In this document: in pieces, positions 1 through 64,000 of the stretch | Layout: every line of letters starts with the position of its first letter | How positions within the stretch are numbered: the first letter of the stretch is position 1 | Source of the DNA: Vitrella brassicaformis CCMP3155 | Lineage: Eukaryota; Protista; Chromerida | Assembly: GCA_001179505.1 (NCBI GenBank) | Contig: CDMY01000364.1 | Location: 35,868-99,867, forward strand | DNA length: 64,000 nt | Direction of reading: 5' to 3' | The notes under the pieces: generated by a model | The model's database searches: none | The model's input: only the letters and a program-made list of their open reading frames with translations | Told to the model about the DNA's origin: nothing | Program-made: the position numbers and the translations under genes

Positions 1-1572
1 TTCGTGGCTGCTGTCATCATTGGGCGACGTCGTAGCTGCTGCTGGTGGCGGAGGTGGCGGCTGGGTGCTGCTGTCTTGCTGCTGGAGAGCTTGAGGGCCT
101 TGCTCCATGCTGACAGTCGACCTGACAACAAAGGAGGGGCGCCAGGAAGGACAAAGATGAAAGCCATGACCCACAGCGACGCTCACACGCGTGTGTGACT
201 TTGTGTGTGTGTGTGTGTGTGTGTATGTGAGGCACCCGTTGACAATGCAAACGAGCTGCAGCTGTTCGTATCCCTCAATTCTCTTATTATCTGACAGTAT
301 GATTTGCCTGACCTCCCCCTCGCGCATCGACAGCAATCCCTCACGGAGCCACCCATTCCCAAAATCAGACAGACGATACTCCAGCCCATAGACCTTGTAG
401 AAATCGTCGTTCGTGTCAAAGCCGTTACTCCACGAAATCCAGTCGTATTTGACGGTGTCGTTGAGTGTTGGCACACTGCCGGTGCCCTGCCGCACGACCT
501 TGGAGAATGCACCAGATGGTTGGCGTACAAAGCCGTCGGAAATGGCGTTGCCGTTACGTGGTGCTGGGTGAGGCAGCTGCCTTTGAGGTGACCTGACGAG
601 CGAGTCAGGCAGAGTACACGGGCAAAGTGACATCCATGTGGCACACGCGCTCGTGCGTGTGTATGTGTGTGTGTATACCCATCGATAATCTTGATCAACC
701 GCAGCTGCGCAAAGCCGTCCTCTACCCCCCTTAGCCCAAGTATTTGCCTCATCTCCCCCTCACGCATCGACAGCAACAGGTCAGCAACGGGCGAGTCCGC
801 CTCCCGGAGATAAGTCTCCCAGCAACGGATATCGACCCAGGTGTCATTGCCGTCGAAGGCATCCCGCCAAACAGTCAAGTGCCACTCGACAGCCTGGCTG
901 AGTGTTGGCGCATGGCCGGTGCCCTCTTGCACCACCTTGTAACGAAGACCAAGAGATGGATGTTCCACGAAGCCATCGTCGGCCGTGTTCTCCCCTTTGC
1001 CGGCCGCCGCCCCTTCATCTGCCGCTGGTCTCGCTGCTGAGGTTGGTGCGGGTGCTGGTGGCTGATCGCCTTCCTTATTCTCTTGACCTTTGTCGGTGCC
1101 CATAGCCGACCTGAACACCAGCACCAAGTCGGGGATAAAGCACACCTGCCTTGTGTGTCTGTGTGTGTAGGTCACTCACGTGTCGGGTTCGATGCAGAAC
1201 TTGATGTGCGAGTGGAATGACGGCTTGATGGCCAACCGCTGACCATTGACGTCAAACTCATAACCGCCTTTGCCATCACCATGGACCAACTGACCATCCA
1301 ACAGCCCAACAGGTTCTCCACTCATGGCGGCAACACACCGCCCTACACACACACACACACACACACACACACTCAGAGTGACGTTCACTTCAGCGAGAGA
1401 TCTGTATGTGTGTCGGTGTTGGCTGACGTCCTCTGAGTCGGCTGTTCCGGTGGAAGACATCCAGCCGTGATATGAGCTGCATCTGCGGCTGCAGTGGTGC
1501 GAGTGGTGGTCGCACAAACCCACAGATAGTCGCCCAGGGCACCAACAGGACGCCAAACAGCCACACGACCAT
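1..1572 (-). CDS. Multi-exon protein with signal/transit-like leader and at least 2 (probably 3 or more) atypical FKBP-like domains; runs off the left edge (gene A)
   Basis: Leader MVVWLFGVLLVPWATICGFVRPP (ATG 1572). Exon MSGEPVGLLDGQLVHG...IEPD. Domain 1 (~680-990): LRYKVVQEGTGHAPT...WRDAFDG...LLSMREGEMRQI...AQLRLIKI. Domain 2 (~240-550, read by hand): GAFSKVVRQGTGSVPTLNDTVKYDWISWSNGFD...WLREGLLSMREGEVRQI...EQLQLVCI. The exon at 1-130 ends PPPPPAAATTSPNDDSSHE, the same linker that precedes the FKBP unit at 13099-13575. The exon 1 donor is uncertain. Confidence 0.75.
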
Positions 1573-1727
1573 CTCACGACAGTCACGACACACGCCCGAT
1601 TTGTCGCTTGTTCTCTGCTGTTGATGAATCAAATGCCTCCAGATCGCAGGTGGGAGCTCTTATGGCTGTTCTCCTAGCGCAAACGTCGCTTCTTCAAAGG
1701 AAAGCGGCCGATCGGCCTGTGGCTCGC
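967..1727. repeat. Segmental duplication, copy 1 (5' half plus upstream region of gene A); copy 2 at 15141-15908
   Basis: Near-identical sequence by eye, e.g. ttgatgaatcaaatgcctccagatcgcaggtgggagctcttatggctgttctcctagcg at 1621 and 15802, with shared exons and introns. Confidence 0.9.
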
Positions 1728-1799
1728 AGCTTCCATGACAAACCGTCGCCATGTGAGCCAAAAGCGACAACGAGCATCTCCCAGGTCAGCTGACATCAC

Positions 1800-2390
1800 G
1801 TGCAAAATCTGACTGAGATCTGTCAACACGTTCATGTCTGTGTGTCCCCTCTTCGCGTGTCCTTGATGCAGGTCTGCTGTAGGATGTCGTCGTCTGTTGA
1901 GCAGCCGGCCGGGCCGACGGGCGGTCGGTCTGTTTTTTGCATGCCAGTGCATAAGGATCTCTCTGTATGTTTGTCGGTGAGTGTGGGTGTGGCCAATGGC
2001 AATGGCGCCACAGTGCTGCGGCGTCAGGAGGTCTCATCGCCAACCACAGCAAGTGGCCAGGGCGGTGGCGCTGATGTGTTCTTTCGGTTGCCGTCGGGTG
2101 TGTTCTATCAAGTGGTGCGGCAGGGCAGTGGGCCCAAACCCACACGTGATCAGACCGTCAAGTACGACCTCATCGAGTGGCGTGACGACTTCGATGGACA
2201 GCGCAAGAAATATGATCTCGGTGGGCTGGAGGGTCGTGTGTCTTGGCAACAGGAGTGGCTCCAGGAGGTCTTCACTGACATGCGTGTGGGTGAGGTGCGG
2301 CGGGTCCTCGTGCCGTTCAACAGACTGAGCTCTCGTGGAACTCTCAGTTTGGTGAGATATATCCAGTACAGTCTGGTGGCCATCCTGTGA
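1800..2390 (+). CDS. Single-exon atypical FKBP-like domain protein (start uncertain)
   Basis: PSGVFYQVVRQGSGPKPTRDQTVKYDLIEWRDDFDG...EWLQEVFTDMRVGEVRRVLVP...RYIQYSLVAIL*. This is an FKBP-type beta-strand/helix pattern with the 80s loop nearly absent. Confidence 0.75.
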   Translation: MQNLTEICQHVHVCVSPLRVSLMQVCCRMSSSVEQPAGPTGGRSVFCMPVHKDLSVCLSVSVGVANGNGATVLRRQEVSSPTTASGQGGGADVFFRLPSGVFYQVVRQGSGPKPTRDQTVKYDLIEWRDDFDGQRKKYDLGGLEGRVSWQQEWLQEVFTDMRVGEVRRVLVPFNRLSSRGTLSLVRYIQYSLVAIL

Positions 2391-3148
2391 TCGCCGTCTC
2401 CTGGTGTGTCTGCTATGTGTGCGTCTGTGGCGGTGAGGCGCCATCCAGCTGACGTTTTTTGTTTCTATAGCTGCTGTGTTGGTGTGGGGAATTTCGGTCG
2501 TTCTTTCTGGACTTTCCCCTCTGTCGATGATCGCTCTTTATGGGAGTGTATGCCTCGTGTGTGTCTGCACGACGGGCGCATTCCACGACCGACGATGTGA
2601 CGACTTTTTTTTTCCTGTCGCCCGTGCATGTGCAGTTCTGTGTTGGCGCTGTATGACACATGTGTTCTCACAGAGATGCTCTGACTCCTTCCTGTGACTC
2701 CATCCTTATATGTCAAATCAACTTGTCGGTGTGCTGTTTTTGATGGTTGAAGTGTGGCACCCAGATGAAAGCAACACTTCTGACATCGGCGTGGCCTGAG
2801 ATGACGTGTATGCAGGCGGCCAGTGGGAGTGACGGACCCGACACACATAGGCATGGATTGACAAGAATGGACGCATGTCGTTTCCGGCCGTCAGTCATAC
2901 ACACTCAGTGATAGACAGCCACCACGCTTTGTCCATCCATCCATCAATCAACAGCTAGATCCGATCGGCTGTGTGTCCCTCATCCCACCGCAGCCACCAA
3001 CACTCCAACCAACAGCCGAGGAGCTGGCTGTCGATATCTACGACTACCTAAAGACACACACACACACGCAGAAGCCGACCAGGTCAGTACGCACATGTGC
3101 CCTTTCTGTCTGCCACGCCAATTCCACTCCTTACCTGTTGTGTGTCTA

Positions 3149-5431
3149 TCAAGTGCGTCTGGCGACGGTGATGGCGTCGTACCGCATGGTGATGGTGTTC
3201 GGTGCGCCGAGCAGGTTGAGCGCCGCCAGCTGCGTGTTGAAGAGCCGCCGCACGCCCTCGCGCACACGCTGGTTCCAAAGGGAAGCGGACGCCTTGCGCA
3301 CGCCGGCCCTGCTGATGACGCCACCGAGCGACGCCATCAGCGAGCCGTTGAACACCTCCTCCGTCGCACCAGCTGGCAAGCTGCCTGCATAGCCAGACCA
3401 ACACAGACAGCCAAATGTGACGCGCGGGATTCCTCAGTCGGTCTGCCGATTCCACTCCTTCTTACCGTACACATCGAGATGCACGTCGTCAATGGCCGGC
3501 AGGTCGTGGCTCGCCCACTCCTGCAGCGGCCGGCTGCCATCTAAGATGCCACCCGCCGACACCTTGATGTTCACCGACAGGCACATTTCCCCCTCGCTGC
3601 TACTACTACCGCCCCCTCGCCGCCCCCCTGTCCCTCCCCTGTGGCCATGTGCCTCTTGAGTGCACTCAGGTACACCACAGCATTGTTTGCCGCGTTAAGG
3701 TGCGTCCCTGTGTCCACGAATTGGATGGTGCGGCACTGCGGCATGCTGTTGGCGACCGTCCTGGCCAGGCCGTCGACCACCTCTGCCGACAGCTGCCGTG
3801 GCGGGCACCGGAAAATTGTGGCGCTGGGGAAATATGTGCTGTCTGCGGCGGCGTTGAGGTCGGTCAGCTCATTCTCGTACACCACTACATCGGCGAGATC
3901 GGCAAACTCACGAACGAGCTTCTGCACCTGCACAGAGACGACATTGGGGACAACGATTGCGTTGTGATTGGATGAATGTGCAGCCATCTATGGTGTGTTT
4001 GGTACCCGAGAGCTTTCATCGGCCATCCACTCGATGAGCTCCAGCTCCATCTCGCCCTCGCATTCTATCTTGAACTGCGGCTTGTCGAGGGCTTGTGGCT
4101 GCAGCACTGCCTCCGATAGCCGTGCCAACTCACGCAACACCCCCTTGTGCTCGGCCGTGATCTTCCCCTTGACCGCGATGGGCAGCTCGCGGAGGGACTT
4201 GCGGCACCCCCGCTTCAAAAGGGCCTCCCGCATGCTGGCCAGCACATCCCGCATGGCATCGGCATTCCCCTCATACAAATCCCATCCATGTTTGCCGAGG
4301 GTGCCGATGGACTGCAGGCGGGCGAGGGAAGTGCCGGGGGGCGGCACGGACAGCAGCTGCACCTTGTCGACGGTCGACGAACTGCCATCGTCGAATACCT
4401 CCAGATGCTCGCATTACGTCATCCATTCCTTCGCCGCCTCCACTTCATCATCACCCTCGTCCCACTCGAATGTCATGACCCGCACTGATGGCGTGTGCCA
4501 CACGCGATTGCCCGTGCGCACGGCCGCACAGGCATGAGGCATGGAGTGGACCTCCTCGAGGGCAGACAGGTCGACGGGAGAGGGGCAGGGGGGCAGGGGG
4601 TCGGCAGAGACGTCGCTGCCCTCAAGATACAGCTCTCCGTCGCTGTCTTTCTCGAAGCTGAGGACCTTGATGGATGAGGCGGCGGATGGGCCGTCCTGCC
4701 TTGACGCCACCGCTGCTGCTGCCGAGGTTCCGCCCTCGCCCTGCCCCTCCTCCCTCCTCCCCCTCGTGGCCTTCCTGGCCGACCGCATTGCCCTCGAGGA
4801 TCGCCACCCAAATCCCACGACACCAGTAGCTGGCCTCCCAGCACGCGTAGATGACGTGCAGGTGGGTGAGGTTGGCGGCCCGCTGGCCCCACCGGTATGC
4901 CACCTCCAGCGGCAGCCGCTCCCACAGTCGACGCACGCCGCCCTTGTCTGACCCGTCGATGGTCAGGTGGGTGTACTGCTGGGCCGCCCAGCCGACGAGG
5001 GTCTTGCCGATCGTGGGGGCGACGCGGGCCAGCTCCCATGGCTGGTAGAAGCCGAACACACCCGCCAGCTCATCGCGGGAGAGGCGAAAACGGGCCTGAA
5101 CACACATTCCAGTGCACAGATGTGCTTGAGTTGCACGTGTGCTCCTCTCACCGGTCCATTGTTTGGCGGCGGTCTCCCCGATTTGCAGACCAGGCGAAAC
5201 GACAGCACCTTCCCCTCTACCACACTACTCTGCACCGGCCAGCAACACACGCACAACACACAAATGCCACACACCGCCTTGCACTCATTCCTCTTCAGTC
5301 CTCCATACCTCGGCATTGGGAGCCGCTTCAGATGACGCTTCGGCCGCAGCAGGGGCGACAGCGGAGGACGCAGCGATGTCATTCGGTGGCTGATGGGGGA
5401 ATGACGCCGCTGCTCTGGTGAGGGCATCCAT
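3149..5431 (-). pseudogene. Disrupted member of a lineage-expanded family with an F-box-like N-terminus
   Basis: LSRDELAGVFGFYQPWELARV...YTHLTID...WCRGIWVAILEG. Frameshift at ~4778, in-frame stops at 4414-4416 and 3988-3990, second frameshift in a G-run at ~3615, last exon 3149-3390. The F-box label is inferred from motif likeness only. Confidence 0.7.
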
Positions 5432-6105
5432 CGTCCCACGCACAGAGGACTCGGCAACTGAGGCGTGAGTCGATGCAGCCGAGAGCGACAGAAGCGTCGC
5501 CAACACGTCCGCAGGACCATTGCCGTCCCGTTGAAACTCGTCGCTGAGCAGCTGGATCTCCCGCTGCAGTTGCTGAAGGCCCTCGCGCCACACACGAGCG
5601 TCGGCGCACAACTGTGCAAACCACACACCATAACGCCGATATTTTAGAGCTGTTTGCCCTCGCCGGTCATCTTCCGCCCCGTTGGTGCCCTCTCACCTTG
5701 CTAATCATAGTGCCAGATGCTGAGGTCTGGCCCGACGGATCATCCTCCTCCGAGCCATCCATCATGGCGACACACTATCGCTCGTCAGAAACCGCCCGTG
5801 CGACCCTCGCATGACGTGTGGCCGACACAAAATACCACCAACAAGGCCACACGCAGCTCATTTGGCAACTCCTTTCCTGGTCGTATTTAAGCTCGCAAAG
5901 GGGAAGCGGATTGAACCTATGGATACAAGCTAATTTGGCCTGCGACCTTGATGCCCTGTGGTATGCCGACCAGTACATGGCCACAACATGACTCACAACG
6001 CGGCGAAAGCGTCTCAATATCGTCATTTACGATATCACTGTGGCGTTACGTACGTAGTGGGGATGCGGAAGGCGCAGGCGTGCAGCTGCCTCGGCTGTCC
6101 TCTGC

Positions 6106-7580
6106 ATGACAGCCACGGTGACAATGGTTTTTGAGGGCCTTTCCTCTCTGGCCTGCCTCATCTCTGTCGCCTCTGCCGCCTTCGGCGACCTCAGCTATGG
6201 CGTCCCAGCCTCACGGGGGCGATTCAGTCTCTCATTCAGCCACCACACCACCACTGAGGTCCCCGACAGCGATGAGAGGGAGAGCACCTACGTCAGCACC
6301 GCATTTTCGCTCTCTCCGGGTGACGTCCTCAACACCGATCCCTTCGACGTCCCCGTCGAGATGCCTTACAATGAACCGATGGCGATAAGAGGCCTGTGGG
6401 GGGAGATTGTGGACGACAGGAATGTCAGCGTGCCACTCGACGAGGTATGCTCATCAATGAAGGCGGTCTCCATGGATTTGTGTGTGTGTGAGTTAAAAGG
6501 TGTACGTGCATCATTGGTTTCTGTTCTACACGACGCCTGACGCCGGCAACGAGCTGGTGGGGAAGCTGGGCACAGGCGCAGAGACCAGAGGTCACTGACT
6601 GACTGACTGACGGACGGACGGATGGATGGATGGACGTGAAGGCACATTCGTGTGTGCTCCCATGTCTGGCTGCAGGCACTCCGATAGTATCTCTCACCGC
6701 TCCCTATGCCTTCACGACGACAGGCAAGGAGAAGTGGTGGCTCAACGTGCACCTGCTGATGCTGCAAAACGTCACCAACGTGTCGGCGTGCATTCAGGTA
6801 AGACACACATGGCATCAATGGGACCCCTGCAGGCCTTTGCGTGCGACATGTCGGGATATATGTGTGTGTATCTTTCAGTGCCTGTGCCCTCCCGATGGCC
6901 GACATGGGTCTTTCAACTGCTGCCCAGATGGGGTGAGTCTCCTGTGCTCACGGGTGTGTGCACTCTCACCACTTGGCCTCTCTGTGTGCATCCCACAGGC
7001 CCACTGGCACACGACATTCGACCCCTTCGTGACCTCCGACGGCACAGATGCCTTCGATGACCCCCACCAGTGCGCCAACTGCAACAGCGACCCAGATGAC
7101 GTCTTCGGTCCGCCCATCCAGAGCGGTTTTCTTGCCCGCCCCGCCCCCAAGTACTACCGAGTCAAGTACACGGTGCGGTATGCCCATGTCAGCCCCATTG
7201 TGCGGCCGGTCCGCGCCAACATGATCATCGATGCCGTCGGCGGACGGCATGAGTGGAATGTCTTCCCTGCAGAGGGATGCCTGAAGCCATCAGCCAGCCA
7301 TCTTGCGGTTGCCATCAAGGAACGGCGGCTGGGCGACAGTGGCCATGATGATATTGCCGAGAGGTGTGTCGACACCAAGACGGCCACTGTGGTGGTGGAT
7401 GAGGACTTCCAGCTCATCGGCATGCGCGCCCATATGCACATCGGGGCCATCGACGCGGTCCTTGCCGGCATCAGCAGCAACAGCAGCGACACAGATGACG
7501 GTAGTGGGATCGATTGGCGCTGCGACATGCGGGCCATCTACGGCCGCACGCCCCACACGGCTGGCGACCTCAGGGGCGAC
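6106..7580 (+). CDS. Secreted SURNod19 (stress up-regulated Nod19)-like protein, truncated at its 3' end
   Basis: Signal peptide. The spliced motifs VPLDE|VYVHHW, GTGAETRG|T, WWLNVHLL, ACIQ|CLC, GMRAHMHIGAID and CDMRAIYG match the recalled SURNod19 pattern. Homology stops at YGRTPHTAGD and runs into CT-rich intron-like DNA with no stop or donor. Confidence 0.7.
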
Positions 7581-7680
7581 CTTCCTCTCTCCCTCCCTCC
7601 CTCCCTCACACCCCCAGTCACCGTTTCTCTCTCTCTATCTCTCTCTCTCTGTGTGTGTGTGTGTGTCATGACTACTTCAG

Positions 7681-7860
7681 GTCAGAGACGGCGAGCAGAG
7701 GATGCAGAAGCATCCTGAGGAGGACGCCGAGGAGATCAAGGCTAAGCACAAGGAGATCGAAGAGATCTGCAACCCCATCATCTCGGCCGTCTACGGCGCC
7801 GCGGGCGGCGCGGGCGGCCCCACCGGCGAGGAGGACTACAAGGCACACGACGAACTCTAG
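7681..7860 (+). pseudogene. BiP: Orphan terminal exon of ER HSP70 (BiP) ending in HDEL
   Basis: After the acceptor cttcag: VRDGEQRMQKHPEEDAEEIKAKHKEIEEICNPIISAVYGAAGGAGGPTGEEDYKAHDEL*. No other HSP70 exons were seen upstream. Confidence 0.85.
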
Positions 7861-8920
7861 ACACAGACAGAGAGACAGACAGACAGACAGACGGATGGAT
7901 CGACCGACGGACCTGGATAGATAGATGGTAGCTTCCGTCCTCCCGTCGTAGCTCCTCCCTCCCTCCATCCATCCATCCATCGACCGATCGCTAAGCCTGC
8001 ATGTGTGGGTCGACGTCAAAGCACTCACTCCAATGCACACGCAAATGCAGCACCGTCGACGTCGAAGTGCTCGCAGTGCAGTGCTGGACTTCTGCTTTCT
8101 TTTCGGATGGATGGATGGATGGATGAGTGCTATCGCTCTCTTTGTCCGTGTGTGTGTGTGTGTGTGTGCGGGCGTGTTGGTGGTTGCCTTCCACGGCAGC
8201 ATTTTTGCTTATAGGGGGTGGATGGGGGTGGGGCGGGTTGGAGCGGACTGAGTGCATGTCTGCCTGCATGATGGATGGACCGGCGAACATCTCTCTGTCT
8301 GCCGTTTTCCCGCACACAGACAGAGACGCAGTGAGTGGACGGATGAGATGAATTAGCTGCCTCCCTGCCTGCCTGCCTGCCTGCCTGGGTGTCTGTCTGC
8401 CTGCGTGGTGTCTGTGACACACACATAATCCAATACGTACGGTCTGACTAGTGAGTGTCGGCTTTATCTCTGTGAATACCCCTACTCCCTTTCTGACTCG
8501 CTTTGAACATCTACTCACTGTCTGTCTGTCTAGCTTCCCTTCCCCCCTCCTATCCTATCCGCTGCCCCTCTCTCTCTCTCCCCGTTTTGTTGCCACTGCC
8601 TCCCTGTCTCATTGTCCCGCACGCCAGTCGCACGCCTCCTCAGATCTGCCTTTCCTGTTCTCAGTGCCTGCTGGGCAGGGCAGGTAAGCGTGTGGAGTGT
8701 CATCTGCTCCGATGGCTCGTCACTCGCTTGCCGCCGCGAGGGAATGAGAGCAGACAGACGGGTGTCGCAATCGGCCCGGTCTGGTTTATTGCTGATGCCT
8801 ACTCGGCCTCTGTGTGTGGCTATCGACACCGGTCCATGCAGGCCCGTGTATTCTGCGTGCGTCGCACTTCGTGTACATCTACAGAACAGAGACCACGAAT
8901 CAATGCGCAGATGCATCGAT

Positions 8921-9892
8921 TCAGTCACGCGTGACTGGCAGGGTGGCAGCCCATGCGTATGAGATGGCTGCGGGATTGTAGACCAGGCCCAATCCTGAGC
9001 GGACACGCAGAGACGCACGCACACACACATAAGCACACGGAGCCTCTCTGTCTGTCTGTCTGTCTGTCCGTCCGTCTGAATGGGTGGTGTATTACCCCTT
9101 TTCTCAGCGAGCTCTGCAGCCATCAGGTCTACACACACAACACACGCACACACGTACACACAATGCGACATTGTCAGACACGCTCAGACACACAGACAGA
9201 TGGTGTTCTTACAAAGGTTTGCCATGCCCCTTTTCAAAGCCGGCAGGTCTTCACGTAAGAACACCTCCGCTTCTTCCCTGCTGACACCAGCAGAAGACAG
9301 CCTGCAGCAAGCAAGCAAGCACAGAAACCACGAGGCACACACACATAACTAGACGCACTCTCTCGCACGCACGCACGCACACAATTCATTGGCAGTCACG
9401 TAGGCTACAACCCACCTTTCTTTCGGCAATCCTTTCTTCTTCAAGCGATTCTCGTCGTCAAGTAGTGCCAGAAACATGTTCTCCCCGTCAGTCACCCACT
9501 GGCGGAGCTCATCATCGGACGGCGGTGGGCTTTTCTTCCCAGCCATCCGGCCCTGCCACACGCACAAACAAACTGGTTGAGATATAGGTCAGTTTGCGCG
9601 TTGCCTCCCTTTCCCCACTCACCGCAGCCACCATCATCGCATCGAACCACCCGTCTTTGCCCAACGCTGGGATGGCGCGAGTGACCATGGTGAGGGGATG
9701 ACGCACCACCCGGACCGGGTCAGCGGTGGGCAGACGTCCTTCTCTGGGCTTGCAGGTGATGCCATTGCCCCTGTTGGCGAAGCTGCTCGTGCACGGGGGA
9801 TGACGGATGAGGAACGACAACGGCGTGCCCGTCGGGGAAGCAGATGACGCCGCTGTCGCTAGGCAGATGGCGGCAGCGACCGCATATATCAT
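8921..9892 (-). CDS. Hypothetical multi-exon protein with signal peptide, possibly plastid-targeted
   Basis: MIYAVAAAICLATAASSA...SFL leader. Exons GRMAGKKSPPPSDDELRQWVTDGENMFLALL..., LSSAGVSREEAEVFLREDLP..., YLMAAELAEKR and GLGLVYNPAAISYAW; the phases of the last three exons fit. Confidence 0.5.
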
Positions 9893-10081
9893 CCACAAAG
9901 ATGGAAAAGCGGTCTAGGCGGATGCAGGTCTTTCTCTCCTTTGACGTAAAAGCGCGCAGCCCTTCATCCCTCTATGAAGTGCCAAGCTGTGCAGCCCTTG
10001 CACACTAGAGAGGAAAGCGATGAGTCATTACATTACGCCTCAGATCAGGGTTCCCACTCGCTTCCGTTTTTGCCCTCCTGC

Positions 10082-10112
10082 AGGGTTTGAAACCCTTAAC
10101 CCGTAACCCTAG
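10082..10112. repeat. Short cluster of degenerate telomere-like units (telo-box-like)
   Basis: agggttt-g-aaaccct-taaccc-gtaaccctag, lying between divergent gene starts at 9892 and 10399. Confidence 0.45.
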
Positions 10113-10398
10113 CACCCCGTCGCCCACTGGGTCGTGGTGAGCGACAAGCGCAGAAAGAATCACGAATGACGTGCATGCGTCAGAACATCCACCTCTGAGC
10201 TTGCCGGTCTTCAGCTCGTTGGGGAAAAAACAGGTCCCTCAAAACCCTGCCTGCGAAGAACAGGAATATGACTTCGGCCTCGTGAGGGCATCAGGTGTGC
10301 AACGACAATGGGACCAGACTCAAACCTACTCATGGTGCCTGCTCGGTTGTGTGTGGTTGTCAGGCATCGCTGACAGATCTGCTGCGCCGCAACAAACG

Positions 10399-11977
10399 AT
10401 GGAGGCCGAGTTGTCCGCTCGCCAGTTCAGCGCCCAGGCGATTCTCAATCAGCTGCACGTGCCCGTGACGGCCATCGGCGACGCCATAAGCCAACTGCAT
10501 GCCCAGATCCGCCAAGCAGACGACGCCGCCCAGCGAGAGAGGCAGACGCACGGCGCCTCGGACCCATCAGCAGCGTCGCCCGATGACGTGCTGCTGCTCA
10601 ATGTGGGCGGCAGCGAGTGGCGAGTGAAGCGGCAGCACATGACTCAAGGAGAAGGCGTGGAGGGGACTCTGTTGGCGGCGCTGTTCTCGGGCTGCTGGGA
10701 CAACCGATTCATCAAGGACGACAAACAGCGGGCGTTCATCGACATCTACCCGGAGGCCTTCAAGACCATCCACACGGCCATATTGGATACCGCCACCCTC
10801 CTCCAGGCGGGCAAGGCGGCGTCGATTGTCACGCTGCTCGACGAGGCATCCCAGCGGAACTACACCGGTAAGGGGCATGAAGGCGACAGCGCACTCATCC
10901 TGTCCTCTCACTCTGTCTCTGGCTGGCCGTGGTGTAGGTCGTCATGGCTTCTGGATCAAGTTGCTGCTGTCGCCACTGGACAAGGCGGTCTCAGCGGCCC
11001 CTCCCAGTGGCGTCACTGAGCCGCGCCTGTCCGCCACGGACAGCCCTGCCGTGATGGGCGACGCCGTCAAGACGCTCGAGGCCATCATGAAGACATTCAC
11101 CAAGGAGAAGGCCCGGCTGGAGGGCCAGCTGCGGGCGGCACAAGAGCGACGTGACAACCTCGACAAAGAGATACAGGTGACCCACACAGACAGAGCCAGG
11201 GGATGTGGATCGGTGCTGTGTGTGGTTCACAGGCGGTGAGTCCCTTTCTGCTGCCTCTGAGTGGCGGTGACCCCATCCGGTCAGTCGACGTGTGCGGCCA
11301 GGTCATATCGACCACTCAGTCGACTGTCGATGAGATGAGCGACGAGCTGCGGAATCGATTCGACCTGTGAGCATCGACCCATGCACCGAAGCACACAGTG
11401 ACAGCGATGCCCTATCGAGGATGGCTGTGTGTGTCTTTAGGTGGCCGCGGCCGGTTGAGGTGGTGCAGCCCGACCACATCAGCCGTATGGTCGATCACTA
11501 CCGCCGCAGACGTCTCGGCGCGTCGGCCGCCGACATGGCTCCGGTGCTGAGGATGGACAAGACTACCAAGCAGAATGCCTTCGATGTCAACGCAGCCGTG
11601 TACGGCGTCATCAGGAAACGCAGATGGAGAGCCGCGCAGGAAGGCTGACCTCGCCGTCTCTCTGTCTATGTTTTTCCCTTTGCAGTGCTGACTTCACTGT
11701 GATGCCATCTGGTGCTCGGTATCGCATCGTCACGGAGGGCACCGGCAGAGTGCCCACACTCAACGACACCGTCAAGTTCTACGAGATCTGGTGGCGTGAT
11801 CGATTCGACGGCCGGGACAAACGCTACGACCTCCGTGGGGCGGTGTATCGTGTGTCTGATCTGTATGGGTGGGAGCGCGAGGCGTTGCTGTCGATGCGGG
11901 AGGGCGAGGTGAGGCAAATCATCCCGCCACCCGGGTTTGTCCGCTACGTTGAGCTGCGTTTGGTCAGCATAGAGTAG
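10399..11977 (+). CDS. KCTD-type BTB + coiled coil + degenerate second BTB + FKBP-like domain (copy 1; last splice donor mutated)
   Basis: LLLNVGGSEWRVKRQHMTQGEGVEGTLLAALFSGCWD...FIDIYPEAF. Exons 10399-10867, 10938-11176, ~11232-11366, ~11441-11611, ~11687-11977. The donor before the FKBP exon reads ag|gaaacgc, versus ag|gtacgc in copy 2 and ag|gtctgc in copy 3. Confidence 0.8.
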
Positions 11978-12429
11978 GAGAGAGTCCACACACACGCATG
12001 TGGGGGCGGCTGTGTGTCACACACTCATGTGTGTGGCCGGGGGCTCTTCCCTTATTGCCTGGCTGACTGTGTGCCTCGGGTGTCTGTCTGTCATTGGCCA
12101 CTCACAGCACTTGTGGGTGTCACGTCTGCTGCTCGGCCGTGGGTTTATTCCTGTCTGCCGTGCTGCAAAGAGAAGAGCCCTTTTCTCTCCTCTCTCCCCC
12201 TCTCTCTCTCTCTCTCTCTCTGCGTGTGTGTGTGTGTGTGTGGCTGCTTTTATTCAACTCGAATGCATGGCTGTCTGATCCGATGCAGTCTTGCTGAAGG
12301 GCGTGGGCGGGTTCTTTGTGTGCGTGGTGTATATGAGTGGGTGTGCGTGGGGTGAGGGAAGGGACACTTCACGTCGAGGTCAGGTTCTTGGCGATTTAAT
12401 GAGTGCCACACACCACATTTTTCGGTGAG

Positions 12430-12504
12430 GGTGAGGTGCGGCGGGTCATCCTGCCTACAGTGGAAAGAAGATATGTCGAGTATAGGCTGGTGTCCATCCT
12501 GTGA
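12430..12504 (+). pseudogene. Isolated C-terminal fragment of an FKBP-like domain
   Basis: GEVRRVILPTVERRYVEYRLVSIL*. The upstream sequence is not FKBP-like and has stops. Confidence 0.7.
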
Positions 12505-13090
12505 GCTCTCTGCTCGTGGGTGTGGCGACAGTGCGTGTGTGGGAGGTGGTGAGTGCTGTCTGCCTTCATTCATTCATTCAGGCCACCTATGCGTTTATGT
12601 ATTGTGGCCATCGATGTGACATGTCGTTCTCGTGTGTGTCTATGTATTGTGTTTCACACTGACGTGATGACTCGGTGGGTCTAATGTTTGTGCTTATCAT
12701 AACGGACAAATTGGCTCGTTGTCACATACGTCACAATCAACCCATCGCCGTCCGACCCGCCACCCAGCCACACTCCACGCTGAAGAACTGTCTGACACCC
12801 CTACACACACCGGTCCATCCATCGCCTACATCTGCACACAAGCATCAGATATACGCGCACAATTGCGAAAGTGACAGTAGCCAGTCAGTCGACGGCACGC
12901 AGAGGTCAGTAAAGATAAGACAGCTAACCGGAAGGCCAGAACAACCTACAGACGCTCCTGCATCCATCCTTGCATTCACCCATCAGCGTCACTCCCTTTG
13001 CCCGCCCTCGGGCTCCTCTGCTGCCCGATAAATCGACGAGTCAGTCAGGCACATTCACTGAGATCGATGCCTTCCATCTCACACTCAATC

Positions 13091-14836
13091 TCACTCTCTC
13101 AGAACCGCCAGCAGCCTGCACTCCGGAACCGGGCCTTCCTTCTATCGTAGCTCAATCTGGCCGGGACAATGACCCGCCGCACCTCACCCACACGCATGTC
13201 AGTGAGGGTCTCCTGCCACCACTCAGCACAGTCAGACCCACGCCACTCCACCCCACGCTCCTCGACTATCTTCTCTTGTCCGTAGAAGTCGTCACGCCAG
13301 TCGATGTAGTCGACCTTGACCCACTGGTCACGTGTCGGTTTGGGTCCATTGCCCGCCGGCGGCCGCACCACTTGGTGATAGGCGCCAGAGGGGTACAGAG
13401 TGGATCCTTCGTGGCTGCTGTCGTTATTGGGCGCCATCGTAGCTGGTGGTGGTGGTGGTGGTGGGCCGAAGCCCACAGGAATCCTGGCAAAGACAATACC
13501 AAAGAGCACCGCCCACACATAAAGTGAATGCTGTGAGGCACATCGACGTCCGCAAGTGTCAATGCCCCGACTCATATGATGTCCAATAGCCGCATCTCGA
13601 TGTAGGCATCCTTGCCAGTGGTGCTAAAGGATGCCGGCAGGATGACCCGCCGCACCTCGCCAACACGCATGTCAGTCCACATCTCCTGGAGCCACTCACG
13701 TACATCAGACAGACCGAACTCCAGCCCACTGCCCTCCCCTCTCTTGTCCTGGCCGTCAAAGTCGTCAGACCACTCGATAATGTCGGCCTTTATCCGCTGA
13801 TCACGGGTCGGTGTGGGACCGCTGCCCTCCTGCACCACCCAAGACAACACGCCCGTCGACCGCCTCCTGCTGCCATCGCTGGCCGCCGCTTCTTCTCTTG
13901 CTAGTGCTGGCGGTGCTGCTGCTGCTGCTGCTGACGGTGGTGGTGGTGGTGGTGGCCGCTCGGAACCGACAGAACTCCTGACAAGAAAATACCAAAGAGC
14001 AATGCGCACATATGAATGAGCCCCGTGGCGCACACCAATCCTCACACGTGTGTGAATGTGCCCGACTCACCGGATGTCCACCAGCCTGTACTCGAGATAT
14101 CTCTCCTTAAAGTTTCCGTTGCCTGGCACGAATACGCGCCGCACCTCACCCACACGCATGTCAGTGAGGACCTCCTGCTCCCACTCAGCCCAGTAAGACA
14201 CACGACCCACCACCCCACCGAGATCATATTCCTTGTCTTGTCCGTCGAAGTTATCACGCCACTCGATGATGTCGACCGTGACATTCTGTTCATACGTCGG
14301 TTCAGGCCCACTGCCCTCCTTGACCACTTGATAGTAGGCGCCAGACGGCATCCGTGTGAAGCCGGCGGGAGTGCTGGTAAAGACAACACCAAAGAGCACC
14401 GCCCACACATAAAGTGGATGCCGTGAGGCACGTGTGAATGTACCCCGACTCACAGGATGTCCAAAAGCCGCAACTCGTTGTAAGCATCCTTGTCAGTGGT
14501 GCTAAATGGCGTCGGGACGATGACCCGCCGCACCTCACCAACACGCATGTCAGTGAGCACCTCGTGTTGCCACAGACCTCGAGCACACGGACGATCCACC
14601 TCCCCCCGCCTCACGCACACGTTGTCTCCGTCGAAGTCGTCAGCCCACTGGATCCAGTCGAACTTGACGCGTTGGTCACCTGTCGGTTTTGGCCCACTGC
14701 CCGGCTGCACCACTTCAATCAGATAGTACGCGCCAGACGGCATCTGTCTGAAGCTCACAGGAGTCCTGGCAAAGAAAACACCAAAGAGGAGAGGATGAGC
14801 AACACCCACATGCACACCATGTGAGTGCCGTGCCAC
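13091..14836 (-). repeat. Tandem array of four intron+exon units (~390-475 bp)
   Basis: A related intron sequence recurs before each FKBP-like exon: donor gtgagtcggg, then cactttatgtgtgggcggtgctctttggt...ccag before the acceptor (least similar in the first unit). Confidence 0.85.
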
Positions 14837-15756
14837 TTGTGCGTGTCTCTCACTCCTCGTCCATAATGCCGATCAACCGCAGCTGACGGTACCAGCCTCT
14901 ATAGCCGTCTGGCACTTTGATTTGCCTGATCTCCCCCTCCCTCATTGACAGCACCGCCTCACGCCACCAATCACGCTCATCAGACACACGAGCGACCACC
15001 CCACGGTGATCGTAGTAAATGAACTGGCCGTCGAATCCATCACGCCACTCGATGACGTCGTACTTGACGCGGTCGTTGGCCGTGGGCGCTCTGCCGCTGC
15101 CCTGTCGCACCACCTTGTGAAGTGCGCCAGACGGGCGCTGAACGAAGCCATCGTCGGCCGTGTTGTCGTCTTTGCCGGCCGCCGCCCCTTCATCTGCCGC
15201 TGGTCTCGCTGCTGGGGTTGGTGCGGGTGCTGGTGGCTGATCGCCTTCCTTATTCTCTTGGCCTTGGTCGATGTCGACAGCCGATCTGACCACCAGCACC
15301 AAGTCGGGGATAAAGCACACCTGTCTGTGTCTGCTTGTTCAGGTCGCTCACTTGTCGTGTTCGATGCAGAACTTGATGTGCGAGTAGAATGACGGCTTGA
15401 TGGCCAACCGCTGGCCATTGACCTCGAACTCATAGCCGCCTTTGACATTCCCATAGACAAAGTGACCATCCAACAGCCCAACAGGTTCTCCACTCATGAC
15501 GGCAACACACCGCCCTGCACAGACACACAGACACAGACACACACAGACACAAACAGTCAGAGTGACGTTCACTTCAGCGTGAGATCTGCATGTGTGTCGG
15601 TGTTGGCTGACGTCCTCTGAGTTCGCTGATGCGTTGGAATAGATTCAGCCGTGATGTGAGCTGGATTTGCGACCTCAGTGGTGTGAGTGGTGGTCGCACA
15701 AACCCATCGACAGCCGCCCAGGGCACCATGAGGACGGCAAACAGCCACACGACCAT
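13091..15756 (-). CDS. Paralog of gene A (gene B): leader + small N-terminal domain + five tandem FKBP-like domains, the last one decayed
   Basis: Leader MVVWLFAVLMVPWAAVDGFVRPP (ATG 15756). Domains lie in ORFs 14850-15320, 14450-14836, 14067-14453, 13572-14045 and 13099-13575. The first four are joined by phase-2 GT-AG introns; the donor before the fifth is AT. Confidence 0.8.
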
Positions 15757-15908
15757 CGTGACAGTCACGACACACGCCCGATTTGTCGCTTGTTCTCTGC
15801 TGTTGATGAATCAAATGCCTCCAGATCGCAGGTGGGAGCTCTTATGGCTGTTCTCCTAGCGGAACGTCGCTTCTACAGAAGGAAAGCACGCGATCGGCCT
15901 GTGGCTCG
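15141..15908. repeat. Segmental duplication, copy 2 (matches 967-1727)
   Basis: Direct sequence comparison by eye. Confidence 0.9.
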
Positions 15909-17138
15909 GAGTCTTCCGTGCGTGAACCGCTCTCCCGTCGGTGAGCCGGAGCACCTCGTAGGTCAACTGATCTCACGGTGAGGCACACTTGCAGATCTTC
16001 ACTAGAATGAATGATTCATCACTGTCCTCTTTTGTGCGTACGCGTAGCTGTGTGTGGAGCATTCGCCCGACCCATGGCGGTGATTGTCTCTCACCCGTCA
16101 CTGCAGCAGAGCTTTGTGCTGTTTCTGGTGGGGCCTCCACCTCCCCAATATCTTCGCCGAGGCTGAATGATCTGACGCGAGTTACCGGACGCGCAACCTC
16201 TCAGCAGCACCCGGTGGGTGGCACTGAATGATGGGTCGATCTGAACGGACGCTGAGCTGCTTTTTGGTATGTGCAATCAATCAGATGTGGCGCATTGGCA
16301 ATGGCTGGCACCGGATGATAAATGCATCGAAGGAGGAGGAGGGTGGAGTGAGTGAGTGAGTGTATTGGTTACTGCTTCTAGTGGGGCGTCGGAACACATG
16401 CATACCAGGCAGAGAGCGGTGTGTGTGTGTGCGTGCATGCGTGTGTGTGTCATGATGTTTTGTGACAACCTCGACAAATCATCGCACAGACTCGCAAGCA
16501 GACACAGATGCTGTCCGTAAAATCGATTCGTTCACGCAATGGGTCTGCACATATCAATGTCCGCACCACACACAGTGACAGAAAGCTGCCAAGAGAGAGA
16601 GAGAGAGAGGGAGGCAGGCCAGACACTCACAAATAGCGTCATCAGTGACCTAGTCAGCGGCGAGCACCCCAAAGTGACAAATGAATACCCTCCTATCTCT
16701 CCGCCCACCCCGTCGTACGACTGTCTGTCTGTGTGTGGGCACCGCAGCCGCACATCGGCACCCGCCCTCCACGGCAGCAGCATATCCACACACATCACCA
16801 CTGCAGTAAGGGGCGTGCGGCATCCATCAACCAAGCCACACAAGGCCGCCCAACTCGTGCCATGACACCATGCACAAAAACGCCAAGGCAGAACGCCACA
16901 AGACAAGAAAAGACAAGACAAGACAAGACAAGACAAGACAGGACAGAACCGCAGCGAGTTATGTGTGAGTATATATAATGATTTTGTACAAGTAAGTATA
17001 TCGGATGTCACCGCAGTGATACAGACAGACAGACAGACAGACAGACGGCCTAGCTATTATGCACATACAGGTATGTATGCTGGTGTGTGTGTCTGTAGAG
17101 AGGGTGCCCCTCGCCCCGTCCATGAGCCCACCGGCCCA

Positions 17139-18082
17139 TCATCCCCGGCTGTTCAATGTGCGTGTGTGTTCCATGTGGATGAGTCGGATCTCGACGTACC
17201 GCTTGGTCTTGCCCAGCCGATGCACACTCGGAGGCACTATCATCCTGCACACAGCAGCACACACACAATACATACATCAACACGCACCACCAACCTTAGC
17301 CACCCACCGACCTGCGTATCTCTCCGACCCGCATGCTGAGGACGGCCTCCCGCTCCCAGGGGAAATACAGGTCACTCACCACCACAGACCAGCCCTACAC
17401 ATAATTGGTTGATAGCCACACACACACACAGACGCACACACCCATAAGTGATGCCATACTCAATCCTCGCCCATCTGTGTGTGTGCGGACATGCCTTCTT
17501 GTGGACCATCTTGTTGCCCTCGAAGTAGTCGTACCTGCACACACAGACAGAGACCACACACGTACGTCTACCCAACATGGGCACACACACGCACGAGCTG
17601 ACCAGACGGTGTAGTCGATCTTGACGGTTTGGTTGAGGTAGAGAGGGAAGGTCCCCTTGCCCATTTGCACTATCTGGAAGCGCACACCCAACACAGATGT
17701 CTGCGGCTGAGCGATGAAGGCCAAATCGTTCTGGTGAGCCGAGGGCAGCTCGTCGGGGATCGACGCCGATAGGCTTGTGGGTGTGCTGGCGCTGCTGCTG
17801 CTGCTGGCGCTGGGCACACCCACATTGCTGAATCAGACAGACAGACAGACAGACAGACAGATCCTCACAACACATGGATGGCTGCATGCGGTGTGTTTGT
17901 GGGCACTTCTTGTGCACTGTGTTGTTGGCGATCTCAATGCCGTCGGGGCACATTATCTGCTTGACATGCTCCTGCCGAATGTGCCGCCGCTGCCCGGCGG
18001 CCACGTAGTAGAAACCGCCGTGTGCGTCAACGAAGGCCTCACGGCCGAAGAACAGACCCACAAACGCCTCTTTGTCTTCCAT
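17139..18082 (-). CDS. Intron-containing FKBP-like domain protein (start uncertain)
   Basis: Exons 17603-17827, 17495-17534, 17312-17394 and 17139-17244 join in phase: GVRFQIVQMGKGTFPLYLNQTVKIDYTVW|YDYFEGNKMVHKK|GWSVVVSDLYFPWEREAVLSMRVGEIRR|MIVPPSVHRLGKTKRYVEIRLIHM. One intron uses a GC donor (aag|gcatgt). Confidence 0.8.
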
Positions 18083-18784
18083 CGCCTTCGCAAGACCATT
18101 CCACCACACACACAGCGCACTCCGTGATGCTATGAATGGTGCATCCTGGGATGAGCTCTTTTCGTCGTTTTCTCACTTGAGGCGGTGTTGTGGGTCTTCT
18201 GTCGTCAAATAACAGCACAGATCTTCGTAAAGGCCAGATCTGCGAGCTCAGGAGAGCTGGCATCTGCGAGCTTGGATGTGGGAGCAGTAAAGAGAGTCAA
18301 AGAGGTCAGTAGGCCGTCAAGGAAGGCGTCAGAGTCACCAGGCAGGCACAGATCTGGAGTCGGATGTCATGCATGTTGCCGTTCTGGTGTGCTGGTGTTG
18401 TGCAGTTTCGTCGAGCGCTGGTAGCTGTAGAGGCGGCCTTTGTGGTTCGAAGCAGACGCCTTCTTGACAGATCACGCGCTGCCACACGCAGAGGTGAACA
18501 GAAAAGGCACACGGGGGCTGCAGCACTCTGTTTGCACGGGGGAGATGCGAATTGATTGTTCGTTTGACCGGTGGCTTTGCAGGCTGGAGTGTCGTCGTGG
18601 TGTCGCGAGGCAGTCAAACAGGTGAACAGCGCTCAAGTGAATGAGTGAATGCAAAGAGGTCGAGCTGTTTGTATGTGGGCTGGCGTGACGGCTGCAGGGT
18701 TGGTTGAGGTCTGATCGATTTGACTCGTGCGCTCGCCAATGATGGATGGCACCGAAGCCGTAAGCAAAGACACATCGCATCAAC

Positions 18785-21700
18785 ATGATCACTTCACCCA
18801 ATGAGCCTGTCTTCCGACACGTACACATGCTGTGTGCAGGCTGCTGCTGCTGCTGCTGCTCTTGTCACTATCGACGTGTCAGGTGACTGCACACGTGATG
18901 GGTGACCGACTGCATGAATGTAAGATTTCTTGTTTGCAGGCACGGACGAGTGGCCTTCAGGCGTGGAGCGCGTTCAGGGGACCGTCATCGACACGGAGCG
19001 GACCTGGCCGCAGCTCAAAAAGGCCATTGCCAACAAGGGAGCAGTCGGCGAAGCACCACCTGGCCTTCTCGAGGACAAATACTACGATGGGAAAGACTAC
19101 TTGTGTCTGAGCCTCCCAGTCAAACAGGTGGGCACCACCAATGGCCACATGGGGCAGTGGCTTGATGTTATCTGTGTATGTCACTTCAAGAGCGTGAGGA
19201 GGTGGTGAAGAACACCACCGTGATTGTAGCTGAGGAGCTAGCGCGCAAGGTGACTGAGGAGAAGATGAAGATCATCATCTACGACATGCTCTCGCGCGAG
19301 GACACCGAGCTGACCGAGACTCAGGAGATCATGGACAGCTCCCACCCTCTCTACAGAAGCGCCTCAGAGCGGGAAAGAGACGGATACGCCTACATGGCTC
19401 TGGCGAAGGACGTCATACCAAGACACACAGCCATCGGTAGGCGACTGACGTCGAGCAAACAATCTGCTTCTCACCTTCCCGTTCTGTGTGGTTGTCTCAG
19501 GCCTGTACGGTGGGCGCCTGGTGGCGACGACGGACAGGCGGTGCAAGCCGGAGAACTACAACCGATTCTACATTTATGGCGTGGATGCCTACCAGACAAA
19601 GAAGGGCAATAACATCTTTCATCTTGATGGCTTCAGATTTAGAAGCGCCGCCGGTCAGTCAGCAGGCAGGCAGGCAGGCAGTAAAGATGGGTAACCTTGT
19701 GACTTGATATGTGTGTGCCTGTGTGGTGTCTCCTCTGTCCAGGGATGATGACCCGCGTGGCATGACGGGCAAGAGCGCCAATGTGGTGGCTCAGCCTTTT
19801 GAGTTGTTCGGCGTCCCTTTCATCTGCCATATTTCACTCAGGGCCATCAACAAGGACGAGGTACTCACACACGACGCCCGCACATGCTTCAAAGGACTGA
19901 CGGTTGATTGGCTCAGGAGGTGCTGGTGGACTATGGGAGGGATTACTTCACAAGTGACGATTGGAGGGCTCAGGAGAAGAAACAGGTGCCTACTTCCAAT
20001 CAATGGCAGCACACATGTGTATATTCTATGTTATCTGCGTCATTCAGTCGCAGCAAGCCATGGAGGAGCTGCGTCGGTTGAGGGACCGACAGCCGTTGCT
20101 ATCTGACGTCAAAGAAGAGGCAGATGGTACGCAGGCGTCGCATTGATACTTAAGACATTGCCAGGCAGATGTGTGTGAATGTGTGTGCAGCGTTGAAAGA
20201 AGGGATGGCCAAGAAAGACGAAGAGATTGCCGCTCTAAAGCAGGAGGTGGAGCAGTTGGCGCAGGTGCAATGTCCCGCCAAGAGGTCACGTGGCGTCGGC
20301 ACCGAAAGTACAGAGGCCCTCCGTCTATAGTCCACCCACGTGTGTGTGCTGATGTCTTGTATTTACGCACGTAGATGTGCTACCCGACGGTGACGCCACC
20401 AGCTCCAAGAAACGACGTCAAGACCAGCACAATGGACCAGCAGCACCAGCAGCAGCAGCAGCCAGCAAGGGCGACAACATTTATGAGGAGTTCAGCGCCC
20501 AGGCGATTTTCAATGAGCTGCACATGCCTGTGACGGCCATCAGTGACGCCATCACCCAGCTGCACGCCCGGATCCGCCAAGCTGACGACGATGCTCAGCG
20601 AGAGAGGCAGAAGCACGGCGCATCGGACCCATCAGCAGCGTCGCCCGATGACATTCTGCTGCTCAATGTGGGCGGCAGCGAGTGGCGAGTGAAGCGGAAC
20701 CACATGACTCAAGGGGAGGGCGTGGAGGGCACTCTGCTGGCGGCGCTGTTCTCGGGCTGCTGGGACGGCCGGCTGGTCAGTCACGACAAACAGCGTGTGT
20801 TCCTCGACATCTGCCCGGAGGCCTTCAAGACCATCCATACGGCCATCCTCAACGCCGCCACCCTCCGCCAGACGGGTAACGCCGCGTCAGTTGCCACGCT
20901 GCTCGACGAGGCATCGAAGCAGAATAGCTACACCGGTAAGGGCCATGAAGGCGACTACACACTCATCCCCTCTTATCACACTTTTCGTTTGTCTGGCCGT
21001 GGTGTAGGTTCCCATGGCTTCTGGATCAAGCTGCTGCTGTCGCCACTGGACAAGGCGGCCTCAGCGGCCCCTCCCGGAGGCGTCGCTGAGCCGCGCCTGT
21101 CCGCCACGGACAGCCCTGCCGCGATGGGCGACGCCGTCAGGACGCTCGAAGCTATCATGAAGGCCATCGTCAAGGAGAAGGCCCGGCTGGAGGGCCAGCT
21201 GCTGGCGGCACAAGGACGACGTGACAAACTCGACAAAGAGATACAGGTGACGAGATGCGCCCAGAGGGAAAGGAGGCGCCTTGATGTGGATCGGTGGCTT
21301 GTGCACCTGGCAGGCCGTCATGCCCTTCCTGGCGCCTCTGAGTGGCGGCGATGCCATTCGGTCTGTCGACGTGTGCGGGAGTCTCATCTCGACGGTGCAG
21401 TCCACCTTGGACGAAATGGGCGACATTGGGGCTTCACAACCGATTCGATATGTAAGTTAAGCCAACCACACACATCATTCAGATGTCCCTCAATACGGGG
21501 TTTCCGTCAGGTGGTCGCGCACACGTGCGGTTGAGGTGGTGCAGCCCGACCACATCTGCCGTATGGTCGATTACTATCGCCGCAAGCGGCTCGGTGCGTC
21601 GGCGGCCGACATGGCTGCGGTGCTCAAGATGGCCAATTCGACAGAGCAGGCGGCCTTCGACATCAACACGGCCATGTACGGCGTTGTCAAGCCCGACACA

Positions 21701-22102
21701 CACACCACACACGGCGCGCAGCAGACCAGGTACGCAGATGGAGAGCAGCGCAGGAAAGCTGCCCTCGCCGTCTATCTGTCATGTTTGTTCCTTTGCAGCG
21801 ACATTGATGGCTTCATTGAGATGCCATCTGGTGTGCGCTATCGCATCGTCACGGAGGGCACCGGCAGAGTGCCGACACTCAACGACCGCGTCAAGACCGA
21901 CACCATTGCGTGGAGTGACGGATTCGACGGCCGGAAGAAGGCATTCGATTACCGTGGGGAGGTGCGTCGTGTGTCTGATTTGGCTGAGTGGTGGCGTAAG
22001 GCGGTGCTGCCGATGAGGGAGGGGGAAGTGAGGCAAATCAAACTGCCACGCGGATATCCTTATCCCCGCTATGTTGAGCTGCGTTTGATCAGCATAGAGT
22101 AG
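18785..22102 (+). CDS. SET-like domain + coiled coil + BTB + degenerate BTB + FKBP-like domain (copy 2; +1 frameshift late in the gene)
   Basis: SET motifs DVIPRHTAIG|LYGGRLV, YIYGVD...FHLDG and HISLRAINKDE|EVLVDYGRDYF. Phase-0 junction 19985|20054, then junctions into the BTB exon (20375-20934). The exon 21314-21451 is 138 nt where phase 2 is needed (extra G in attggggctt). FKBP exon ~21799-22102. Confidence 0.7.
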
Positions 22103-22534
22103 GAGAGAGTTCACACACACGTGGGGGCGGCTGTGTGTGTCACACACTCATGTGTGTGGCCGGGGGCTCCTCCCTCTCTGCCTGGCTGACTGTGTGCCTC
22201 GACATTGTGAGCCACCGAGGGAATGTGCTGTGATTTTCGTTTAGCGCAGCATCGTGTTGTGCGACGTGTGTGCCTGGGGAGCGTGGGTGTTTGTGTGCGT
22301 GTCGCATGTCTTTCACTCTGTCTGCCTGCCTGCCTGCCATGATTGGGTGGGTTTTTCGGTCGGTCGGCCACTCACAGCCACTGTGTGCGGTGCCTGACAC
22401 ACATAATGTCTGTGTTTGCGGTGACCTCGCGCTGAGTTGTTGTGTGTCAACGCATGTCGCAATAGACTCGCATTCACCGCCGACGCAGCCTCACAGAAAA
22501 ACTGCACATGCCCACACTACCAATGTCATCCGCA

Positions 22535-23964
22535 CTATGTCTTCTCGGTTGTGGTGGGCGCGTTGAGCATCGGCTCCCCGTAATACTTCTGATACTCCTC
22601 CGCGTTCACTGACACCCAGGACACACAAGATACGTGTGAGTATTGGACCTGTGTGTGTGTGTGTGTGTGTGTGCTGGTACACAATAACCATGTGCAACCG
22701 TACTTTTGTTTTCGAGTGCGATGACGTCTTTGGCTTTGGCGACTTCGTCGGCCGGCAATGCATCCACCACATCGCCCAAACGATCCCTGACCACATACAC
22801 GCAGCATCACACAGCAGGCACACCAGCACATCCGTGTGTGTGTGACACATGCGCACGGTGTGCAGATGGATGGATGGATGGATGGATACCTGACGGTCTT
22901 GAGCGCTCTGGCGATGAAGTCTGGACGCCAAGACAAAGACGCACAGGTACAAGGCATTCGGTGCGCCAGGCAGCCACGCTTTGTTGCACTGACCTGTTTT
23001 GGTGCGGTCTATGTCGCCCACTTTCAGCGAATTCGCCCTCGGATCGAAATACTCGAGCAGCGTCGTCAAGGAATCGACCGCCTCGCCGCCGGCATTCCGC
23101 ACCTGACGTCGACGGACACGCGTACGTGCGCCAACGTGGTGTGTGGAGGTTTGTCGTGTGTGCACCTGTTGTTGTCTGTCTTGTGGGGCGTACAGCGCTA
23201 GGATCTGAATGTTCTCCTTCAGCCGATAGTTGTCCAACATGTAACTCACAGCCTGATCAGACACACAAACATTCATTCATTCATTCATGCACACCTCACT
23301 GTCCGGGTGTGTGTGTACCCGTACGTACCAGCTTGATGTTGGCTCTCTGTGCATCTCTGAATTTGCCGCTGCGAATCAGACGTTCCTCCTGATTCGTCGC
23401 TGCACACGCATCAAGCAGGCGCCCACACACAGACAGACGCACATGTGCATCTGCTTGTATGAGTCTGTTGGCAACGCACCTTCAATCACCCGCAGAATGC
23501 TCACAAGCGGCTTCTGAATGGGCGGCAGGCCAGTAGAGGAGTCCGCATAGGATGACGAGAGGGGCAAGAGCAGCCCAGCCATGATGCCCAGTGCCCACAT
23601 CCCTCCATCACCCAGGTTCTCTCTCCGTGTGTTTGTCACACTCATGTGCAAAGCAGATGGGCTCGGTTGCCTGTAGGCAGACACAGAGATAGATGCTTGT
23701 GTGTCTGTATGTGACGCAATTGTGGAGAGCTCACCTTGTCGATGGTCTTCGAAAGCTGGTCTGCGTCTGTGTCTGTGTGTGTCTGGAGAAGGGAGAAACC
23801 ACACAAACAGTCAATGTCTGTGTTCCCACATGCAACAGCATATGTGTGTGTGTACCGTTCTCTCCATCCATCTGTCCTCGACGGCAGCACAAAGCCGATC
23901 ACAGAGCAGCACAAGAGGTGAACAGTCAGCAGCAACAGGATGAAAGACGGCGGAAGATCTCTCA
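22535..23964 (-). CDS. Thylakoid-lumen-type helical protein, PsbQ-like (inferred)
   Basis: Signal peptide MRDLPPSFILLLLTVHLLCCSVIGF, a transit-like region, then a twin-Arg signal TRRE...WALGIMAGLLLPLSSSYA. Mature part ATNQEERLIRSGKFRDAQRANIKLAVSYMLDNYRL...SLTTLLEYFDP. The PsbQ-like label comes from recalled algal homologs. Confidence 0.65.
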
Positions 23965-24101
23965 TTCTTCTATGCCCGATGGTCATTTGCTTCACTGTGC
24001 AGACCCGAAAACAGCGAGAGGAAGGCAGAAAGGCGACTCGGAAGCGGCGCTGACGATCGCCGATACAGCTCGCAGTGATTGGAGAAAGCAAAAGCGAAAC
24101 G

Positions 24102-25772
24102 ATGGCAGCCATGCTCCTGTGTTTGCTTGTCGCGACCACATCTGTCGGTGTGCTTGGCTTCGTTCCGCCGTCTGTCACGCCAACCAGAGCAAAGCAAGGT
24201 GAGAGCACCGATAGATCCGCACGCAGACAGTCACTGCCACATAGCGCTTTCTTGTCTGCTGCTGCTTGTCAGGCATGTGGCCTTTGAGTGTCCCTCGGGC
24301 CTCTCGGCAGCCCGCCACATCTGCATCTCCATCGAGTGTCGTCGAAGACGCACTCGGCGTGGTGAATGGCGAAAGCAACATACGATACACGTGAGGCTCT
24401 CAACAGAGAGAGAGAGGGCAGCACACGTAGAAATCACCTTTCTTTTTGTGCGGTCAGTGACTACGTCGAGACTGCATCTTTCCCCCCTGAGAGCTCTGTG
24501 CTGTCCACTGCTGAGGTTTCTGAAGAGGTCGGCAGACCCCAAAAACACACACTGCTCCCTCTCAGAGATCCGAGTCATGTCATGTGATGTTGCTTGTGAT
24601 CGATGCAGTCAGCAGCACCCGCGGCACCGAAGAGGCGGCGGCCATTGTCCAAGGATCCGCAGCTGATTGTGGAGGGGGACTCGACACAAGTGACGCCATA
24701 CCAGCAGCTCGTCACCTACGGTACTCTGGCTCTCGCACTGGCCGCTATCGCACAAGTGAGAAAGAAAGAAGGACACACGCAGACGGCAGCTGTATTGTGT
24801 GTGGGCGATGGTGTGTTCAGGCATTGGTGTCTGATGCTTCCAATCCTGCGCTGATGTCGCTGATGGTGCCTTTCGCATTGCTGTTCGGTGACCTCTTCAG
24901 CGGAGTCTTCCACTGGTATGAGCGCGTCCACCTTTTATTCTTTTGCGGTGTTGGACATATTCCATTGATGTCGGTGTGTGTCTGTCTGTGTGCATCAGGG
25001 CTGTTGACAACTACGGCAACAAGAACACTCCCGTGTTCGGCAGTGTGATAGAGGGCTTTCAGGGACACCACAAGTACCCATGGACCATCACATACCGGTG
25101 AGCATGGACACAGAGGGGCGAGAGAAAGATACCATCTGCTTTGCGGGATGTGTGTGTGATGCAGTCCGTTTGCGAACAACGTGTACAAGATCTGTTATGG
25201 TGTACTGCTCATCATGGCCACCACATTCATCCTGCAGGCACCACCTGGTACCCTCACACACGCACACACGTGCCGTTTCATGGATGATCTTTTTGCTGCG
25301 TGCGTGTGTGTGTCCATATCGTCAGCTGTCCGTGTGTTCATGACGGTGTTTGGGTTGTCCCAAGTGATGGCTCAGGAGTTCCATAAGTACAGCCACATGA
25401 CCAAACCACCCATCATCGTCCAAAGGTGCGAACGTCCTCACCGGAATACACTCGTGGGCTCACACATCCATGTGTGTGTGTTGTCGATGATTGCAGGTTG
25501 CAGGGCATGGGGCTGATGCTGCCAAGGAAAGAGCACGGGCTCCACCACTCAGAGCCTTTCGAAGGTCAGCCATGAACATGACTACACACAAGCATGTCAG
25601 TACATGTATGTGGTGTCGTGTGGTGTGATGTGTGCAGGTCACTATTCAATTTTGTTTGGGTGGTTCAACCCGCTGCTCGACCACTCACAGGTCTTCAGGC
25701 TGATGGAGAGGGCCATCTACAAGTGGAACGGTCAGTTACCACACAGGCGCGTTCCCATCCATCGCACACACG

Positions 25773-25819
<47 letters not shown>

Positions 25820-25919
25820 TGTATCTTATCTACCAGGTCACATGCCGAATAGCTGGAAACTCGACGAGAGGCTGAGACAGGAGCAGGTTGACATGATCGA
25901 GGGCTCACAGAGGACATGA
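24102..25919 (+). CDS. FAD4/TMEM189(Kua)/CarF-family lipid desaturase with plastid-type leader
   Basis: Leader MAAMLLCLLVATTSVGVLGFVPP. His motifs DLFSGVFHWAVDNYG, FQGHHKYPW, QEFHKYSH and EHGLHH, plus HYSILFGWFNPLLD, spread over GT-AG exons. Confidence 0.9.
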
Positions 25920-27142
25920 CGTGCCGTCCCGTGTGATGTGTGTGTGTGTTGGTGGTCGGGGGGCGGGGCTGAGTGTACAGCGATTTTCCACCATCCCGTC
26001 TGTCAGTTGACGTGTACATAGAGACGTGGGATCAGGGAGGTTGGCATGAGTGTTCAGTGTTGAGTGTTGATACTTGGCTGGATGCATTGCCCTTGCAATC
26101 AGTCAGTCTGTGTGGGGAGCGATTGTAGTGGACCTCGACGCTCAAACGCAGTGGAGTGACGGCCCTTCTGCCTGTGATCAGCGGCAGGCAGAGAGAACGT
26201 CGCTTGAGCGCGTTTGAGCGCCGAGAGGACACCAGAAACACTACCCCTTGTCCGGATAACTCTCACTATCGTTTTGTCATCGAGAGAGACAGTTTTGTCA
26301 CCCGCTCTCACCATTTTGACTTCCGCATGCGCACAATCGTGTGAGTGTCGATAGAAAGAGCCGACCGACCAAGTGCGTGTATGGGTTCTCTTGGCACTAC
26401 GATCAGCTTGGTGGACGTCTTCTCTGCCTGTGATTGACAGCAGGCATGAAATCCGTCTGTCGAGGGGATCTGAGCACCGAGAGAGCACCAGACACGCACA
26501 TGCACACACCAGTGTATGTCTGAAGAGAGAGTTTTGTCTTGACACCGTTCTGCCTCGCTGTCGAATACAATGGCCTTGCCTCTCCGCTCGCCTGTCTTTC
26601 ATGCATTCACACCGGTCTTGCCTTCATTACTTGACAGGTTTCTCGGTGTCTGCGATATCGATGTGTGTTTTTCGGTGTGCTGCTGTGACTGCAGTGAGTG
26701 GACAGCCAGCCTGTTGGTTGACGGTGCTGATCACGTGAATCATGCTCAGTAAGAGTGGGTCAGAAGGGAAGGACGCGTTCATTGGCAGAGCACACATAGT
26801 TTTCGCGCACCGCACGTCCACACCATGAGACAGCACAACACACCGCTCACATGCTGAATCGACTACTACAGGGACACATACACACACACGCGAACGAGGA
26901 CAAGACAGCCACAGAGCCATAGATGCCACAGACGGACCACGCACACACAGGAGGCATAGTATGCGCCTACGTGTATGTGTCCTCACACCAAGACATAAAA
27001 AACACTTAGACTCTCTGGCACACAGGCCGCCATGGACAGCACACTCACTCCTTCACTCAGCACCGGGGCAGACACTCACCCAGGCACACATGAGTGTGAC
27101 GAACACAGCCGCCCCCACATGTGTGTCTGTGTGCACTCTCTC

Positions 27143-28829
27143 CTACTCTATGCTGATCAGCCGCAGCTGAACGTAGCGGCCATATCCGGCTGGTAAAATA
27201 ATTTGCCTGACCTCCCCCTCACTCATCGACAGCACCGCCTCACGCAGCCACCCATACAGACCAGACACACGACCCACCCGCCCACGGTCATCGTAGTATT
27301 TGTCCTGGCCGTCGAATGCATCACACCACGTTATCCAGTCGTACTTGACGCGGTCGTTGTTGTAATTTGTCGGCACTCTGCCGGTGCCGTCCGTGACGAT
27401 GCGATACCGATTACCTAACGGGGTCACAGTGAAGCCATCACCGCTGCAAAAAGGACAAACAAGACAGATGGATGGCGAGGTCATCTTTCCTGCGCTGCTC
27501 TCCATCTGCAGACCTGATGACGCCGTACATGGCCGCGTTGACATCAAAGGCCCTCTGCGCCTGCTCGTCGGTCAGCTGCAGCGGCACACTCGCTTCTTTA
27601 GGTGAGGCGCCGTGTCGTTGACGGCGGTGGTGGTCGATCATTCGGCTCATGTGGTCGGGCGGCACGTCGTTAACGGAGCCGCCCCACCTGAAATGGTTGG
27701 CACACAGGACACGATGAGCACCCGTGTCTGATTTTCTTGTTGTTGGTTTTGTAATGTGATCTCATCACTCACACGGATGCACTGTTGCGCCGCTTGAGTG
27801 CCATATCCTCCGGCATCGCGTCGATGGTCGACTGACACGTCGAGAGGACTTCTCCACACACATCGACAGAGCGAACGGGGTCATCGCCGTCGATGGGCGC
27901 GAGGAATGAACTCACAGCCTGGCAATACAAACGACGAGCGAATGAATCCTCGGACGGTTTCCCTTTGTGAGTGCGTGTCGCTCACCTCTATTTCGGTCAT
28001 GAGCTGCTCGTATCGCATTTTCTCTGTGTGCAGCTCCCCTTCGAGTTGTCGGTTCTGGTCAGCATGGGCCTCGAGGACGTTGTTCAGTGCCACGATGAGA
28101 CCCCTGGCTGCGTCGGGGATGCCCTCTGCAGTCACTGATGGCTCCTTGCCGGCCGGCTGAGCGGTGTCGTCACTTGCGGGTGTCTTGTGGACGGGCGAGA
28201 GCAGCTTCTTGATCCAGAAGTCATGCAAACCTACATAAACACACAGACAGCTGAAAAGGTGTACACGCGCCCCGTCGTATGTGTCTGTGATCTGTGTGAA
28301 TACCTTTGTTTCCACGCTTGTCAGCCTCGGTCAGTAGGCGGGAGACCGAAGGCACACTTGCCCCGCCCTTTCGAGCGGCCTGCTGGACGGTCCTTGCCTC
28401 CAGGATGGCCGTGTGGATGGTGTTGAAGGCCTCCGAGTCCATGTTGAGGAACACCCGCTGCTTGTCGTCCTTGATGAATCGGTTGTCGAACTTGCCGGAG
28501 AAGAGCGCCGCCAGCAGAGTGCCCTCCACGCCCTCCCCTTGTGTCATGTGGTTGCGCATCACCCGCCGCTCCGTGCCGCCCACATTCAGCTGCAGCATGT
28601 CATTTGCCGACGCCGCCGGTGGGTCAGCGATGCAGTGGCTCTCCTTGAGCTGAGCCGTGCTCTCCCTTTCGACCGTGATTTGTTGCTTCAGTGGGTTGAG
28701 GCTCTCACAGAGGATGACGGCCGGTCTGTGGAAGCTGTCGAGGACGACACGCTCCGGACATTGGGCGGTCAGGCTGTCGCTGTCCACCACCGCCGGAATG
28801 GACCAGTCTGCGGCGATAGATCTGTCCAT
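27143..28829 (-). CDS. BTB + coiled coil + degenerate BTB + FKBP-like domain (copy 3; appears intact)
   Basis: MLQLNVGGTERRVMRNHMTQGEGVEGTLLAALFSGKFDNRF. Same exon layout as copies 1 and 2; the last two junctions are canonical and phase-compatible. Ends RYVQLRLISIE*. Confidence 0.85.
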
Positions 28830-29321
28830 TTCCCCTCCTCTGTGCCACCGTTGGGTCTGAACCGCACACAGACGTAAAGATGTGAACAGATCTAGGCCTT
28901 TGTCGGTGCCTCTCCGACTTCCCTGACCTTCGTTGCCCTTCGGGAGGTTTGCGGAGGTTTCGTTTGGTTGGTTATTGTGTTTAACGAGACTCGTGTCTGT
29001 AACCCCGAGGGGATCCTGTCCAGTTCACGCACTAAACTAGCAGCATGCACATGCATAGAAGCATGCACACGGCCTGTCTCCCCATCCCACCCACCCACCC
29101 ACCCACTCGACACGCACGTGCCACCCTACATTGATGGTTAGAAAATCGCTGTCGACAACGGTTGCAGGTATATGAGAATGACAGCCAGACATAGGCAAGA
29201 CACCCAGAGGCTAGTCAGAGAGCTCGACGTCGAGCGCCCACTGATCTAAGACATGCTGTTCGTACAGCAGCTCGTCGTCTTCCCCTGCCTGACTGTCTGG
29301 CAAGAATGGGTTGAGGGCAAG

Positions 29322-31550
29322 TCACTTAGTGCGTGTCGCCTGTGCTGACAGAAGAAAGTCGGCCGCTGCAGAAAGCACCGGCAGTTTGTCCGATTGCAGC
29401 GCACAATAAGTGAACACAATGGGATGTGACCTGCGCCACCGACGATAACTACAGGCATCAGGGGCAGTCACGCCATGCTGGGCGATAACTGTGTGGAGTG
29501 TGTCACGAGTAGAGCGATACAATGGACAGGATGCAAAAATATGAGACTCATCCTCAATGGGAGGGCGGGTGATTGATTGCCCAGTAAGGCTCACGGCAGA
29601 TACGAGCAAGTCAGTTCTGTGCGAGCAAAACGGGCAGAAGCTGCCCTCTTGCGGCCGGCCGAGGATGCGTCCATCCATGATGGCAGAAGGGTAGCAGCCC
29701 ACACAAAAAAGAAACAGAACACGGCGCTTACGAAACGGCAGTGACAGGTAGGAAGGAAAGCACGGCAACGGCTGAATGAGGCGATGGAGCCAGTCTTGCC
29801 CTTGCTGCACCACATGCATGTACGCAGCAGGCACATATGGCGCCATACACACAATCGAGTCAATGTCACATGGGCAGTCACGTAAGGGAGACGAAAAGGA
29901 ACGATGTAGGCGAAGAAATGCTACAAGAAAGGCATGGTTGAACAGAGAGGATGGCACGAACAGCTCCTTGCGTGCCTGAAAGAGGGCCCTACGAGTAACA
30001 GCTGTCTGACCACACGCATATGTGCGCCAAGGCAGTAAGGATATCGCCTCGGCGGAGAGAGAGAGGGGCGGAGGAAGTGAGGGAGTGTCACGCATATCAG
30101 GCAAGCGAGCACGATTCCATCGCTCCATCAAAATACGAGCAAACTCTGCCTTCGTGTGCGCCGTGATCATCTGCTTGGTATCGATAGCACTCAGCGGGCC
30201 AATCTGACTAATCCGAACACGCTGGCCCATGAAATCGAATGTGCGTGCAAACAGAGTGAATGTGTTGTGCTTTTGCATGTAGAAGTAAGCGTCGTTGCCC
30301 TGCATGCGCCGGAATGACGGACCAGACCGATATGCATGCTGTGCAACAGCAAAAGCCTTCTCTGCAAGGATGCCAGCTCTGCGATTGCGCAGGCGGATAT
30401 AGAAGGACAGCTGGCGATAACGCGCCTCGAAGAGCACTGAAAAGCGACCAAGCTCACACAGCAAGGCCTCAGTAGAGACACGACGAGTGACCCCATACAT
30501 GACAGCAAGTAGTGCCGATGCAGACGCTCAAGAGCATCACAGTTAGTGCCCGCCCACAGCTCACTACCGTACAGGTAGACAGGCGCCACTGTGGCATCAT
30601 ACAGGTGGAAGCGTGTTTGTAGGTCAAGGGCAGGAAGCTGCCTAAGGCGACGTCGATATACCGCTAGCGCAGCCACCCCTTTCTTGGCCATCATATCTAT
30701 GTGATGCTTCCACCCGCCCCTCTCATGAAATCATACACCCAGATAGCAGACCAACGGCACTCGTTCTAGTAGCCTATCTGGCGTCCCAAAGTAGAACTGT
30801 CTGTCTGCCTCACTCGATGGCACCCGATCAGGATGAAACACAACAATTTTGGTTTTGTCTAGGTGCACGTCCATGTGGTTGACGCGACACCACTGAAACA
30901 AACGATCCAAGCTAAGTTGAAGCCCAACAGCAGTAGTGTGCATGAGAGCGAGGTCATCAGCATACAGCAGGCAGAAGACGAGCACATCGAGTAAACGGAG
31001 AAGGTCAGGTGGAGATGCATGTCCGTCGCGAATGAAGCCAGGCAAATCATTAACAAAGAGGGAAAACAGCAAGGGGCCCAGAACATCGCCTTGCTTGACA
31101 CCATGCAGCTCATTGAAGACGCTAGAGAAGCCCTCATACCCGCCATCCACACAAGCCTCTACATTAGCATACAGGGCCTCGAGAGCCCGAACGACTCGCT
31201 CGCTAATGCCACTAGCACGTAACTTACACCACAGCAGGCTACGGTTGATCGAGTCGAACGCCTTGCGAAAATCGACAAAACAAACATACAGAGGGGAGTT
31301 AGCTCGCCTGGCCCGCTCGATGAGCGATGCCAAGACAAAGCACTGACCGATCGTGGAGTGGTTTGTGCGAAAACCTGCCTGCTCAGGGCATATTGTTGAC
31401 TGACGCAGCAGCTCTGACTGAAGCACATTACCATACAGCTTCATGAAGACGGGCAGCAAGTGAATCCCTCTATAATTGCCAGGGTCATCTAGGGGGCCTT
31501 TTTTACGGATGGGATGAATAAGATTGCGATCAAATGGCAGTGGGCAGGCA
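29322..31550 (-). mobile_element. 5'-truncated, decayed non-LTR retrotransposon (LINE): reverse transcriptase plus C-terminal Cys/His motif
   Basis: KKGPLDDPGNYRGIHLL, QAGFR, FVDFRKAFDSI, GVKQGDVLGPLLF, YADD, YLGV. In-frame TGA at 30731-30733, frameshift at ~30500, C-terminal CPFC...EDESHIFASCPLY. No endonuclease domain. Confidence 0.95.
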
Positions 31551-31556
31551 GTTTCT

Positions 31557-31576
31557 GGGTTTGGGTTTCAGGGTTT
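31557..31576. repeat. Telomere-like tract gggtttgggtttcagggttt
   Basis: Lies directly at the point where LINE homology ends and ~45 nt upstream of the ATG at 31620. Confidence 0.45.
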
Positions 31577-31619
31577 GTTCTTGAGCTTGCAAAGAGTCGG
31601 GGAAACCGATGACAAGGAA

Positions 31620-33072
31620 ATGGGTGCTAACGCGAGCAGAAGGAGCAACGACGAGCACTGGCCATCCATCCGTGGCCAGCAGCCGGACTTCATCCATCGA
31701 GAAGAGCGGGATAGGCTGCACAAGCTCAAGGACTTGGGCGTCCTCAGATCCACCGCCCTCTTCCTATCGCAGGTCGACTTCGAGACCGACGTGCTGCGCC
31801 GCCGCCTCGCCCGCGGCCTTCACGAAACGACACTCGCCGACGGGACGCCGCTGGATGCCGTGGTGACGTTCGATGACGCGCAGCTGGAGGACCAGCTGCT
31901 GCTGCAGGTACACAGAAGGAAGACACAGATGGCATGGGGGATGGGCGCCACGCTCCACTGTCTGTGTGTCACTGCAGGCCACGTACCTGGTTGAGGATCA
32001 GAGTTGGGACGAGGTGGCCGACGCGCTGCGGCTGGCCCATCAGGTCACCCACTGTGAGCTGCCGGTCATCGTCACACAGCAAGATCTCGAGAAACACCGT
32101 AGCAAACAGGTCGGTGGGCTGAAAGGGAAGGAAAGGGGATGGATGGGTGGCACTCATCTCTCCGTGTGTGCCACGTCAGGCGTATTTGGCTCAGCCGCGT
32201 GTGGTGGCGCTGTGGAAGATGCTCGGCCGCCACGTCGACTTTGGTGGCGAGCGGGGCAGATTTGAGCTGTTCGACCACGGCAATGGCGACCTGCGGGCCG
32301 TCAAGGACGAGCCCGAGTGCCGCCTCAATCTGACCCCCCTGCCCCCCGCCCACCACTACCACCCACACGCAAGCCCCCACAACACCCCCGTCAGACACCA
32401 CATCGTCGGTTACAACGAAGACGGCTGGGACACTGATGATGGCCCTGTGATCATCGAGGCGTCATTTTCCTCCTTGTTGGTGAGCACCATCTTGCTGCCC
32501 AACTATGCCGACATGGATCTCACCGAGAAAGACATAGACCGGTCGGTCAGATGGCAAGGGGCACACCGATTGTTGTCGTCCCTGATTCTTCATTGGCTTG
32601 GCTGCGTGTGTCTGCAGCGATGCCCGTGGCGGCGTGTTGGTGGGTCTGCTCGATCAGTCGGTCCACCAGCCGGTTGAGGGCACCACGGCTGTCACGGCGT
32701 GGACCATTCACGACACACCACTCAAGTTCAAGCTCTTGCTGCTGACGCCATTCGACCACCCCTTCATCGCACTCATCGACATCCGAATCGACGACTCGAA
32801 GGATAGACGAGGCAAGTTAGGGATGGGGAAGTGTCACTCAGACAGACAACCCATTCATTCTCCTGTGCTGTGTCTCTGCAGTGTCTGTGAAGGTGTTGAC
32901 GACCGAGCCGCCAGCAGCGGGTGTGTCTGCTGATGCGCCCTTCAAGCAGCGCTTCCCCCGCACCACCGCCATGGCGCGCCCCGTCCTGGGCCCCATCGCA
33001 CCCATTGTGTTCGACGGCGAGGACCCCAATGAGGACGGCAACAACACACATGGCGGCGGCACAGGTGGGTGA
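31620..33072 (+). CDS. Hypothetical 5-exon protein of a lineage-specific family; possible N-myristoylation site
   Basis: Starts MGANAS. All four introns are phase-compatible, one with a GC donor (g|gcaagt at 32812). Ends VLTTEPPAAGVSADAPFKQRFPRTTAMARPVLGPIAPIVFDGEDP... Confidence 0.75.
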
Positions 33073-34190
33073 GAGGGAGTAGGGGTGAGGTGTGAGAATG
33101 TCATGCGCACATACGTGTTGATCGTCATGTGTGTGTGCATGTGTGGCAGGGTAGTTAGCTGTTAGTGGCGGTTAGGCGGCGGAACACTCTGGTGACGGAG
33201 GGAAAGGTGTGTAGGGGGTGGAGGGTGGGGGATGGGTTGGGTTGAGAGGCATGTGCATACGTCACTCACTGGTGGAGCTGATATGCACACACGTGATGGA
33301 TGGATGGATGGATGGACGTGCTGTGGTGACCTTGCGTTCCTGTGTGCATGTGAATGACTTCCGCGTCCATCCGTGTGTGCATCAAACGTCACACACAAAG
33401 CACTGCGGTGACTTGGTGGTCCACTAGTTAAATGATCACATATCACCCCGCAACACTGGTGCCGTCCCATGCAGTTGCTTGCGGCAGCATCGAAAGTCTC
33501 ACCACACGGATGCATGTATCCGGCTGGCATGGTGTGCAGAGAGTGAAGAGAGCAGGTGTGTCTGCGGCCGCACAGGGCACCGCGCAGCACACGTAGATGT
33601 GTGCTGGGCGTGACGTGCACGGCGGGTAACGGACCTGCCCACCTCCCAACCCTGCCACCACACCACAGCACACCACACCAAACCATCGCAGCCCTTCCGA
33701 GGCGAATCAGCTGAGCTGCGTTGCAGCTAAATGGGTGCGGTGCATTCACACACACACACCTGATGCAACCAACACAGCCACGCACTCGCCCACACACACA
33801 GAAATTGCCCAGATGGATGCAACATCTCCCTTCGGGAAGGCACATACACACACCTCGGGGACACAGAGCGATCGACCGACACAACAAAAACGCCATACAA
33901 CATACATAGATCCCCGCCGTCAAAACGAGTGAGTGCGCCGTCTTGAAAATCGCCCGCCCGCCTCGTCTACCAAGCACACTGCTGTGGGGCATGGCGTGTG
34001 GGCGCCTTGGCTCTACTTGAACCACTCATCCATCAACCACTCATCCATCATCAGCAGGTCAGCTCACAGCAGGGCATGAAATGTGAAGGGATAACGGATG
34101 TGTACATACTTACAGACAGGGAGGGGAGGGGAGGGAGACGGATGAGTCAGTCAGTCAGTCAGCTAGACAGCCAGCATAGGTAGATTCTAT

Positions 34191-36828
34191 CTACCAGAGG
34201 GTGTGTCCACCGTCGATGGTCAGGTTGATGCCCGTGATGTGGTCCGACGCACTCGACGCCAGCAGCAATACCGCACCCTGATGATGACATACACCACAAC
34301 ACACACAACACACGTAATGCACCCTGATGGATGGATGGATCGGATCCATGGCACTCTCTGTCTGGGCGACTGTCACTCACCTGCAGGTCGGTGAATTCGC
34401 ATAGCTTGCCCTGAGGGTTCTGCTCGTACCACAGCGACACCAGCGGCCGCAGCGCCTCGGAGTTCTCAATCAACGCCGAACGCACGATGCCCGGAGAGAT
34501 GCAGTTGACCTGCACCACACACACCGGCACTCCTCGTGTGGATGTGCGGGGTGGGTCACACACCTGAATGTTTTTCTTGGCCCATTCTGATGCGAGTGTC
34601 TTGGACAGCTGCAGGACGGCGGCCTTTGACGCGTTGTAGGCCGTCTGGTTCTGCGGGTGCGGCACCCACGTGGCGGCCTGAAGATCGATCGACACACAGC
34701 AATGGGATGGATGGATGGATGTCGCCCCTGCGCTGCGTGCTTTGTCTGACCATTGATGCGGTGTTGATGATTTTGCCTCCTCCCTGCTTCATCATCTGCT
34801 TGGCCTCGGCCTGGCACCAGAAGAAGGTCGACTCGGTGTTGAGCTTGAACGTCGCCTGCCACTCCTCACGACTCGTGTCGACTGATCAGCACACCACACA
34901 CACCACACAGACGCGCGTGGGCGGGCGAATGGCGCGTGTGCCGCGTCTGTGTTGGCTGAGGACTCACTGGAGTCTGAGTTTTTGTTCATTCCCGCGTTGT
35001 TGATGGCGACGTCCAGGTGACCAAACGTCTCGACGATCTTCCCAATGCACCGCTCGGTGTCCTCCTGACCGACACACATCAGACGTCAGAGAGGTGAGTG
35101 CCACGTGTCTGTCTGTCGGTCGGTCTTGTGGGTGTCCTTACCGCTTTCGTGACGTCGGCCTGCAGGGCGAGTGCGCCGACGCCCTTCTTCATCAACTCAC
35201 CGGCCACATCGGCAGCCTTACCGCCCTGACACACATGCACACACAGCCACACGGACGGATGTGTGTCGAACGACGGACAGGGCCACGTCTTCTGTTTGTG
35301 CTTTTTTGGCTCACGTCCAGATCGATGAGGCAAACACTGGCACCAGCATCGGCCTGAGAGAGGACAGAGGAGAGGGACAGGTGAGTGTGTATAGCCTCGA
35401 CAGGTGCACCGCACCGCTGCATACCAGTGCGTGTGCGTATGCTCGTCCGATGCCCTGGCCGCCGCCCGTGACGAGGGCCACCTTGCCGCGGAGGGACAGA
35501 CGGTCAAACACACTGGGCGCCTGCATGACCGCATCGCCAACCACTTAACACACACAACACAACACAACACAACACGACATCCATCCCTTGACGTGGGTGG
35601 CTCAGTGTTGTTCTGTGTTGCTGTTTACACTCAGTGGGTTCCCGCCGCACGAGCGTGAGGCCATCCCTGACACACACAAACACACATCACGGCCTTGTCC
35701 GTCCCTCCATCCCTCCATGCATTCATCCATCCGCCCTGTCACCCCTGCACCCATCCATCGCACCTGACGGGCAGCATGACCATCTCGAATCTAGGGTCGC
35801 TCCGCACCTTCTTGTTGAACTCGCGGATGGCGCTACCGCCCACGTCATCGGCGTTGTAGTCACTGTACACCCGGCCCTTCATCAGCGAGTTGTCGATGCC
35901 GATCACACCACCCGGCGCAACCATGTCGCGGTCGATCAGCAGGTCCCAGTACACCGTGTAGCCCACCTTATCTGTGCACAAAGAACTCACAAAAAGAGGC
36001 ACATGTCCATCCTTTTCTATATGGGTGTGTGTCTGGGGGTCTCTGCTTCACCGGCGTCCATGAAGACGAAGTCGAATTTCTTGTCCCGCGTGGACACGTC
36101 CAGCTCCTTGAGCGTCTTGGCGGCATCGCCCAGCTCGATGCGGATCTTCTTGCCGTGTGGCGAGCCGGCGATCCTCTGCTGCACGAAGTCCTTGAGGTAC
36201 GGCTCGATCTCGCAGGTCACCACCTGTCCGTCGTCGGGCACCCCCTCGGCCATGCAGAGTGCACCGAAGCCAGTGAACATGCCGATCTCGAGGACACGCT
36301 TGGCCCGCATGAGCTTGACGAGCATCTTCAGGACCACGCCCTCGTGCTGGTTGGTCACCATCTCCTTTTTGAGCTTGAATTGCGTCTTGCCCGCCATGTA
36401 CACCTCCGACCAGGGGTGCACGACCGAGTCCTGCCAGATCTTCTGAGCCACGTCCGACGCCTGCAAAGAGGAGAGCAGTGGCAGCAGCGCGGGGCATGAG
36501 CAAGCGCGTGGTTCCGGGCGCGCGTGTGTGTTTGTTGGCCTACCGGTGTGGAAACTTGCTCGAGGTACGGGTCAAGGCCGCGCACGATGCCCAATGCATC
36601 CTTGACGTGCTCTTTCACCTTGGCCACGTCACTGTCGGGCGTCTCGAGCGCTGCCTTCAGCAGGAAGGTGGCCACCTCCTGCACCAACACACATTCACAT
36701 GCTCGTGATTTACGGCTTCTGTCTGGCTACCGGCGTCGTGCGGTTACCATTGGTGTGTCTGGCTGTCCTGTGGCATTGATGTCGCCGTTCATCCCATTCA
36801 TCTCTTCGTGTCTCTTCACCGCGGGCAT
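34191..36828 (-). CDS. MT-Ox: O-methyltransferase-short-chain dehydrogenase fusion (MT-Ox type)
   Basis: OMT part: DTPM|EVATFLLKA...[17 protein letters not shown]...[15 protein letters not shown]...EIEPYLKDF...SPHGKKI...FDFVFMDA|DK...DNSL...PVR|DGLTLVRR. A phase-1 intron (35544-35628) joins it to an SDR with [24 protein letters not shown] and DGGHTLW*. Confidence 0.85.
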
Positions 36829-38012
36829 ATTTCGAAGCAGCGTGCACTTTGAAACGACGGCTTCTGCAGATCTGAGCAGCTCTCAACACCACTACAACTG
36901 GTGGACGACGACATACGACCTCCGAAGCCAGTGCCGGAATCTCCGTAAAACACATGGGATCCGTCAACGGTCAACGGCCGACGGTGTTGACGAGATTTTT
37001 GACGAAGACGGCACAAAAAAATCTCCTTTCTTGTTGGATTCACCGTCGTTCCACAGGCGGCTTGCCGATCTTACAGGTGAATCGACACCTGCCCGCCCCC
37101 ACTGTAAGTACTAGTATATCTCCTCGTGGATACAGCCCATCTCCTCCGTCCTTGCCCATGTGTGTGTGCATTGGATACGGCAGGATCAAGGAAGACAAAC
37201 GATGACGACAGCGCGGGAGAGAACACGACGCTGCTGACTCAGTCGCCTTGTAGCGCGTCAACACATCAGAGGACGGCAAGGACGACGAGCAAAACCCGGA
37301 GGATGACGACAGCGAATGGGTCCCCATCGTGCGCAACAAAGGCCGGAGCTTCATTGCCGTGCCAGAAATGATCGAGCGTGTGCAACGATTACGGTGGGAG
37401 GAGGACGGGCGAGGCCTGACGGTGGGGTTGTTGCCGGTGGAATTGGCAGGGGCTGAATACCGGCAGCAGTCGTGACTGCATAAAGGAGACGGGGCTGAAG
37501 AGTCAGGGCGGCCACTTTAAGAACAGGCGCACTGTGCAGCTGGACGTCCAGGAGGGACAAGGTGCAGCAGAGCGGCGAGCGCAGGTTTCGACCAAGTCCT
37601 GGCCACCGGCCTGTCGTCCTGCCGACCAATAATCCAGGTGGCCAGGACGGCAGGCCGGGAAGGGCGACCCAATACGGCTGAGGGTCGTGGGTGGTGCCGC
37701 AACCGGAGCGGCTCCTGCCGGACGGGCAGGTCCAGTGGGGGCAGGTGTCGCTGGTCGTCTCCCCCGTCCGGCAGGGGATCTGGATGCTGGTGTGGGTGGT
37801 GTGCAGCTCGCGGCAGCGGCAGCACGTGCGGCACGGGAGCGTTCGGGTGCTGATGCGGGTGAGCTCGGGGAAGCGGCAGCGGCAGTGAGTGCGTCTGCAT
37901 CGGGTACACAACACGATAGGCAGACACTTCGGTGATGGCACTTCTCATCTTCTTGCGTTTGTGTTTTTAAGCAGTTCACGCCAACCGAGATCCTACGGCA
38001 TTGGGTATCGAG

Positions 38013-38465
38013 ATGCAGATGTTTGTGTACGTGGCGGTGCCCGGGCTGCAGACGCCCATGCCACTCGCGCTGAATTCTGCATGGACGGTGCCCGGCCAGA
38101 GACCTCATAGCAGAACGGGCAGCAGACTTCATGCCAGGCGGAGCACGTTTGTTGGAGGTTGCTGAGTGAGTGACAAACACGCGTCCGACAGTTCATTGGT
38201 GTTTCTTCAGGAAACTGTCGGACGAGCTTTCAGTGGCTGAAGAAGCCCGCCTGCACAATATGTGTGTGCAGCTGGAGTCCATCGAAGGGACGAATTGCTG
38301 TCTACATTTTATATCCAAAGGGAGGGAACGCTCTTCGACTTGCTCGACTGTGTCAGCCACAATGGCAGATTCACAGACACAGAGGGGGATTTGCAATCGG
38401 ATATGGCCCGAAGTACGGCGGTGCGCGCCAAGTACGGCGACGAACTGATGGGAGCGATCCTCTAG
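38013..38465 (+). pseudogene. Frameshifted two-exon remnant, possibly ubiquitin-like fold
   Basis: MQMFVYVAVPGLQTPMPLALNSAWTV.(shift).DLIAERAADFMPGGARLLEVAE|KLSDELSVAEEARLHNMCVQL. The phase-2 intron is consistent and there are two frame changes. Ubl likeness is weak. Confidence 0.3.
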
Positions 38466-38509
38466 GGAGCGACGAGTAGGGCCACCTACCAAGACTGACG
38501 TGTGGGTGA

Positions 38510-39710
38510 TTGGCGGGTGGATGGCTGGATGTTCGATTGGTGTTGTTCAGCCTGGCTCTCCTCTTTGAGGCGGCCTACTTTCTGGCTGCTGATTTGATTG
38601 GATGGTGTATGGAATGTCAGACCAGCATCGACCAGGGAGGCTTCAGCCCCTGGTCCGTCAAGGTGCGTCACATGCACACATACACACATACACACATACA
38701 CACACATATATACATGTACATGAATACGTGTACGCATGGTTAACCACTTCTTGGTGCGCGTTGACTACATACGGCTGGCCGACATCAAGGCGGCCTTGAT
38801 GCACACACACATCCACTCGTTCTCACATTCTTCATGTCATCTCTTACGTGTGTGATCATTTTCGTGTGTCCAGGAGCTCATCGAAGGCGGCCTGCGTCGT
38901 CAAGGCCGTCATGGACTCGGGCAAGCACTGGACAGAATGACGGATGGTAAGGACACATTGCATGAGACACACAAAGGCCAGACCTGGTCTCTCTCCCTGA
39001 CGCGGGAAAGTCTCTGAATCTCGATGACGTTGCTGACAAAGGGGCTGCCGAGCCGTTGAGTCGCTTCGGGCGACAGCAGAAGAAGAAACAACATCGCCTG
39101 CATCTGTACGATGGAGGGAACCAGCACACACTTTGAGGCCAGTGTTTCATCCGAATGCTATGTTGATGGTCCCGTGTCAGTGAGCTGCTGTATCCTCTCG
39201 TGGCTTTCTACTCCGAGTGGATGGGCCGGTTCCCTCGGGGCACCTTCGACACCAAACTCATCGCTGCCAGCCTGCTGCAGCTCAATAGCTCATCCAGGTA
39301 CTCGTCCAGCCCACCACATACGTACCACGACGCTCCGGCCCCCCTCAGATCGCAGCTGCTCAAGGACGCAGACCGAAGGCAGGCACAAGAGACAGCACCG
39401 GCACGTATACATCGTGCTGTATTTGTCTCCGGTGTCAGCTCAACCCCCCCTAGCAGCTTCGTCACCTCCCCGTCTGCATCTGCATGCGAGGTCCTTGCTG
39501 GGGCCTGTCTGAAGCGAACGTTCAGGCAGGGAGGGCGGCCGATGTCTGTTCAGGGCAGATGAACACACATCGATGCGGGGGAGAAAGATGGAGTAGTGTG
39601 AGTGTGTTCCTTCCTCTATCGGTCTAATTTCTTTGTGTGTCTCAGGCCGAGGTCTCTGCAATCGCCGCTTACATTTTATGTTTCCTGTATGTGTTCCAAG
39701 AGGCGCATGT
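38510..39710 (+). CDS. Hypothetical multi-exon protein, ends uncertain
   Basis: Phase-compatible exons ...GFSPWSVK|ELIEGGLRRQ...|DLVSLPDAGKSL...|ELLYPLVAFYSEWMGRF...|SQLLKDADRRQ. Hydrophobic N-terminus. No family recognised. Confidence 0.4.
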
Positions 39711-40459
39711 CCTGATCCCGACAACATCATATATGGACACACGAATGGCTGGTCGAGGCACGGAGAGAGACACATCAAAATACCGATCGGGAGATCATTT
39801 CTTCTGTCTGTCTGTCTGTCTGTCTGTCTGTGTCTCTGGGTGTCCCTCTTGTAGGCCGAAATGGGTGTGATGCTGCTGTGTTCAGGACCATGCGAGTGTC
39901 ACAGACAGGTAGTAACAATGTGATCGCCTGTGGGGAGACGAATGGGAAAGCAAGGCGTGCGCCATATGTGTGCGGGTTTTTCAACCGCGGTTGCGATCGC
40001 TGGTTACATCACCTTTTATATCTATCTCTGCTTGTACGCTGCAAGATTATCCCACTCTCTGTGAGTGGGTGAATCGAATCGTCTTTCGACTTGCCACGAT
40101 GAGAGAGACTGTGGCAATGTGTGTGAGGGATGCCGCGGCGGTTTGACTGAGGACATGCAAACAGAATCGACGCTCATAAAAGCAATTCTATTGAGCGACT
40201 CACACACACACACTGAGAGACACGCACACACACACGAAGGAATCCATGTCAGTGCGCCGCTGTTAAGCTGCAGCAGACACGTGATCCTACTCACTCCACA
40301 TGCAGATGGCACACACGGGCAGAACTCAACGCCGCGGGCAGGCTCCGGGAACTGAAGTCGGCGGTCACCTCCCGTAAAACTGGATCTGAGCTCGCAAGTG
40401 CCATTCCTTCGTTTGTTCATTCGTTGGGACACCGAAGCCCCTGAGGGCAGATCACCGGT

Positions 40460-42137
40460 ATGGCGAATAGCCGGATCCCCACGACATGGACGGAAACGGA
40501 GCTGTTGCCTCACAAAGAGTCTGGCCGGCCATCTCTGCCTGAAACAAACAGCATGGAGGCCAAGGACGTGCGTATTGAGATGGCACTGCCGCCATGCAAG
40601 CCTATTACGCTAGATCTGCACAACGTGTCAGGTAGGCAAATACTGCATCATTCAGAAGGATGAATGGATCTTTGCTGCCCTTGTGTGAGCGTCTTCCCAG
40701 TTGATGTGGAGATGTCTGTGCAGCCCAAGAAGCAGCGGCGGTTCTGGGATGGTGGCGGTGTCGGCAGCACGGCCCCCGCAGTGCCGAAGACCAAGCGCAT
40801 CCTGGATGACATTACTGTCAGGCTGCAGCCTGGCAAACTGGTTGCTGTGATGGGCGCCAGGTGACATATATGACGCCACGCAGATACGACGACTTCGGTG
40901 GGCATCTCGTCTGTGTGTGTCGTCATATCTGCAGCGGCGCAGGCAAGTCGACTCTGCTCAACATATTGGCGACTCGCGTGGCGTGCAGCAGCGGCAAGAT
41001 CCTCTCCAACGGGCGGCCGATCGACGCGTCGTTCATCAAGCAGTCGGCCTATGTGCAGCAGGAGGACCTCTTCTTCGCCAACCTGACCGTCAAGGAACAC
41101 CTCATGTACCAGGCTCGCATGTAAGCCATCTCCGGGTCAACACATAACCGACATCACAGCTGTGACCGACTTCTTCCTACAGGCGGCTGCCTCGCTCGCT
41201 GTCCGACGGTGAGAAGGAGCAGCAGGTGGATGCGGTGCTGCATCGGCTGGGCCTGCTCAAGTGCCAGCACTCCCTCATCGGACAGCGACGGGGCATCTCG
41301 GGGGGTGAGAGGAAGCGCCTCAGCTGTGCCACTGAGATCCTCACCAACCCCTCGCTGCTGCTGGTTGACGAACCCACGAGTGGACTTGACTCTCATTTGG
41401 CTTTGAATGTGGTGGAAGTGCTCAAAGAAATCGCTCAGGCCGGTAGGCAGGCAGGGAGGGACAATTGATGATGCGGCTGTGTGTGGATCACTGTGTGTGT
41501 GCGTGTGTGTGTAAAGGGCGCACGGTGGTTGCCACCATCCACCAGCCGTCCACCGAGATCTACAACCTCTTCGATGAGCTGATGCTGTTGGCCGACGGCA
41601 GACTGGTCTACTTCGGGGGCCGCGACGACGCCATCACCTACTTCGCCGAGCTGGGCATGTCTGTGCCGACCTACTGCAACCCGGCCGACTTCTTTATTCG
41701 ATCGCTGGCCATCGAATATCAAGACGACAAGCAGTTGAAGCGCATCCATGGGTGGGTGGGTGGGGGAGCAGGGGATGGCATGACATACACACGGATCTGC
41801 TGGCGGTGCCTGTTGTCCATTCAGTATGGCCGACACATGGGGGAAGCTGCAGCAGCAGGCCAGAGAGGATGATGTGGACGGGAAGATGGGCAACATCGCA
41901 GAGGTGGGGGGGGAGAGGGGGGAGGGGAGAACGTTCTTTGCACAGGAGTGGGTCGTGTTGACATGTGTGTGTGTCATGTGTGTCAGCTGCACAACAACAT
42001 TCAGTCGGAGTCGTCCCCTGTCGATGGGAACGCCGTCGCGCTGAGGGAATACTCAACAGACTGGTTGGTACCACATACACACAAACATACACACACACAC
42101 GGGGATGCATGGAGGTGTCAATCAGGCTACCTCTCCA

Positions 42138-42168
<31 letters not shown>

Positions 42169-43930
42169 GTGTGTGTGTGTGTGTGCCCCTCGAACAATCA
42201 CTCAGGCTGTATCAGTTCCGCACTCTCTTGTCGCGTGCGACCAAGAACAGCTCCCGCGATCCGATCTTGATGCGCGCAAGGTTGATCCAGTCGCTGGTGC
42301 TGGGGCTGCTGTGCGGCCTCATCTACTTCAGACTCGAAAACAACCAGAGGGCCGCACAGGACAAAACGGGCTGCATCAACTTCATGCTCATCAACCAGGT
42401 GGTCCATCAGCCAACCAGTCGCGCACACAAACCATCGATGGGGGGATGGGGGGACATATGCATGTGTTTGATGGGCGTCCTTACAATGTGTGTGGTGCAG
42501 GCGATGGTTGGTGTGATGGGCGTGCTACAGACGTTTCCCAGCGAGAAGCCGATAGCCCAACGAGAGTATGAGAGCGAGGTGTACCGTGTGGACGCCTATT
42601 TCCTGGCCAAACTGATCAGCGACATCCCTTTCCAGCTCTTCTTCCCATTCCTATTCACAACGTACAGTACATCAAACAAACAGACGGCTTGGCTTATATG
42701 TGTGTGTGCATCTGTGTGTCTCATCTGTCTGTGTCTGTGTGCAGGATAACGTATTGGATGGCAGGTTTGAACGACGCCTTCGTGCCGTTCGTGTTGACCG
42801 TGATCTTCGTGCTGCTGACGGCCAATGTGGCCATGTCCGTCGGCTACCTCCTCTCATGCATCTTCGACAACGTATGTACACTGCACTCGTACGACACACA
42901 ATATGTACATGACCTCCCGCCGCTGCACACCTGCACACCTGCACACCTACACAGACAGATGGGCTGGGCTGTGTGGGTGATTGATTACATATAGGTGGGC
43001 GTAGCCCTTGCGCTGGGCCCCCTGTTCGTGATGCCCTTCTTTTTGTTCGGAGGCTTCCTGCTTTCGATAGAGTCGATCCCCATCGGATGGATATGGCTAG
43101 AGGTACGGCCACACCCACACTAATCAGCAATCACCCACCCACTCACACGCCCCCCCCCCCCCCNNNNNNNNNNNNNNNNNNNNNNNNNNNNNNNNNNNNN
43201 NNNNNNNNNNNNNNNNNNNNNNNNNNNNNNNNNNNNNNNNNNNNNNNNNNNNNNNNNNNNNNNNNNNNNNNNNNNNNNNNNNNNNNNNNNNNNNNNNNNN
43301 NNNNNNNNNNNNNNNNNNNNNNNNNNNNNNNNNNNNNNNNNNNNNNNNNNNNNNNNNNNNNNNNNNNNNNNNNNNNNNNNNNNNNNNNNNNNNNNNNNNN
43401 NNNNNNNNNNNNNNNNNNNNNNNNNNNNNNNNNNNNNNNNNNNNNNNNNNNNNNNNNNNNNNNCACGCCCCCCCCCCCCTCTCTTTCCTCTCTCTCTGTG
43501 CCTGCGTGTGTGTGCAGTATCTGTCTTTCTTCAGGTACGGCTTCAGCGGCGTGGCGGGGTCGATATGGCCCGGCCAGCGGTTGGTGTGCGAGCCATCTGG
43601 CCAGGGCAGCCGCTTCTGCTTCGAGACAGGCAGTGACGTCCTGGAGTACTGGGGACTCTCCGCCGCCGACCTACCGAGGGATTTCGCCGCACTCGTTGCC
43701 ATGATCATTGGGTCAGTGAGAAGGACAATACGGTCGGTGAAATGCGATGTATGATGTTGGTGGTGTGTTGGCTGCGTGGTGGCAGGTACCGTGCGTTGGG
43801 TATGCTGGCGCTGTGTATGAAGGCGCGTGCAGCCAAGGTGCGTCTGCGGCGGGGCGAGTCGGCCCTGAAGCGAGCCATGCACAGCTTCAAGTCGTCCAAG
43901 TCTCTCAAGGCGTGCCGGACGGATCGATAG
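40460..43930 (+). CDS. ABCG: ABCG (White-like) half transporter
   Basis: Walker A GA.SGAGKSTLL, AYVQQED, signature ISGGERKR, LLVDEPTSGLDS, TIHQPS, NPADF, then the ABC2 membrane domain (REYESEVYRVDAYFLAK). Spans an N gap. Confidence 0.95.
43164..43463. other. Assembly gap (300 N) inside the ABCG gene
   Basis: N run flanked by poly-C tracts. Confidence 1.
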
Positions 43931-44744
43931 CTAGACACATAGACGCGATGACTTCGCACTAGCTGTCTGTGTATTCTGTCTCGTTGATGTACCATTCGTG
44001 TGTGTGTTCATTTGTGTGCGCCCGTCACGGCGGCCTTCCTTTTTTCGACGGCACCGCCTCGCACGCGCAATGGACGGAACGGATTGTAGGGTTTGGTTTT
44101 GCCTCTGACGTGTGGCAGGTATGTGTGTTTGTGCCTTGTGTTTTGTGTGTGGGCTGCGATCGGATCCCGCCATCCCAGCCATCCAACCGCACACAACGCA
44201 AGACCACGATCTTTTTCTCGTGCGTGTGCCACTGCGTTGGCTCGATTATCGTGCCAGTGCGATGCTTTATCTGGTGTGAGTGTGTGTATGGTTCCGGTGT
44301 CTCATCACTAAACTAATTGATGCCTCATATGTACACGTACGTCTGTGATGAGTGGGGAGGCGAATTTCGAGCGACTCATCTAACTTGTACGGGCTGGTGC
44401 AGGGCTGGCTTTCTGACGCATTCAGTGAAGGTGGACAAATGACGTGGCCTTCCCTCCCGTCCGTCAGTCATGTGCGTGATGTAATATATGTGCCGTTTAT
44501 ATACGAGGCCTCAGGACATGTCAGTACACTCGATTTGATGTACTGTTTTCAAGTCCGGCCGTGCTGACGACATGCTGGCAAGGCTGTCTCCATTCCATTG
44601 AGAGTGACAGACTGCGATACCATTCCTTCCACACGGACGGAGCACGAAGATGCAGATGCATTACCGAGTCACCAGACACTATATCCACACACGCTACCCA
44701 CCCCCTCACCTCTCCTCTCCCCTTCTCTCCCCCCCTCTCCCTTT

Positions 44745-47700
44745 CTAAGGCACTCTCAGCTGCGGGCACACAGCAGCAATCATGGCCACCAGGTTCTTCA
44801 GCAGCTCGTCGAAGCCCTTTCTCAGCTGGAAGGCGTGCAGGTCTGCCGGCTTGGACGCCCACGAACGGCAAGCCTTCATGTCGAGTCTGTTGCCGATGCC
44901 CAGCACGAAGATGCGCCCCTTGGGGCCGCTGTTGGACTTGCGGAAGGCGTGTGCGGCGTTGTAGGTCTGCCATCGGCTGGTAGAATCGCGAGTGCAGGCA
45001 AGGGATAGGGAGGGGAGACATGTGTGTGTGCGCTCGGTATGTTCACTCGGGACACTAACCTCCAAACACGGCCGTCAGTAAGGATGAAAAGGATGGTCTC
45101 CGCGTCGGCACGGCCGCGGCGAGCCATGTTCGTGGCCTACAGGGGTGAAAGGACACACACAAACACACACATGACGGTAATGTGGATTGGTTCGGGGAAG
45201 AGAGTACCATGTTGATGGCGCGTGAGGTGCGTGTTCCTCCGCCGGTAAATTTCATGCCTTTGGCCGCGTCGAGGACGGTCTTCTTGACTGGCGACAGGTC
45301 CGCCACGAGCTTCGACGAGTGATCGAACTTGATCAGTCCTGCACCCACCAGAAAGATATTGGGGTGTGTTGTGTACCCTGCAGGCCTCGTGTTTGTGCTG
45401 GTGTCTGCGTGCGCACCGATTTGCGCCTTGTCTAGCCCGAAGTCTGTTCTCTCGATGAACTCCACCGTCCAGTTCTTGGCCGCATTGAAGCCGCGAGCGC
45501 GCATGCTGCCCGAATTGTCCTGCAGCACACAACACACAACACACAGCACGAGGTCACTCTCTCTCTTTGTGTGTGGGATGTATTTATGTCTGCTGGCCCA
45601 CGCACAATGGCAAATATGATGTCTTTCTTGGATGAGCAGATGATGGAGTCAGGGCATGGCCCCTCGTTGCACGGCTTGGTCTCGAAGCGCTCCTTGTCGT
45701 ATGTGCCCCAGCAGATGCCCGCCCCCCGGCTGTTCTCAATGACCGGCTTGGTGCGGATCTGCACACCCCCGTTGCAGGCACGGCAGCACGGGGACCAATC
45801 GGTCCACTCACCCAACACACAATCTGCATATGTACACCGATGGGAGAATGTGTGTTGGGGGAGAAGGGGCGCGGTGAGGGAGAGACGGACCTTTGTTGCA
45901 TGGTGGCCTTTGGCAAGGTTTGGTGTCCTGGTTTGTGGAAGGGCACTCCTCCCCGCCATGCTGCGGCTGGATCAACACATCGCGGTAGCGATACTGCAGT
46001 GCATGCATCCCAAACAGACACACACATGACCACATGCCCCCGCCCCTCCACGCCACGTATGTGTGATGTGATGTGGTGTACCTTACCTGCACTCCCTGGT
46101 CGCATGTGACGGGGCAGGTGCTCCACTCGCTCCAGTCACCCATCTGATTGATTTGATGGATGGATGGATGGATGGAAAGAGAGACACGGAGACAGACAGG
46201 CAGACAGACAGACAGACACCCATGAATGCATTACAATGCATTGGGTCTCTGCGCAGCGTATGTAATGTGCATATATACTTTGCAGTCGATGGGGCATGGG
46301 TGTCGGTTGCAGGGCAAGATGGTCTTCAGCGCTGGGCAGGGCGCGCCTGAGCCATCAATACATCCATCCATCCGCAACCAACACACATGTCGTGCCTCTA
46401 TCTTCCCACTTACCGAGTACAGGCTCGTCGACGATGGTCCTGGTGTGTTCCATGGTGCCCTCGGTGCCGCACGAGTGGCTGCACTCGCCAGGCACCCACT
46501 CGCTCACCTACACACCACACCAGCCCGCGCAACACACCTCCCCTCAATCAACGGATGCAAGGCAAGGCGCCTGCCATTCCGGCATCCGCTGACCGTGCAG
46601 TCCTGGATGTAGTCAGTGAAGGAAGACATCTTCATGAGCTCGAGGCGGATCTTGCCGATGCCGCAGATGGTGGTCTCGCCCTGGTCGATGGTCGCCTTGG
46701 ACTCCTCCCTCTTCTGATGCAGCTGCTGCTCCGTCTCAGCCAACGTGCGCTCCTTCAACTCCTTCTGGGACTCTGCATGACCAGATTCACCATACATACC
46801 ACACCACCCATACACGGGCATGTGGCATTTTTGTGTTGCGGGGGATGGGTGGGCGCGGTGTTGTGTGGTGTGACCTACCGGCTCTTTGTTTGTCAGCGGT
46901 CTTTTCTGCGAGTTGAGCCGAGGCCTGCTCCAGCTCCAGCCTTGTCTGCTCGAGGTCACTGTTGTAGTCGGCGATCACCTGGGTGCACCGGGCTGTGTTG
47001 GCCGCTATCAGATCCTCCACCTCAGTACTGACAACAGAGTTGCAATACCCACATGGACACAGCAGGGAGGGGATGGGATCGGTGTGTATGGTCTGGTCTG
47101 GTGTGGTGGGTGTGGTAATGGTTGCCTGCTACATACATGTCGTCTTGGACCTCGCCCACAAGGGTGCTCATGGAATCGACAAAGACCTCACACATGGGGC
47201 TGGCACTGATGGTGCACTTGTCATCAGGCACCTGCACACGTCACACAGACAGACAGACAGACCGACAGAATGAATGTCTCTCACCGACTCATGCTCTCAC
47301 TCACCTCCTGGCTGGGCGGGAGGCCGGCCGGTGTGGTGTTGGGGCTGGGAACGTTCCGCCTCCCTCTCTTTCCTCCCAGCTGCGCCCTCAGCTGCTGCAA
47401 CACCACCGTGTTGCCCATGTCCATGTCCATGTCATCACCAAACCCGCCGAAGTCTATGGCACCGATACCTCCAGCGCGCCTGCCCATGTACTGGTACAGC
47501 GCCTCTATGTGCATCCCCTCCGCCTTCTCGACCGCAGCATCCTCAAGCGAAGCGAACTCCCGCTCGGTGTCGTCCAGGAAAGGAGAGCTGCTCGCGCCAT
47601 GTCGTCGGTATTCGGCCAGCTGCAGGAAGGAACGTGCCCTGGTGAGGATGCGAGAACGGCGGTCCTGGTGTGCGTGGGCATGGGTGAGGGAGGCGTGCAC

Positions 47701-48810
47701 GTGCTGCTGCCGGTGAGCGGGGAGCTGCTTGATGGTCGACCCGGCCGGGCCGCCAAGACGGATGTACTTCTCGCCTGACTGGAGGAGGCACTCGAGGAAG
47801 ATCTGGGACTCGTTGGTGCCGGCCCTGCGGTCCTCTTCGCGCTCGTATCTGACGCTGGTGATGTCGGCGACCTGCACGAGCCCCGCTGCCTGCTTGGCGC
47901 CGCCACATGACGACATGTTAACCACCTTTTGGGCTGTTTCGAGATCAACCTGACACACAGACAGAATACACACACAAAGGGGAGGAGACACACACATCAA
48001 TTTGTGTGTAGGGAAGGGCAGTGGGTGTTGGTGGGAAGGTACCTTGAGAGTGGCGAGAATGGCTTCCTTGGCGGCGTGGTCGGTCTTGCACTGCTGCTCG
48101 TATCCGTTCCTGCCTTCGGTGAGTGTGTTCATGTCGTTCTCTTTGGTTTGGATGACGTTGGTGTAGTGGATGATTTCACTCATCAAGGTGCCGATCTCCT
48201 CGTCAAGGTCGGCGATCTCGAGCTTGAGTGTGTCGATGGCCATCCCCATGGTCTCCTCGGCCTGCGCCAGCTCCAGCACCGTCAGATCTATCTCCTTCTG
48301 GGTCTCACTGCACAGACACAAAGAAAGATACGCACTGCCCCGGAGATCTGTGGTGTCTTGCCGCCGTACACGAGCATTGTGTTGAGCGTGTTGACGGCTT
48401 TCAGAAAACCTGACATCCACACACACACACACACACACACACACAGGAGTGAACAATGCACCAGGATTCCGTCCATTCTGGCAGATCTGTCATCTACCGA
48501 TCCACCCACCTGCATATTTGCTGTCCTTGGTCCACACGGGCGGCGCAGGGAGCGGATCTACCTTCCCGCCGATGACGTGGGTCGCATTCGCACTCGCCTG
48601 CAGCTTTTGCAGCAGCTCCAGCACCTCTGCTGGCAGGCCCATAGGATGGTGTTGAGATACGTGCTCGACGGCCTCCGTAAGGTCCATCATCTCCCCCCGG
48701 GCCTTGAGCGCCATCGCATCGGACAGCCTGACTTTGGTGCTGGTGCGGGACCCATTCGCTGACGAAAGGGAGGCGACGAGCGCAAAGCCGAAAAAGAGGA
48801 AGAGATCCAT
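44745..48810 (-). CDS. Secreted protein: signal peptide, long coiled coil, three TSP1 repeats, C-terminal vWA domain
   Basis: Leader MDLFLFFGFALVASLSSA. TSP1 motifs EWVPGECSHSCG, GDWSEWSTCPVTCDQG and GEWTDWSPCCRACNGG. The vWA MIDAS is intact (DNSGS, GGGTRT, LTDG). No transmembrane segment before the stop. Confidence 0.9.
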
Positions 48811-49076
48811 TCTGCCAGGCTGCCTTAGAGGGAAAACCAAAAAAAGACAAAGAGCACGGAGTTGTAAAGTAAATTGGTGGCCAGGAAGGCCGAAAAGCTC
48901 GCCAAATTTCCCCCTGCCGTTCTCTTCCATAAATTTTCGCCTAATCTCTGTCGGTTCATCCATCCGATCGGTCCATCCGCTCGTGTGTTTGGTCGGTTGA
49001 TTGTCTTTCCGACCTTTTCGAGTGCCGGCCCTCTGACACCCCTGACCCTCGCTCAGACTCGCCGGCCGTCAGCCCC

Positions 49077-49900
49077 ATGGGACGCACCAAGGCACAGGCA
49101 ATGCGGAAGGACGTCAAGGTCGTCAAGAAGGAAACGGACAGCGCCGCCAGCGACAAGAAGCGACACCCAAAGATGACCATAACAGGTGCATGAGGGGGTG
49201 AAGGGAGCGGCTGGACGTCGACGGACGGACGGGGTGCATTCCATTGCAATGATTGGATGGATGGATGTGTTGATCTGACTGATTGTGTGTGTTTGTCGGT
49301 TGCAGGTCGGTATCGTTACCGCCCCGGCACAGTGGCGCTCCGTGAGATCCGCAAGTACCAGAAGGTGAGGCACTCACTGACTCTCTCACTGACACAGGCA
49401 GTGGCTGCCTCTCCCTCACCTCTGTCTTGCTCATGTTTGTGTGTGTGCCGATGTGATGTGATGCCTTGATGCAGTCGACTGACCTGTTGCTTCGCAAGTT
49501 GCCCTTCCGCCGCCTCGTCAAAGAAATCTGCCAGGTAGACACACACACTCGACACACACCCACGCCCCTTCTTTCTCTCTCTCTCTCTCTCTCTGATCAG
49601 GAGCAGGTGGGCACCCCGGGCGGCCTCCGCTGGCAAGCGAGTGCGATGCTGGCCATGCAGGAGGCGACCGAGGCCTTCGCTGTGCGGCTGTTTGAGGACG
49701 CCATGCAGTGCACCATCCACGCAAGTGAGGAGCTGTCCATCTGACCGACACACACAACACATTGCAACTCACCATCTGTCCATCTGTCCGTCCGTTGGCC
49801 ATGAGTGTGCAGACGTGTCACGCTCATGGTGTCTGACATGCGTCTGGCGATCCGTCTCAGCGACCCCTACTCTCTCCGCAGCTGGCACCCTCCCCAATAA
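49077..49900 (+). CDS. Divergent histone H3, CenH3-like
   Basis: Non-canonical tail, then [17 protein letters not shown]|[20 protein letters not shown]|[22 protein letters not shown]...[11 protein letters not shown]|RVTLMVSD. Longer loop 1 and F-to-W change. The last intron has a phase mismatch at the best splice sites. Confidence 0.8.
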
Positions 49901-50500
49901 GACCACACACAAACAAGACACAGACAATACGAATGAGTACGTCAGCAGAGAGGGAGGGCAGACACATCCCATCCATCCATCGCTGTCTGTGTGTTGGGTG
50001 TGCAGGTGAGATTCTGTTATCCGCCCGTCCATCGGTGTCGCATCAATCGCATCCCGTCCATCCGACGATCGGTCCAGTGTGCATGTGTGTGTGCGTGAGA
50101 AGACAAGACAGACAGACAGACCCCGCCTCTCTCTCTCTCTCTCTGTGGCTGTGTGGATGTGCTGTCTCGCCTTTTGCCATCATGTGAGGGAGAAGAGACT
50201 GACTGACAGACAGACGCAGGCACAGACAGATGGAAACACACACAGGCAGGTGGGACACACTCAGGGCACGTGTAGGTGTGGTGTGGTGTGTGGGTGAGAG
50301 GAGCTCAAGACACGTCGATGATCGGATTCATCCATGTTGACGCATCTCTCTCGTGACGTGTGTGTGAGGATTGCAATCGATGACCTTCAACATACTCGTT
50401 GACGTGACTTGTACTGACATGTGTGGGAATGCGTCCATTCATTCATTGTACACCTCCCTACCCTCACAAACCGACCTCACACACGCAGTGACTCGATTAG

Positions 50501-53500
50501 TCAGTCGGCCATGATGGCTGGCTGCTCCGCAGGCCCGTGCTCCTCAGTCGTCGTTTCCTCCTCATCCGTCATCACTGATTGCAGCGCCGCACCTATGAGG
50601 CCCTTCAAGTTCTCCGCACCCTCCTCATTGACGCCCTCCTTCGTCAAGCGGCCAACGAAGGGGTTGAGAGGACTTGGCTGGAAGGGCGAGGACTCCTGCC
50701 TGCACACACAAAGGGGGATTCCCAGTGCACAAGCTGATCTCCACGTGTGTACGTGTCTCTGTGTGTGTGCATCTGCTCGCCTTAGATTAGGTGTGTTGGT
50801 GACGTTGGTCAGTCTCTCATGCGGCGGGGTGCTGCGCTGAGGCGGCAATAGAGGGCGGCTCGCTGAGCCAGACAGAGTTTGGCCTGGACAACATTTAGCA
50901 CACATAAACCCACCCACGCATCCACATTCCCCCCTTCCCTCCCCACACTCACTCTGTCGTCTTGGTGGCGGTGTGACGGATATCATGGTAGACGACGAAG
51001 GCAGCAGGTCATCCATCAGCACCACCTCATCCGCGTGCATGCCGTCAGGAGAGGGCGAGGCAAGGTTCGGCGACAGACCTCCACTGCGCCTCAGCGGCTC
51101 AGGAATCGGCTTCAAGGACGAAGGAGAGCTGAGACACACACAAAACACAACGGGGCAATCGTCGCCGTCTGGTTACAAAGACACAGGTGCCCTTTCACTT
51201 TCTCTGCATCCACGACTTCTTCCCGGCCTCCCCCCTGCCCCTGGTGTTGTGCTGCCACGGGCGCAAGGGATCCAGCCCTCCCACCACTCCGCCACCCTCC
51301 CTCTCTCCACTCCTGTCATCCCTCTGCGGCGGCAAGCGAAATCTGATGACACACAGATAGAGACAAGGGATCACCGATCCCTGCAGTAGTCAAAAGGCAT
51401 GTGTGTGCGGACGATGGTGGCGAATCGCAGTCGATGCTCTCCAACAGATGGATCGAGCTCGATGCGTTGCTCGATGGCGTCCCGTGATCTCGGAAGGCGC
51501 TGAAGGCAGGCGGTTGCTGGGGAGGCTGAGGCTGGCGGGGAGGTTTTTTCGTCGAAGACGGCTGAGGAGCTTTGGCTTGCAGCTGTGTGCTGGGCTTCTT
51601 GGTGTTCCTGGCTGCTCGAAGAGACGTGCCTGAGGAGCTGGTCGTGTGACGGTGGTGGCTGGCGAGTGAGGGAGCACCGTATGGCAGGGTGTTTGGGGGA
51701 TACTGCGACACGAGCTGCATCTCCCAGAAGGCGGCCGCGGTGCGCGACTCCTCCAACTCTTCCAATGCGCGGTTCAGGTCACCCTCCAGCTGCATCCATG
51801 GAAGTATGCGCGATGGAGAGGAGATCAATGGAGATCGCGATTGATCAATCCATACCGCCTTCAGTTGCTTCTCTCTCTGGGCCAGTAGGTGTCGGTCGGC
51901 CGCCTTCTGTTCATCAGCTCGTACCTTGGCGGCCTCCAGCTTGTGTGTGATGGCCTGGAAAGACGTCAACTGGCCCTCAGCCTCCTCCAACTGAGACGTC
52001 AGGTCACCGATCTGCACACAAGGAGAAGCGGGGGAGGCAAAGCAGACATCTGGTGAGAAGCACCGGCGGAAGCCCACCTGCTGTCTCGCGGCAGAGGTCT
52101 CCTGGCTGACTTCGTGCAGCAGCGACTCGTACTTTTCCACCTTGCCCTTGAGCTCAGATACCTCTGTGTCTCGGGCTGACAACACCTGACGTCGGACACA
52201 CAATGGTCGGTGCACCTGGTGGGTGCGATGACGCTACCTCTAACAGCCCTTGGTTCTTCTCCTCTAGTCGATCTCCTCTTCCATGGGCAGCCGCGAGGCG
52301 CTGCATCAGCTCCTCGCTCTGCATGCTGACTTCTTCAACGCGCATGGCCCTCTTTCGCCACTCGCCGATTCGCTCAAGCGCTCTCGCCACTTTGCCTCTC
52401 ACATCTCCCACCTCTTCAACGCTCGTCACGCCTCCATCCTCCCCGACACACTTGAGGACGTCTACCACGCATCGCTTGCAGGACATTAAGGCCTCCCGCT
52501 GGCCATTGCTCATCTGCAGACCACCACACCCGACACTGACAATACCTCCTTGTCATGTATATGTCTCTTGTCTGACCTTCATCATAGCCTGGAATGTCAC
52601 CTTCATGAACTCCATCTCATCGCGCCGCCGGTTCTCCTCTTCAAGAGTGTTGCCGACACGCCCATGGCCGTGGCCGTTGAAGGAAAGGTCGACGATGGCG
52701 GGCCGCGGCATTGGCTGCACTCTCACGTTCTGGCATGAGGAGACCAGACGGATGGCTGGCTTGAGCGTTTGTGTGTACAGCGGGGCTGGGATGGAGGAAG
52801 GCAGGTGCACACACAGGTGCAGATGGCAGTCCCTGATGGATTTGGAGGGGAAAGGAAGGAAATGCACGCTTCCAATGCGGGCCACAAAACAGGCTTTGCG
52901 GAGATTTGTTGCGCCTCACTTTTGCAGTGCATCGAATAGGAGAGACGTGAGGCTGCTGCGGCGCCTGAAACTCTCGTCCGGACCTGCATATACGAAGAAG
53001 CCCACTATCTCTGATATGCGTGCGACAACCAAACTCCAGCCGCATTCAATGACTTACCCGCGTCAGTGGACGACCTCAGCTGCATGAGCATCTGGTACAA
53101 GTTGCTGATCGAGTCTCGCAGGAACTTCTGCTGGTCTCTCGTGGCGCCCCACCCACCCCCTCCCTCCACCTCATCCGCAGCTAACATGACCACACACACC
53201 GTCAGCTGGCCCTTGACGCCCCTGCTGTTGGGCCTCACTGACAGGAACGAGAGCCGAAAGATGAAATGTGCGCAGTGGAGGCGAGATGGACTGAGTGTGG
53301 TGCACTGGCTGGCGCTCTCGCTGGCTGTGCGGGGACTGGGGATGGACAGACACGAGGGGCTGGGCGGGAAGGGGGACGGGGGCAGGGGGGGAGGCTGGTC
53401 GTGGAGAGGAGACACAGAGTGGCTGAGGGTGGCGGTGAGGGCCTCGGCGTCTTTCTTGTTCAGGATGGTTGCCTTCTTGAGGGCCAGGCGTCTCCCCTTG

Positions 53501-54271
53501 ACCATAGAGAGCTCTTCCATGCATTCCTGACCAAAGACATCAGAACAACGACTTGATTCCACAGTTTCTCTTCATGCGGACCCTATATTGAGAGAGAAGA
53601 TCGACAACTCCCGTCTCCTTGACGAGTGCCATCGCACTGCATTGTACTAGTCCCTCAGGCCCATCCTCTATCTCACACAACTCGCGCAGCCACCTGCCAA
53701 GCAATCCCTCGCCGGCATCCCCGCCACTGCGTGTCGGCACCAGCTGTCCAATCACGTGCGGCACATCCCTTGGCAGGGCCATCACGACAATGGTCTCTTG
53801 ATACCCGCCCCGCACTCGCTGCGGCACTCTGTGTGCGCCCGCCAGCCGCTCCATGCGGCTCAGCATTTGCGAGGCCACATAGACGTCCCCCTGGAAGGAC
53901 GTGCTCGTGATTGTCCCTGCAGCGGGCGAGCGGGGCGGCTGGGAGAGAACGGGCGAGTACGTCGAGAGGTTCGTCCTGCGCAGCGGCAGGCCGTCTTTCT
54001 CGTCGCTCGGCGTTGCGGCGCCGCTGGCGTTGGCCGTTGAGTGGTTCGTGCCGGGAGGCGCGTGGGACGTCACGAGGACGGACAGATGGCAGGGGCCGCT
54101 GCCGCTTGCAGTGGTGCTCTTGCGGTTGTTTCCCCAGCCGCCAGTAGCCTTGAAAAAGGCGCGAGGGCCGGAGCTGTGACCCGCGGCAGCTGAGAGGGAG
54201 CTCTTGTCGATGATGAAGGCGGTTTGGGCATTGCAAGGGGAGGCATCGAGTGGCTCCATCTTGGTGGTCAT
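50501..54271 (-). CDS. Large low-complexity/coiled-coil protein of unknown function
   Basis: Long exons (53540-54271, 53005-53510, 52553-52780, 52220-52470, 51400-52190, 50501-51130) with E/K/Q-rich heptads such as SELKGKVEKYESLLHEVSQE and GT-AG boundaries. The exact model is uncertain. Confidence 0.6.
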
Positions 54272-54470
54272 GACAAGAGCTCCCTGCCTCTTCGAAATCG
54301 TCGTGATTGAAGCGATGCGGGGCACGGCTTGGGGGCGTCTTCCTTCGATGGGGGCGCGTTTAGAGACTGTGATTGATCAGGCCAGAATGTTCCGGCCACT
54401 TGTCAAGGCGAACGTTGTGTCGTCAAACCGCTGCGAGAATTCATTGCCTCCGCCCGTCCCGAACGGCGTG

Positions 54471-55129
54471 ATGCCTTACGAGGGCCTCAAAGCGGTATTT
54501 TTCCCTTACATCAAGGTGACGAGCCTCGAGAAGATAATGCCGCCACCATCACCTGGCAAGTCCTTTTCGTGTCTTCCACTGAACATGCAGATGACGGAGC
54601 CCATCGGAAAGCTCACGGAGGAGGTCGAGCAGGCCCAGACGAGATGCAATGAGCAGCTCAAGGCCGACAAGAGAGAGCGACAGGAAAAGTAAAACTGGAC
54701 ATCCATATGCATTGATTGGCACAGGAACAAAAGACTTGAATGTCTGTATGTATGTGTGCGGACTTTGCCTGCATGGACTGATTGATGCAGTGAGAGAAAG
54801 GAGCGGCAGCCGGCGGAAGGCCCGCGAGGAAAGAAATCGACACACACCCTCAGCAAACAGAAGTGCGTGCATGTGTCTCATACACACATGCCGACTTGTG
54901 CTTCCTCCCGCTCTCATTTGTTCAATCTGTCTCTCCCTCCCTCGCTGTGTGTGCGTGTGCAGATCCCAGCATGGATGAGACGCGGACATGGGAGGCCGAG
55001 ACACGGCTGTACGACGTCACATCACAAAACAAGTCAAGACGATCAATGACATTTGACTCACCCATGTCTCTGTCTCTTCCATTTACTGGTGCAAGGACTA
55101 GGTTCTCTCTTTCGTGGGGCCATGGCTGA
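54471..55129 (+). CDS. Small hypothetical protein, head-to-head with the coiled-coil gene
   Basis: MPYEGLKAVFFPYIK|MTEPIGKLTEEVEQAQTRCNEQLKADKRERQE with GT-AG sites. Downstream exons are ambiguous. Confidence 0.3.
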
Positions 55130-55654
55130 CTGCTGCCGGAGGGATGAGAGAGGGAGGGAGAGGGAGTTACATGACCTGTTGTCAACCATAAGGCGAACCG
55201 ATGACTTTTGTTTTGTGGTGTGCGTCCGATGGTGTGCGTCACTTTTGCCATGACAAGGAAGTTGTCGGTTAGATGAGGGAGAGAGGGTGCCGCCTCGCTT
55301 GGTGTTACGATGTTTCGAATCAATCGCTGTCTACATTTCATATCTTATCTTTATCCATTGTACTTGAAACACCCATTCATTCAAGACTTACAGCGTCTCT
55401 GTATCGTCACACAACCAAAAATTCAGCACCACACACGTGATATGCCTAGTGAGCGCGTGACTGACTGACTGACTGATGACTGACTGACTCAGACACCAGA
55501 TATGATATAAGGAGCGAACTAGTCCATGCAGATGGATCACTCACTGGCCTTCCCCTCCAGAAAAAGACACCGGTCTTCGCCCTCCCTCCCTCCCTCCCTC
55601 CCTCCATGCATCCCTCACGAGCCCCGCCCCCTGCCCCCGACACAGACGAGGTCA

Positions 55655-56209
55655 TCAGACCCGAAACTCGGTGGCTTCTGTCTCGACCTCGGGTTCACAG
55701 CAAAGGGTCCACCACCAGTAGTTCCAGCCGCGAAACAGCCCACAAAACGGCTCACACTTCTTGTTGGCCTTCTCTTCTGCCTCCTTTGCAGCAGCGGCGG
55801 CCGCTGCAGCCGCCTCAGCCGCCTCAGTCGCCTCTGAGCGGCGTCGCTCAACCTGTATACACAGGTCATGGCAGGGCACCACCAGACCAGTCAGTCCCAG
55901 CCAGCCAGCCAGCCAGCCATGAGAGTGTGTGTGTACCTCCTTCTCTGCACACTCCCCCACTTGGACCACATGTGTCGGGCTAGGCGGGTCTCCCTTGTCC
56001 TCGATGAACTTCTTGACGCAGCCCCCAATGAAATCCAGGGCCGCGTGGTCGGGCGGCGCCAGCATCGGGGTGTTGTTCCGCCCCGGCACCAGCGTCACCC
56101 CCAGAGTCTCGCGCCGGGGGCTGCCTGGGGTGGCGGGCTGCTCCTCCACAGACCCACGCCGGCTGCTCGTCGAATCGCTACTGCTGCACACACACACACG
56201 AGAGAGAAG

Positions 56210-56241
<32 letters not shown>

Positions 56242-56524
56242 CACGGCATGGATGTCCCCTGGCATCCATCCCTCATACTCACTGTTCGACTTACCCTCTT
56301 CGGCCCTCCCCAGACGGCCCTCCCCGTCCCTCCCCGCCCGATGCCGTCCCTCCCCGGGTCCCCAGCCCCAGCCCTCCTCCGGGTCCTCCCTGGAAGATGT
56401 CGGCAGGGCATCTGCATCCACAAAGCGAATGGGGAACAGAAAAAGAGATGTGCATGCCATGGGGGCATGCTTGGACGCCTCATTTGTACCTCAGTGCCTC
56501 CTGAGGTGGGTGCACCAACGCCAT
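55655..56524 (-). CDS. Hypothetical Gly/Ser/Ala-rich protein with Trp/Cys-rich C-terminus
   Basis: Exons join to ...PDHAALDFIGGCVKKFIEDKGD...KE|VERRRSEATEAAEA...KKCEPFCGLFRGWNYWWWTLCCEPE. Start uncertain. Confidence 0.5.
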
Positions 56525-56962
56525 TATCGTCAACAGTCAACACAACGTCTGAAACTAACAGGAAACACCGAAATACATTCTGAGTTTTGTGTGAGTGTAT
56601 GGGTGGCTGCTCACGTACTTCGCTGGTCAGCTTCAGTCGTTCTTTGCTTGAGTTTTTTTTCTTGCTCGAGATTTGCGAGCTTGAATCCGATCCCTCGGGG
56701 AACCGCTCCCCTGCCGCTCGCTGCACCCCTAGTTGTGCGGCCTTTTGCCACCCCTGCCGCTCTTCCTACCATCCCTGTTGTAGGCCTCTGTTGCCTCTTA
56801 ATCGTTGTGAGCAGGATCTGGCAAGTCTCTTACCTCTCGCTCTTTCCACGGAAGAGGAACCGGCTACTATTCACGAAGGATCAAACCGGCGAGAGGTGAG
56901 ATGGACGTTGACGACTGAGTGAGTGGGCAAGCTTATCGTGTTGGAGGTGAAGCACGACCACT

Positions 56963-58026
56963 ATGAGCTCTGGTGAAAGCGAGTTCAGTGCCTGCCGACT
57001 CGGGAAGGTCAAGGTGGCCATCAACGGGTTCGGCCGCTTGGGCCAGAGCATCTACCGCGCCTCCATTGAGTGCGGGGCAGACGTCGTAGCTATCAACGAC
57101 AGCTTTCTGCATCCGCCGAATATCAGAGCAAAGGTGCGTGTACACTCAGAAACCGTCACCTCACCTCAGGTGCATTGATGTGTGTGATGTCGCTCAGCTG
57201 CGCACCATCATGGCCCCGTCCACGACGACCAACTACAAGCGCCTGAACAGTCTGTCCATTCCCAAAAACTTCCCCCGTCCCACCCTTGCTTCCCTCGCCC
57301 CCCACCAGCAGCAGCAGCAGCTCATCGGCGCCAGCACCAGCTCCCCGCGCGTCTATCACGTCCTGGACCACGCGGCCATGTGCGTGTGCGAGAGTGAGGT
57401 GGAGTGTCTCGTCGACACATCGAGGGGCGCAGGACGTCTGGTGTTCATCCGCATGCGGCCGTCCGCCAACGCCATGTGGGTGCGGCCGCCCAAGCGAGTG
57501 GCCAGCGGGTCGACACTGTCGGTCTCGTCGGAGGGCGGGTGCGGCATGGCGTCGAGCGAGGACGAGACCGCAGACAGCTCGGCAGACGAACACGGTACCT
57601 GAGGGAGACGAGGGAGGAGAAACCACGCAGTGTCCGGCGTATCACCGTGTGCATCTCTCTTGTCCCCTGTGTGCAGATGATCGGGTGCTGACGTATCTGG
57701 AACGTCTGCGCGAGCGCCTCTCGGTCGACTACCGTTCTCTGGTGGTGGAGGAGCAGTCGCCCCTGGAGTTCCGCATCGTCCAGCGACCCGACCACCAGCA
57801 CCACCACTCAAGCGGCAAGCGCGACATCCTCTCGCCCTCCACTCCGCCTCTCTTCTCGCCGGCGGGGTCGCCACCCGACTCGCCCACACGCACGGGGCTG
57901 CTGCCGGCTGCTGCGGCGGTGCGGCAGCCGTACCTGCTGTCGTCTCCTTCGCTGGTGGGGGGCGACATGGTGTATGACGAAGACGGGATGCACCACTTCT
58001 GCCATGACGCGCCGCTTGTCGGATAG
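56963..58026 (+). CDS. Three-exon protein with only the GAPDH N-terminal dinucleotide-binding motif fused to unrelated sequence
   Basis: KVKVAINGFGRLGQSIYRA...GADVVAINDSF in exon 1. Exons 2 and 3 are phase-compatible but contain no GAPDH motifs (no ASCTTNCL). Confidence 0.7.
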
Positions 58027-58276
58027 ATGAGGTTGTTGAGAGGGGGGCGGGGGCGATGGGTCCGTTTTGTCACATGGGATAATGTCCACTGTTGCGTTGT
58101 TCCGTTTTCTGGAACTCCTGTGTCATGCGTGTCGGCTACCACATACTGTCGGTGGTTGACACTCGTGCCAGAGGGTCTCTATGACGCGGGGAACGGACAG
58201 TGAGACGCCCTAATAGTCACTCTCTGCAAGAGAGTACCGTCACGATTGTGCGCGGGGGGGAGCATGGCCGTCAAGG

Positions 58277-58312
<36 letters not shown>

Positions 58313-59823
58313 CGCAGCTACTCGTCGTCTGCTGCGTGTCTGACTGGCTGCGGGCTGGATGATGGAAGGGAGGAGGGAGGGGGGAGGGAGGGAGCGGTGG
58401 CATGTCCCAAGTATTTCACCGACCAGGCAGCTGCAACGCTGCTACAGTCACATGGCGTGTCTGTCTGTGGGCTAGCTTCAGTCTGTATGTATCAATGCCG
58501 ACATTTTCACTCGATGACTTTTCCAGCCGGCTCATGGATGGCTCGCTACGTGTCGGAGTGTGCAGCGGTCTCCTGCCTGCCTGTCCGCCTCCCTCCCTCC
58601 CTCCCTCTCTCCCTCCCTCCCTCCCTCCCTGCCTCTCTCCTATGCTATCATCTGTTTTTGCAGTGCATGTGTGTGGCGTGGCGTGGCGTGGGTTGGATGG
58701 TGCTATCAAGAGTCATATGTCCGTGTGTGAGGCTCTGTTGCGGCAACTGGTTCCGGCGAGCAGCACTTGCGTTCTACCTCCCTTGTCCACTCACGTGCTT
58801 CCCTGTCTTGTGATGATGTGATGTGATGTGTGTCGGGGGGGAAATGCGGGGCGGGGATGGCTAGTCGATGACTTGAGAGGGAGAGGGATACTACTTACAG
58901 TCGGCCAGTGGATTTGACCTGTGTATGTGTGTGTGCGGGAGGGGGGAGGGAGGGGGGGCGCTCTGTCTTTGGAGCATGTCACAGATTTGCCCAGACAGGC
59001 GACCGTTGGCTTTGCTGCTTCCTGGATGGATGGATGGTCCGTGCTGTGTTTCGTTCGTGTCGTGTGTGGTGTGGTGTGGTGTGGTGTGTCGCCCTCGTCG
59101 TGTTGCCCGTGTTGTGTTGTGTTGTGTGGCTGCTGTGTGTTGTGAGTGAGGGTATGAGGGCAAGTCGTTGGTTGACATCCATTGGCTGGATCTGTTTTGA
59201 CGGCCGTGAGAGAACCGTAGGCAATGCCGGTAGGTAGGTAGGGTAGGAAAGTACTCCGTTGGATCTGCGCTCCTTTTCCATTTTTGCAAGACCAACACAC
59301 CACCCACCGCCCACACGCACGGCCTCACACCACACCACACCACACCACAACACGGCAGCCTTTGTGAATGTTTGTGGCTACTTACATTCCTGCGTACTTG
59401 CGTACTCGCGATTGTTTCTGCATTGACGTGTTGTGTGTGCCATCTGTGTGTGTGTGCGTGTGTTGGGGTGCATTGCATCAGCGAGCATTTTTTGAGGCGA
59501 CCTACTGAGACACCGAAGACGACCAACGAGCCTCTTAGATTGATTCACCTCCTTTTTCCGTACTCTTGAGCTGTGGTGACTGTTTGGCTGGTGCATGTGC
59601 GTGGGAGGGAGGATGGTTGGGGTGGTGAGATTTGTTCAATCAACAGATGTGTGTGTGTGTGTGTGTGTGTCTGTGAGGGTGGAGGGTTCGTGTGTGATTG
59701 TTTTGCATTCATTCAGCCCGATCGATCGATCAGAGAAAGTTAAGGGCAGGAATTGACGTGCATGTCCCTACGTACCTGTCCGTCTGGTGTGTGTACCTGT
59801 ATATGTGTGGGTGTGTGGAGGGG

Positions 59824-60123
59824 NNNNNNNNNNNNNNNNNNNNNNNNNNNNNNNNNNNNNNNNNNNNNNNNNNNNNNNNNNNNNNNNNNNNNNNNNNNNN
59901 NNNNNNNNNNNNNNNNNNNNNNNNNNNNNNNNNNNNNNNNNNNNNNNNNNNNNNNNNNNNNNNNNNNNNNNNNNNNNNNNNNNNNNNNNNNNNNNNNNNN
60001 NNNNNNNNNNNNNNNNNNNNNNNNNNNNNNNNNNNNNNNNNNNNNNNNNNNNNNNNNNNNNNNNNNNNNNNNNNNNNNNNNNNNNNNNNNNNNNNNNNNN
60101 NNNNNNNNNNNNNNNNNNNNNNN
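59824..60123. other. Assembly gap (300 N)
   Basis: N run. Confidence 1.
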
Positions 60124-62444
60124 TGGGCGAGGCAGAGGGCTTGCAGCCGCCCGTGACAATGTTGCCCCTCTCCTTGCCGGCCGCATCGATGCGGGTGGGC
60201 ACGGCCACCACCAGCTTCCGCGTGAGCTGGCCGCCGCCGACGAGGTCAAACACCACATGCTGGAAACCAACAAGGATGTTCGACGACTCGTCGTCGGTCG
60301 ACACGAAGGTCGAGGGGCCCGGAAGCTCCTCGGGAAGCTGCACGGGGCTGATGGCGTCCGCGGGCGACATACCGGCAGCAACAGCAGCAGCCACGGCCTC
60401 CTCGACGCGCCTCTGTGCCTCCTCAACAGAAAAAACGGCTACCTGAACACCAAGACACACACCAATCAGCCAGAGAAAGAAGGTGACACGTGTGCACACG
60501 TCGTGTGGTCTGATCTGCCCCTCCCCTGTCAGTGTCATGTGCCCCCGCTCACATTATGCATTCCATGAATGGCTTTGTCCAGCAGGTCGATGGTGCCCAG
60601 CACCCTCGCCAGCTGCCTCTCCTCCTCATCCAGCCCCAGCTTCTCCCGCATGATCTTGTCGATCTTCGTGCCGAGCGCCATCTCTATTCCCGCCATGGTG
60701 CCCACCTCCTTGCCGTCGATGTGGGTCACGTTCCTGGCCGACAGCAGGGGCAGCACTGAGGCGGCACCAGGCGGGAAGGCGAGCACACGAAGACAGACGA
60801 AGCCGCCGCCCTGTGGCTGATTGCTGGTGGGGGGGTCGATGGCATCGACGACGGCCAGCTGTCCGCCAGCGGCATGGCCCCCTTGTCGCCCCTCGCTGGA
60901 GGTCAAGTACAGGCAGTATGCGGGCCCTCCCTTGCGGAAGAGACCCTGCACACGCCCGTACTCGCCCCCGATCGCCTCCTTGACGACCGGCCAAAGGATG
61001 GGGGGGATTATCCCCTTGCCGTGGGCGGCCGATGGGTCGGCATCAGGGAGCTGGTCGGCGGGGCGTCTGGTGCGGGTGGCATGGTGGTGGGAGAGTAGGT
61101 AGTGCAGGGCCGGCTCGGTGCGCTGTCTGGTTGTGGCGGTGGTCTTGCGGACGCACAAGAGGCTGCGGCTGCCTTCGTGGATGTGTGCAAACGAGATGGA
61201 GTCGCGCTGGTGTAGGCAGTCCGCCGCCTCGCCGCTGTGCACCATTGCGTAGTGGGGGGCGGGAGAGGGAGAGAGTGGTGCTGAAGGTGCAGCGGCTGGT
61301 GTGGGCTGGGCGGCTTCGTTAATCACATCAGCAATCGACAATCTGAGGAGGAAGGGAAACAACAAACGCACAGACAGAACAGATGAGATGCATCGTGGGG
61401 TCAACGTGTCACTCTCTGCGTGTGGCCTTACCCGCTAGACATATCCTGGTCACAGTCGGGCGCAGATACGCCCTCCTCATGCAGACTATCATGTGGTGCC
61501 TCCTCGGCTGGCCGGGGGACACTCTCGTCAACAGCAACAGCTACGTCAGCATCCTCCTTCTCCTTCTCCTCCTTGTCCTCCTCTGTCGTCGTGGCCTGCC
61601 CGTGGTGGTCCTCCTCTCTAGTGGGCGGCATGGCTGGAGCAGCCTCGTGGTGGTGGCTGGTGGGCTGCTGGCTGATAAATCATGCACATGCACATGAACC
61701 CCTCCCTCTCCCGGCTGAAGACCGCCGTTAAGCGGCCCAGCAACGATTACAGCAGGCCCCGGTCCGCAGCGGTAAATAGGTGGCCGTGGCCATGGTGCGG
61801 CGGACATCGTGCGGGGAGCCTGCTGGTGCTGCGGTCCCATCAGTGGTGGGGTGGCCGTGGCCGTGTAGATGGGCCGCAGCGGGGCCGGGCGCGGAACCGC
61901 AGCCACAAACCCCATATGGTGGGGGTGGGGAAGGGGATGGGGATGGGGGTGGGATGCAGCAGGAGGGCCGTCGCGCTGCTGCAGAGCCCGGGGGTGTGCA
62001 ACGTTCCCCCAGGGAGGTGTGGTCGGCGAGGTGCCTGTCAGCTGGTCGTCTGGTCGGCGAGGTGCCTGTCAGCTGGTCGTCGGCCGAGGGATCGCTCGGC
62101 CGCTGAGCCTCTTGGCTCTCTGGTCCGCTGACGAGGCAGCACCCGCACTGCCGCAGCGAGTCGCCGATCTTCGCGACTTGCTCTCGGATCCATTGGTCCA
62201 TAGCGCGGGCGGCGTTGACCACAGCCTCACAGGGGGCGCACATCTCAGTTTGCTGGCCCTCAGGGGCGTCGGGCGCGGTGGCGGGGACGGGATAGTAGTG
62301 CCGCGACAGCCCCTCGTCGTAGCCATAGGACGCCGGCGTGTTGATGAGCGGGAATGCCGGCCGTCCAGGCGGATAGTAATAATGTTGAACGTGAGGATGA
62401 CGGGGCATCTGTGCTGGATGCCAGGCGACGTAAGGCGGCGCCAT
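60124..62444 (-). CDS. Hypothetical Pro/His-rich protein, frameshifted by an internal duplication; 3' end lies in or beyond the gap
   Basis: MAPPYVAWHPAQMP... start, and exons 61428-61670, 60550-61340 and 60124-60445 with coding-like codon use. No family recognised. Confidence 0.5.
62021..62081. repeat. 31-nt tandem duplication inside coding sequence
   Basis: ggtcggcgaggtgcctgtcagctggtcgtc(t) occurs twice. Confidence 0.95.
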
Positions 62445-63539
62445 TTTTATCTCTCTCTTCTCTTCGAAGGGAGGCGATCCAGCACGCACAATTTTTGTGG
62501 CGATTTCCCCGCCCCTTGTCTGACGAGCACACTTGATGAGCACAAACAGACCGTTTGGAGGACAAATATCACTCAGATGCACTGAGGGGGCGGAGATCTC
62601 AATTGCCTGTGGTGGTGACGATGGGTTATCACTGTGCCTTTGTGTGGCTTTGTGTGGATAATCTATCGGTGTTGAACAGACCAGCGGGTCCGTTGCCGCC
62701 CAGCCATCACCATGTAATGACACGCTGTTGTTTGTCCGCACAGACAGCAAGTCACCTCTATCTCTCTCTACAGTTGCAGCTGCCTGTTGGATGTGTCCCT
62801 CTCTCCCCCGACCCTCCCTGCCTGTCTGTCTGTCTGTGTGGCTGCATTGCCCCCCATCGACAACACACGTGACACACATGACATGAGATGGATGTACGTG
62901 TGGTTCACTTCATTGATTGGTACACCTCTGACCTGTCTATCTGCCTGTGCTCACATAGGCAGCAACCAGAATAAATGGCCTCGCCCAAGCAGACAGGCAA
63001 CACATATAAAATGCCGCACACTACTTGCCGCATACCTGTCTGTCAGTCAGTCAGTTCGTCAATCTACCTGTGACCTTTGCGAAGGGAAACTGGCCACCTA
63101 CTGCCATCCATCTATCCATCAATTCGCCCTTCGTCGACCACAGAAAGACGACACGTTGTGTGCGGTTCAGCACAGCAAGCTGCCTCACACACAGCAGGCA
63201 GACAGACGAGAGGGCAGACGGGGGCAGACAGACTTGCCCGTGAAGTAGTGCACACCTCTCTCTCTCTCTTGCCTGTCTGCGTGTGCTCACGGAATCTACA
63301 GCAACCAATGCCGCGTCAATCTCCCTACCTGTGACCTTTGCGAAGGAAAGCCATCCAGCAAACTACACACACCAGTGAGTGGGTGCCTGCGCTACGGTAC
63401 TGAAGAAACAGCCAGTACACTGACCATTCATCCATCCAGACACAACACACACACACGCACATAAAGAATACCGAACGCACCCTACCACGACGGCCAGCCA
63501 CACGCCCGCTGCTGCCCCAGCCAGTGCACATGGAGGAGA

Positions 63540-63790
63540 GCGGCGATAAATGCCGCCCTCTCTCCCTCTCAGACAGGGAAGGTCGCCCTGCTTGGTGCCG
63601 GTGACGCATGGCCGCCCACTGGCGAGCGGTCTCGGCAACGGATGCATCGATGGCGAGGTGGGAGTAGTGGGCGGGGCGAGGAGGAAGAGCGGGGCGCCCA
63701 GCGAGGCGTCCAGCCGCTCGAGCTCCCAGGGGTACAGGTAGCCGAAGATGCACACGAGTTCATCGCGGGACAGACGATGCCATGGCTGAT
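63540..63790 (-). pseudogene. Frameshifted 5' fragment of the same F-box-like family as 3149-5431
   Basis: LSRDELVCIFGYLYPWELERL...LLA, then a shifted frame AHYSHLAIDASVAETARQWAAM, homologous to QQYTHLTIDGSD...RRLWERL. Confidence 0.7.
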
Positions 63791-64000
63791 GGCACACACA
63801 CAGAGGGGATGGACGAGAGAAATGCAGCCAGGTGTGTCGTCTCTGCCACCGACCTGTTTGTCGTGTGTTGTGGGTGGCTGTCCGCTCTCGTGAGTGAGTC
63901 GGTAGGACCAGCCCTCCTGAGCAGCGGGAACCACAGCAATCCTCACCTGCACACAGACCAAGCAGAGAAAGCAACGGTTGTTGCGGCGGCTGCATCAAGG

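What the first reader, a model, noticed from the sequence alone, without database searches (positions are those of the whole stretch)
240..27450. FKBP fold used as a hypervariable binding scaffold: 12 domains with a fixed framework and variable pocket positions
SEEN: twelve near-complete FKBP-like domains and one fragment lie in 27 kb. They share a framework (PSG..Y.VV..G.G..PT, W.D.FDG, W..E....MR.GE.R.I, Y.E.RL..I) but differ at alternating residues of strand beta-2. The residue aligned to FKBP12 Tyr26 is L, W, L, E, Y, I, I, W, V, Y, T or W in different copies. The positions aligned to Val24 and Gly28, the 40s/50s loops and the stub of the 80s loop also vary. KNOWN: FKBP12 PPIase/FK506 binding uses Tyr26, Phe36, Asp37, Ile56, Trp59, Tyr82, His87 and Ile90, and the 80s flap; the flap and the VI(R)GW motif are missing here. 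INFERENCE: these are probably not isomerases but a diversified repertoire of recognition modules, similar in logic to variable receptor domains. I am not aware of such a family being described.
Basis: partly seen in the sequence, partly recalled or inferred. Interest (0 to 1): 0.88.

Follow-up and report, generated by a model that had tools for sequence, protein, structure and literature searches.

The report
Fast-changing FKBP-fold modules in Vitrella
The alga Vitrella brassicaformis has turned a shortened copy of a common enzyme fold (FKBP) into a large family of plug-in modules whose old active-site pocket changes faster than neutral drift predicts. This suggests a home-grown set of target-grabbing parts, many of them attached to proteins of the ubiquitin-tagging type.

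Summary
The window (Vitrella brassicaformis CCMP3155, contig CDMY01000364.1) carries 11 uninterrupted FKBP-like modules, one split by introns, and one 25-aa fragment.

- **Fold:** an AlphaFold model (pLDDT 94.6) matches Mip/FKBP12 structures at Z 13-14, rmsd 2.2 Å over 92 of 95 residues. The 80s flap is cut to a stub and the 30s hairpin is shortened.
- **Gene structure:** RNA contigs show that the in-frame stops after the array modules lie in spliced introns, so one array is a single multi-module gene. Other copies are C-terminal heads on BTB/T1-like genes here, and on RING, HMG and other partners elsewhere.
- **Distribution:** all 27 named relatives are from Vitrella.
- **Conservation:** across 74 non-redundant modules the framework is fixed. 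The columns aligned to FKBP12 Tyr26, Phe48, Val55, Ile56 and Trp59, together with the 40s rim, are hypervariable.
- **Selection:** my own M1a/M2a codon test gives LRT 98.5 (ω≈3.3, 17% of sites). It repeats in three sequence subsets and in a gap-free subset. Cross-validated pairwise dN/dS at these sites is 1.73 (p=2e-4), against 0.35-0.70 for their immediate neighbours.

The scan noted this family before on another contig of the same genome (s1-231046).

The parts
1..1572 (-). 5' part of the tandem-array gene P0003 (605 aa model; it continues left of the window). Exon 1 is 1423-1572 and has a hydrophobic, signal-peptide-like start. Module 1 is 687-974 and module 2 is 244-534.
   Evidence: tblastn of P0003; module hits; gene call in L002.
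1662..2390 (+). Single-module gene (P0010 = CEM05779.1, 213 aa). The module is at 2079-2384 and has an aberrant, longer C-terminal stub.
   Evidence: Window coordinates were converted from L002 coordinates 9183-9911.
10020..11977 (+). Gene with a BTB/T1-like domain, a coiled coil and a C-terminal module (496 aa model). The BTB-like ORF is 10171-11019 and the module is 11693-11971.
   Evidence: Pfam BTB_2 scores 16.8 bits, below the 21.4-bit threshold.
12424..12498 (+). Isolated C-terminal fragment of a module (25 aa). It is 100% identical to the last 24 aa of the MMETSP transcript P0008.
13575..15756 (-). Tandem-array gene P0002 = CEM05786.1 (586 aa). It has a signal-peptide-like exon 1 (15607-15756) and four modules, at 14862-15149, 14456-14752, 14073-14363 and 13578-13871. 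Phase-2 introns lie at 14765-14852 and 14374-14453 (both seen spliced in RNA) and at about 13977-14069 (predicted).
   Evidence: The RNA joints 14764>14853 and 14373>14454 have GT..AG ends on the minus strand.
13102..13437 (-). Fifth module, apparently decaying (annotated apart as P0011, 112 aa). Its C-terminal strand motif is lost. In the one RNA contig that covers this interval it is not spliced to module 4.
   Evidence: The RNA contig 13178-13664 runs unspliced across the module-4 stop codon. Its divergence from the paralogous copy is equal at all codon positions (0.31-0.33).
17142..18082 (-). Single-module gene P0062 (209 aa). Its module is interrupted by three introns: 17244-17310, 17394-17493 and 17533-17600.
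   Evidence: All three joints are seen in RNA run X7.
18840..22102 (+). Gene P0009 = CEM05790.1 (800 aa). UniProt names it 'SET domain-containing'. It carries a BTB/T1-like domain, a coiled coil and a C-terminal module at 21809-22096.
27146..28829 (-). Gene with a BTB/T1-like domain, a coiled coil and a C-terminal module. The BTB-like ORF is 28221-28829 and the module is 27149-27436.

Best explanation
These are members of a family of flap-less FKBP-fold domains (about 95 aa) that, in the databases searched, occurs only in Vitrella. They are used as interchangeable, mostly C-terminal modules.

**Shown:**
- The fold is FKBP.
- The framework is fixed: the G-x-G...PT turn, W35, F39-D40-G41, W61, M69-R-x-G-E-x-R, Y88-x-E-x-R-L, and a ladder of conserved charged residues on alternate strand positions.
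- The residues that line the drug/substrate cavity of FKBP12 (Tyr26, Phe48, Val55, Ile56, Trp59, partly Phe99) and its 40s and 80s rims are hypervariable, rich in Trp/Tyr/Phe/Leu, and evolve with dN/dS above 1.
- Some duplicated modules nevertheless keep an identical pocket signature.

**Inferred:**
- With the 80s flap gone, the concave face is an open groove.
- Each module has its own groove chemistry and binds its own partner (peptide, protein or small ligand) rather than acting as a general prolyl isomerase.
- On BTB/T1-like and RING proteins the module would be the substrate-choosing head of a ubiquitin ligase.
- In the arrays, which start with a signal-peptide-like sequence, several different heads are strung into one multivalent protein.
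For: **Fold and homology**
- AlphaFold model: pLDDT 94.6.
- Foldseek: TM 0.80.
- VIA-align: Z 14.2, rmsd 2.2 Å over 92 of 95 residues.
- Profile against PDB FKBPs: E 1e-6.
- hhalign against canonical FKBP domains: probability 99.4%.

**A distinct clade**
- Family modules score 50 bits or more; canonical FKBP domains score 45 bits or less.
- All 27 named members are from Vitrella.

**Entropy**
- Among 74 non-redundant modules, entropy peaks at columns 32, 45, 46, 48, 51, 53, 58, 59, 62 and 81-87.
- These sites hold 35% W/Y/F/L, against 16% elsewhere.

**Codon models**
- M2a versus M1a: LRT 98.5, omega2 3.26, 17% of sites.
- Repeated in two clades (LRT 35.7 and 38.6) that share 12 sites (overlap p=2e-6).
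- Repeated in a third genomic cluster (LRT 32.4).
- Repeated in a gap-free subset (LRT 67.6).
- Null simulations under M1a gave LRT of 5.5 or less in 11 runs.

**Tree-free, cross-validated test**
- dN/dS 1.73 with same-codon dS, Fisher p=2e-4. The +-1 neighbour codons give 0.35-0.70.

**Hold-or-change behaviour of the pocket signature**
- 0 of 19 nonsynonymous sites changed in one array-module pair, where 3.5 were expected under neutrality.
- 12-14.5 of about 21 changed in BTB-linked pairs, where about 5 were expected.

**Other support**
- An intron is more conserved than its flanking exon between paralogous arrays (K 0.033 versus 0.154).
- Partner domains: RING (P0020, P0151), BTB_2 (P0064 and P0093 above the Pfam cut-off), HMG, SLBP and, by UniProt name only, CBM20.
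- 59 of 68 family proteins end with the module.
- Splicing and expression were seen in RNA.
Against: **No direct functional data**
- There are no binding or enzymatic data.

**Site mapping**
- Placing the selected sites on the pocket relies on HMMER and hhalign alignment to FKBPs and on published FKBP12 residue lists. I could not read model coordinates.
- Sites 5, 9 and 27 fall outside the mapped pocket.

**Limits of the codon test**
- It is my own implementation.
- It uses a fixed topology and proportionally scaled branch lengths.
- It reports naive (not Bayes-empirical-Bayes) posteriors.
- It assumes no recombination, yet the paralogues show a mosaic history of gene conversion or module shuffling, which can inflate site-model tests.

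**Size and scope of the signal**
- With same-codon dS, two of the three cross-validated contrasts are weak when taken alone: p=0.12 (not significant) and p=0.045 (borderline).
- Only 34 modules from four loci were analysed at codon level.

**BTB identity**
- For the window's own genes it is below the Pfam threshold, and the BTB model is poor (pLDDT 58).

**State of some copies**
- Some look decayed: 13102-13437, 12424-12498, and the tail of 2079-2384.
Confidence: 0.6

Rival explanations
1. Dead-enzyme spacer. After losing isomerase function, the domain survives only as a stable structural, linker or oligomerisation unit. Its former active site drifts freely. The apparent dN/dS above 1 is an artefact of gene conversion, a mis-estimated synonymous rate, or the simple codon model.
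For: - The pocket residues needed for catalysis and FK506 binding are gone.
- The convex-face charged residues and the core are what is conserved.
- The paralogues have a mosaic history.
- The BTB parts of the same genes also show fairly high omega, 0.37-0.63.
Against: - M1a, which already includes a neutral class, is rejected in four data subsets.
- Cross-validated dN/dS of 1.73 uses synonymous changes of the very same codons. The neighbour codons inside the same conversion tracts give 0.35-0.70.
- The pocket signature is perfectly held in some duplicates and changed at about 2.5 times the neutral expectation in others. Drift does not predict this.
- The variable sites are rich in aromatic residues.
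Confidence: 0.22
2. Specialised isomerases or chaperones. The modules still act on prolyl bonds or unfolded chains, and each pocket variant is tuned to a different substrate class. The arrays would be multi-specific foldases in the plastid or the secretory path.
For: - Phe36 and Asp37 equivalents are kept.
- The closest structures are Mip-type PPIases and chaperones.
- The array genes start with a signal-peptide-like sequence.
- UniProt auto-names several members 'peptidylprolyl isomerase'.
Against: - The Tyr82/His87/Ile90 flap is deleted.
- The positions of Trp59, Tyr26, Val55 and Ile56 are not conserved at all.
- Individual modules fail the Pfam FKBP_C threshold.
- Most copies sit on cytosolic or nuclear-type partners (BTB, RING, HMG), not on chaperone-type architectures.
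Confidence: 0.13
3. Mostly pseudogenes or annotation noise: unexpressed duplicated exons with no function.
For: - Module 5 of the array (13102-13437) diverges equally at all codon positions and is not spliced in.
- An orphan fragment lies at 12424-12498.
Against: - Open frames are kept in 11 of the 12 near-complete copies.
- The framework class has omega of 0.13 or less.
- Splicing is correct in RNA.
- MMETSP transcripts exist for relatives.
Confidence: 0.03

Closest known systems
Canonical FKBP / Mip-type PPIase domains (Pfam PF00254; FKBP12, Legionella and Burkholderia Mip)
   Same: - Same fold: Z 13-14, rmsd about 2.2 Å.
- Recognisable sequence homology, including G-x-G, V-x-V-x-Y-type strand 2, the F-D motif and the M-x-x-G-E-x-R strand 4.
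   Different: - The 80s flap is deleted and the 30s hairpin is 3 residues shorter.
- The pocket residues Tyr26, Phe46, Phe48, Val55, Ile56, Trp59 and Phe99 are not conserved.
- Conservation is inverted: the outer face is fixed and the pocket is variable.
- Single modules fall below the Pfam threshold.
Known non-catalytic FKBP-like domains (FK2 of FKBP51/52, the FKBP-like domain of AIP/XAP2, FKBP38) and plant thylakoid-lumen FKBPs (for example AtFKBP13)
   Same: An FKBP fold used for protein contacts rather than isomerisation (established knowledge). FKBP52, FKBP38, AIP and AtFKBP13 structures appear among the matches.
   Different: Those are single, slowly evolving orthologues that keep the flap. 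None forms a large, species-restricted paralogue family with a positively selected pocket, and none is found on BTB or RING proteins.
Expanded ubiquitin-ligase adaptor families with adaptively evolving substrate-binding domains: MATH-BTB and F-box families of nematodes and grasses (Thomas 2006, cited from my own knowledge; PMC4091423 and PMC12951971 seen only as search hits, title and abstract start)
   Same: - Same logic: a constant ligase-docking part (BTB, RING) joined to a lineage-specific, tandemly duplicated binding head.
- Rapid evolution of the binding head, which for these families I take from my own knowledge rather than from a paper read here.
   Different: - The head is an FKBP fold, not MATH, FBA or LRR.
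- The BTB is of the T1/KCTD type and only weakly recognisable.
- The same head also occurs on HMG, SLBP, CBM20 and SET partners and in secreted-type tandem arrays.
TRIM5alpha-type proteins: RING, coiled coil and a variable SPRY domain (established knowledge; not tested here)
   Same: A RING with a C-terminal recognition domain that carries positively selected surface patches.
   Different: - A different fold and a different kingdom.
- No evidence here for an antiviral role.

Membership tests
FKBP-type PPIase domain (PF00254) | FKBP fold: a five-stranded antiparallel sheet wrapped round a short helix | tested here: met
   - AlphaFold model pLDDT 94.6, with secondary structure E-E-E-H-E-E.
- TM 0.80.
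- Z 14.2, rmsd 2.2 Å over 92 of 95 residues to LpMIP; Z 13 to FKBP12 structures.
FKBP-type PPIase domain (PF00254) | Sequence match to the Pfam model at its gathering score (21.1 bits) | tested here: not met
   - The best single module scores 20.9 bits and most give no hit.
- Homology is nevertheless supported by profile methods: E 1e-6 against PDB FKBPs and hhalign probability 99.4%.
FKBP-type PPIase domain (PF00254) | Conserved cavity residues: Tyr26, Phe36, Asp37, Phe46, Phe48, Val55, Ile56, Trp59, Tyr82, Ile90/91 and Phe99 (lists from PMC5114585 and PMC3949516) | tested here: not met
   - Only the Phe36 and Asp37 equivalents (columns 39 and 40) are conserved.
- The columns for Tyr26, Phe48, Val55, Ile56 and Trp59 are the most variable of the domain.
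- Tyr82 and Ile90/91 are deleted along with the flap.
FKBP-type PPIase domain (PF00254) | Prolyl isomerase activity and FK506/rapamycin binding | not testable with these tools
   This needs recombinant protein assays.
BTB (T1/KCTD-type) Cullin-3 substrate adaptors | An N-terminal BTB/T1 domain | tested here: inconclusive
   - The window ORFs score 13.7-16.8 bits on BTB_2, below the cut-off of 21.4.
- Paralogues P0064 and P0093 score 26.2 and 25.5 bits.
- A profile search against the PDB is not significant.
- The AlphaFold model is poor (pLDDT 58.5). Its top 50 Foldseek hits are nearly all BTB/T1 domains, but all have E above 0.1.
BTB (T1/KCTD-type) Cullin-3 substrate adaptors | Binding to Cullin-3 and delivery of substrates | not testable with these tools
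   This needs interaction assays.
Adaptively evolving recognition-domain repertoires (the MATH-BTB / F-box / TRIM-SPRY kind) | A lineage-specific tandem expansion, with dN/dS above 1 concentrated in the presumed binding site of the variable domain | tested here: met
   - Sixty-eight representative proteins carry 86 modules, and all named ones are from Vitrella.
- M2a LRT values are 98.5, 35.7, 38.6, 32.4 and 67.6.
- Cross-validated dN/dS is 1.73.
- Selected sites are enriched among pocket-homologous columns, p=0.006.

The most novel reading that the evidence does not exclude
Vitrella has built a germline-encoded, rapidly diversifying recognition repertoire on a flap-less FKBP fold. It couples this repertoire to ubiquitin-ligase parts (BTB, RING) and to secreted or plastid-directed multivalent arrays. 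This would be an innate-immunity-like or conflict-driven targeting system (against viruses, parasites, toxins or selfish elements) on a scaffold never before seen in that role.
Probability: 0.3. Interest if true: 0.85.

Novelty: new variant of a known kind. Interest (0 to 1): 0.72.

Why it matters
- FKBPs are among the most conserved enzymes known, and their pocket is a classic drug site. Here the pattern is inverted: a fixed shell with a fast-evolving pocket. This shows that the fold can serve as a natural variable binding scaffold, which is of interest for protein evolution and for binder engineering.
- The fusions to BTB and RING proteins point to a lineage-specific set of ubiquitin-ligase substrate receptors in a free-living relative of apicomplexan parasites. 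It parallels the MATH-BTB, F-box and TRIM expansions of animals and plants, and hints at an unexplored arena of genetic conflict in chromerid algae.
- The hypothesis is directly testable with a few recombinant modules.

Tried and rejected
- **Alternative 3' exons.** I first considered that the five tandem copies, each followed by a stop, were separate small genes or alternative terminal exons. I rejected this. The stops lie inside GTGAGT donors, and RNA contigs join the modules.
- **Ancestral-state counting (SLAC-like).** I did not attempt this by any other route, and used likelihood mixtures and independent pairs instead.
- **Codon-bias inflation of omega.** I checked whether a depressed dS could explain the signal by comparing with noncoding divergence. 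An intron is less diverged than the exons, so dS is not obviously too low. Noncoding divergence is patchy, however (0.03-0.21).
- **Alignment artefact in the 40s region.** The test was repeated on 17 gap-free rows without the loops, and the signal stayed.
- **tRNA and Rfam scans.** Nothing was found.
- **BTB identity.** PDB profile search and structure prediction were both inconclusive.
- **RNA support from runs X1-X3.** These run through the introns and look like DNA, so they gave no RNA support. Only X7 behaves as RNA.
- **Residue-level 3-D mapping.** This was not possible, because the tools return no coordinates.


Full report
**What is there**

The window has no long bacterial-type ORFs, is 55-62% G+C, and carries spliced genes. 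Exact protein look-ups place it in Vitrella brassicaformis CCMP3155, assembly GCA_001179505.1, contig CDMY01000364.1.

A profile made from four copies finds 11 uninterrupted modules, one copy broken by three introns, and one 25-aa fragment between 244 and 27436.

**Gene structure**

- In the five-copy block at 13.1-15.3 kb, every module is followed by an in-frame TGA that is part of a GTGAGT donor.
- One run (X7) behaves as RNA. Its contigs join 14764 to 14853 and 14373 to 14454, with GT..AG ends on the minus strand. Modules 1-3 are therefore spliced in phase 2 into one mRNA. This matches the annotated 586-aa protein CEM05786.1 (P0002).
- The same run crosses the stop after module 4 unspliced. 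The fifth module (13102-13437) lacks the last-strand motif and diverges equally at all codon positions, so it appears to be decaying.
- A second array gene (P0003) starts at 1572 and leaves the window on the left.
- Both arrays begin with a hydrophobic stretch followed by an Arg/Ser/Leu-rich stretch. This fits a signal peptide with or without a plastid transit peptide. That reading is inference and was not tested.
- Three further modules are the last exon of genes with a weak BTB/T1-like domain and a coiled coil: 10020-11977 (+), 18840-22102 (+) and 27146-28829 (-).
- Two are single-module genes: 1662-2390 (+) and the intron-bearing 17142-18082 (-). The three introns of the latter are seen spliced in RNA.

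**Fold and homology**

- Single modules miss the Pfam FKBP_C threshold (best 20.9 against 21.1 bits).
- A profile of the 11 copies hits Mip-type FKBPs in the PDB at E 1e-6.
- hhalign against 116 canonical FKBP domains gives probability 99.4%.
- AlphaFold2 on the 11-row alignment gives pLDDT 94.6.
- The model matches Legionella and Burkholderia Mip and FKBP12 structures with TM 0.80 and Z 13-14, rmsd 2.1-2.2 Å over 92 of 95 residues.
- HMMER and hhalign give the same ungapped register from Phe39 to Pro80, equal to FKBP12 Phe36 to Ser77. I derived the FKBP12 numbers from the printed BpMip alignment, using the known +7 offset between BpMip and FKBP12 numbering (my own knowledge, not checked with a tool).

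| Family column | FKBP12 residue |
|---|---|
| 32 | Tyr26 |
| 39 | Phe36 |
| 40 | Asp37 |
| 45 | Arg42 |
| 49 | Phe46 |
| 51 | Phe48 |
| 58 | Val55 |
| 59 | Ile56 |
| 61 | Gly58 |
| 62 | Trp59 |
| 89 | Phe99 |

- Three residues are missing from the 30s hairpin, and the 80s flap is reduced to a stub of about 7 residues.

**Family and distribution**

- An exhaustive HMMER scan of 1.84 billion representative proteins found 856 hits. These split cleanly. Sixty-eight proteins carry 86 modules scoring 50 bits or more per module. Ordinary FKBPs score 45 bits or less.
- I looked up 30 of these proteins. All 27 that carry a name are from Vitrella brassicaformis. The other three are unnamed MMETSP transcripts, which contribute part of the expression evidence. 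A few family clusters also include short, unnamed metagenome (JGI/IMG) contigs.
- 59 of the 68 proteins end with the module.
- Partner domains are RING fingers (P0020, P0151), BTB_2 (P0064 and P0093 above the Pfam cut-off), an HMG box, an SLBP RNA-binding domain, and, by UniProt name only, CBM20 and SET.
- At least four genomic clusters exist: this contig, CDMY01000748.1, and two places on CDMY01001000.1.

**Where the variation lies**

- In 74 non-redundant modules, Shannon entropy is near zero at the framework: G8, G17, G19, P22, W35, F39, M69, G72, E73, R75 and L93. It is also low at a set of charged residues on alternate strand positions: K29, D31, D37, D47, R49, R54, E90 and R92.
- Entropy is highest (3.2-3.8 bits) at columns 32, 34, 45, 46, 48, 51, 53, 58, 59 and 62 and in the loop 81-87.
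- The variable strand and helix sites hold 35% Trp/Tyr/Phe/Leu, against 16% elsewhere. This fits a semi-buried groove lining better than exposed loops.

**Selection**

- Whole-module pairwise dN/dS among close paralogues is 0.25-1.1. The BTB part of the same genes gives 0.37-0.63.
- I wrote a Goldman-Yang mixture likelihood (M1a and M2a, F3x4, iqtree topology, one branch-length scale factor) and applied it to 25 modules from the window and two related loci.

| Data set | M2a vs M1a LRT | omega2 | Reference |
|---|---|---|---|
| 25 modules, all sites | 98.5 (p=4e-22) | 3.26, 17% of sites | |
| 'TDMRVGEVRR' clade | 35.7 | 2.86 | |
| 'LSMREGEVRQ' clade | 38.6 | 3.67 | |
| Nine modules from a third cluster | 32.4 | 4.59 | |
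| Gap-free, loop-free subset of 17 rows | 67.6 | 3.52 | |

- In the full data set the sites with posterior above 0.9 are 5, 27, 32, 45, 46, 48, 51, 53, 58, 59, 62, 82 and 83.
- The two clades each reject M1a and share 12 candidate sites (overlap p=2e-6).
- The third cluster recovers sites 32, 36, 51, 53 and 59. The gap-free subset recovers 9, 27, 32, 45, 48, 51, 53, 59 and 62.
- Eleven data sets simulated under M1a gave LRT of 5.5 or less.
- As a tree-free control, I took the sites chosen in one clade and scored them in independent sister pairs of another. With synonymous changes of the same codons as denominator, pooled dN/dS is 1.73 (Fisher p=2e-4). The flanking +-1 codons give 0.35-0.70.
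- The selected and constrained codons alternate within the same few dozen bases. Gene-conversion tracts therefore cannot produce this contrast.

**Pocket enrichment and behaviour**

- Five of the 11 columns homologous to published FKBP12 cavity residues are among the 13 selected sites (p=0.006). The residue lists come from PMC5114585 and PMC3949516.
- The pocket signature shows two behaviours. It is identical in array modules duplicated between contigs (0 of 19 nonsynonymous sites changed at pS 0.18). It has changed at about 2.5 times the neutral expectation among BTB-linked heads.
- An intron between array modules is more conserved than the adjoining exon (K 0.033 against 0.154).

**Interpretation**

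The data fit a rigid, flap-less FKBP shell whose concave groove is repeatedly re-tuned and then held. This is the behaviour of a recognition surface rather than of a dying active site. The association with RING and BTB-like partners suggests substrate-receptor heads for ubiquitin ligases. The arrays would be multivalent versions directed to the secretory route or the plastid.

Binding, loss of isomerase activity, Cullin-3 docking and localisation are all untested.

**Main technical caveats**

- The codon code is home-made.
- It assumes no recombination, although the paralogue history is visibly mosaic.
- Posteriors are naive rather than Bayes-empirical-Bayes.
- Only 34 modules were analysed at codon level.
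- Site-to-structure mapping is by alignment only.

**Novelty**

- The proteins are in public databases only as unnamed or auto-named entries.
- A full-text search found no paper on an FKBP expansion in Vitrella.
- An earlier agent of this scan reached a similar reading on another contig (s1-231046). My tests are independent of it.
- The closest known parallels in logic are the adaptively evolving MATH-BTB, F-box and TRIM-SPRY families. The closest in fold are Mip-type FKBPs and the non-catalytic FKBP-like domains.

Noticed in passing
window 29322-31459 (-): A retroelement remnant lies just beyond the last BTB-module gene. The ORF 30731-31459 matches the reverse transcriptase model RVT_1 at E 8e-27. 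The adjoining 392-aa ORF has no Pfam hit.
   Followed up: partly
window 12430-12501 (+) and 1980-2387 (+): The MMETSP transcript P0008 (202 aa) is 100% identical to the orphan fragment at 12430-12501 over its last 24 aa. Over the rest it is only 79% identical to the single-module gene at 1980-2387. This could reflect a strain difference, a rearrangement, or an assembly problem in this region.
   Followed up: partly
window 13977-14069 compared with L001 (CDMY01000748.1): The intron between array modules 3 and 4 differs at only 3 of 93 bases from its paralogue, while the neighbouring module exon differs at 14%. Exons are diverging faster than introns, and noncoding divergence along the block is patchy (0.03-0.21). 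This suggests gene conversion.
   Followed up: partly
window 6630-7718 (+); L001 20697-22150; L002 3713-5449: A SURNod19-like gene accompanies the module arrays and BTB-module genes on both contigs. This points to a segmental duplication of the whole neighbourhood.
   Followed up: no
BTB-module genes A, B and E in the window, plus C (L001) and D (L002): The heads and bodies of these genes have different histories. Gene E's BTB part is far from the others (dS about 0.77), yet its module is close to theirs (dS about 0.3). Gene D has a near-identical BTB part but a module of the other subtype. This indicates module swapping between genes.
   Followed up: partly
window 42105-42749 (+); 43164-43463 and 59824-60123: There is an ABC-2 type transporter exon (ABC2_membrane, E 2e-21). 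Two 300-N assembly gaps are also present.
   Followed up: no
window 13000-15500: Four marine-sediment metagenome runs from 2025 hold 9-35% of the sampled words of this stretch. Vitrella-like DNA therefore occurs in such samples.
   Followed up: no
L004 15517-17464 (CDMY01001000.1): Two neighbouring genes with T6SS_Tle1-like catalytic domain hits lie next to module genes in the third cluster.
   Followed up: no

What the first reader, a model, noticed from the sequence alone, without database searches (positions are those of the whole stretch)
10399..28829. Three BTB-coiled coil-BTB-like-FKBP-like fusion genes: candidate Cullin-3 adaptors with a variable substrate head
SEEN: the same exon layout and shared 3' flank (gagtaggagagagt...gtgggggcggctgtgt) at 10399-11977, 20375-22102 and, inverted, 27143-28829. 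The BTB exons of copies 1 and 2 are very similar while their FKBP-like heads differ at pocket positions. KNOWN: KCTD-type BTB domains oligomerise, and many recruit Cullin-3 with a C-terminal domain choosing the substrate. INFERENCE: a BTB-FKBP architecture, which I do not recognise from other organisms, could act as a diversified E3 substrate receptor.
Basis: partly seen in the sequence, partly recalled or inferred. Interest (0 to 1): 0.78.

Follow-up and report, generated by a model that had tools for sequence, protein, structure and literature searches.

The report
Vitrella BTB-BTB-FKBP-like adaptor gene family
The window holds three members of a gene family known so far only from the alga Vitrella. 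The family joins two BTB oligomerisation domains to a stripped-down, fast-evolving and swappable FKBP-fold domain, so these are probably interchangeable target-recognition subunits of ubiquitin ligases; that role is untested, and two of the three copies carry defects.

Summary
Three paralogous five-exon genes lie at 10399-11977 (+), 20375-22102 (+) and 28829-27143 (-), each followed by the same 3' flank. The organism is Vitrella brassicaformis CCMP3155.

Each gene encodes:
- an N-terminal helix
- a KCTD/T1-type BTB domain
- a coiled coil
- a second, degenerate T1-type BTB domain
- a degenerate FKBP-fold head

AlphaFold2 and PDB comparison were run on a neighbouring paralog. The head gave Z 12-14 against FKBPs, and both BTB domains gave Z 8-9 against KCTD, K13 and Kv T1 structures.

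The genome holds at least 39 scaffold loci. A spliced transcript of one paralog joins the BTB and FKBP parts. Among the best 150 of 1,299 hits in a 1.84-billion-protein library, only Vitrella proteins have both parts.

The head, together with intron 4 and the 3' flank, is a swappable cassette, and the same head also sits on RING-finger proteins. Most canonical pocket residues are lost. Codons on the former ligand face evolve at omega about 1.7, against 0.57 for the rest of the head.

- Copy 1 has GA instead of GT at the intron-4 donor.
- Copy 2 has a +1 frameshift in exon 3.
- Copy 2 has no in-frame ATG of its own and is annotated as a SET fusion.

Cullin-3 binding remains untested. The scan has already noted this family on other DNA of the same genome.

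The parts
10399..10867 (+). Copy 1 exon 1: N-terminal helix and first T1/KCTD-type BTB domain (ends in phase 1)
   Evidence: Sequence reading. Pfam BTB_2 E 0.0026, 18.5 bits, below the 21.4-bit cut-off.
10938..11176 (+). Copy 1 exon 2: linker and coiled coil
   Evidence: Only weak matches to coiled-coil Pfam families. In the paralog model this region is a long helix, residues 181-227.
11233..11366 (+). Copy 1 exon 3: first half of the second, degenerate T1-type BTB domain
   Evidence: The paralog model matches Kv4.3 T1 and the KCTD15 BTB domain at Z about 8.
11441..11614 (+). Copy 1 exon 4: second half of the second BTB domain. It is followed by a non-canonical GA donor at 11615-11616.
   Evidence: The 17 other paralogs with a readable junction have GT at this donor. 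An in-phase cryptic GT lies at 11600.
11686..11977 (+). Copy 1 exon 5: degenerate FKBP-fold head, with stop codon TAG at 11975-11977
   Evidence: A head profile (A3) led by this exon hits the Legionella MIP FKBP domain in the PDB at E 1.2e-7. No Pfam hit for the exon alone.
11978..12078 (+). Shared 3' flank of copy 1
   Evidence: 84% identical to 22103-22201 (repeat D12). The motif is found three times in the window against 0.01 expected.
18785..20125 (+). SET-like exons that the database model P0021 splices onto copy 2 (approximate extent)
   Evidence: tblastn of P0021 places residues 74-165 at 19169-19438 and residues 279-305 at 20045-20125. The source names it a SET domain-containing protein.
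20375..20935 (+). Copy 2 first BTB exon. It has no in-frame ATG and opens behind an AG acceptor at 20373-20374.
   Evidence: Pfam BTB_2 E 0.013.
21008..21246 (+). Copy 2 exon 2: linker and coiled coil
21314..21451 (+). Copy 2 exon 3, with a +1 frameshift (GGGG at 21428-21431)
   Evidence: Alignment of 20 paralogs. The exon is 138 nt, so it ends in phase 0, while exon 4 needs phase 2.
21511..21729 (+). Copy 2 exon 4: second half of the second BTB domain plus linker
21799..22102 (+). Copy 2 exon 5: FKBP-fold head and stop codon
22103..22201 (+). Shared 3' flank of copy 2
28304..28829 (-). Copy 3 exon 1: ATG at 28829, N-terminal helix and first BTB domain
   Evidence: Pfam BTB_2 E 0.012.
27986..28230 (-). 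Copy 3 exon 2: linker and coiled coil
27773..27918 (-). Copy 3 exon 3: first half of the second BTB domain
27514..27687 (-). Copy 3 exon 4: second half of the second BTB domain, followed by a canonical GT donor
27143..27443 (-). Copy 3 exon 5: FKBP-fold head and stop codon
27079..27142 (-). Shared 3' flank of copy 3
   Evidence: inverted repeats I1, I17, I20.

Best explanation
SHOWN. The three loci belong to a family found so far only in Vitrella, with at least 39 scaffold loci. The proteins have this order: N-terminal helix, KCTD/T1-type BTB, coiled coil, second degenerate T1-type BTB, short linker, degenerate FKBP-fold head. The head keeps the FKBP fold and the pocket-floor residues equivalent to F36, D37 and W59 of FKBP12. 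It has lost or varies the equivalents of Y26, F46, I56 and F99. It lacks the 80s loop with Y82 and has a shortened 50s loop. The head is exchanged between scaffolds as a cassette made of intron 4, exon 5 and the 3' flank. Its former ligand face accumulates amino-acid changes faster than silent changes.

INFERRED. The two BTB domains and the coiled coil build an oligomer that displays several heads. The heads act as non-catalytic binding modules of differing specificity. The assembly delivers bound targets to a cullin-RING ubiquitin ligase through the first BTB domain, in the manner of KCTD and MATH-BTB adaptors.

Within this window, only copy 3 is intact as assembled. Copy 1 has a defective intron-4 donor. 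Copy 2 has a frameshift and depends on upstream SET-like exons. Both may be decaying or differently spliced members of a birth-and-death family.

The anatomy is about 0.95 certain. The stated confidence refers to the ubiquitin-ligase adaptor mechanism.
For: Family and organism:
- Paralogs of 380-482 aa are named Vitrella brassicaformis CCMP3155 by their sources.
- The genome has 39 loci matching exon 4 at E <= 1e-5 and 162 exon matches to P0001.

Fold:
- AlphaFold2 of the neighbouring paralog P0001 with a 76-sequence alignment gave pLDDT 90.9.
- The head matches FKBP25, FKBP51, MIP and others at Z 12-14 and rmsd about 2 A.
- BTB1 matches K13 at Z 9.1, KCTD16 at 8.2 and the KCTD7 chain of the KCTD7-Cul3 complex at 7.9.
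- BTB2 matches Kv4.3 T1 at Z 8.0 and KCTD15 at 7.9.
- Foldseek gives E 9e-9 against MIP.

Sequence homology:
- The head profile led by the window's own exons hits MIP at E 1.2e-7.
- The family profile hits genuine FKBP_C proteins.
- Relatives P0037, P0090 and P0095 pass the Pfam BTB_2 cut-off, and P0095 has two BTB_2 stretches.

Transcript:
- Intron-free contig L001 matches the exons of G000:C748 in separate blocks: the first three at 100% identity, and the block carrying the second half of BTB2, the head and the 3' end at 94%. It encodes P0012, which has all four parts.

Cassette behaviour:
- Copy 1 and L002 are 85-98% identical through exons 1-4 and 42-58% from the end of exon 4 onward.
- Copy 1 and copy 3 show the reverse pattern.

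Selection:
- Whole-exon dN/dS is 0.28-0.38 for the BTB exons and 0.65 for the head.
- 25 ligand-side codons chosen in advance give omega 1.73 (bootstrap 0.96-3.03), against 0.57 for the rest. None of 5000 random codon sets reached 1.73.
- 6 of 10 pocket-equivalent positions are among the 20 most variable of 96 (p 0.005).

Link to ubiquitin ligases:
- The same head is fused to RING fingers in P0046 and P0054, both encoded in this genome.
- Three cullin loci are present.
Against: - There is no test of cullin binding or of oligomeric state. Only monomer models were available.
- Several T1-type BTB proteins (Kv channels, KCTD1/15, KCTD12/16) do not use Cul3; this is established knowledge.
- Cullin orthology is unresolved. 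Exon pieces of two loci have human Cul3 as best PDB hit, but only by small margins: 31 vs 27 bits, and 24.7 bits.
- The window's own exons miss the Pfam cut-offs for BTB_2 and FKBP_C.
- Structure evidence comes from paralog P0001, not from the window's genes.
- Omega > 1 rests on a crude Nei-Gojobori count, in loops with indels, in a family with gene conversion. The lower bootstrap bound is 0.96.
- Copies 1 and 2 carry lesions.
- No transcript of the three window copies could be retrieved.
Confidence: 0.45

Rival explanations
1. Cullin-independent oligomeric scaffold. The BTB-coiled coil-BTB core forms tetramers or pentamers that cluster FKBP-fold binding modules on some cellular target such as a channel, receptor, transcription factor or organelle surface. 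This would resemble KCTD12/16 on GABA-B receptors or KCTD1/15 on AP-2, with no ubiquitination involved.
For: - BTB1 and BTB2 match non-Cul3 T1 domains (Kv4.3 T1, KCTD16, KCTD15) as well as they match Cul3-binding KCTDs.
- The nearest relatives of the scaffold carry TLDc, DUSP-like or SAM tails, which are not classical substrate-receptor domains.
- The head also occurs in tandem arrays and on CBM20 and SET proteins, so it is not specific to ligases.
Against: - The head is also fused to RING fingers.
- The expansion with a fast-evolving recognition face resembles known families of ligase adaptors.
- Cullin genes are present.
Confidence: 0.3
2. Oligomeric prolyl isomerase or chaperone. The heads are active FKBP-type isomerases held on an oligomerisation stalk, like the dimeric MIP and FkpA proteins.
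For: - The top Foldseek hits are full-length MIP and FkpA, which combine a helical stalk with an FKBP domain.
- The equivalents of F36, D37 and W59 are conserved.
Against: - The equivalents of Y26, F46, I56 and F99 are among the most variable columns.
- The 80s loop with Y82 is deleted and the 50s loop is shortened.
- Pfam FKBP_C is below its cut-off.
- An omega of 1.7 on the ligand side does not fit a conserved active site.
Confidence: 0.07
3. For this window specifically, copies 1 and 2 are pseudogenes or truncated products of a birth-and-death family, and only copy 3 makes the full four-part protein.
For: - Copy 1 has a GA donor where the 17 other paralogs with a readable junction have GT.
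- Copy 2 has a +1 frameshift relative to its closest paralog and no start codon of its own.
- The database model of copy 2 lacks the core of BTB2.
- No database protein at least 90% identical to copy 1 was returned.
Against: - Both lesions are single-base events in a draft assembly, one of them in a G run, and could be sequencing errors.
- An in-phase cryptic GT donor lies 15 nt upstream in copy 1.
- All other exons of both copies remain open.
Confidence: 0.4

Closest known systems
KCTD family (T1-type BTB proteins, several of them Cullin-3 substrate adaptors, e.g. KCTD5, KCTD7, KCTD17, SHKBP1)
   Same: Both have a short T1-type BTB fold (Z 7.7-8.2 to KCTD16, KCTD9, KCTD7 and KCTD17). In both, a BTB domain at the N-terminal end is followed by a different C-terminal domain. 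Sources name the paralogs 'potassium channel tetramerisation-type BTB domain-containing'.
   Different: This family has two T1-type BTB domains separated by a coiled coil and a C-terminal FKBP-fold head. The window exons miss the Pfam BTB_2 cut-off. Oligomeric state and Cul3 binding are unknown.
Expanded MATH-BTB families of nematodes and grasses (own knowledge: Thomas 2006; Gingerich et al. 2007)
   Same: Both are lineage-specific expansions of clustered BTB genes with a conserved BTB part and a recognition domain whose binding face evolves fast.
   Different: Here the recognition domain is an FKBP fold rather than MATH and lies C-terminal. The BTB is T1-type, not the long dimeric type with a 3-box. 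The head is also exchanged as an exon cassette.
BTB_2-coiled coil-BTB_2-TLDc proteins (Vitrella P0037, P0071, P0094 and P0131; environmental P0095 and P0115; the diatom protein P0145 has BTB_2, TLDc and SAM in a different order)
   Same: These are homologous over the whole scaffold: BTB1, coiled coil and BTB2 (profile positions about 14-340).
   Different: The C-terminal domain is TLDc, not the FKBP-fold head. These relatives occur outside Vitrella. Piridium P0050 has the scaffold without a recognisable head.
FKBP-type prolyl isomerases (FKBP12, MIP, FkpA)
   Same: The fold is shared (Z 12-14, rmsd about 2 A, 16-26% identity). Homology is detectable at profile level. The equivalents of F36, D37 and W59 are kept.
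   Different: The 80s loop with Y82 is deleted and the 50s loop is shortened. The equivalents of Y26, F46, I56 and F99 are hypervariable. The heads are probably not catalytic.
Plasmodium Kelch13 (coiled coil, KCTD-like BTB, Kelch propeller)
   Same: K13 is the best structural match of BTB1 (Z 9.1) and the only BTB hit of the family profile in the PDB by sequence (E 0.079). K13 comes from a related lineage, and its BTB was described as KCTD-like (PMC6650413).
   Different: K13 has one BTB and a Kelch propeller, is single-copy and is highly conserved. This family has two BTB domains and an FKBP-fold head, and is expanded and diversifying.

Membership tests
BTB_2 / KCTD-type (T1) BTB domain, PF02214 | Match to the Pfam BTB_2 model above the gathering score | tested here: not met
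   The window's exon 1 of copies 1, 2 and 3 scored 18.5, 16.3 and 16.4 bits against a cut-off of 21.4. Family relatives P0037 (24.7), P0090 (25.3) and P0095 (64.5, two stretches) do pass.
BTB_2 / KCTD-type (T1) BTB domain, PF02214 | T1/BTB core fold | tested here: met
   In the AlphaFold2 model of paralog P0001 (pLDDT 90.9), residues 47-156 match K13 BTB at Z 9.1 and KCTD16, 9, 7 and 17 at Z 7.7-8.2. Residues 234-333 match Kv4.3 T1 at Z 8.0 and KCTD15 at Z 7.9. This was tested on the paralog, not on the window's own joined protein.
BTB_2 / KCTD-type (T1) BTB domain, PF02214 | Homo-oligomerisation (tetramer or pentamer) | not testable with these tools
   Only single-chain prediction was available.
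Cullin-3 substrate adaptor (CRL3 receptor) | BTB domain binds the N-terminal domain of Cullin-3 | not testable with these tools
   No multimer prediction and no binding data. The match to the KCTD7 chain of the KCTD7-Cul3 complex (Z 7.9) shows shared fold only.
Cullin-3 substrate adaptor (CRL3 receptor) | A Cullin-3 orthologue exists in the organism | tested here: inconclusive
   Three cullin loci were found: C69, C603 and C224. An exon piece of C603 hits human Cul3 best (31.3 bits, against 27 for Cul4A). A C69 piece hits only Cul3, weakly (24.7 bits). C224 hits Cul4A. Other pieces gave nothing.
Cullin-3 substrate adaptor (CRL3 receptor) | A separate domain that binds substrates | tested here: inconclusive
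   The head is a distinct domain with a diversifying former ligand face and also occurs on RING proteins. No ligand is known.
FKBP-type peptidyl-prolyl isomerase, PF00254 | Match to the Pfam FKBP_C model above the gathering score | tested here: not met
   The window's three head exons gave no hit. Paralogs scored 12-16 bits against a cut-off of 21.1.
FKBP-type peptidyl-prolyl isomerase, PF00254 | FKBP fold and profile-level homology | tested here: met
   Z 12-14 and rmsd 1.8-2.4 A over about 100 residues. Foldseek E 9e-9. Head profile A3, led by the window's exons, hits MIP at E 1.2e-7. The family profile hits genuine multi-FKBP proteins.
FKBP-type peptidyl-prolyl isomerase, PF00254 | Conserved aromatic ligand pocket (FKBP12 Y26, F36, D37, F46, V55, I56, W59, Y82, F99) | tested here: not met
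   Only the equivalents of F36, D37 and W59 are conserved. The equivalents of Y26, F46, I56 and F99 have 2.3-3.4 bits of entropy. The V55 equivalent is mostly Asp. The 80s loop with Y82 is absent.

The most novel reading that the evidence does not exclude
Vitrella uses a stripped-down FKBP fold as a hypervariable recognition domain that is swapped as a cassette. It plugs this domain into both BTB and RING ubiquitin-ligase parts. The result would be an immune-like repertoire that recognises changing targets, such as viral, bacterial or host-derived proteins in the coral holobiont, and sends them for ubiquitination. This would be a new class of substrate receptor and a new use of the FKBP fold.
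Probability: 0.2. Interest if true: 0.85.

Novelty: new variant of a known kind. Interest (0 to 1): 0.6.

Why it matters
BTB proteins with a fast-evolving recognition domain are a recurring way for eukaryotes to build large sets of ubiquitin-ligase receptors. Here the recognition domain would be an FKBP fold that has given up its enzyme pocket, which has not been described in the papers I could search. The family is large, clustered and found so far only in Vitrella, and it evolves by cassette exchange and amino-acid diversification. Vitrella is a photosynthetic relative of the malaria and Toxoplasma parasites, and the best structural match of the first BTB domain is the malaria protein K13. 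The family therefore offers a tractable case for two questions: how new receptor repertoires arise, and what KCTD-like BTB domains do in this lineage.

Tried and rejected
- Pfam on single exons gave only sub-threshold BTB_2 hits and no FKBP_C hit.
- The first AlphaFold2 run, with 14 close paralogs, left both BTB regions below pLDDT 50. A 76-sequence alignment fixed this.
- I looked for transcripts of the window's own copies with the search for related loci and with an exact DNA pattern in metagenome contigs. Both came back blank.
- The look-up of encoding contigs has no record of P0021.
- The ESM Atlas gave no usable hit.
- Assigning the three cullin loci to Cul3 from exon pieces against the PDB gave small margins or nothing.
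- hhalign of BTB1 against BTB2 gave an in-register but weak match (E 0.005, probability 7%). I rely instead on the fold match and on the two Pfam BTB_2 stretches in P0095.
- I rejected the ATG at 20375 as copy 2's start, because it is out of frame.
- I rejected the heads as active isomerases, because the pocket is lost.
- I rejected the family as dead DNA, because 22 of 23 genes examined keep all five parts (no head was found in L019), the scaffold is under purifying selection and paralog transcripts exist.
- Literature searches for BTB with FKBP, Vitrella with FKBP and Vitrella with cullin found nothing on this family.
- Not done, by instruction: the exons of the window's genes were never joined into a spliced protein for a search or a fold. 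They were searched exon by exon by reference, and the database paralog P0001 served as proxy for the full-length fold.

Full report
ORGANISM AND PLACE. The window is G000:C364:35868-99867, the end of a 99,867-base contig. Database relatives of its proteins are named Vitrella brassicaformis CCMP3155 by their sources. The DNA is eukaryotic, about 57% G+C, with short introns.

THE OBSERVATION. The repeat finder pairs copy 1 with copy 2 at 89% identity over the first two exons, 83% over exon 4 and 79% over the last exon. It pairs both with an inverted copy 3 at 77-79%. I read the exon borders from the sequence.
- Copy 1 (+): 10399-10867, 10938-11176, 11233-11366, 11441-11614, 11686-11977.
- Copy 2 (+): 20375-20935, 21008-21246, 21314-21451, 21511-21729, 21799-22102.
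- Copy 3 (-): 28829-28304, 28230-27986, 27918-27773, 27687-27514, 27443-27143.

Intron phases are the same in the three copies (1, 0, 2, 2), except at the lesion in copy 2 described below. The flank motif GTGGGGGCGGCTGTGT occurs three times in the window, once behind each stop codon, against 0.01 expected. So the layout, the coordinates of copies 1 and 3 and the shared flank are confirmed.

1. The ATG at 20375 is not in the BTB reading frame, and copy 2 has no in-frame start. 20375 follows an AG acceptor. The database model for this gene, P0021 = CEM05790.1 (800 aa, 'SET domain-containing protein'), splices upstream SET-like exons onto it.
2. Copy 2 exon 3 has GGGG at 21428-21431, where its closest paralog (L016) has GGG. 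The exon is therefore 138 nt and ends in phase 0, while exon 4 needs phase 2. Read straight through, the frame stops early in exon 4. The database model escapes by using an earlier donor. That removes about 29 residues forming the first strands and helix of the second BTB domain.
3. Copy 1 has GA at the intron-4 donor (11615-11616), whereas the 17 other paralogs with a readable junction, including copies 2 and 3, have GT. An in-phase cryptic GT lies at 11600, but using it would remove the conserved Tyr-Gly.

Each lesion is a single-base event in a draft assembly and could be an error. As assembled, only copy 3 is canonical.

WHAT THE PROTEINS ARE. I searched them exon by exon by reference and used database paralogs for full-length work. 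A word search with the open frame covering copy 1 exon 1 returned 20 proteins, most of them 380-482 aa Vitrella paralogs. When aligned, they show a highly conserved N-terminal two-thirds and a variable last 100 residues. The closest, P0001, is encoded 3.2 kb upstream of the window on the same contig.

AlphaFold2 on P0001 with 14 close paralogs was confident only for the last domain. With 76 sequences, including distant relatives, mean pLDDT was 90.9 and pTM 0.70. The model contains:
- helix, residues 2-36
- alpha/beta domain, residues 50-161
- long helix, residues 181-227
- second alpha/beta domain, residues 237-320
- flexible linker
- beta-rich domain, residues 345-435

An all-against-representatives structural search gave these matches:

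| Model region | Best matches | Z |
|---|---|---|
| 334-436 | FKBP25, FKBP51, MIP-type and plant FKBPs (rmsd 1.8-2.4 A, about 100 aligned, 16-26% identity) | 12-14 |
| 47-156 | P. falciparum K13 BTB | 9.1 |
| 47-156 | KCTD16 | 8.2 |
| 47-156 | KCTD9 | 8.0 |
| 47-156 | KCTD7 chain of the Cul3 complex | 7.9 |
| 234-333 | Kv4.3 T1 | 8.0 |
| 234-333 | KCTD15 | 7.9 |
| 234-333 | Elongin C | 7.8 |

Foldseek agrees for the head, at E 9e-9.

Sequence evidence:
- The window's exon 1 copies give Pfam BTB_2 E 0.003-0.013, below the cut-off.
- Family relatives pass the cut-off, and P0095 has two BTB_2 stretches. So the second domain is a degenerate BTB_2.
- The three head exons give no Pfam hit on their own. 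A profile of 20 genomic head exons, led by the window's three, hits the FKBP domain of Legionella MIP at E 1.2e-7.
- The whole-family profile hits genuine multi-domain FKBPs in the 1.84-billion-protein library.

IS THE HEAD STILL AN FKBP ENZYME? I aligned the heads with canonical FKBP domains (the HMMER alignments agree within one residue). The equivalents of FKBP12 F36, D37 and W59 are conserved. The equivalents of Y26, F46, I56, R57 and F99 are among the most variable columns, at 2.3-3.4 bits, and the V55 equivalent is mostly Asp. The 50s loop is 4-5 residues shorter. The 80s loop with Y82, H87 and I90/I91 is replaced by 2-12 variable residues. The numbering and the roles of these residues are established knowledge about FKBP12. 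Since the defining pocket is not kept, I do not file the head as a prolyl isomerase. It is an FKBP-fold domain.

SIZE AND SPREAD OF THE FAMILY. Exon 4, the most specific scaffold piece, finds 39 loci in the genome at E <= 1e-5. All 46 candidates were scored, and about 30 hits are strong. The loci cluster on contigs C364, C748, C485, C1000 and others. Of 23 genes I fetched or read, 22 have all five parts in the same order, and no head was found in L019.

In the exhaustive profile search, 1,299 proteins reached E <= 0.001, and the best 150 are listed. Every listed protein with both BTB and FKBP-like parts traces to Vitrella, either as NCBI records, as MMETSP transcripts or as a JGI sample whose contig matches this genome.

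The scaffold without the head is older and wider. It carries TLDc or DUSP-like tails in Vitrella. It occurs in Piridium (P0050) and in marine environmental sequences (the P0132 cluster, P0095, P0115). A diatom protein combines BTB_2, TLDc and SAM. I cannot exclude a weak BTB+FKBP combination beyond the 150 rows shown.

ARE BTB AND FKBP JOINED IN mRNA? Yes, for a paralog. JGI contig L001 (2,664 nt) carries an uninterrupted 471-codon frame (P0012) with all four parts. It matches G000:C748 in separate blocks: the first three at 100% identity, and the block carrying the second half of BTB2, the head and the 3' end at 94%. The blocks are separated by 60-80 nt, so it is a spliced transcript. MMETSP transcripts P0025 and P0042 point the same way. 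For the three window copies I could not retrieve transcripts, and this remains open.

HOW THE FAMILY EVOLVES. Sliding-window identity shows two histories within one gene.
- Copy 1 and the upstream paralog L002 are 85-98% identical from exon 1 to exon 4, introns included. Identity drops to 42-58% from the end of exon 4 through the head and flank.
- Copy 1 and copy 3 are about 40-50% identical over most of the scaffold. They are 70-87% identical from intron 4 to about 60 nt past the stop codon.

Median pairwise dN/dS by exon:

| Exon | Part | dN/dS |
|---|---|---|
| 1 | BTB1 | 0.38 |
| 2 | coiled coil and linker | 0.61 |
| 3 | BTB2, first half | 0.28 |
| 4 | BTB2, second half | 0.30 |
| 5 | head | 0.65 |

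In very close pairs, head dN is about ten times scaffold dN.

I chose 25 head codons in advance from the canonical FKBP ligand contacts and the 40s, 50s and 80s loops. Pooled over eight independent paralog pairs, they give omega 1.73 (bootstrap 95% interval 0.96-3.03), against 0.57 (0.41-0.78) for the other 71 codons. The ratio of non-synonymous to synonymous changes differs at Fisher p 2.6e-6. None of 5,000 random 25-codon sets reached the observed omega. Six of ten pocket-equivalent positions are among the 20 most variable of 96 (p 0.005). This is a crude count in an indel-rich, recombining family. I read it as probable, not proven, diversifying selection.

LINK TO UBIQUITIN LIGASES. The same head sits at the C-terminus of RING-finger proteins P0046 and P0054, whose RING models score above their Pfam cut-offs. 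Both are encoded in this genome at 99% identity for their main exons. The head also occurs on a SET protein (P0124) and a CBM20 protein (P0075), and in tandem arrays. Two arrays lie in this window: P0026 at about 13100-15756 and P0028 at about 1-1572. At least 47 head loci reach E <= 1e-20.

The genome has three cullin loci. Exon pieces of two have human Cul3 as best PDB hit, but by small margins, so Cul3 orthology is not settled. No tool here could test BTB-cullin contact or oligomeric state.

MOST LIKELY MECHANISM. Shown: the architecture, the loss of the enzyme pocket, the cassette exchange and the fast evolution of the former ligand face. Inferred: an oligomeric BTB-coiled coil-BTB core displays several non-catalytic FKBP-fold binding modules and hands their targets to a cullin-RING ligase. 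I put this at about 0.45. A cullin-independent clustering scaffold is at about 0.3, and an active oligomeric isomerase at about 0.07. Separately, I give about 0.4 that copies 1 and 2 of this window do not make the full protein.

COMPARISON AND NOVELTY. The closest relatives in function are KCTD adaptors and the expanded MATH-BTB families. The closest in descent are the BTB_2-coiled coil-BTB_2-TLDc proteins. For the first BTB domain, the best structural match is K13 of Plasmodium, whose BTB was already described as KCTD-like (PMC6650413). I found no paper on a BTB-FKBP family or on FKBP expansion in Vitrella, and the chromerid genome paper mentions neither BTB nor FKBP. The proteins are in public databases but uncharacterised, with only the BTB part named. 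I rate this a new variant of a known kind.

EARLIER NOTES OF THIS SCAN. The family was noted before on other contigs of this genome, and follow-ups reached similar readings. I re-tested the main points here independently.

Noticed in passing
window 30734-31459 (-), with a 392-aa ORF at 29325-30500 (-): There is a reverse-transcriptase ORF (Pfam RVT_1, E 7.7e-27). A retroelement therefore lies about 500 nt upstream of copy 3's start codon. I only observed it.
   Followed up: no
window about 13100-15756 (-) and about 1-1572 (-): Two genes carry tandem arrays of four FKBP-like heads. Database proteins P0026 (586 aa) and P0028 (605 aa) map here. P0059 maps to 13102-13437.
   Followed up: partly
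window 17142-17829 (-): A single-head FKBP-like gene with an intron lies here (P0091, 209 aa).
   Followed up: no
window about 10550-10760 vs 28680-28470: Copies 1 and 3 are 77-88% identical at the DNA level only over the BTB1 core, within a 40-50% background. This is either a gene-conversion tract or very strong constraint.
   Followed up: partly
G000:C364:31063-32649 (-), 3.2 kb before the window start: A fourth family member (P0001) lies on the same contig. Its scaffold is nearly identical to copy 1, but it carries a head of the other subfamily.
   Followed up: yes
G000:C1000:116227-117169 and G000:C1000:180260-181380: These loci encode RING-finger proteins with the same FKBP-like head (P0046, P0054).
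   Followed up: partly
G000 contigs C69 (89.8-91.8 kb), C603 (95-98 kb), C224 (31.5-33.2 kb): The genome has three cullin genes with many small exons. Which of them, if any, is Cullin-3 is unresolved.
   Followed up: partly
window 12192-12250 and 25764-25822: (CT)n(GT)n compound microsatellites lie downstream of copy 1 and between copies 2 and 3.
   Followed up: no
family introns 1-3 in all three copies: The acceptor AG is followed by G at introns 1-3. The only non-GT donor seen among the paralogs examined is the GA in copy 1.
   Followed up: partly
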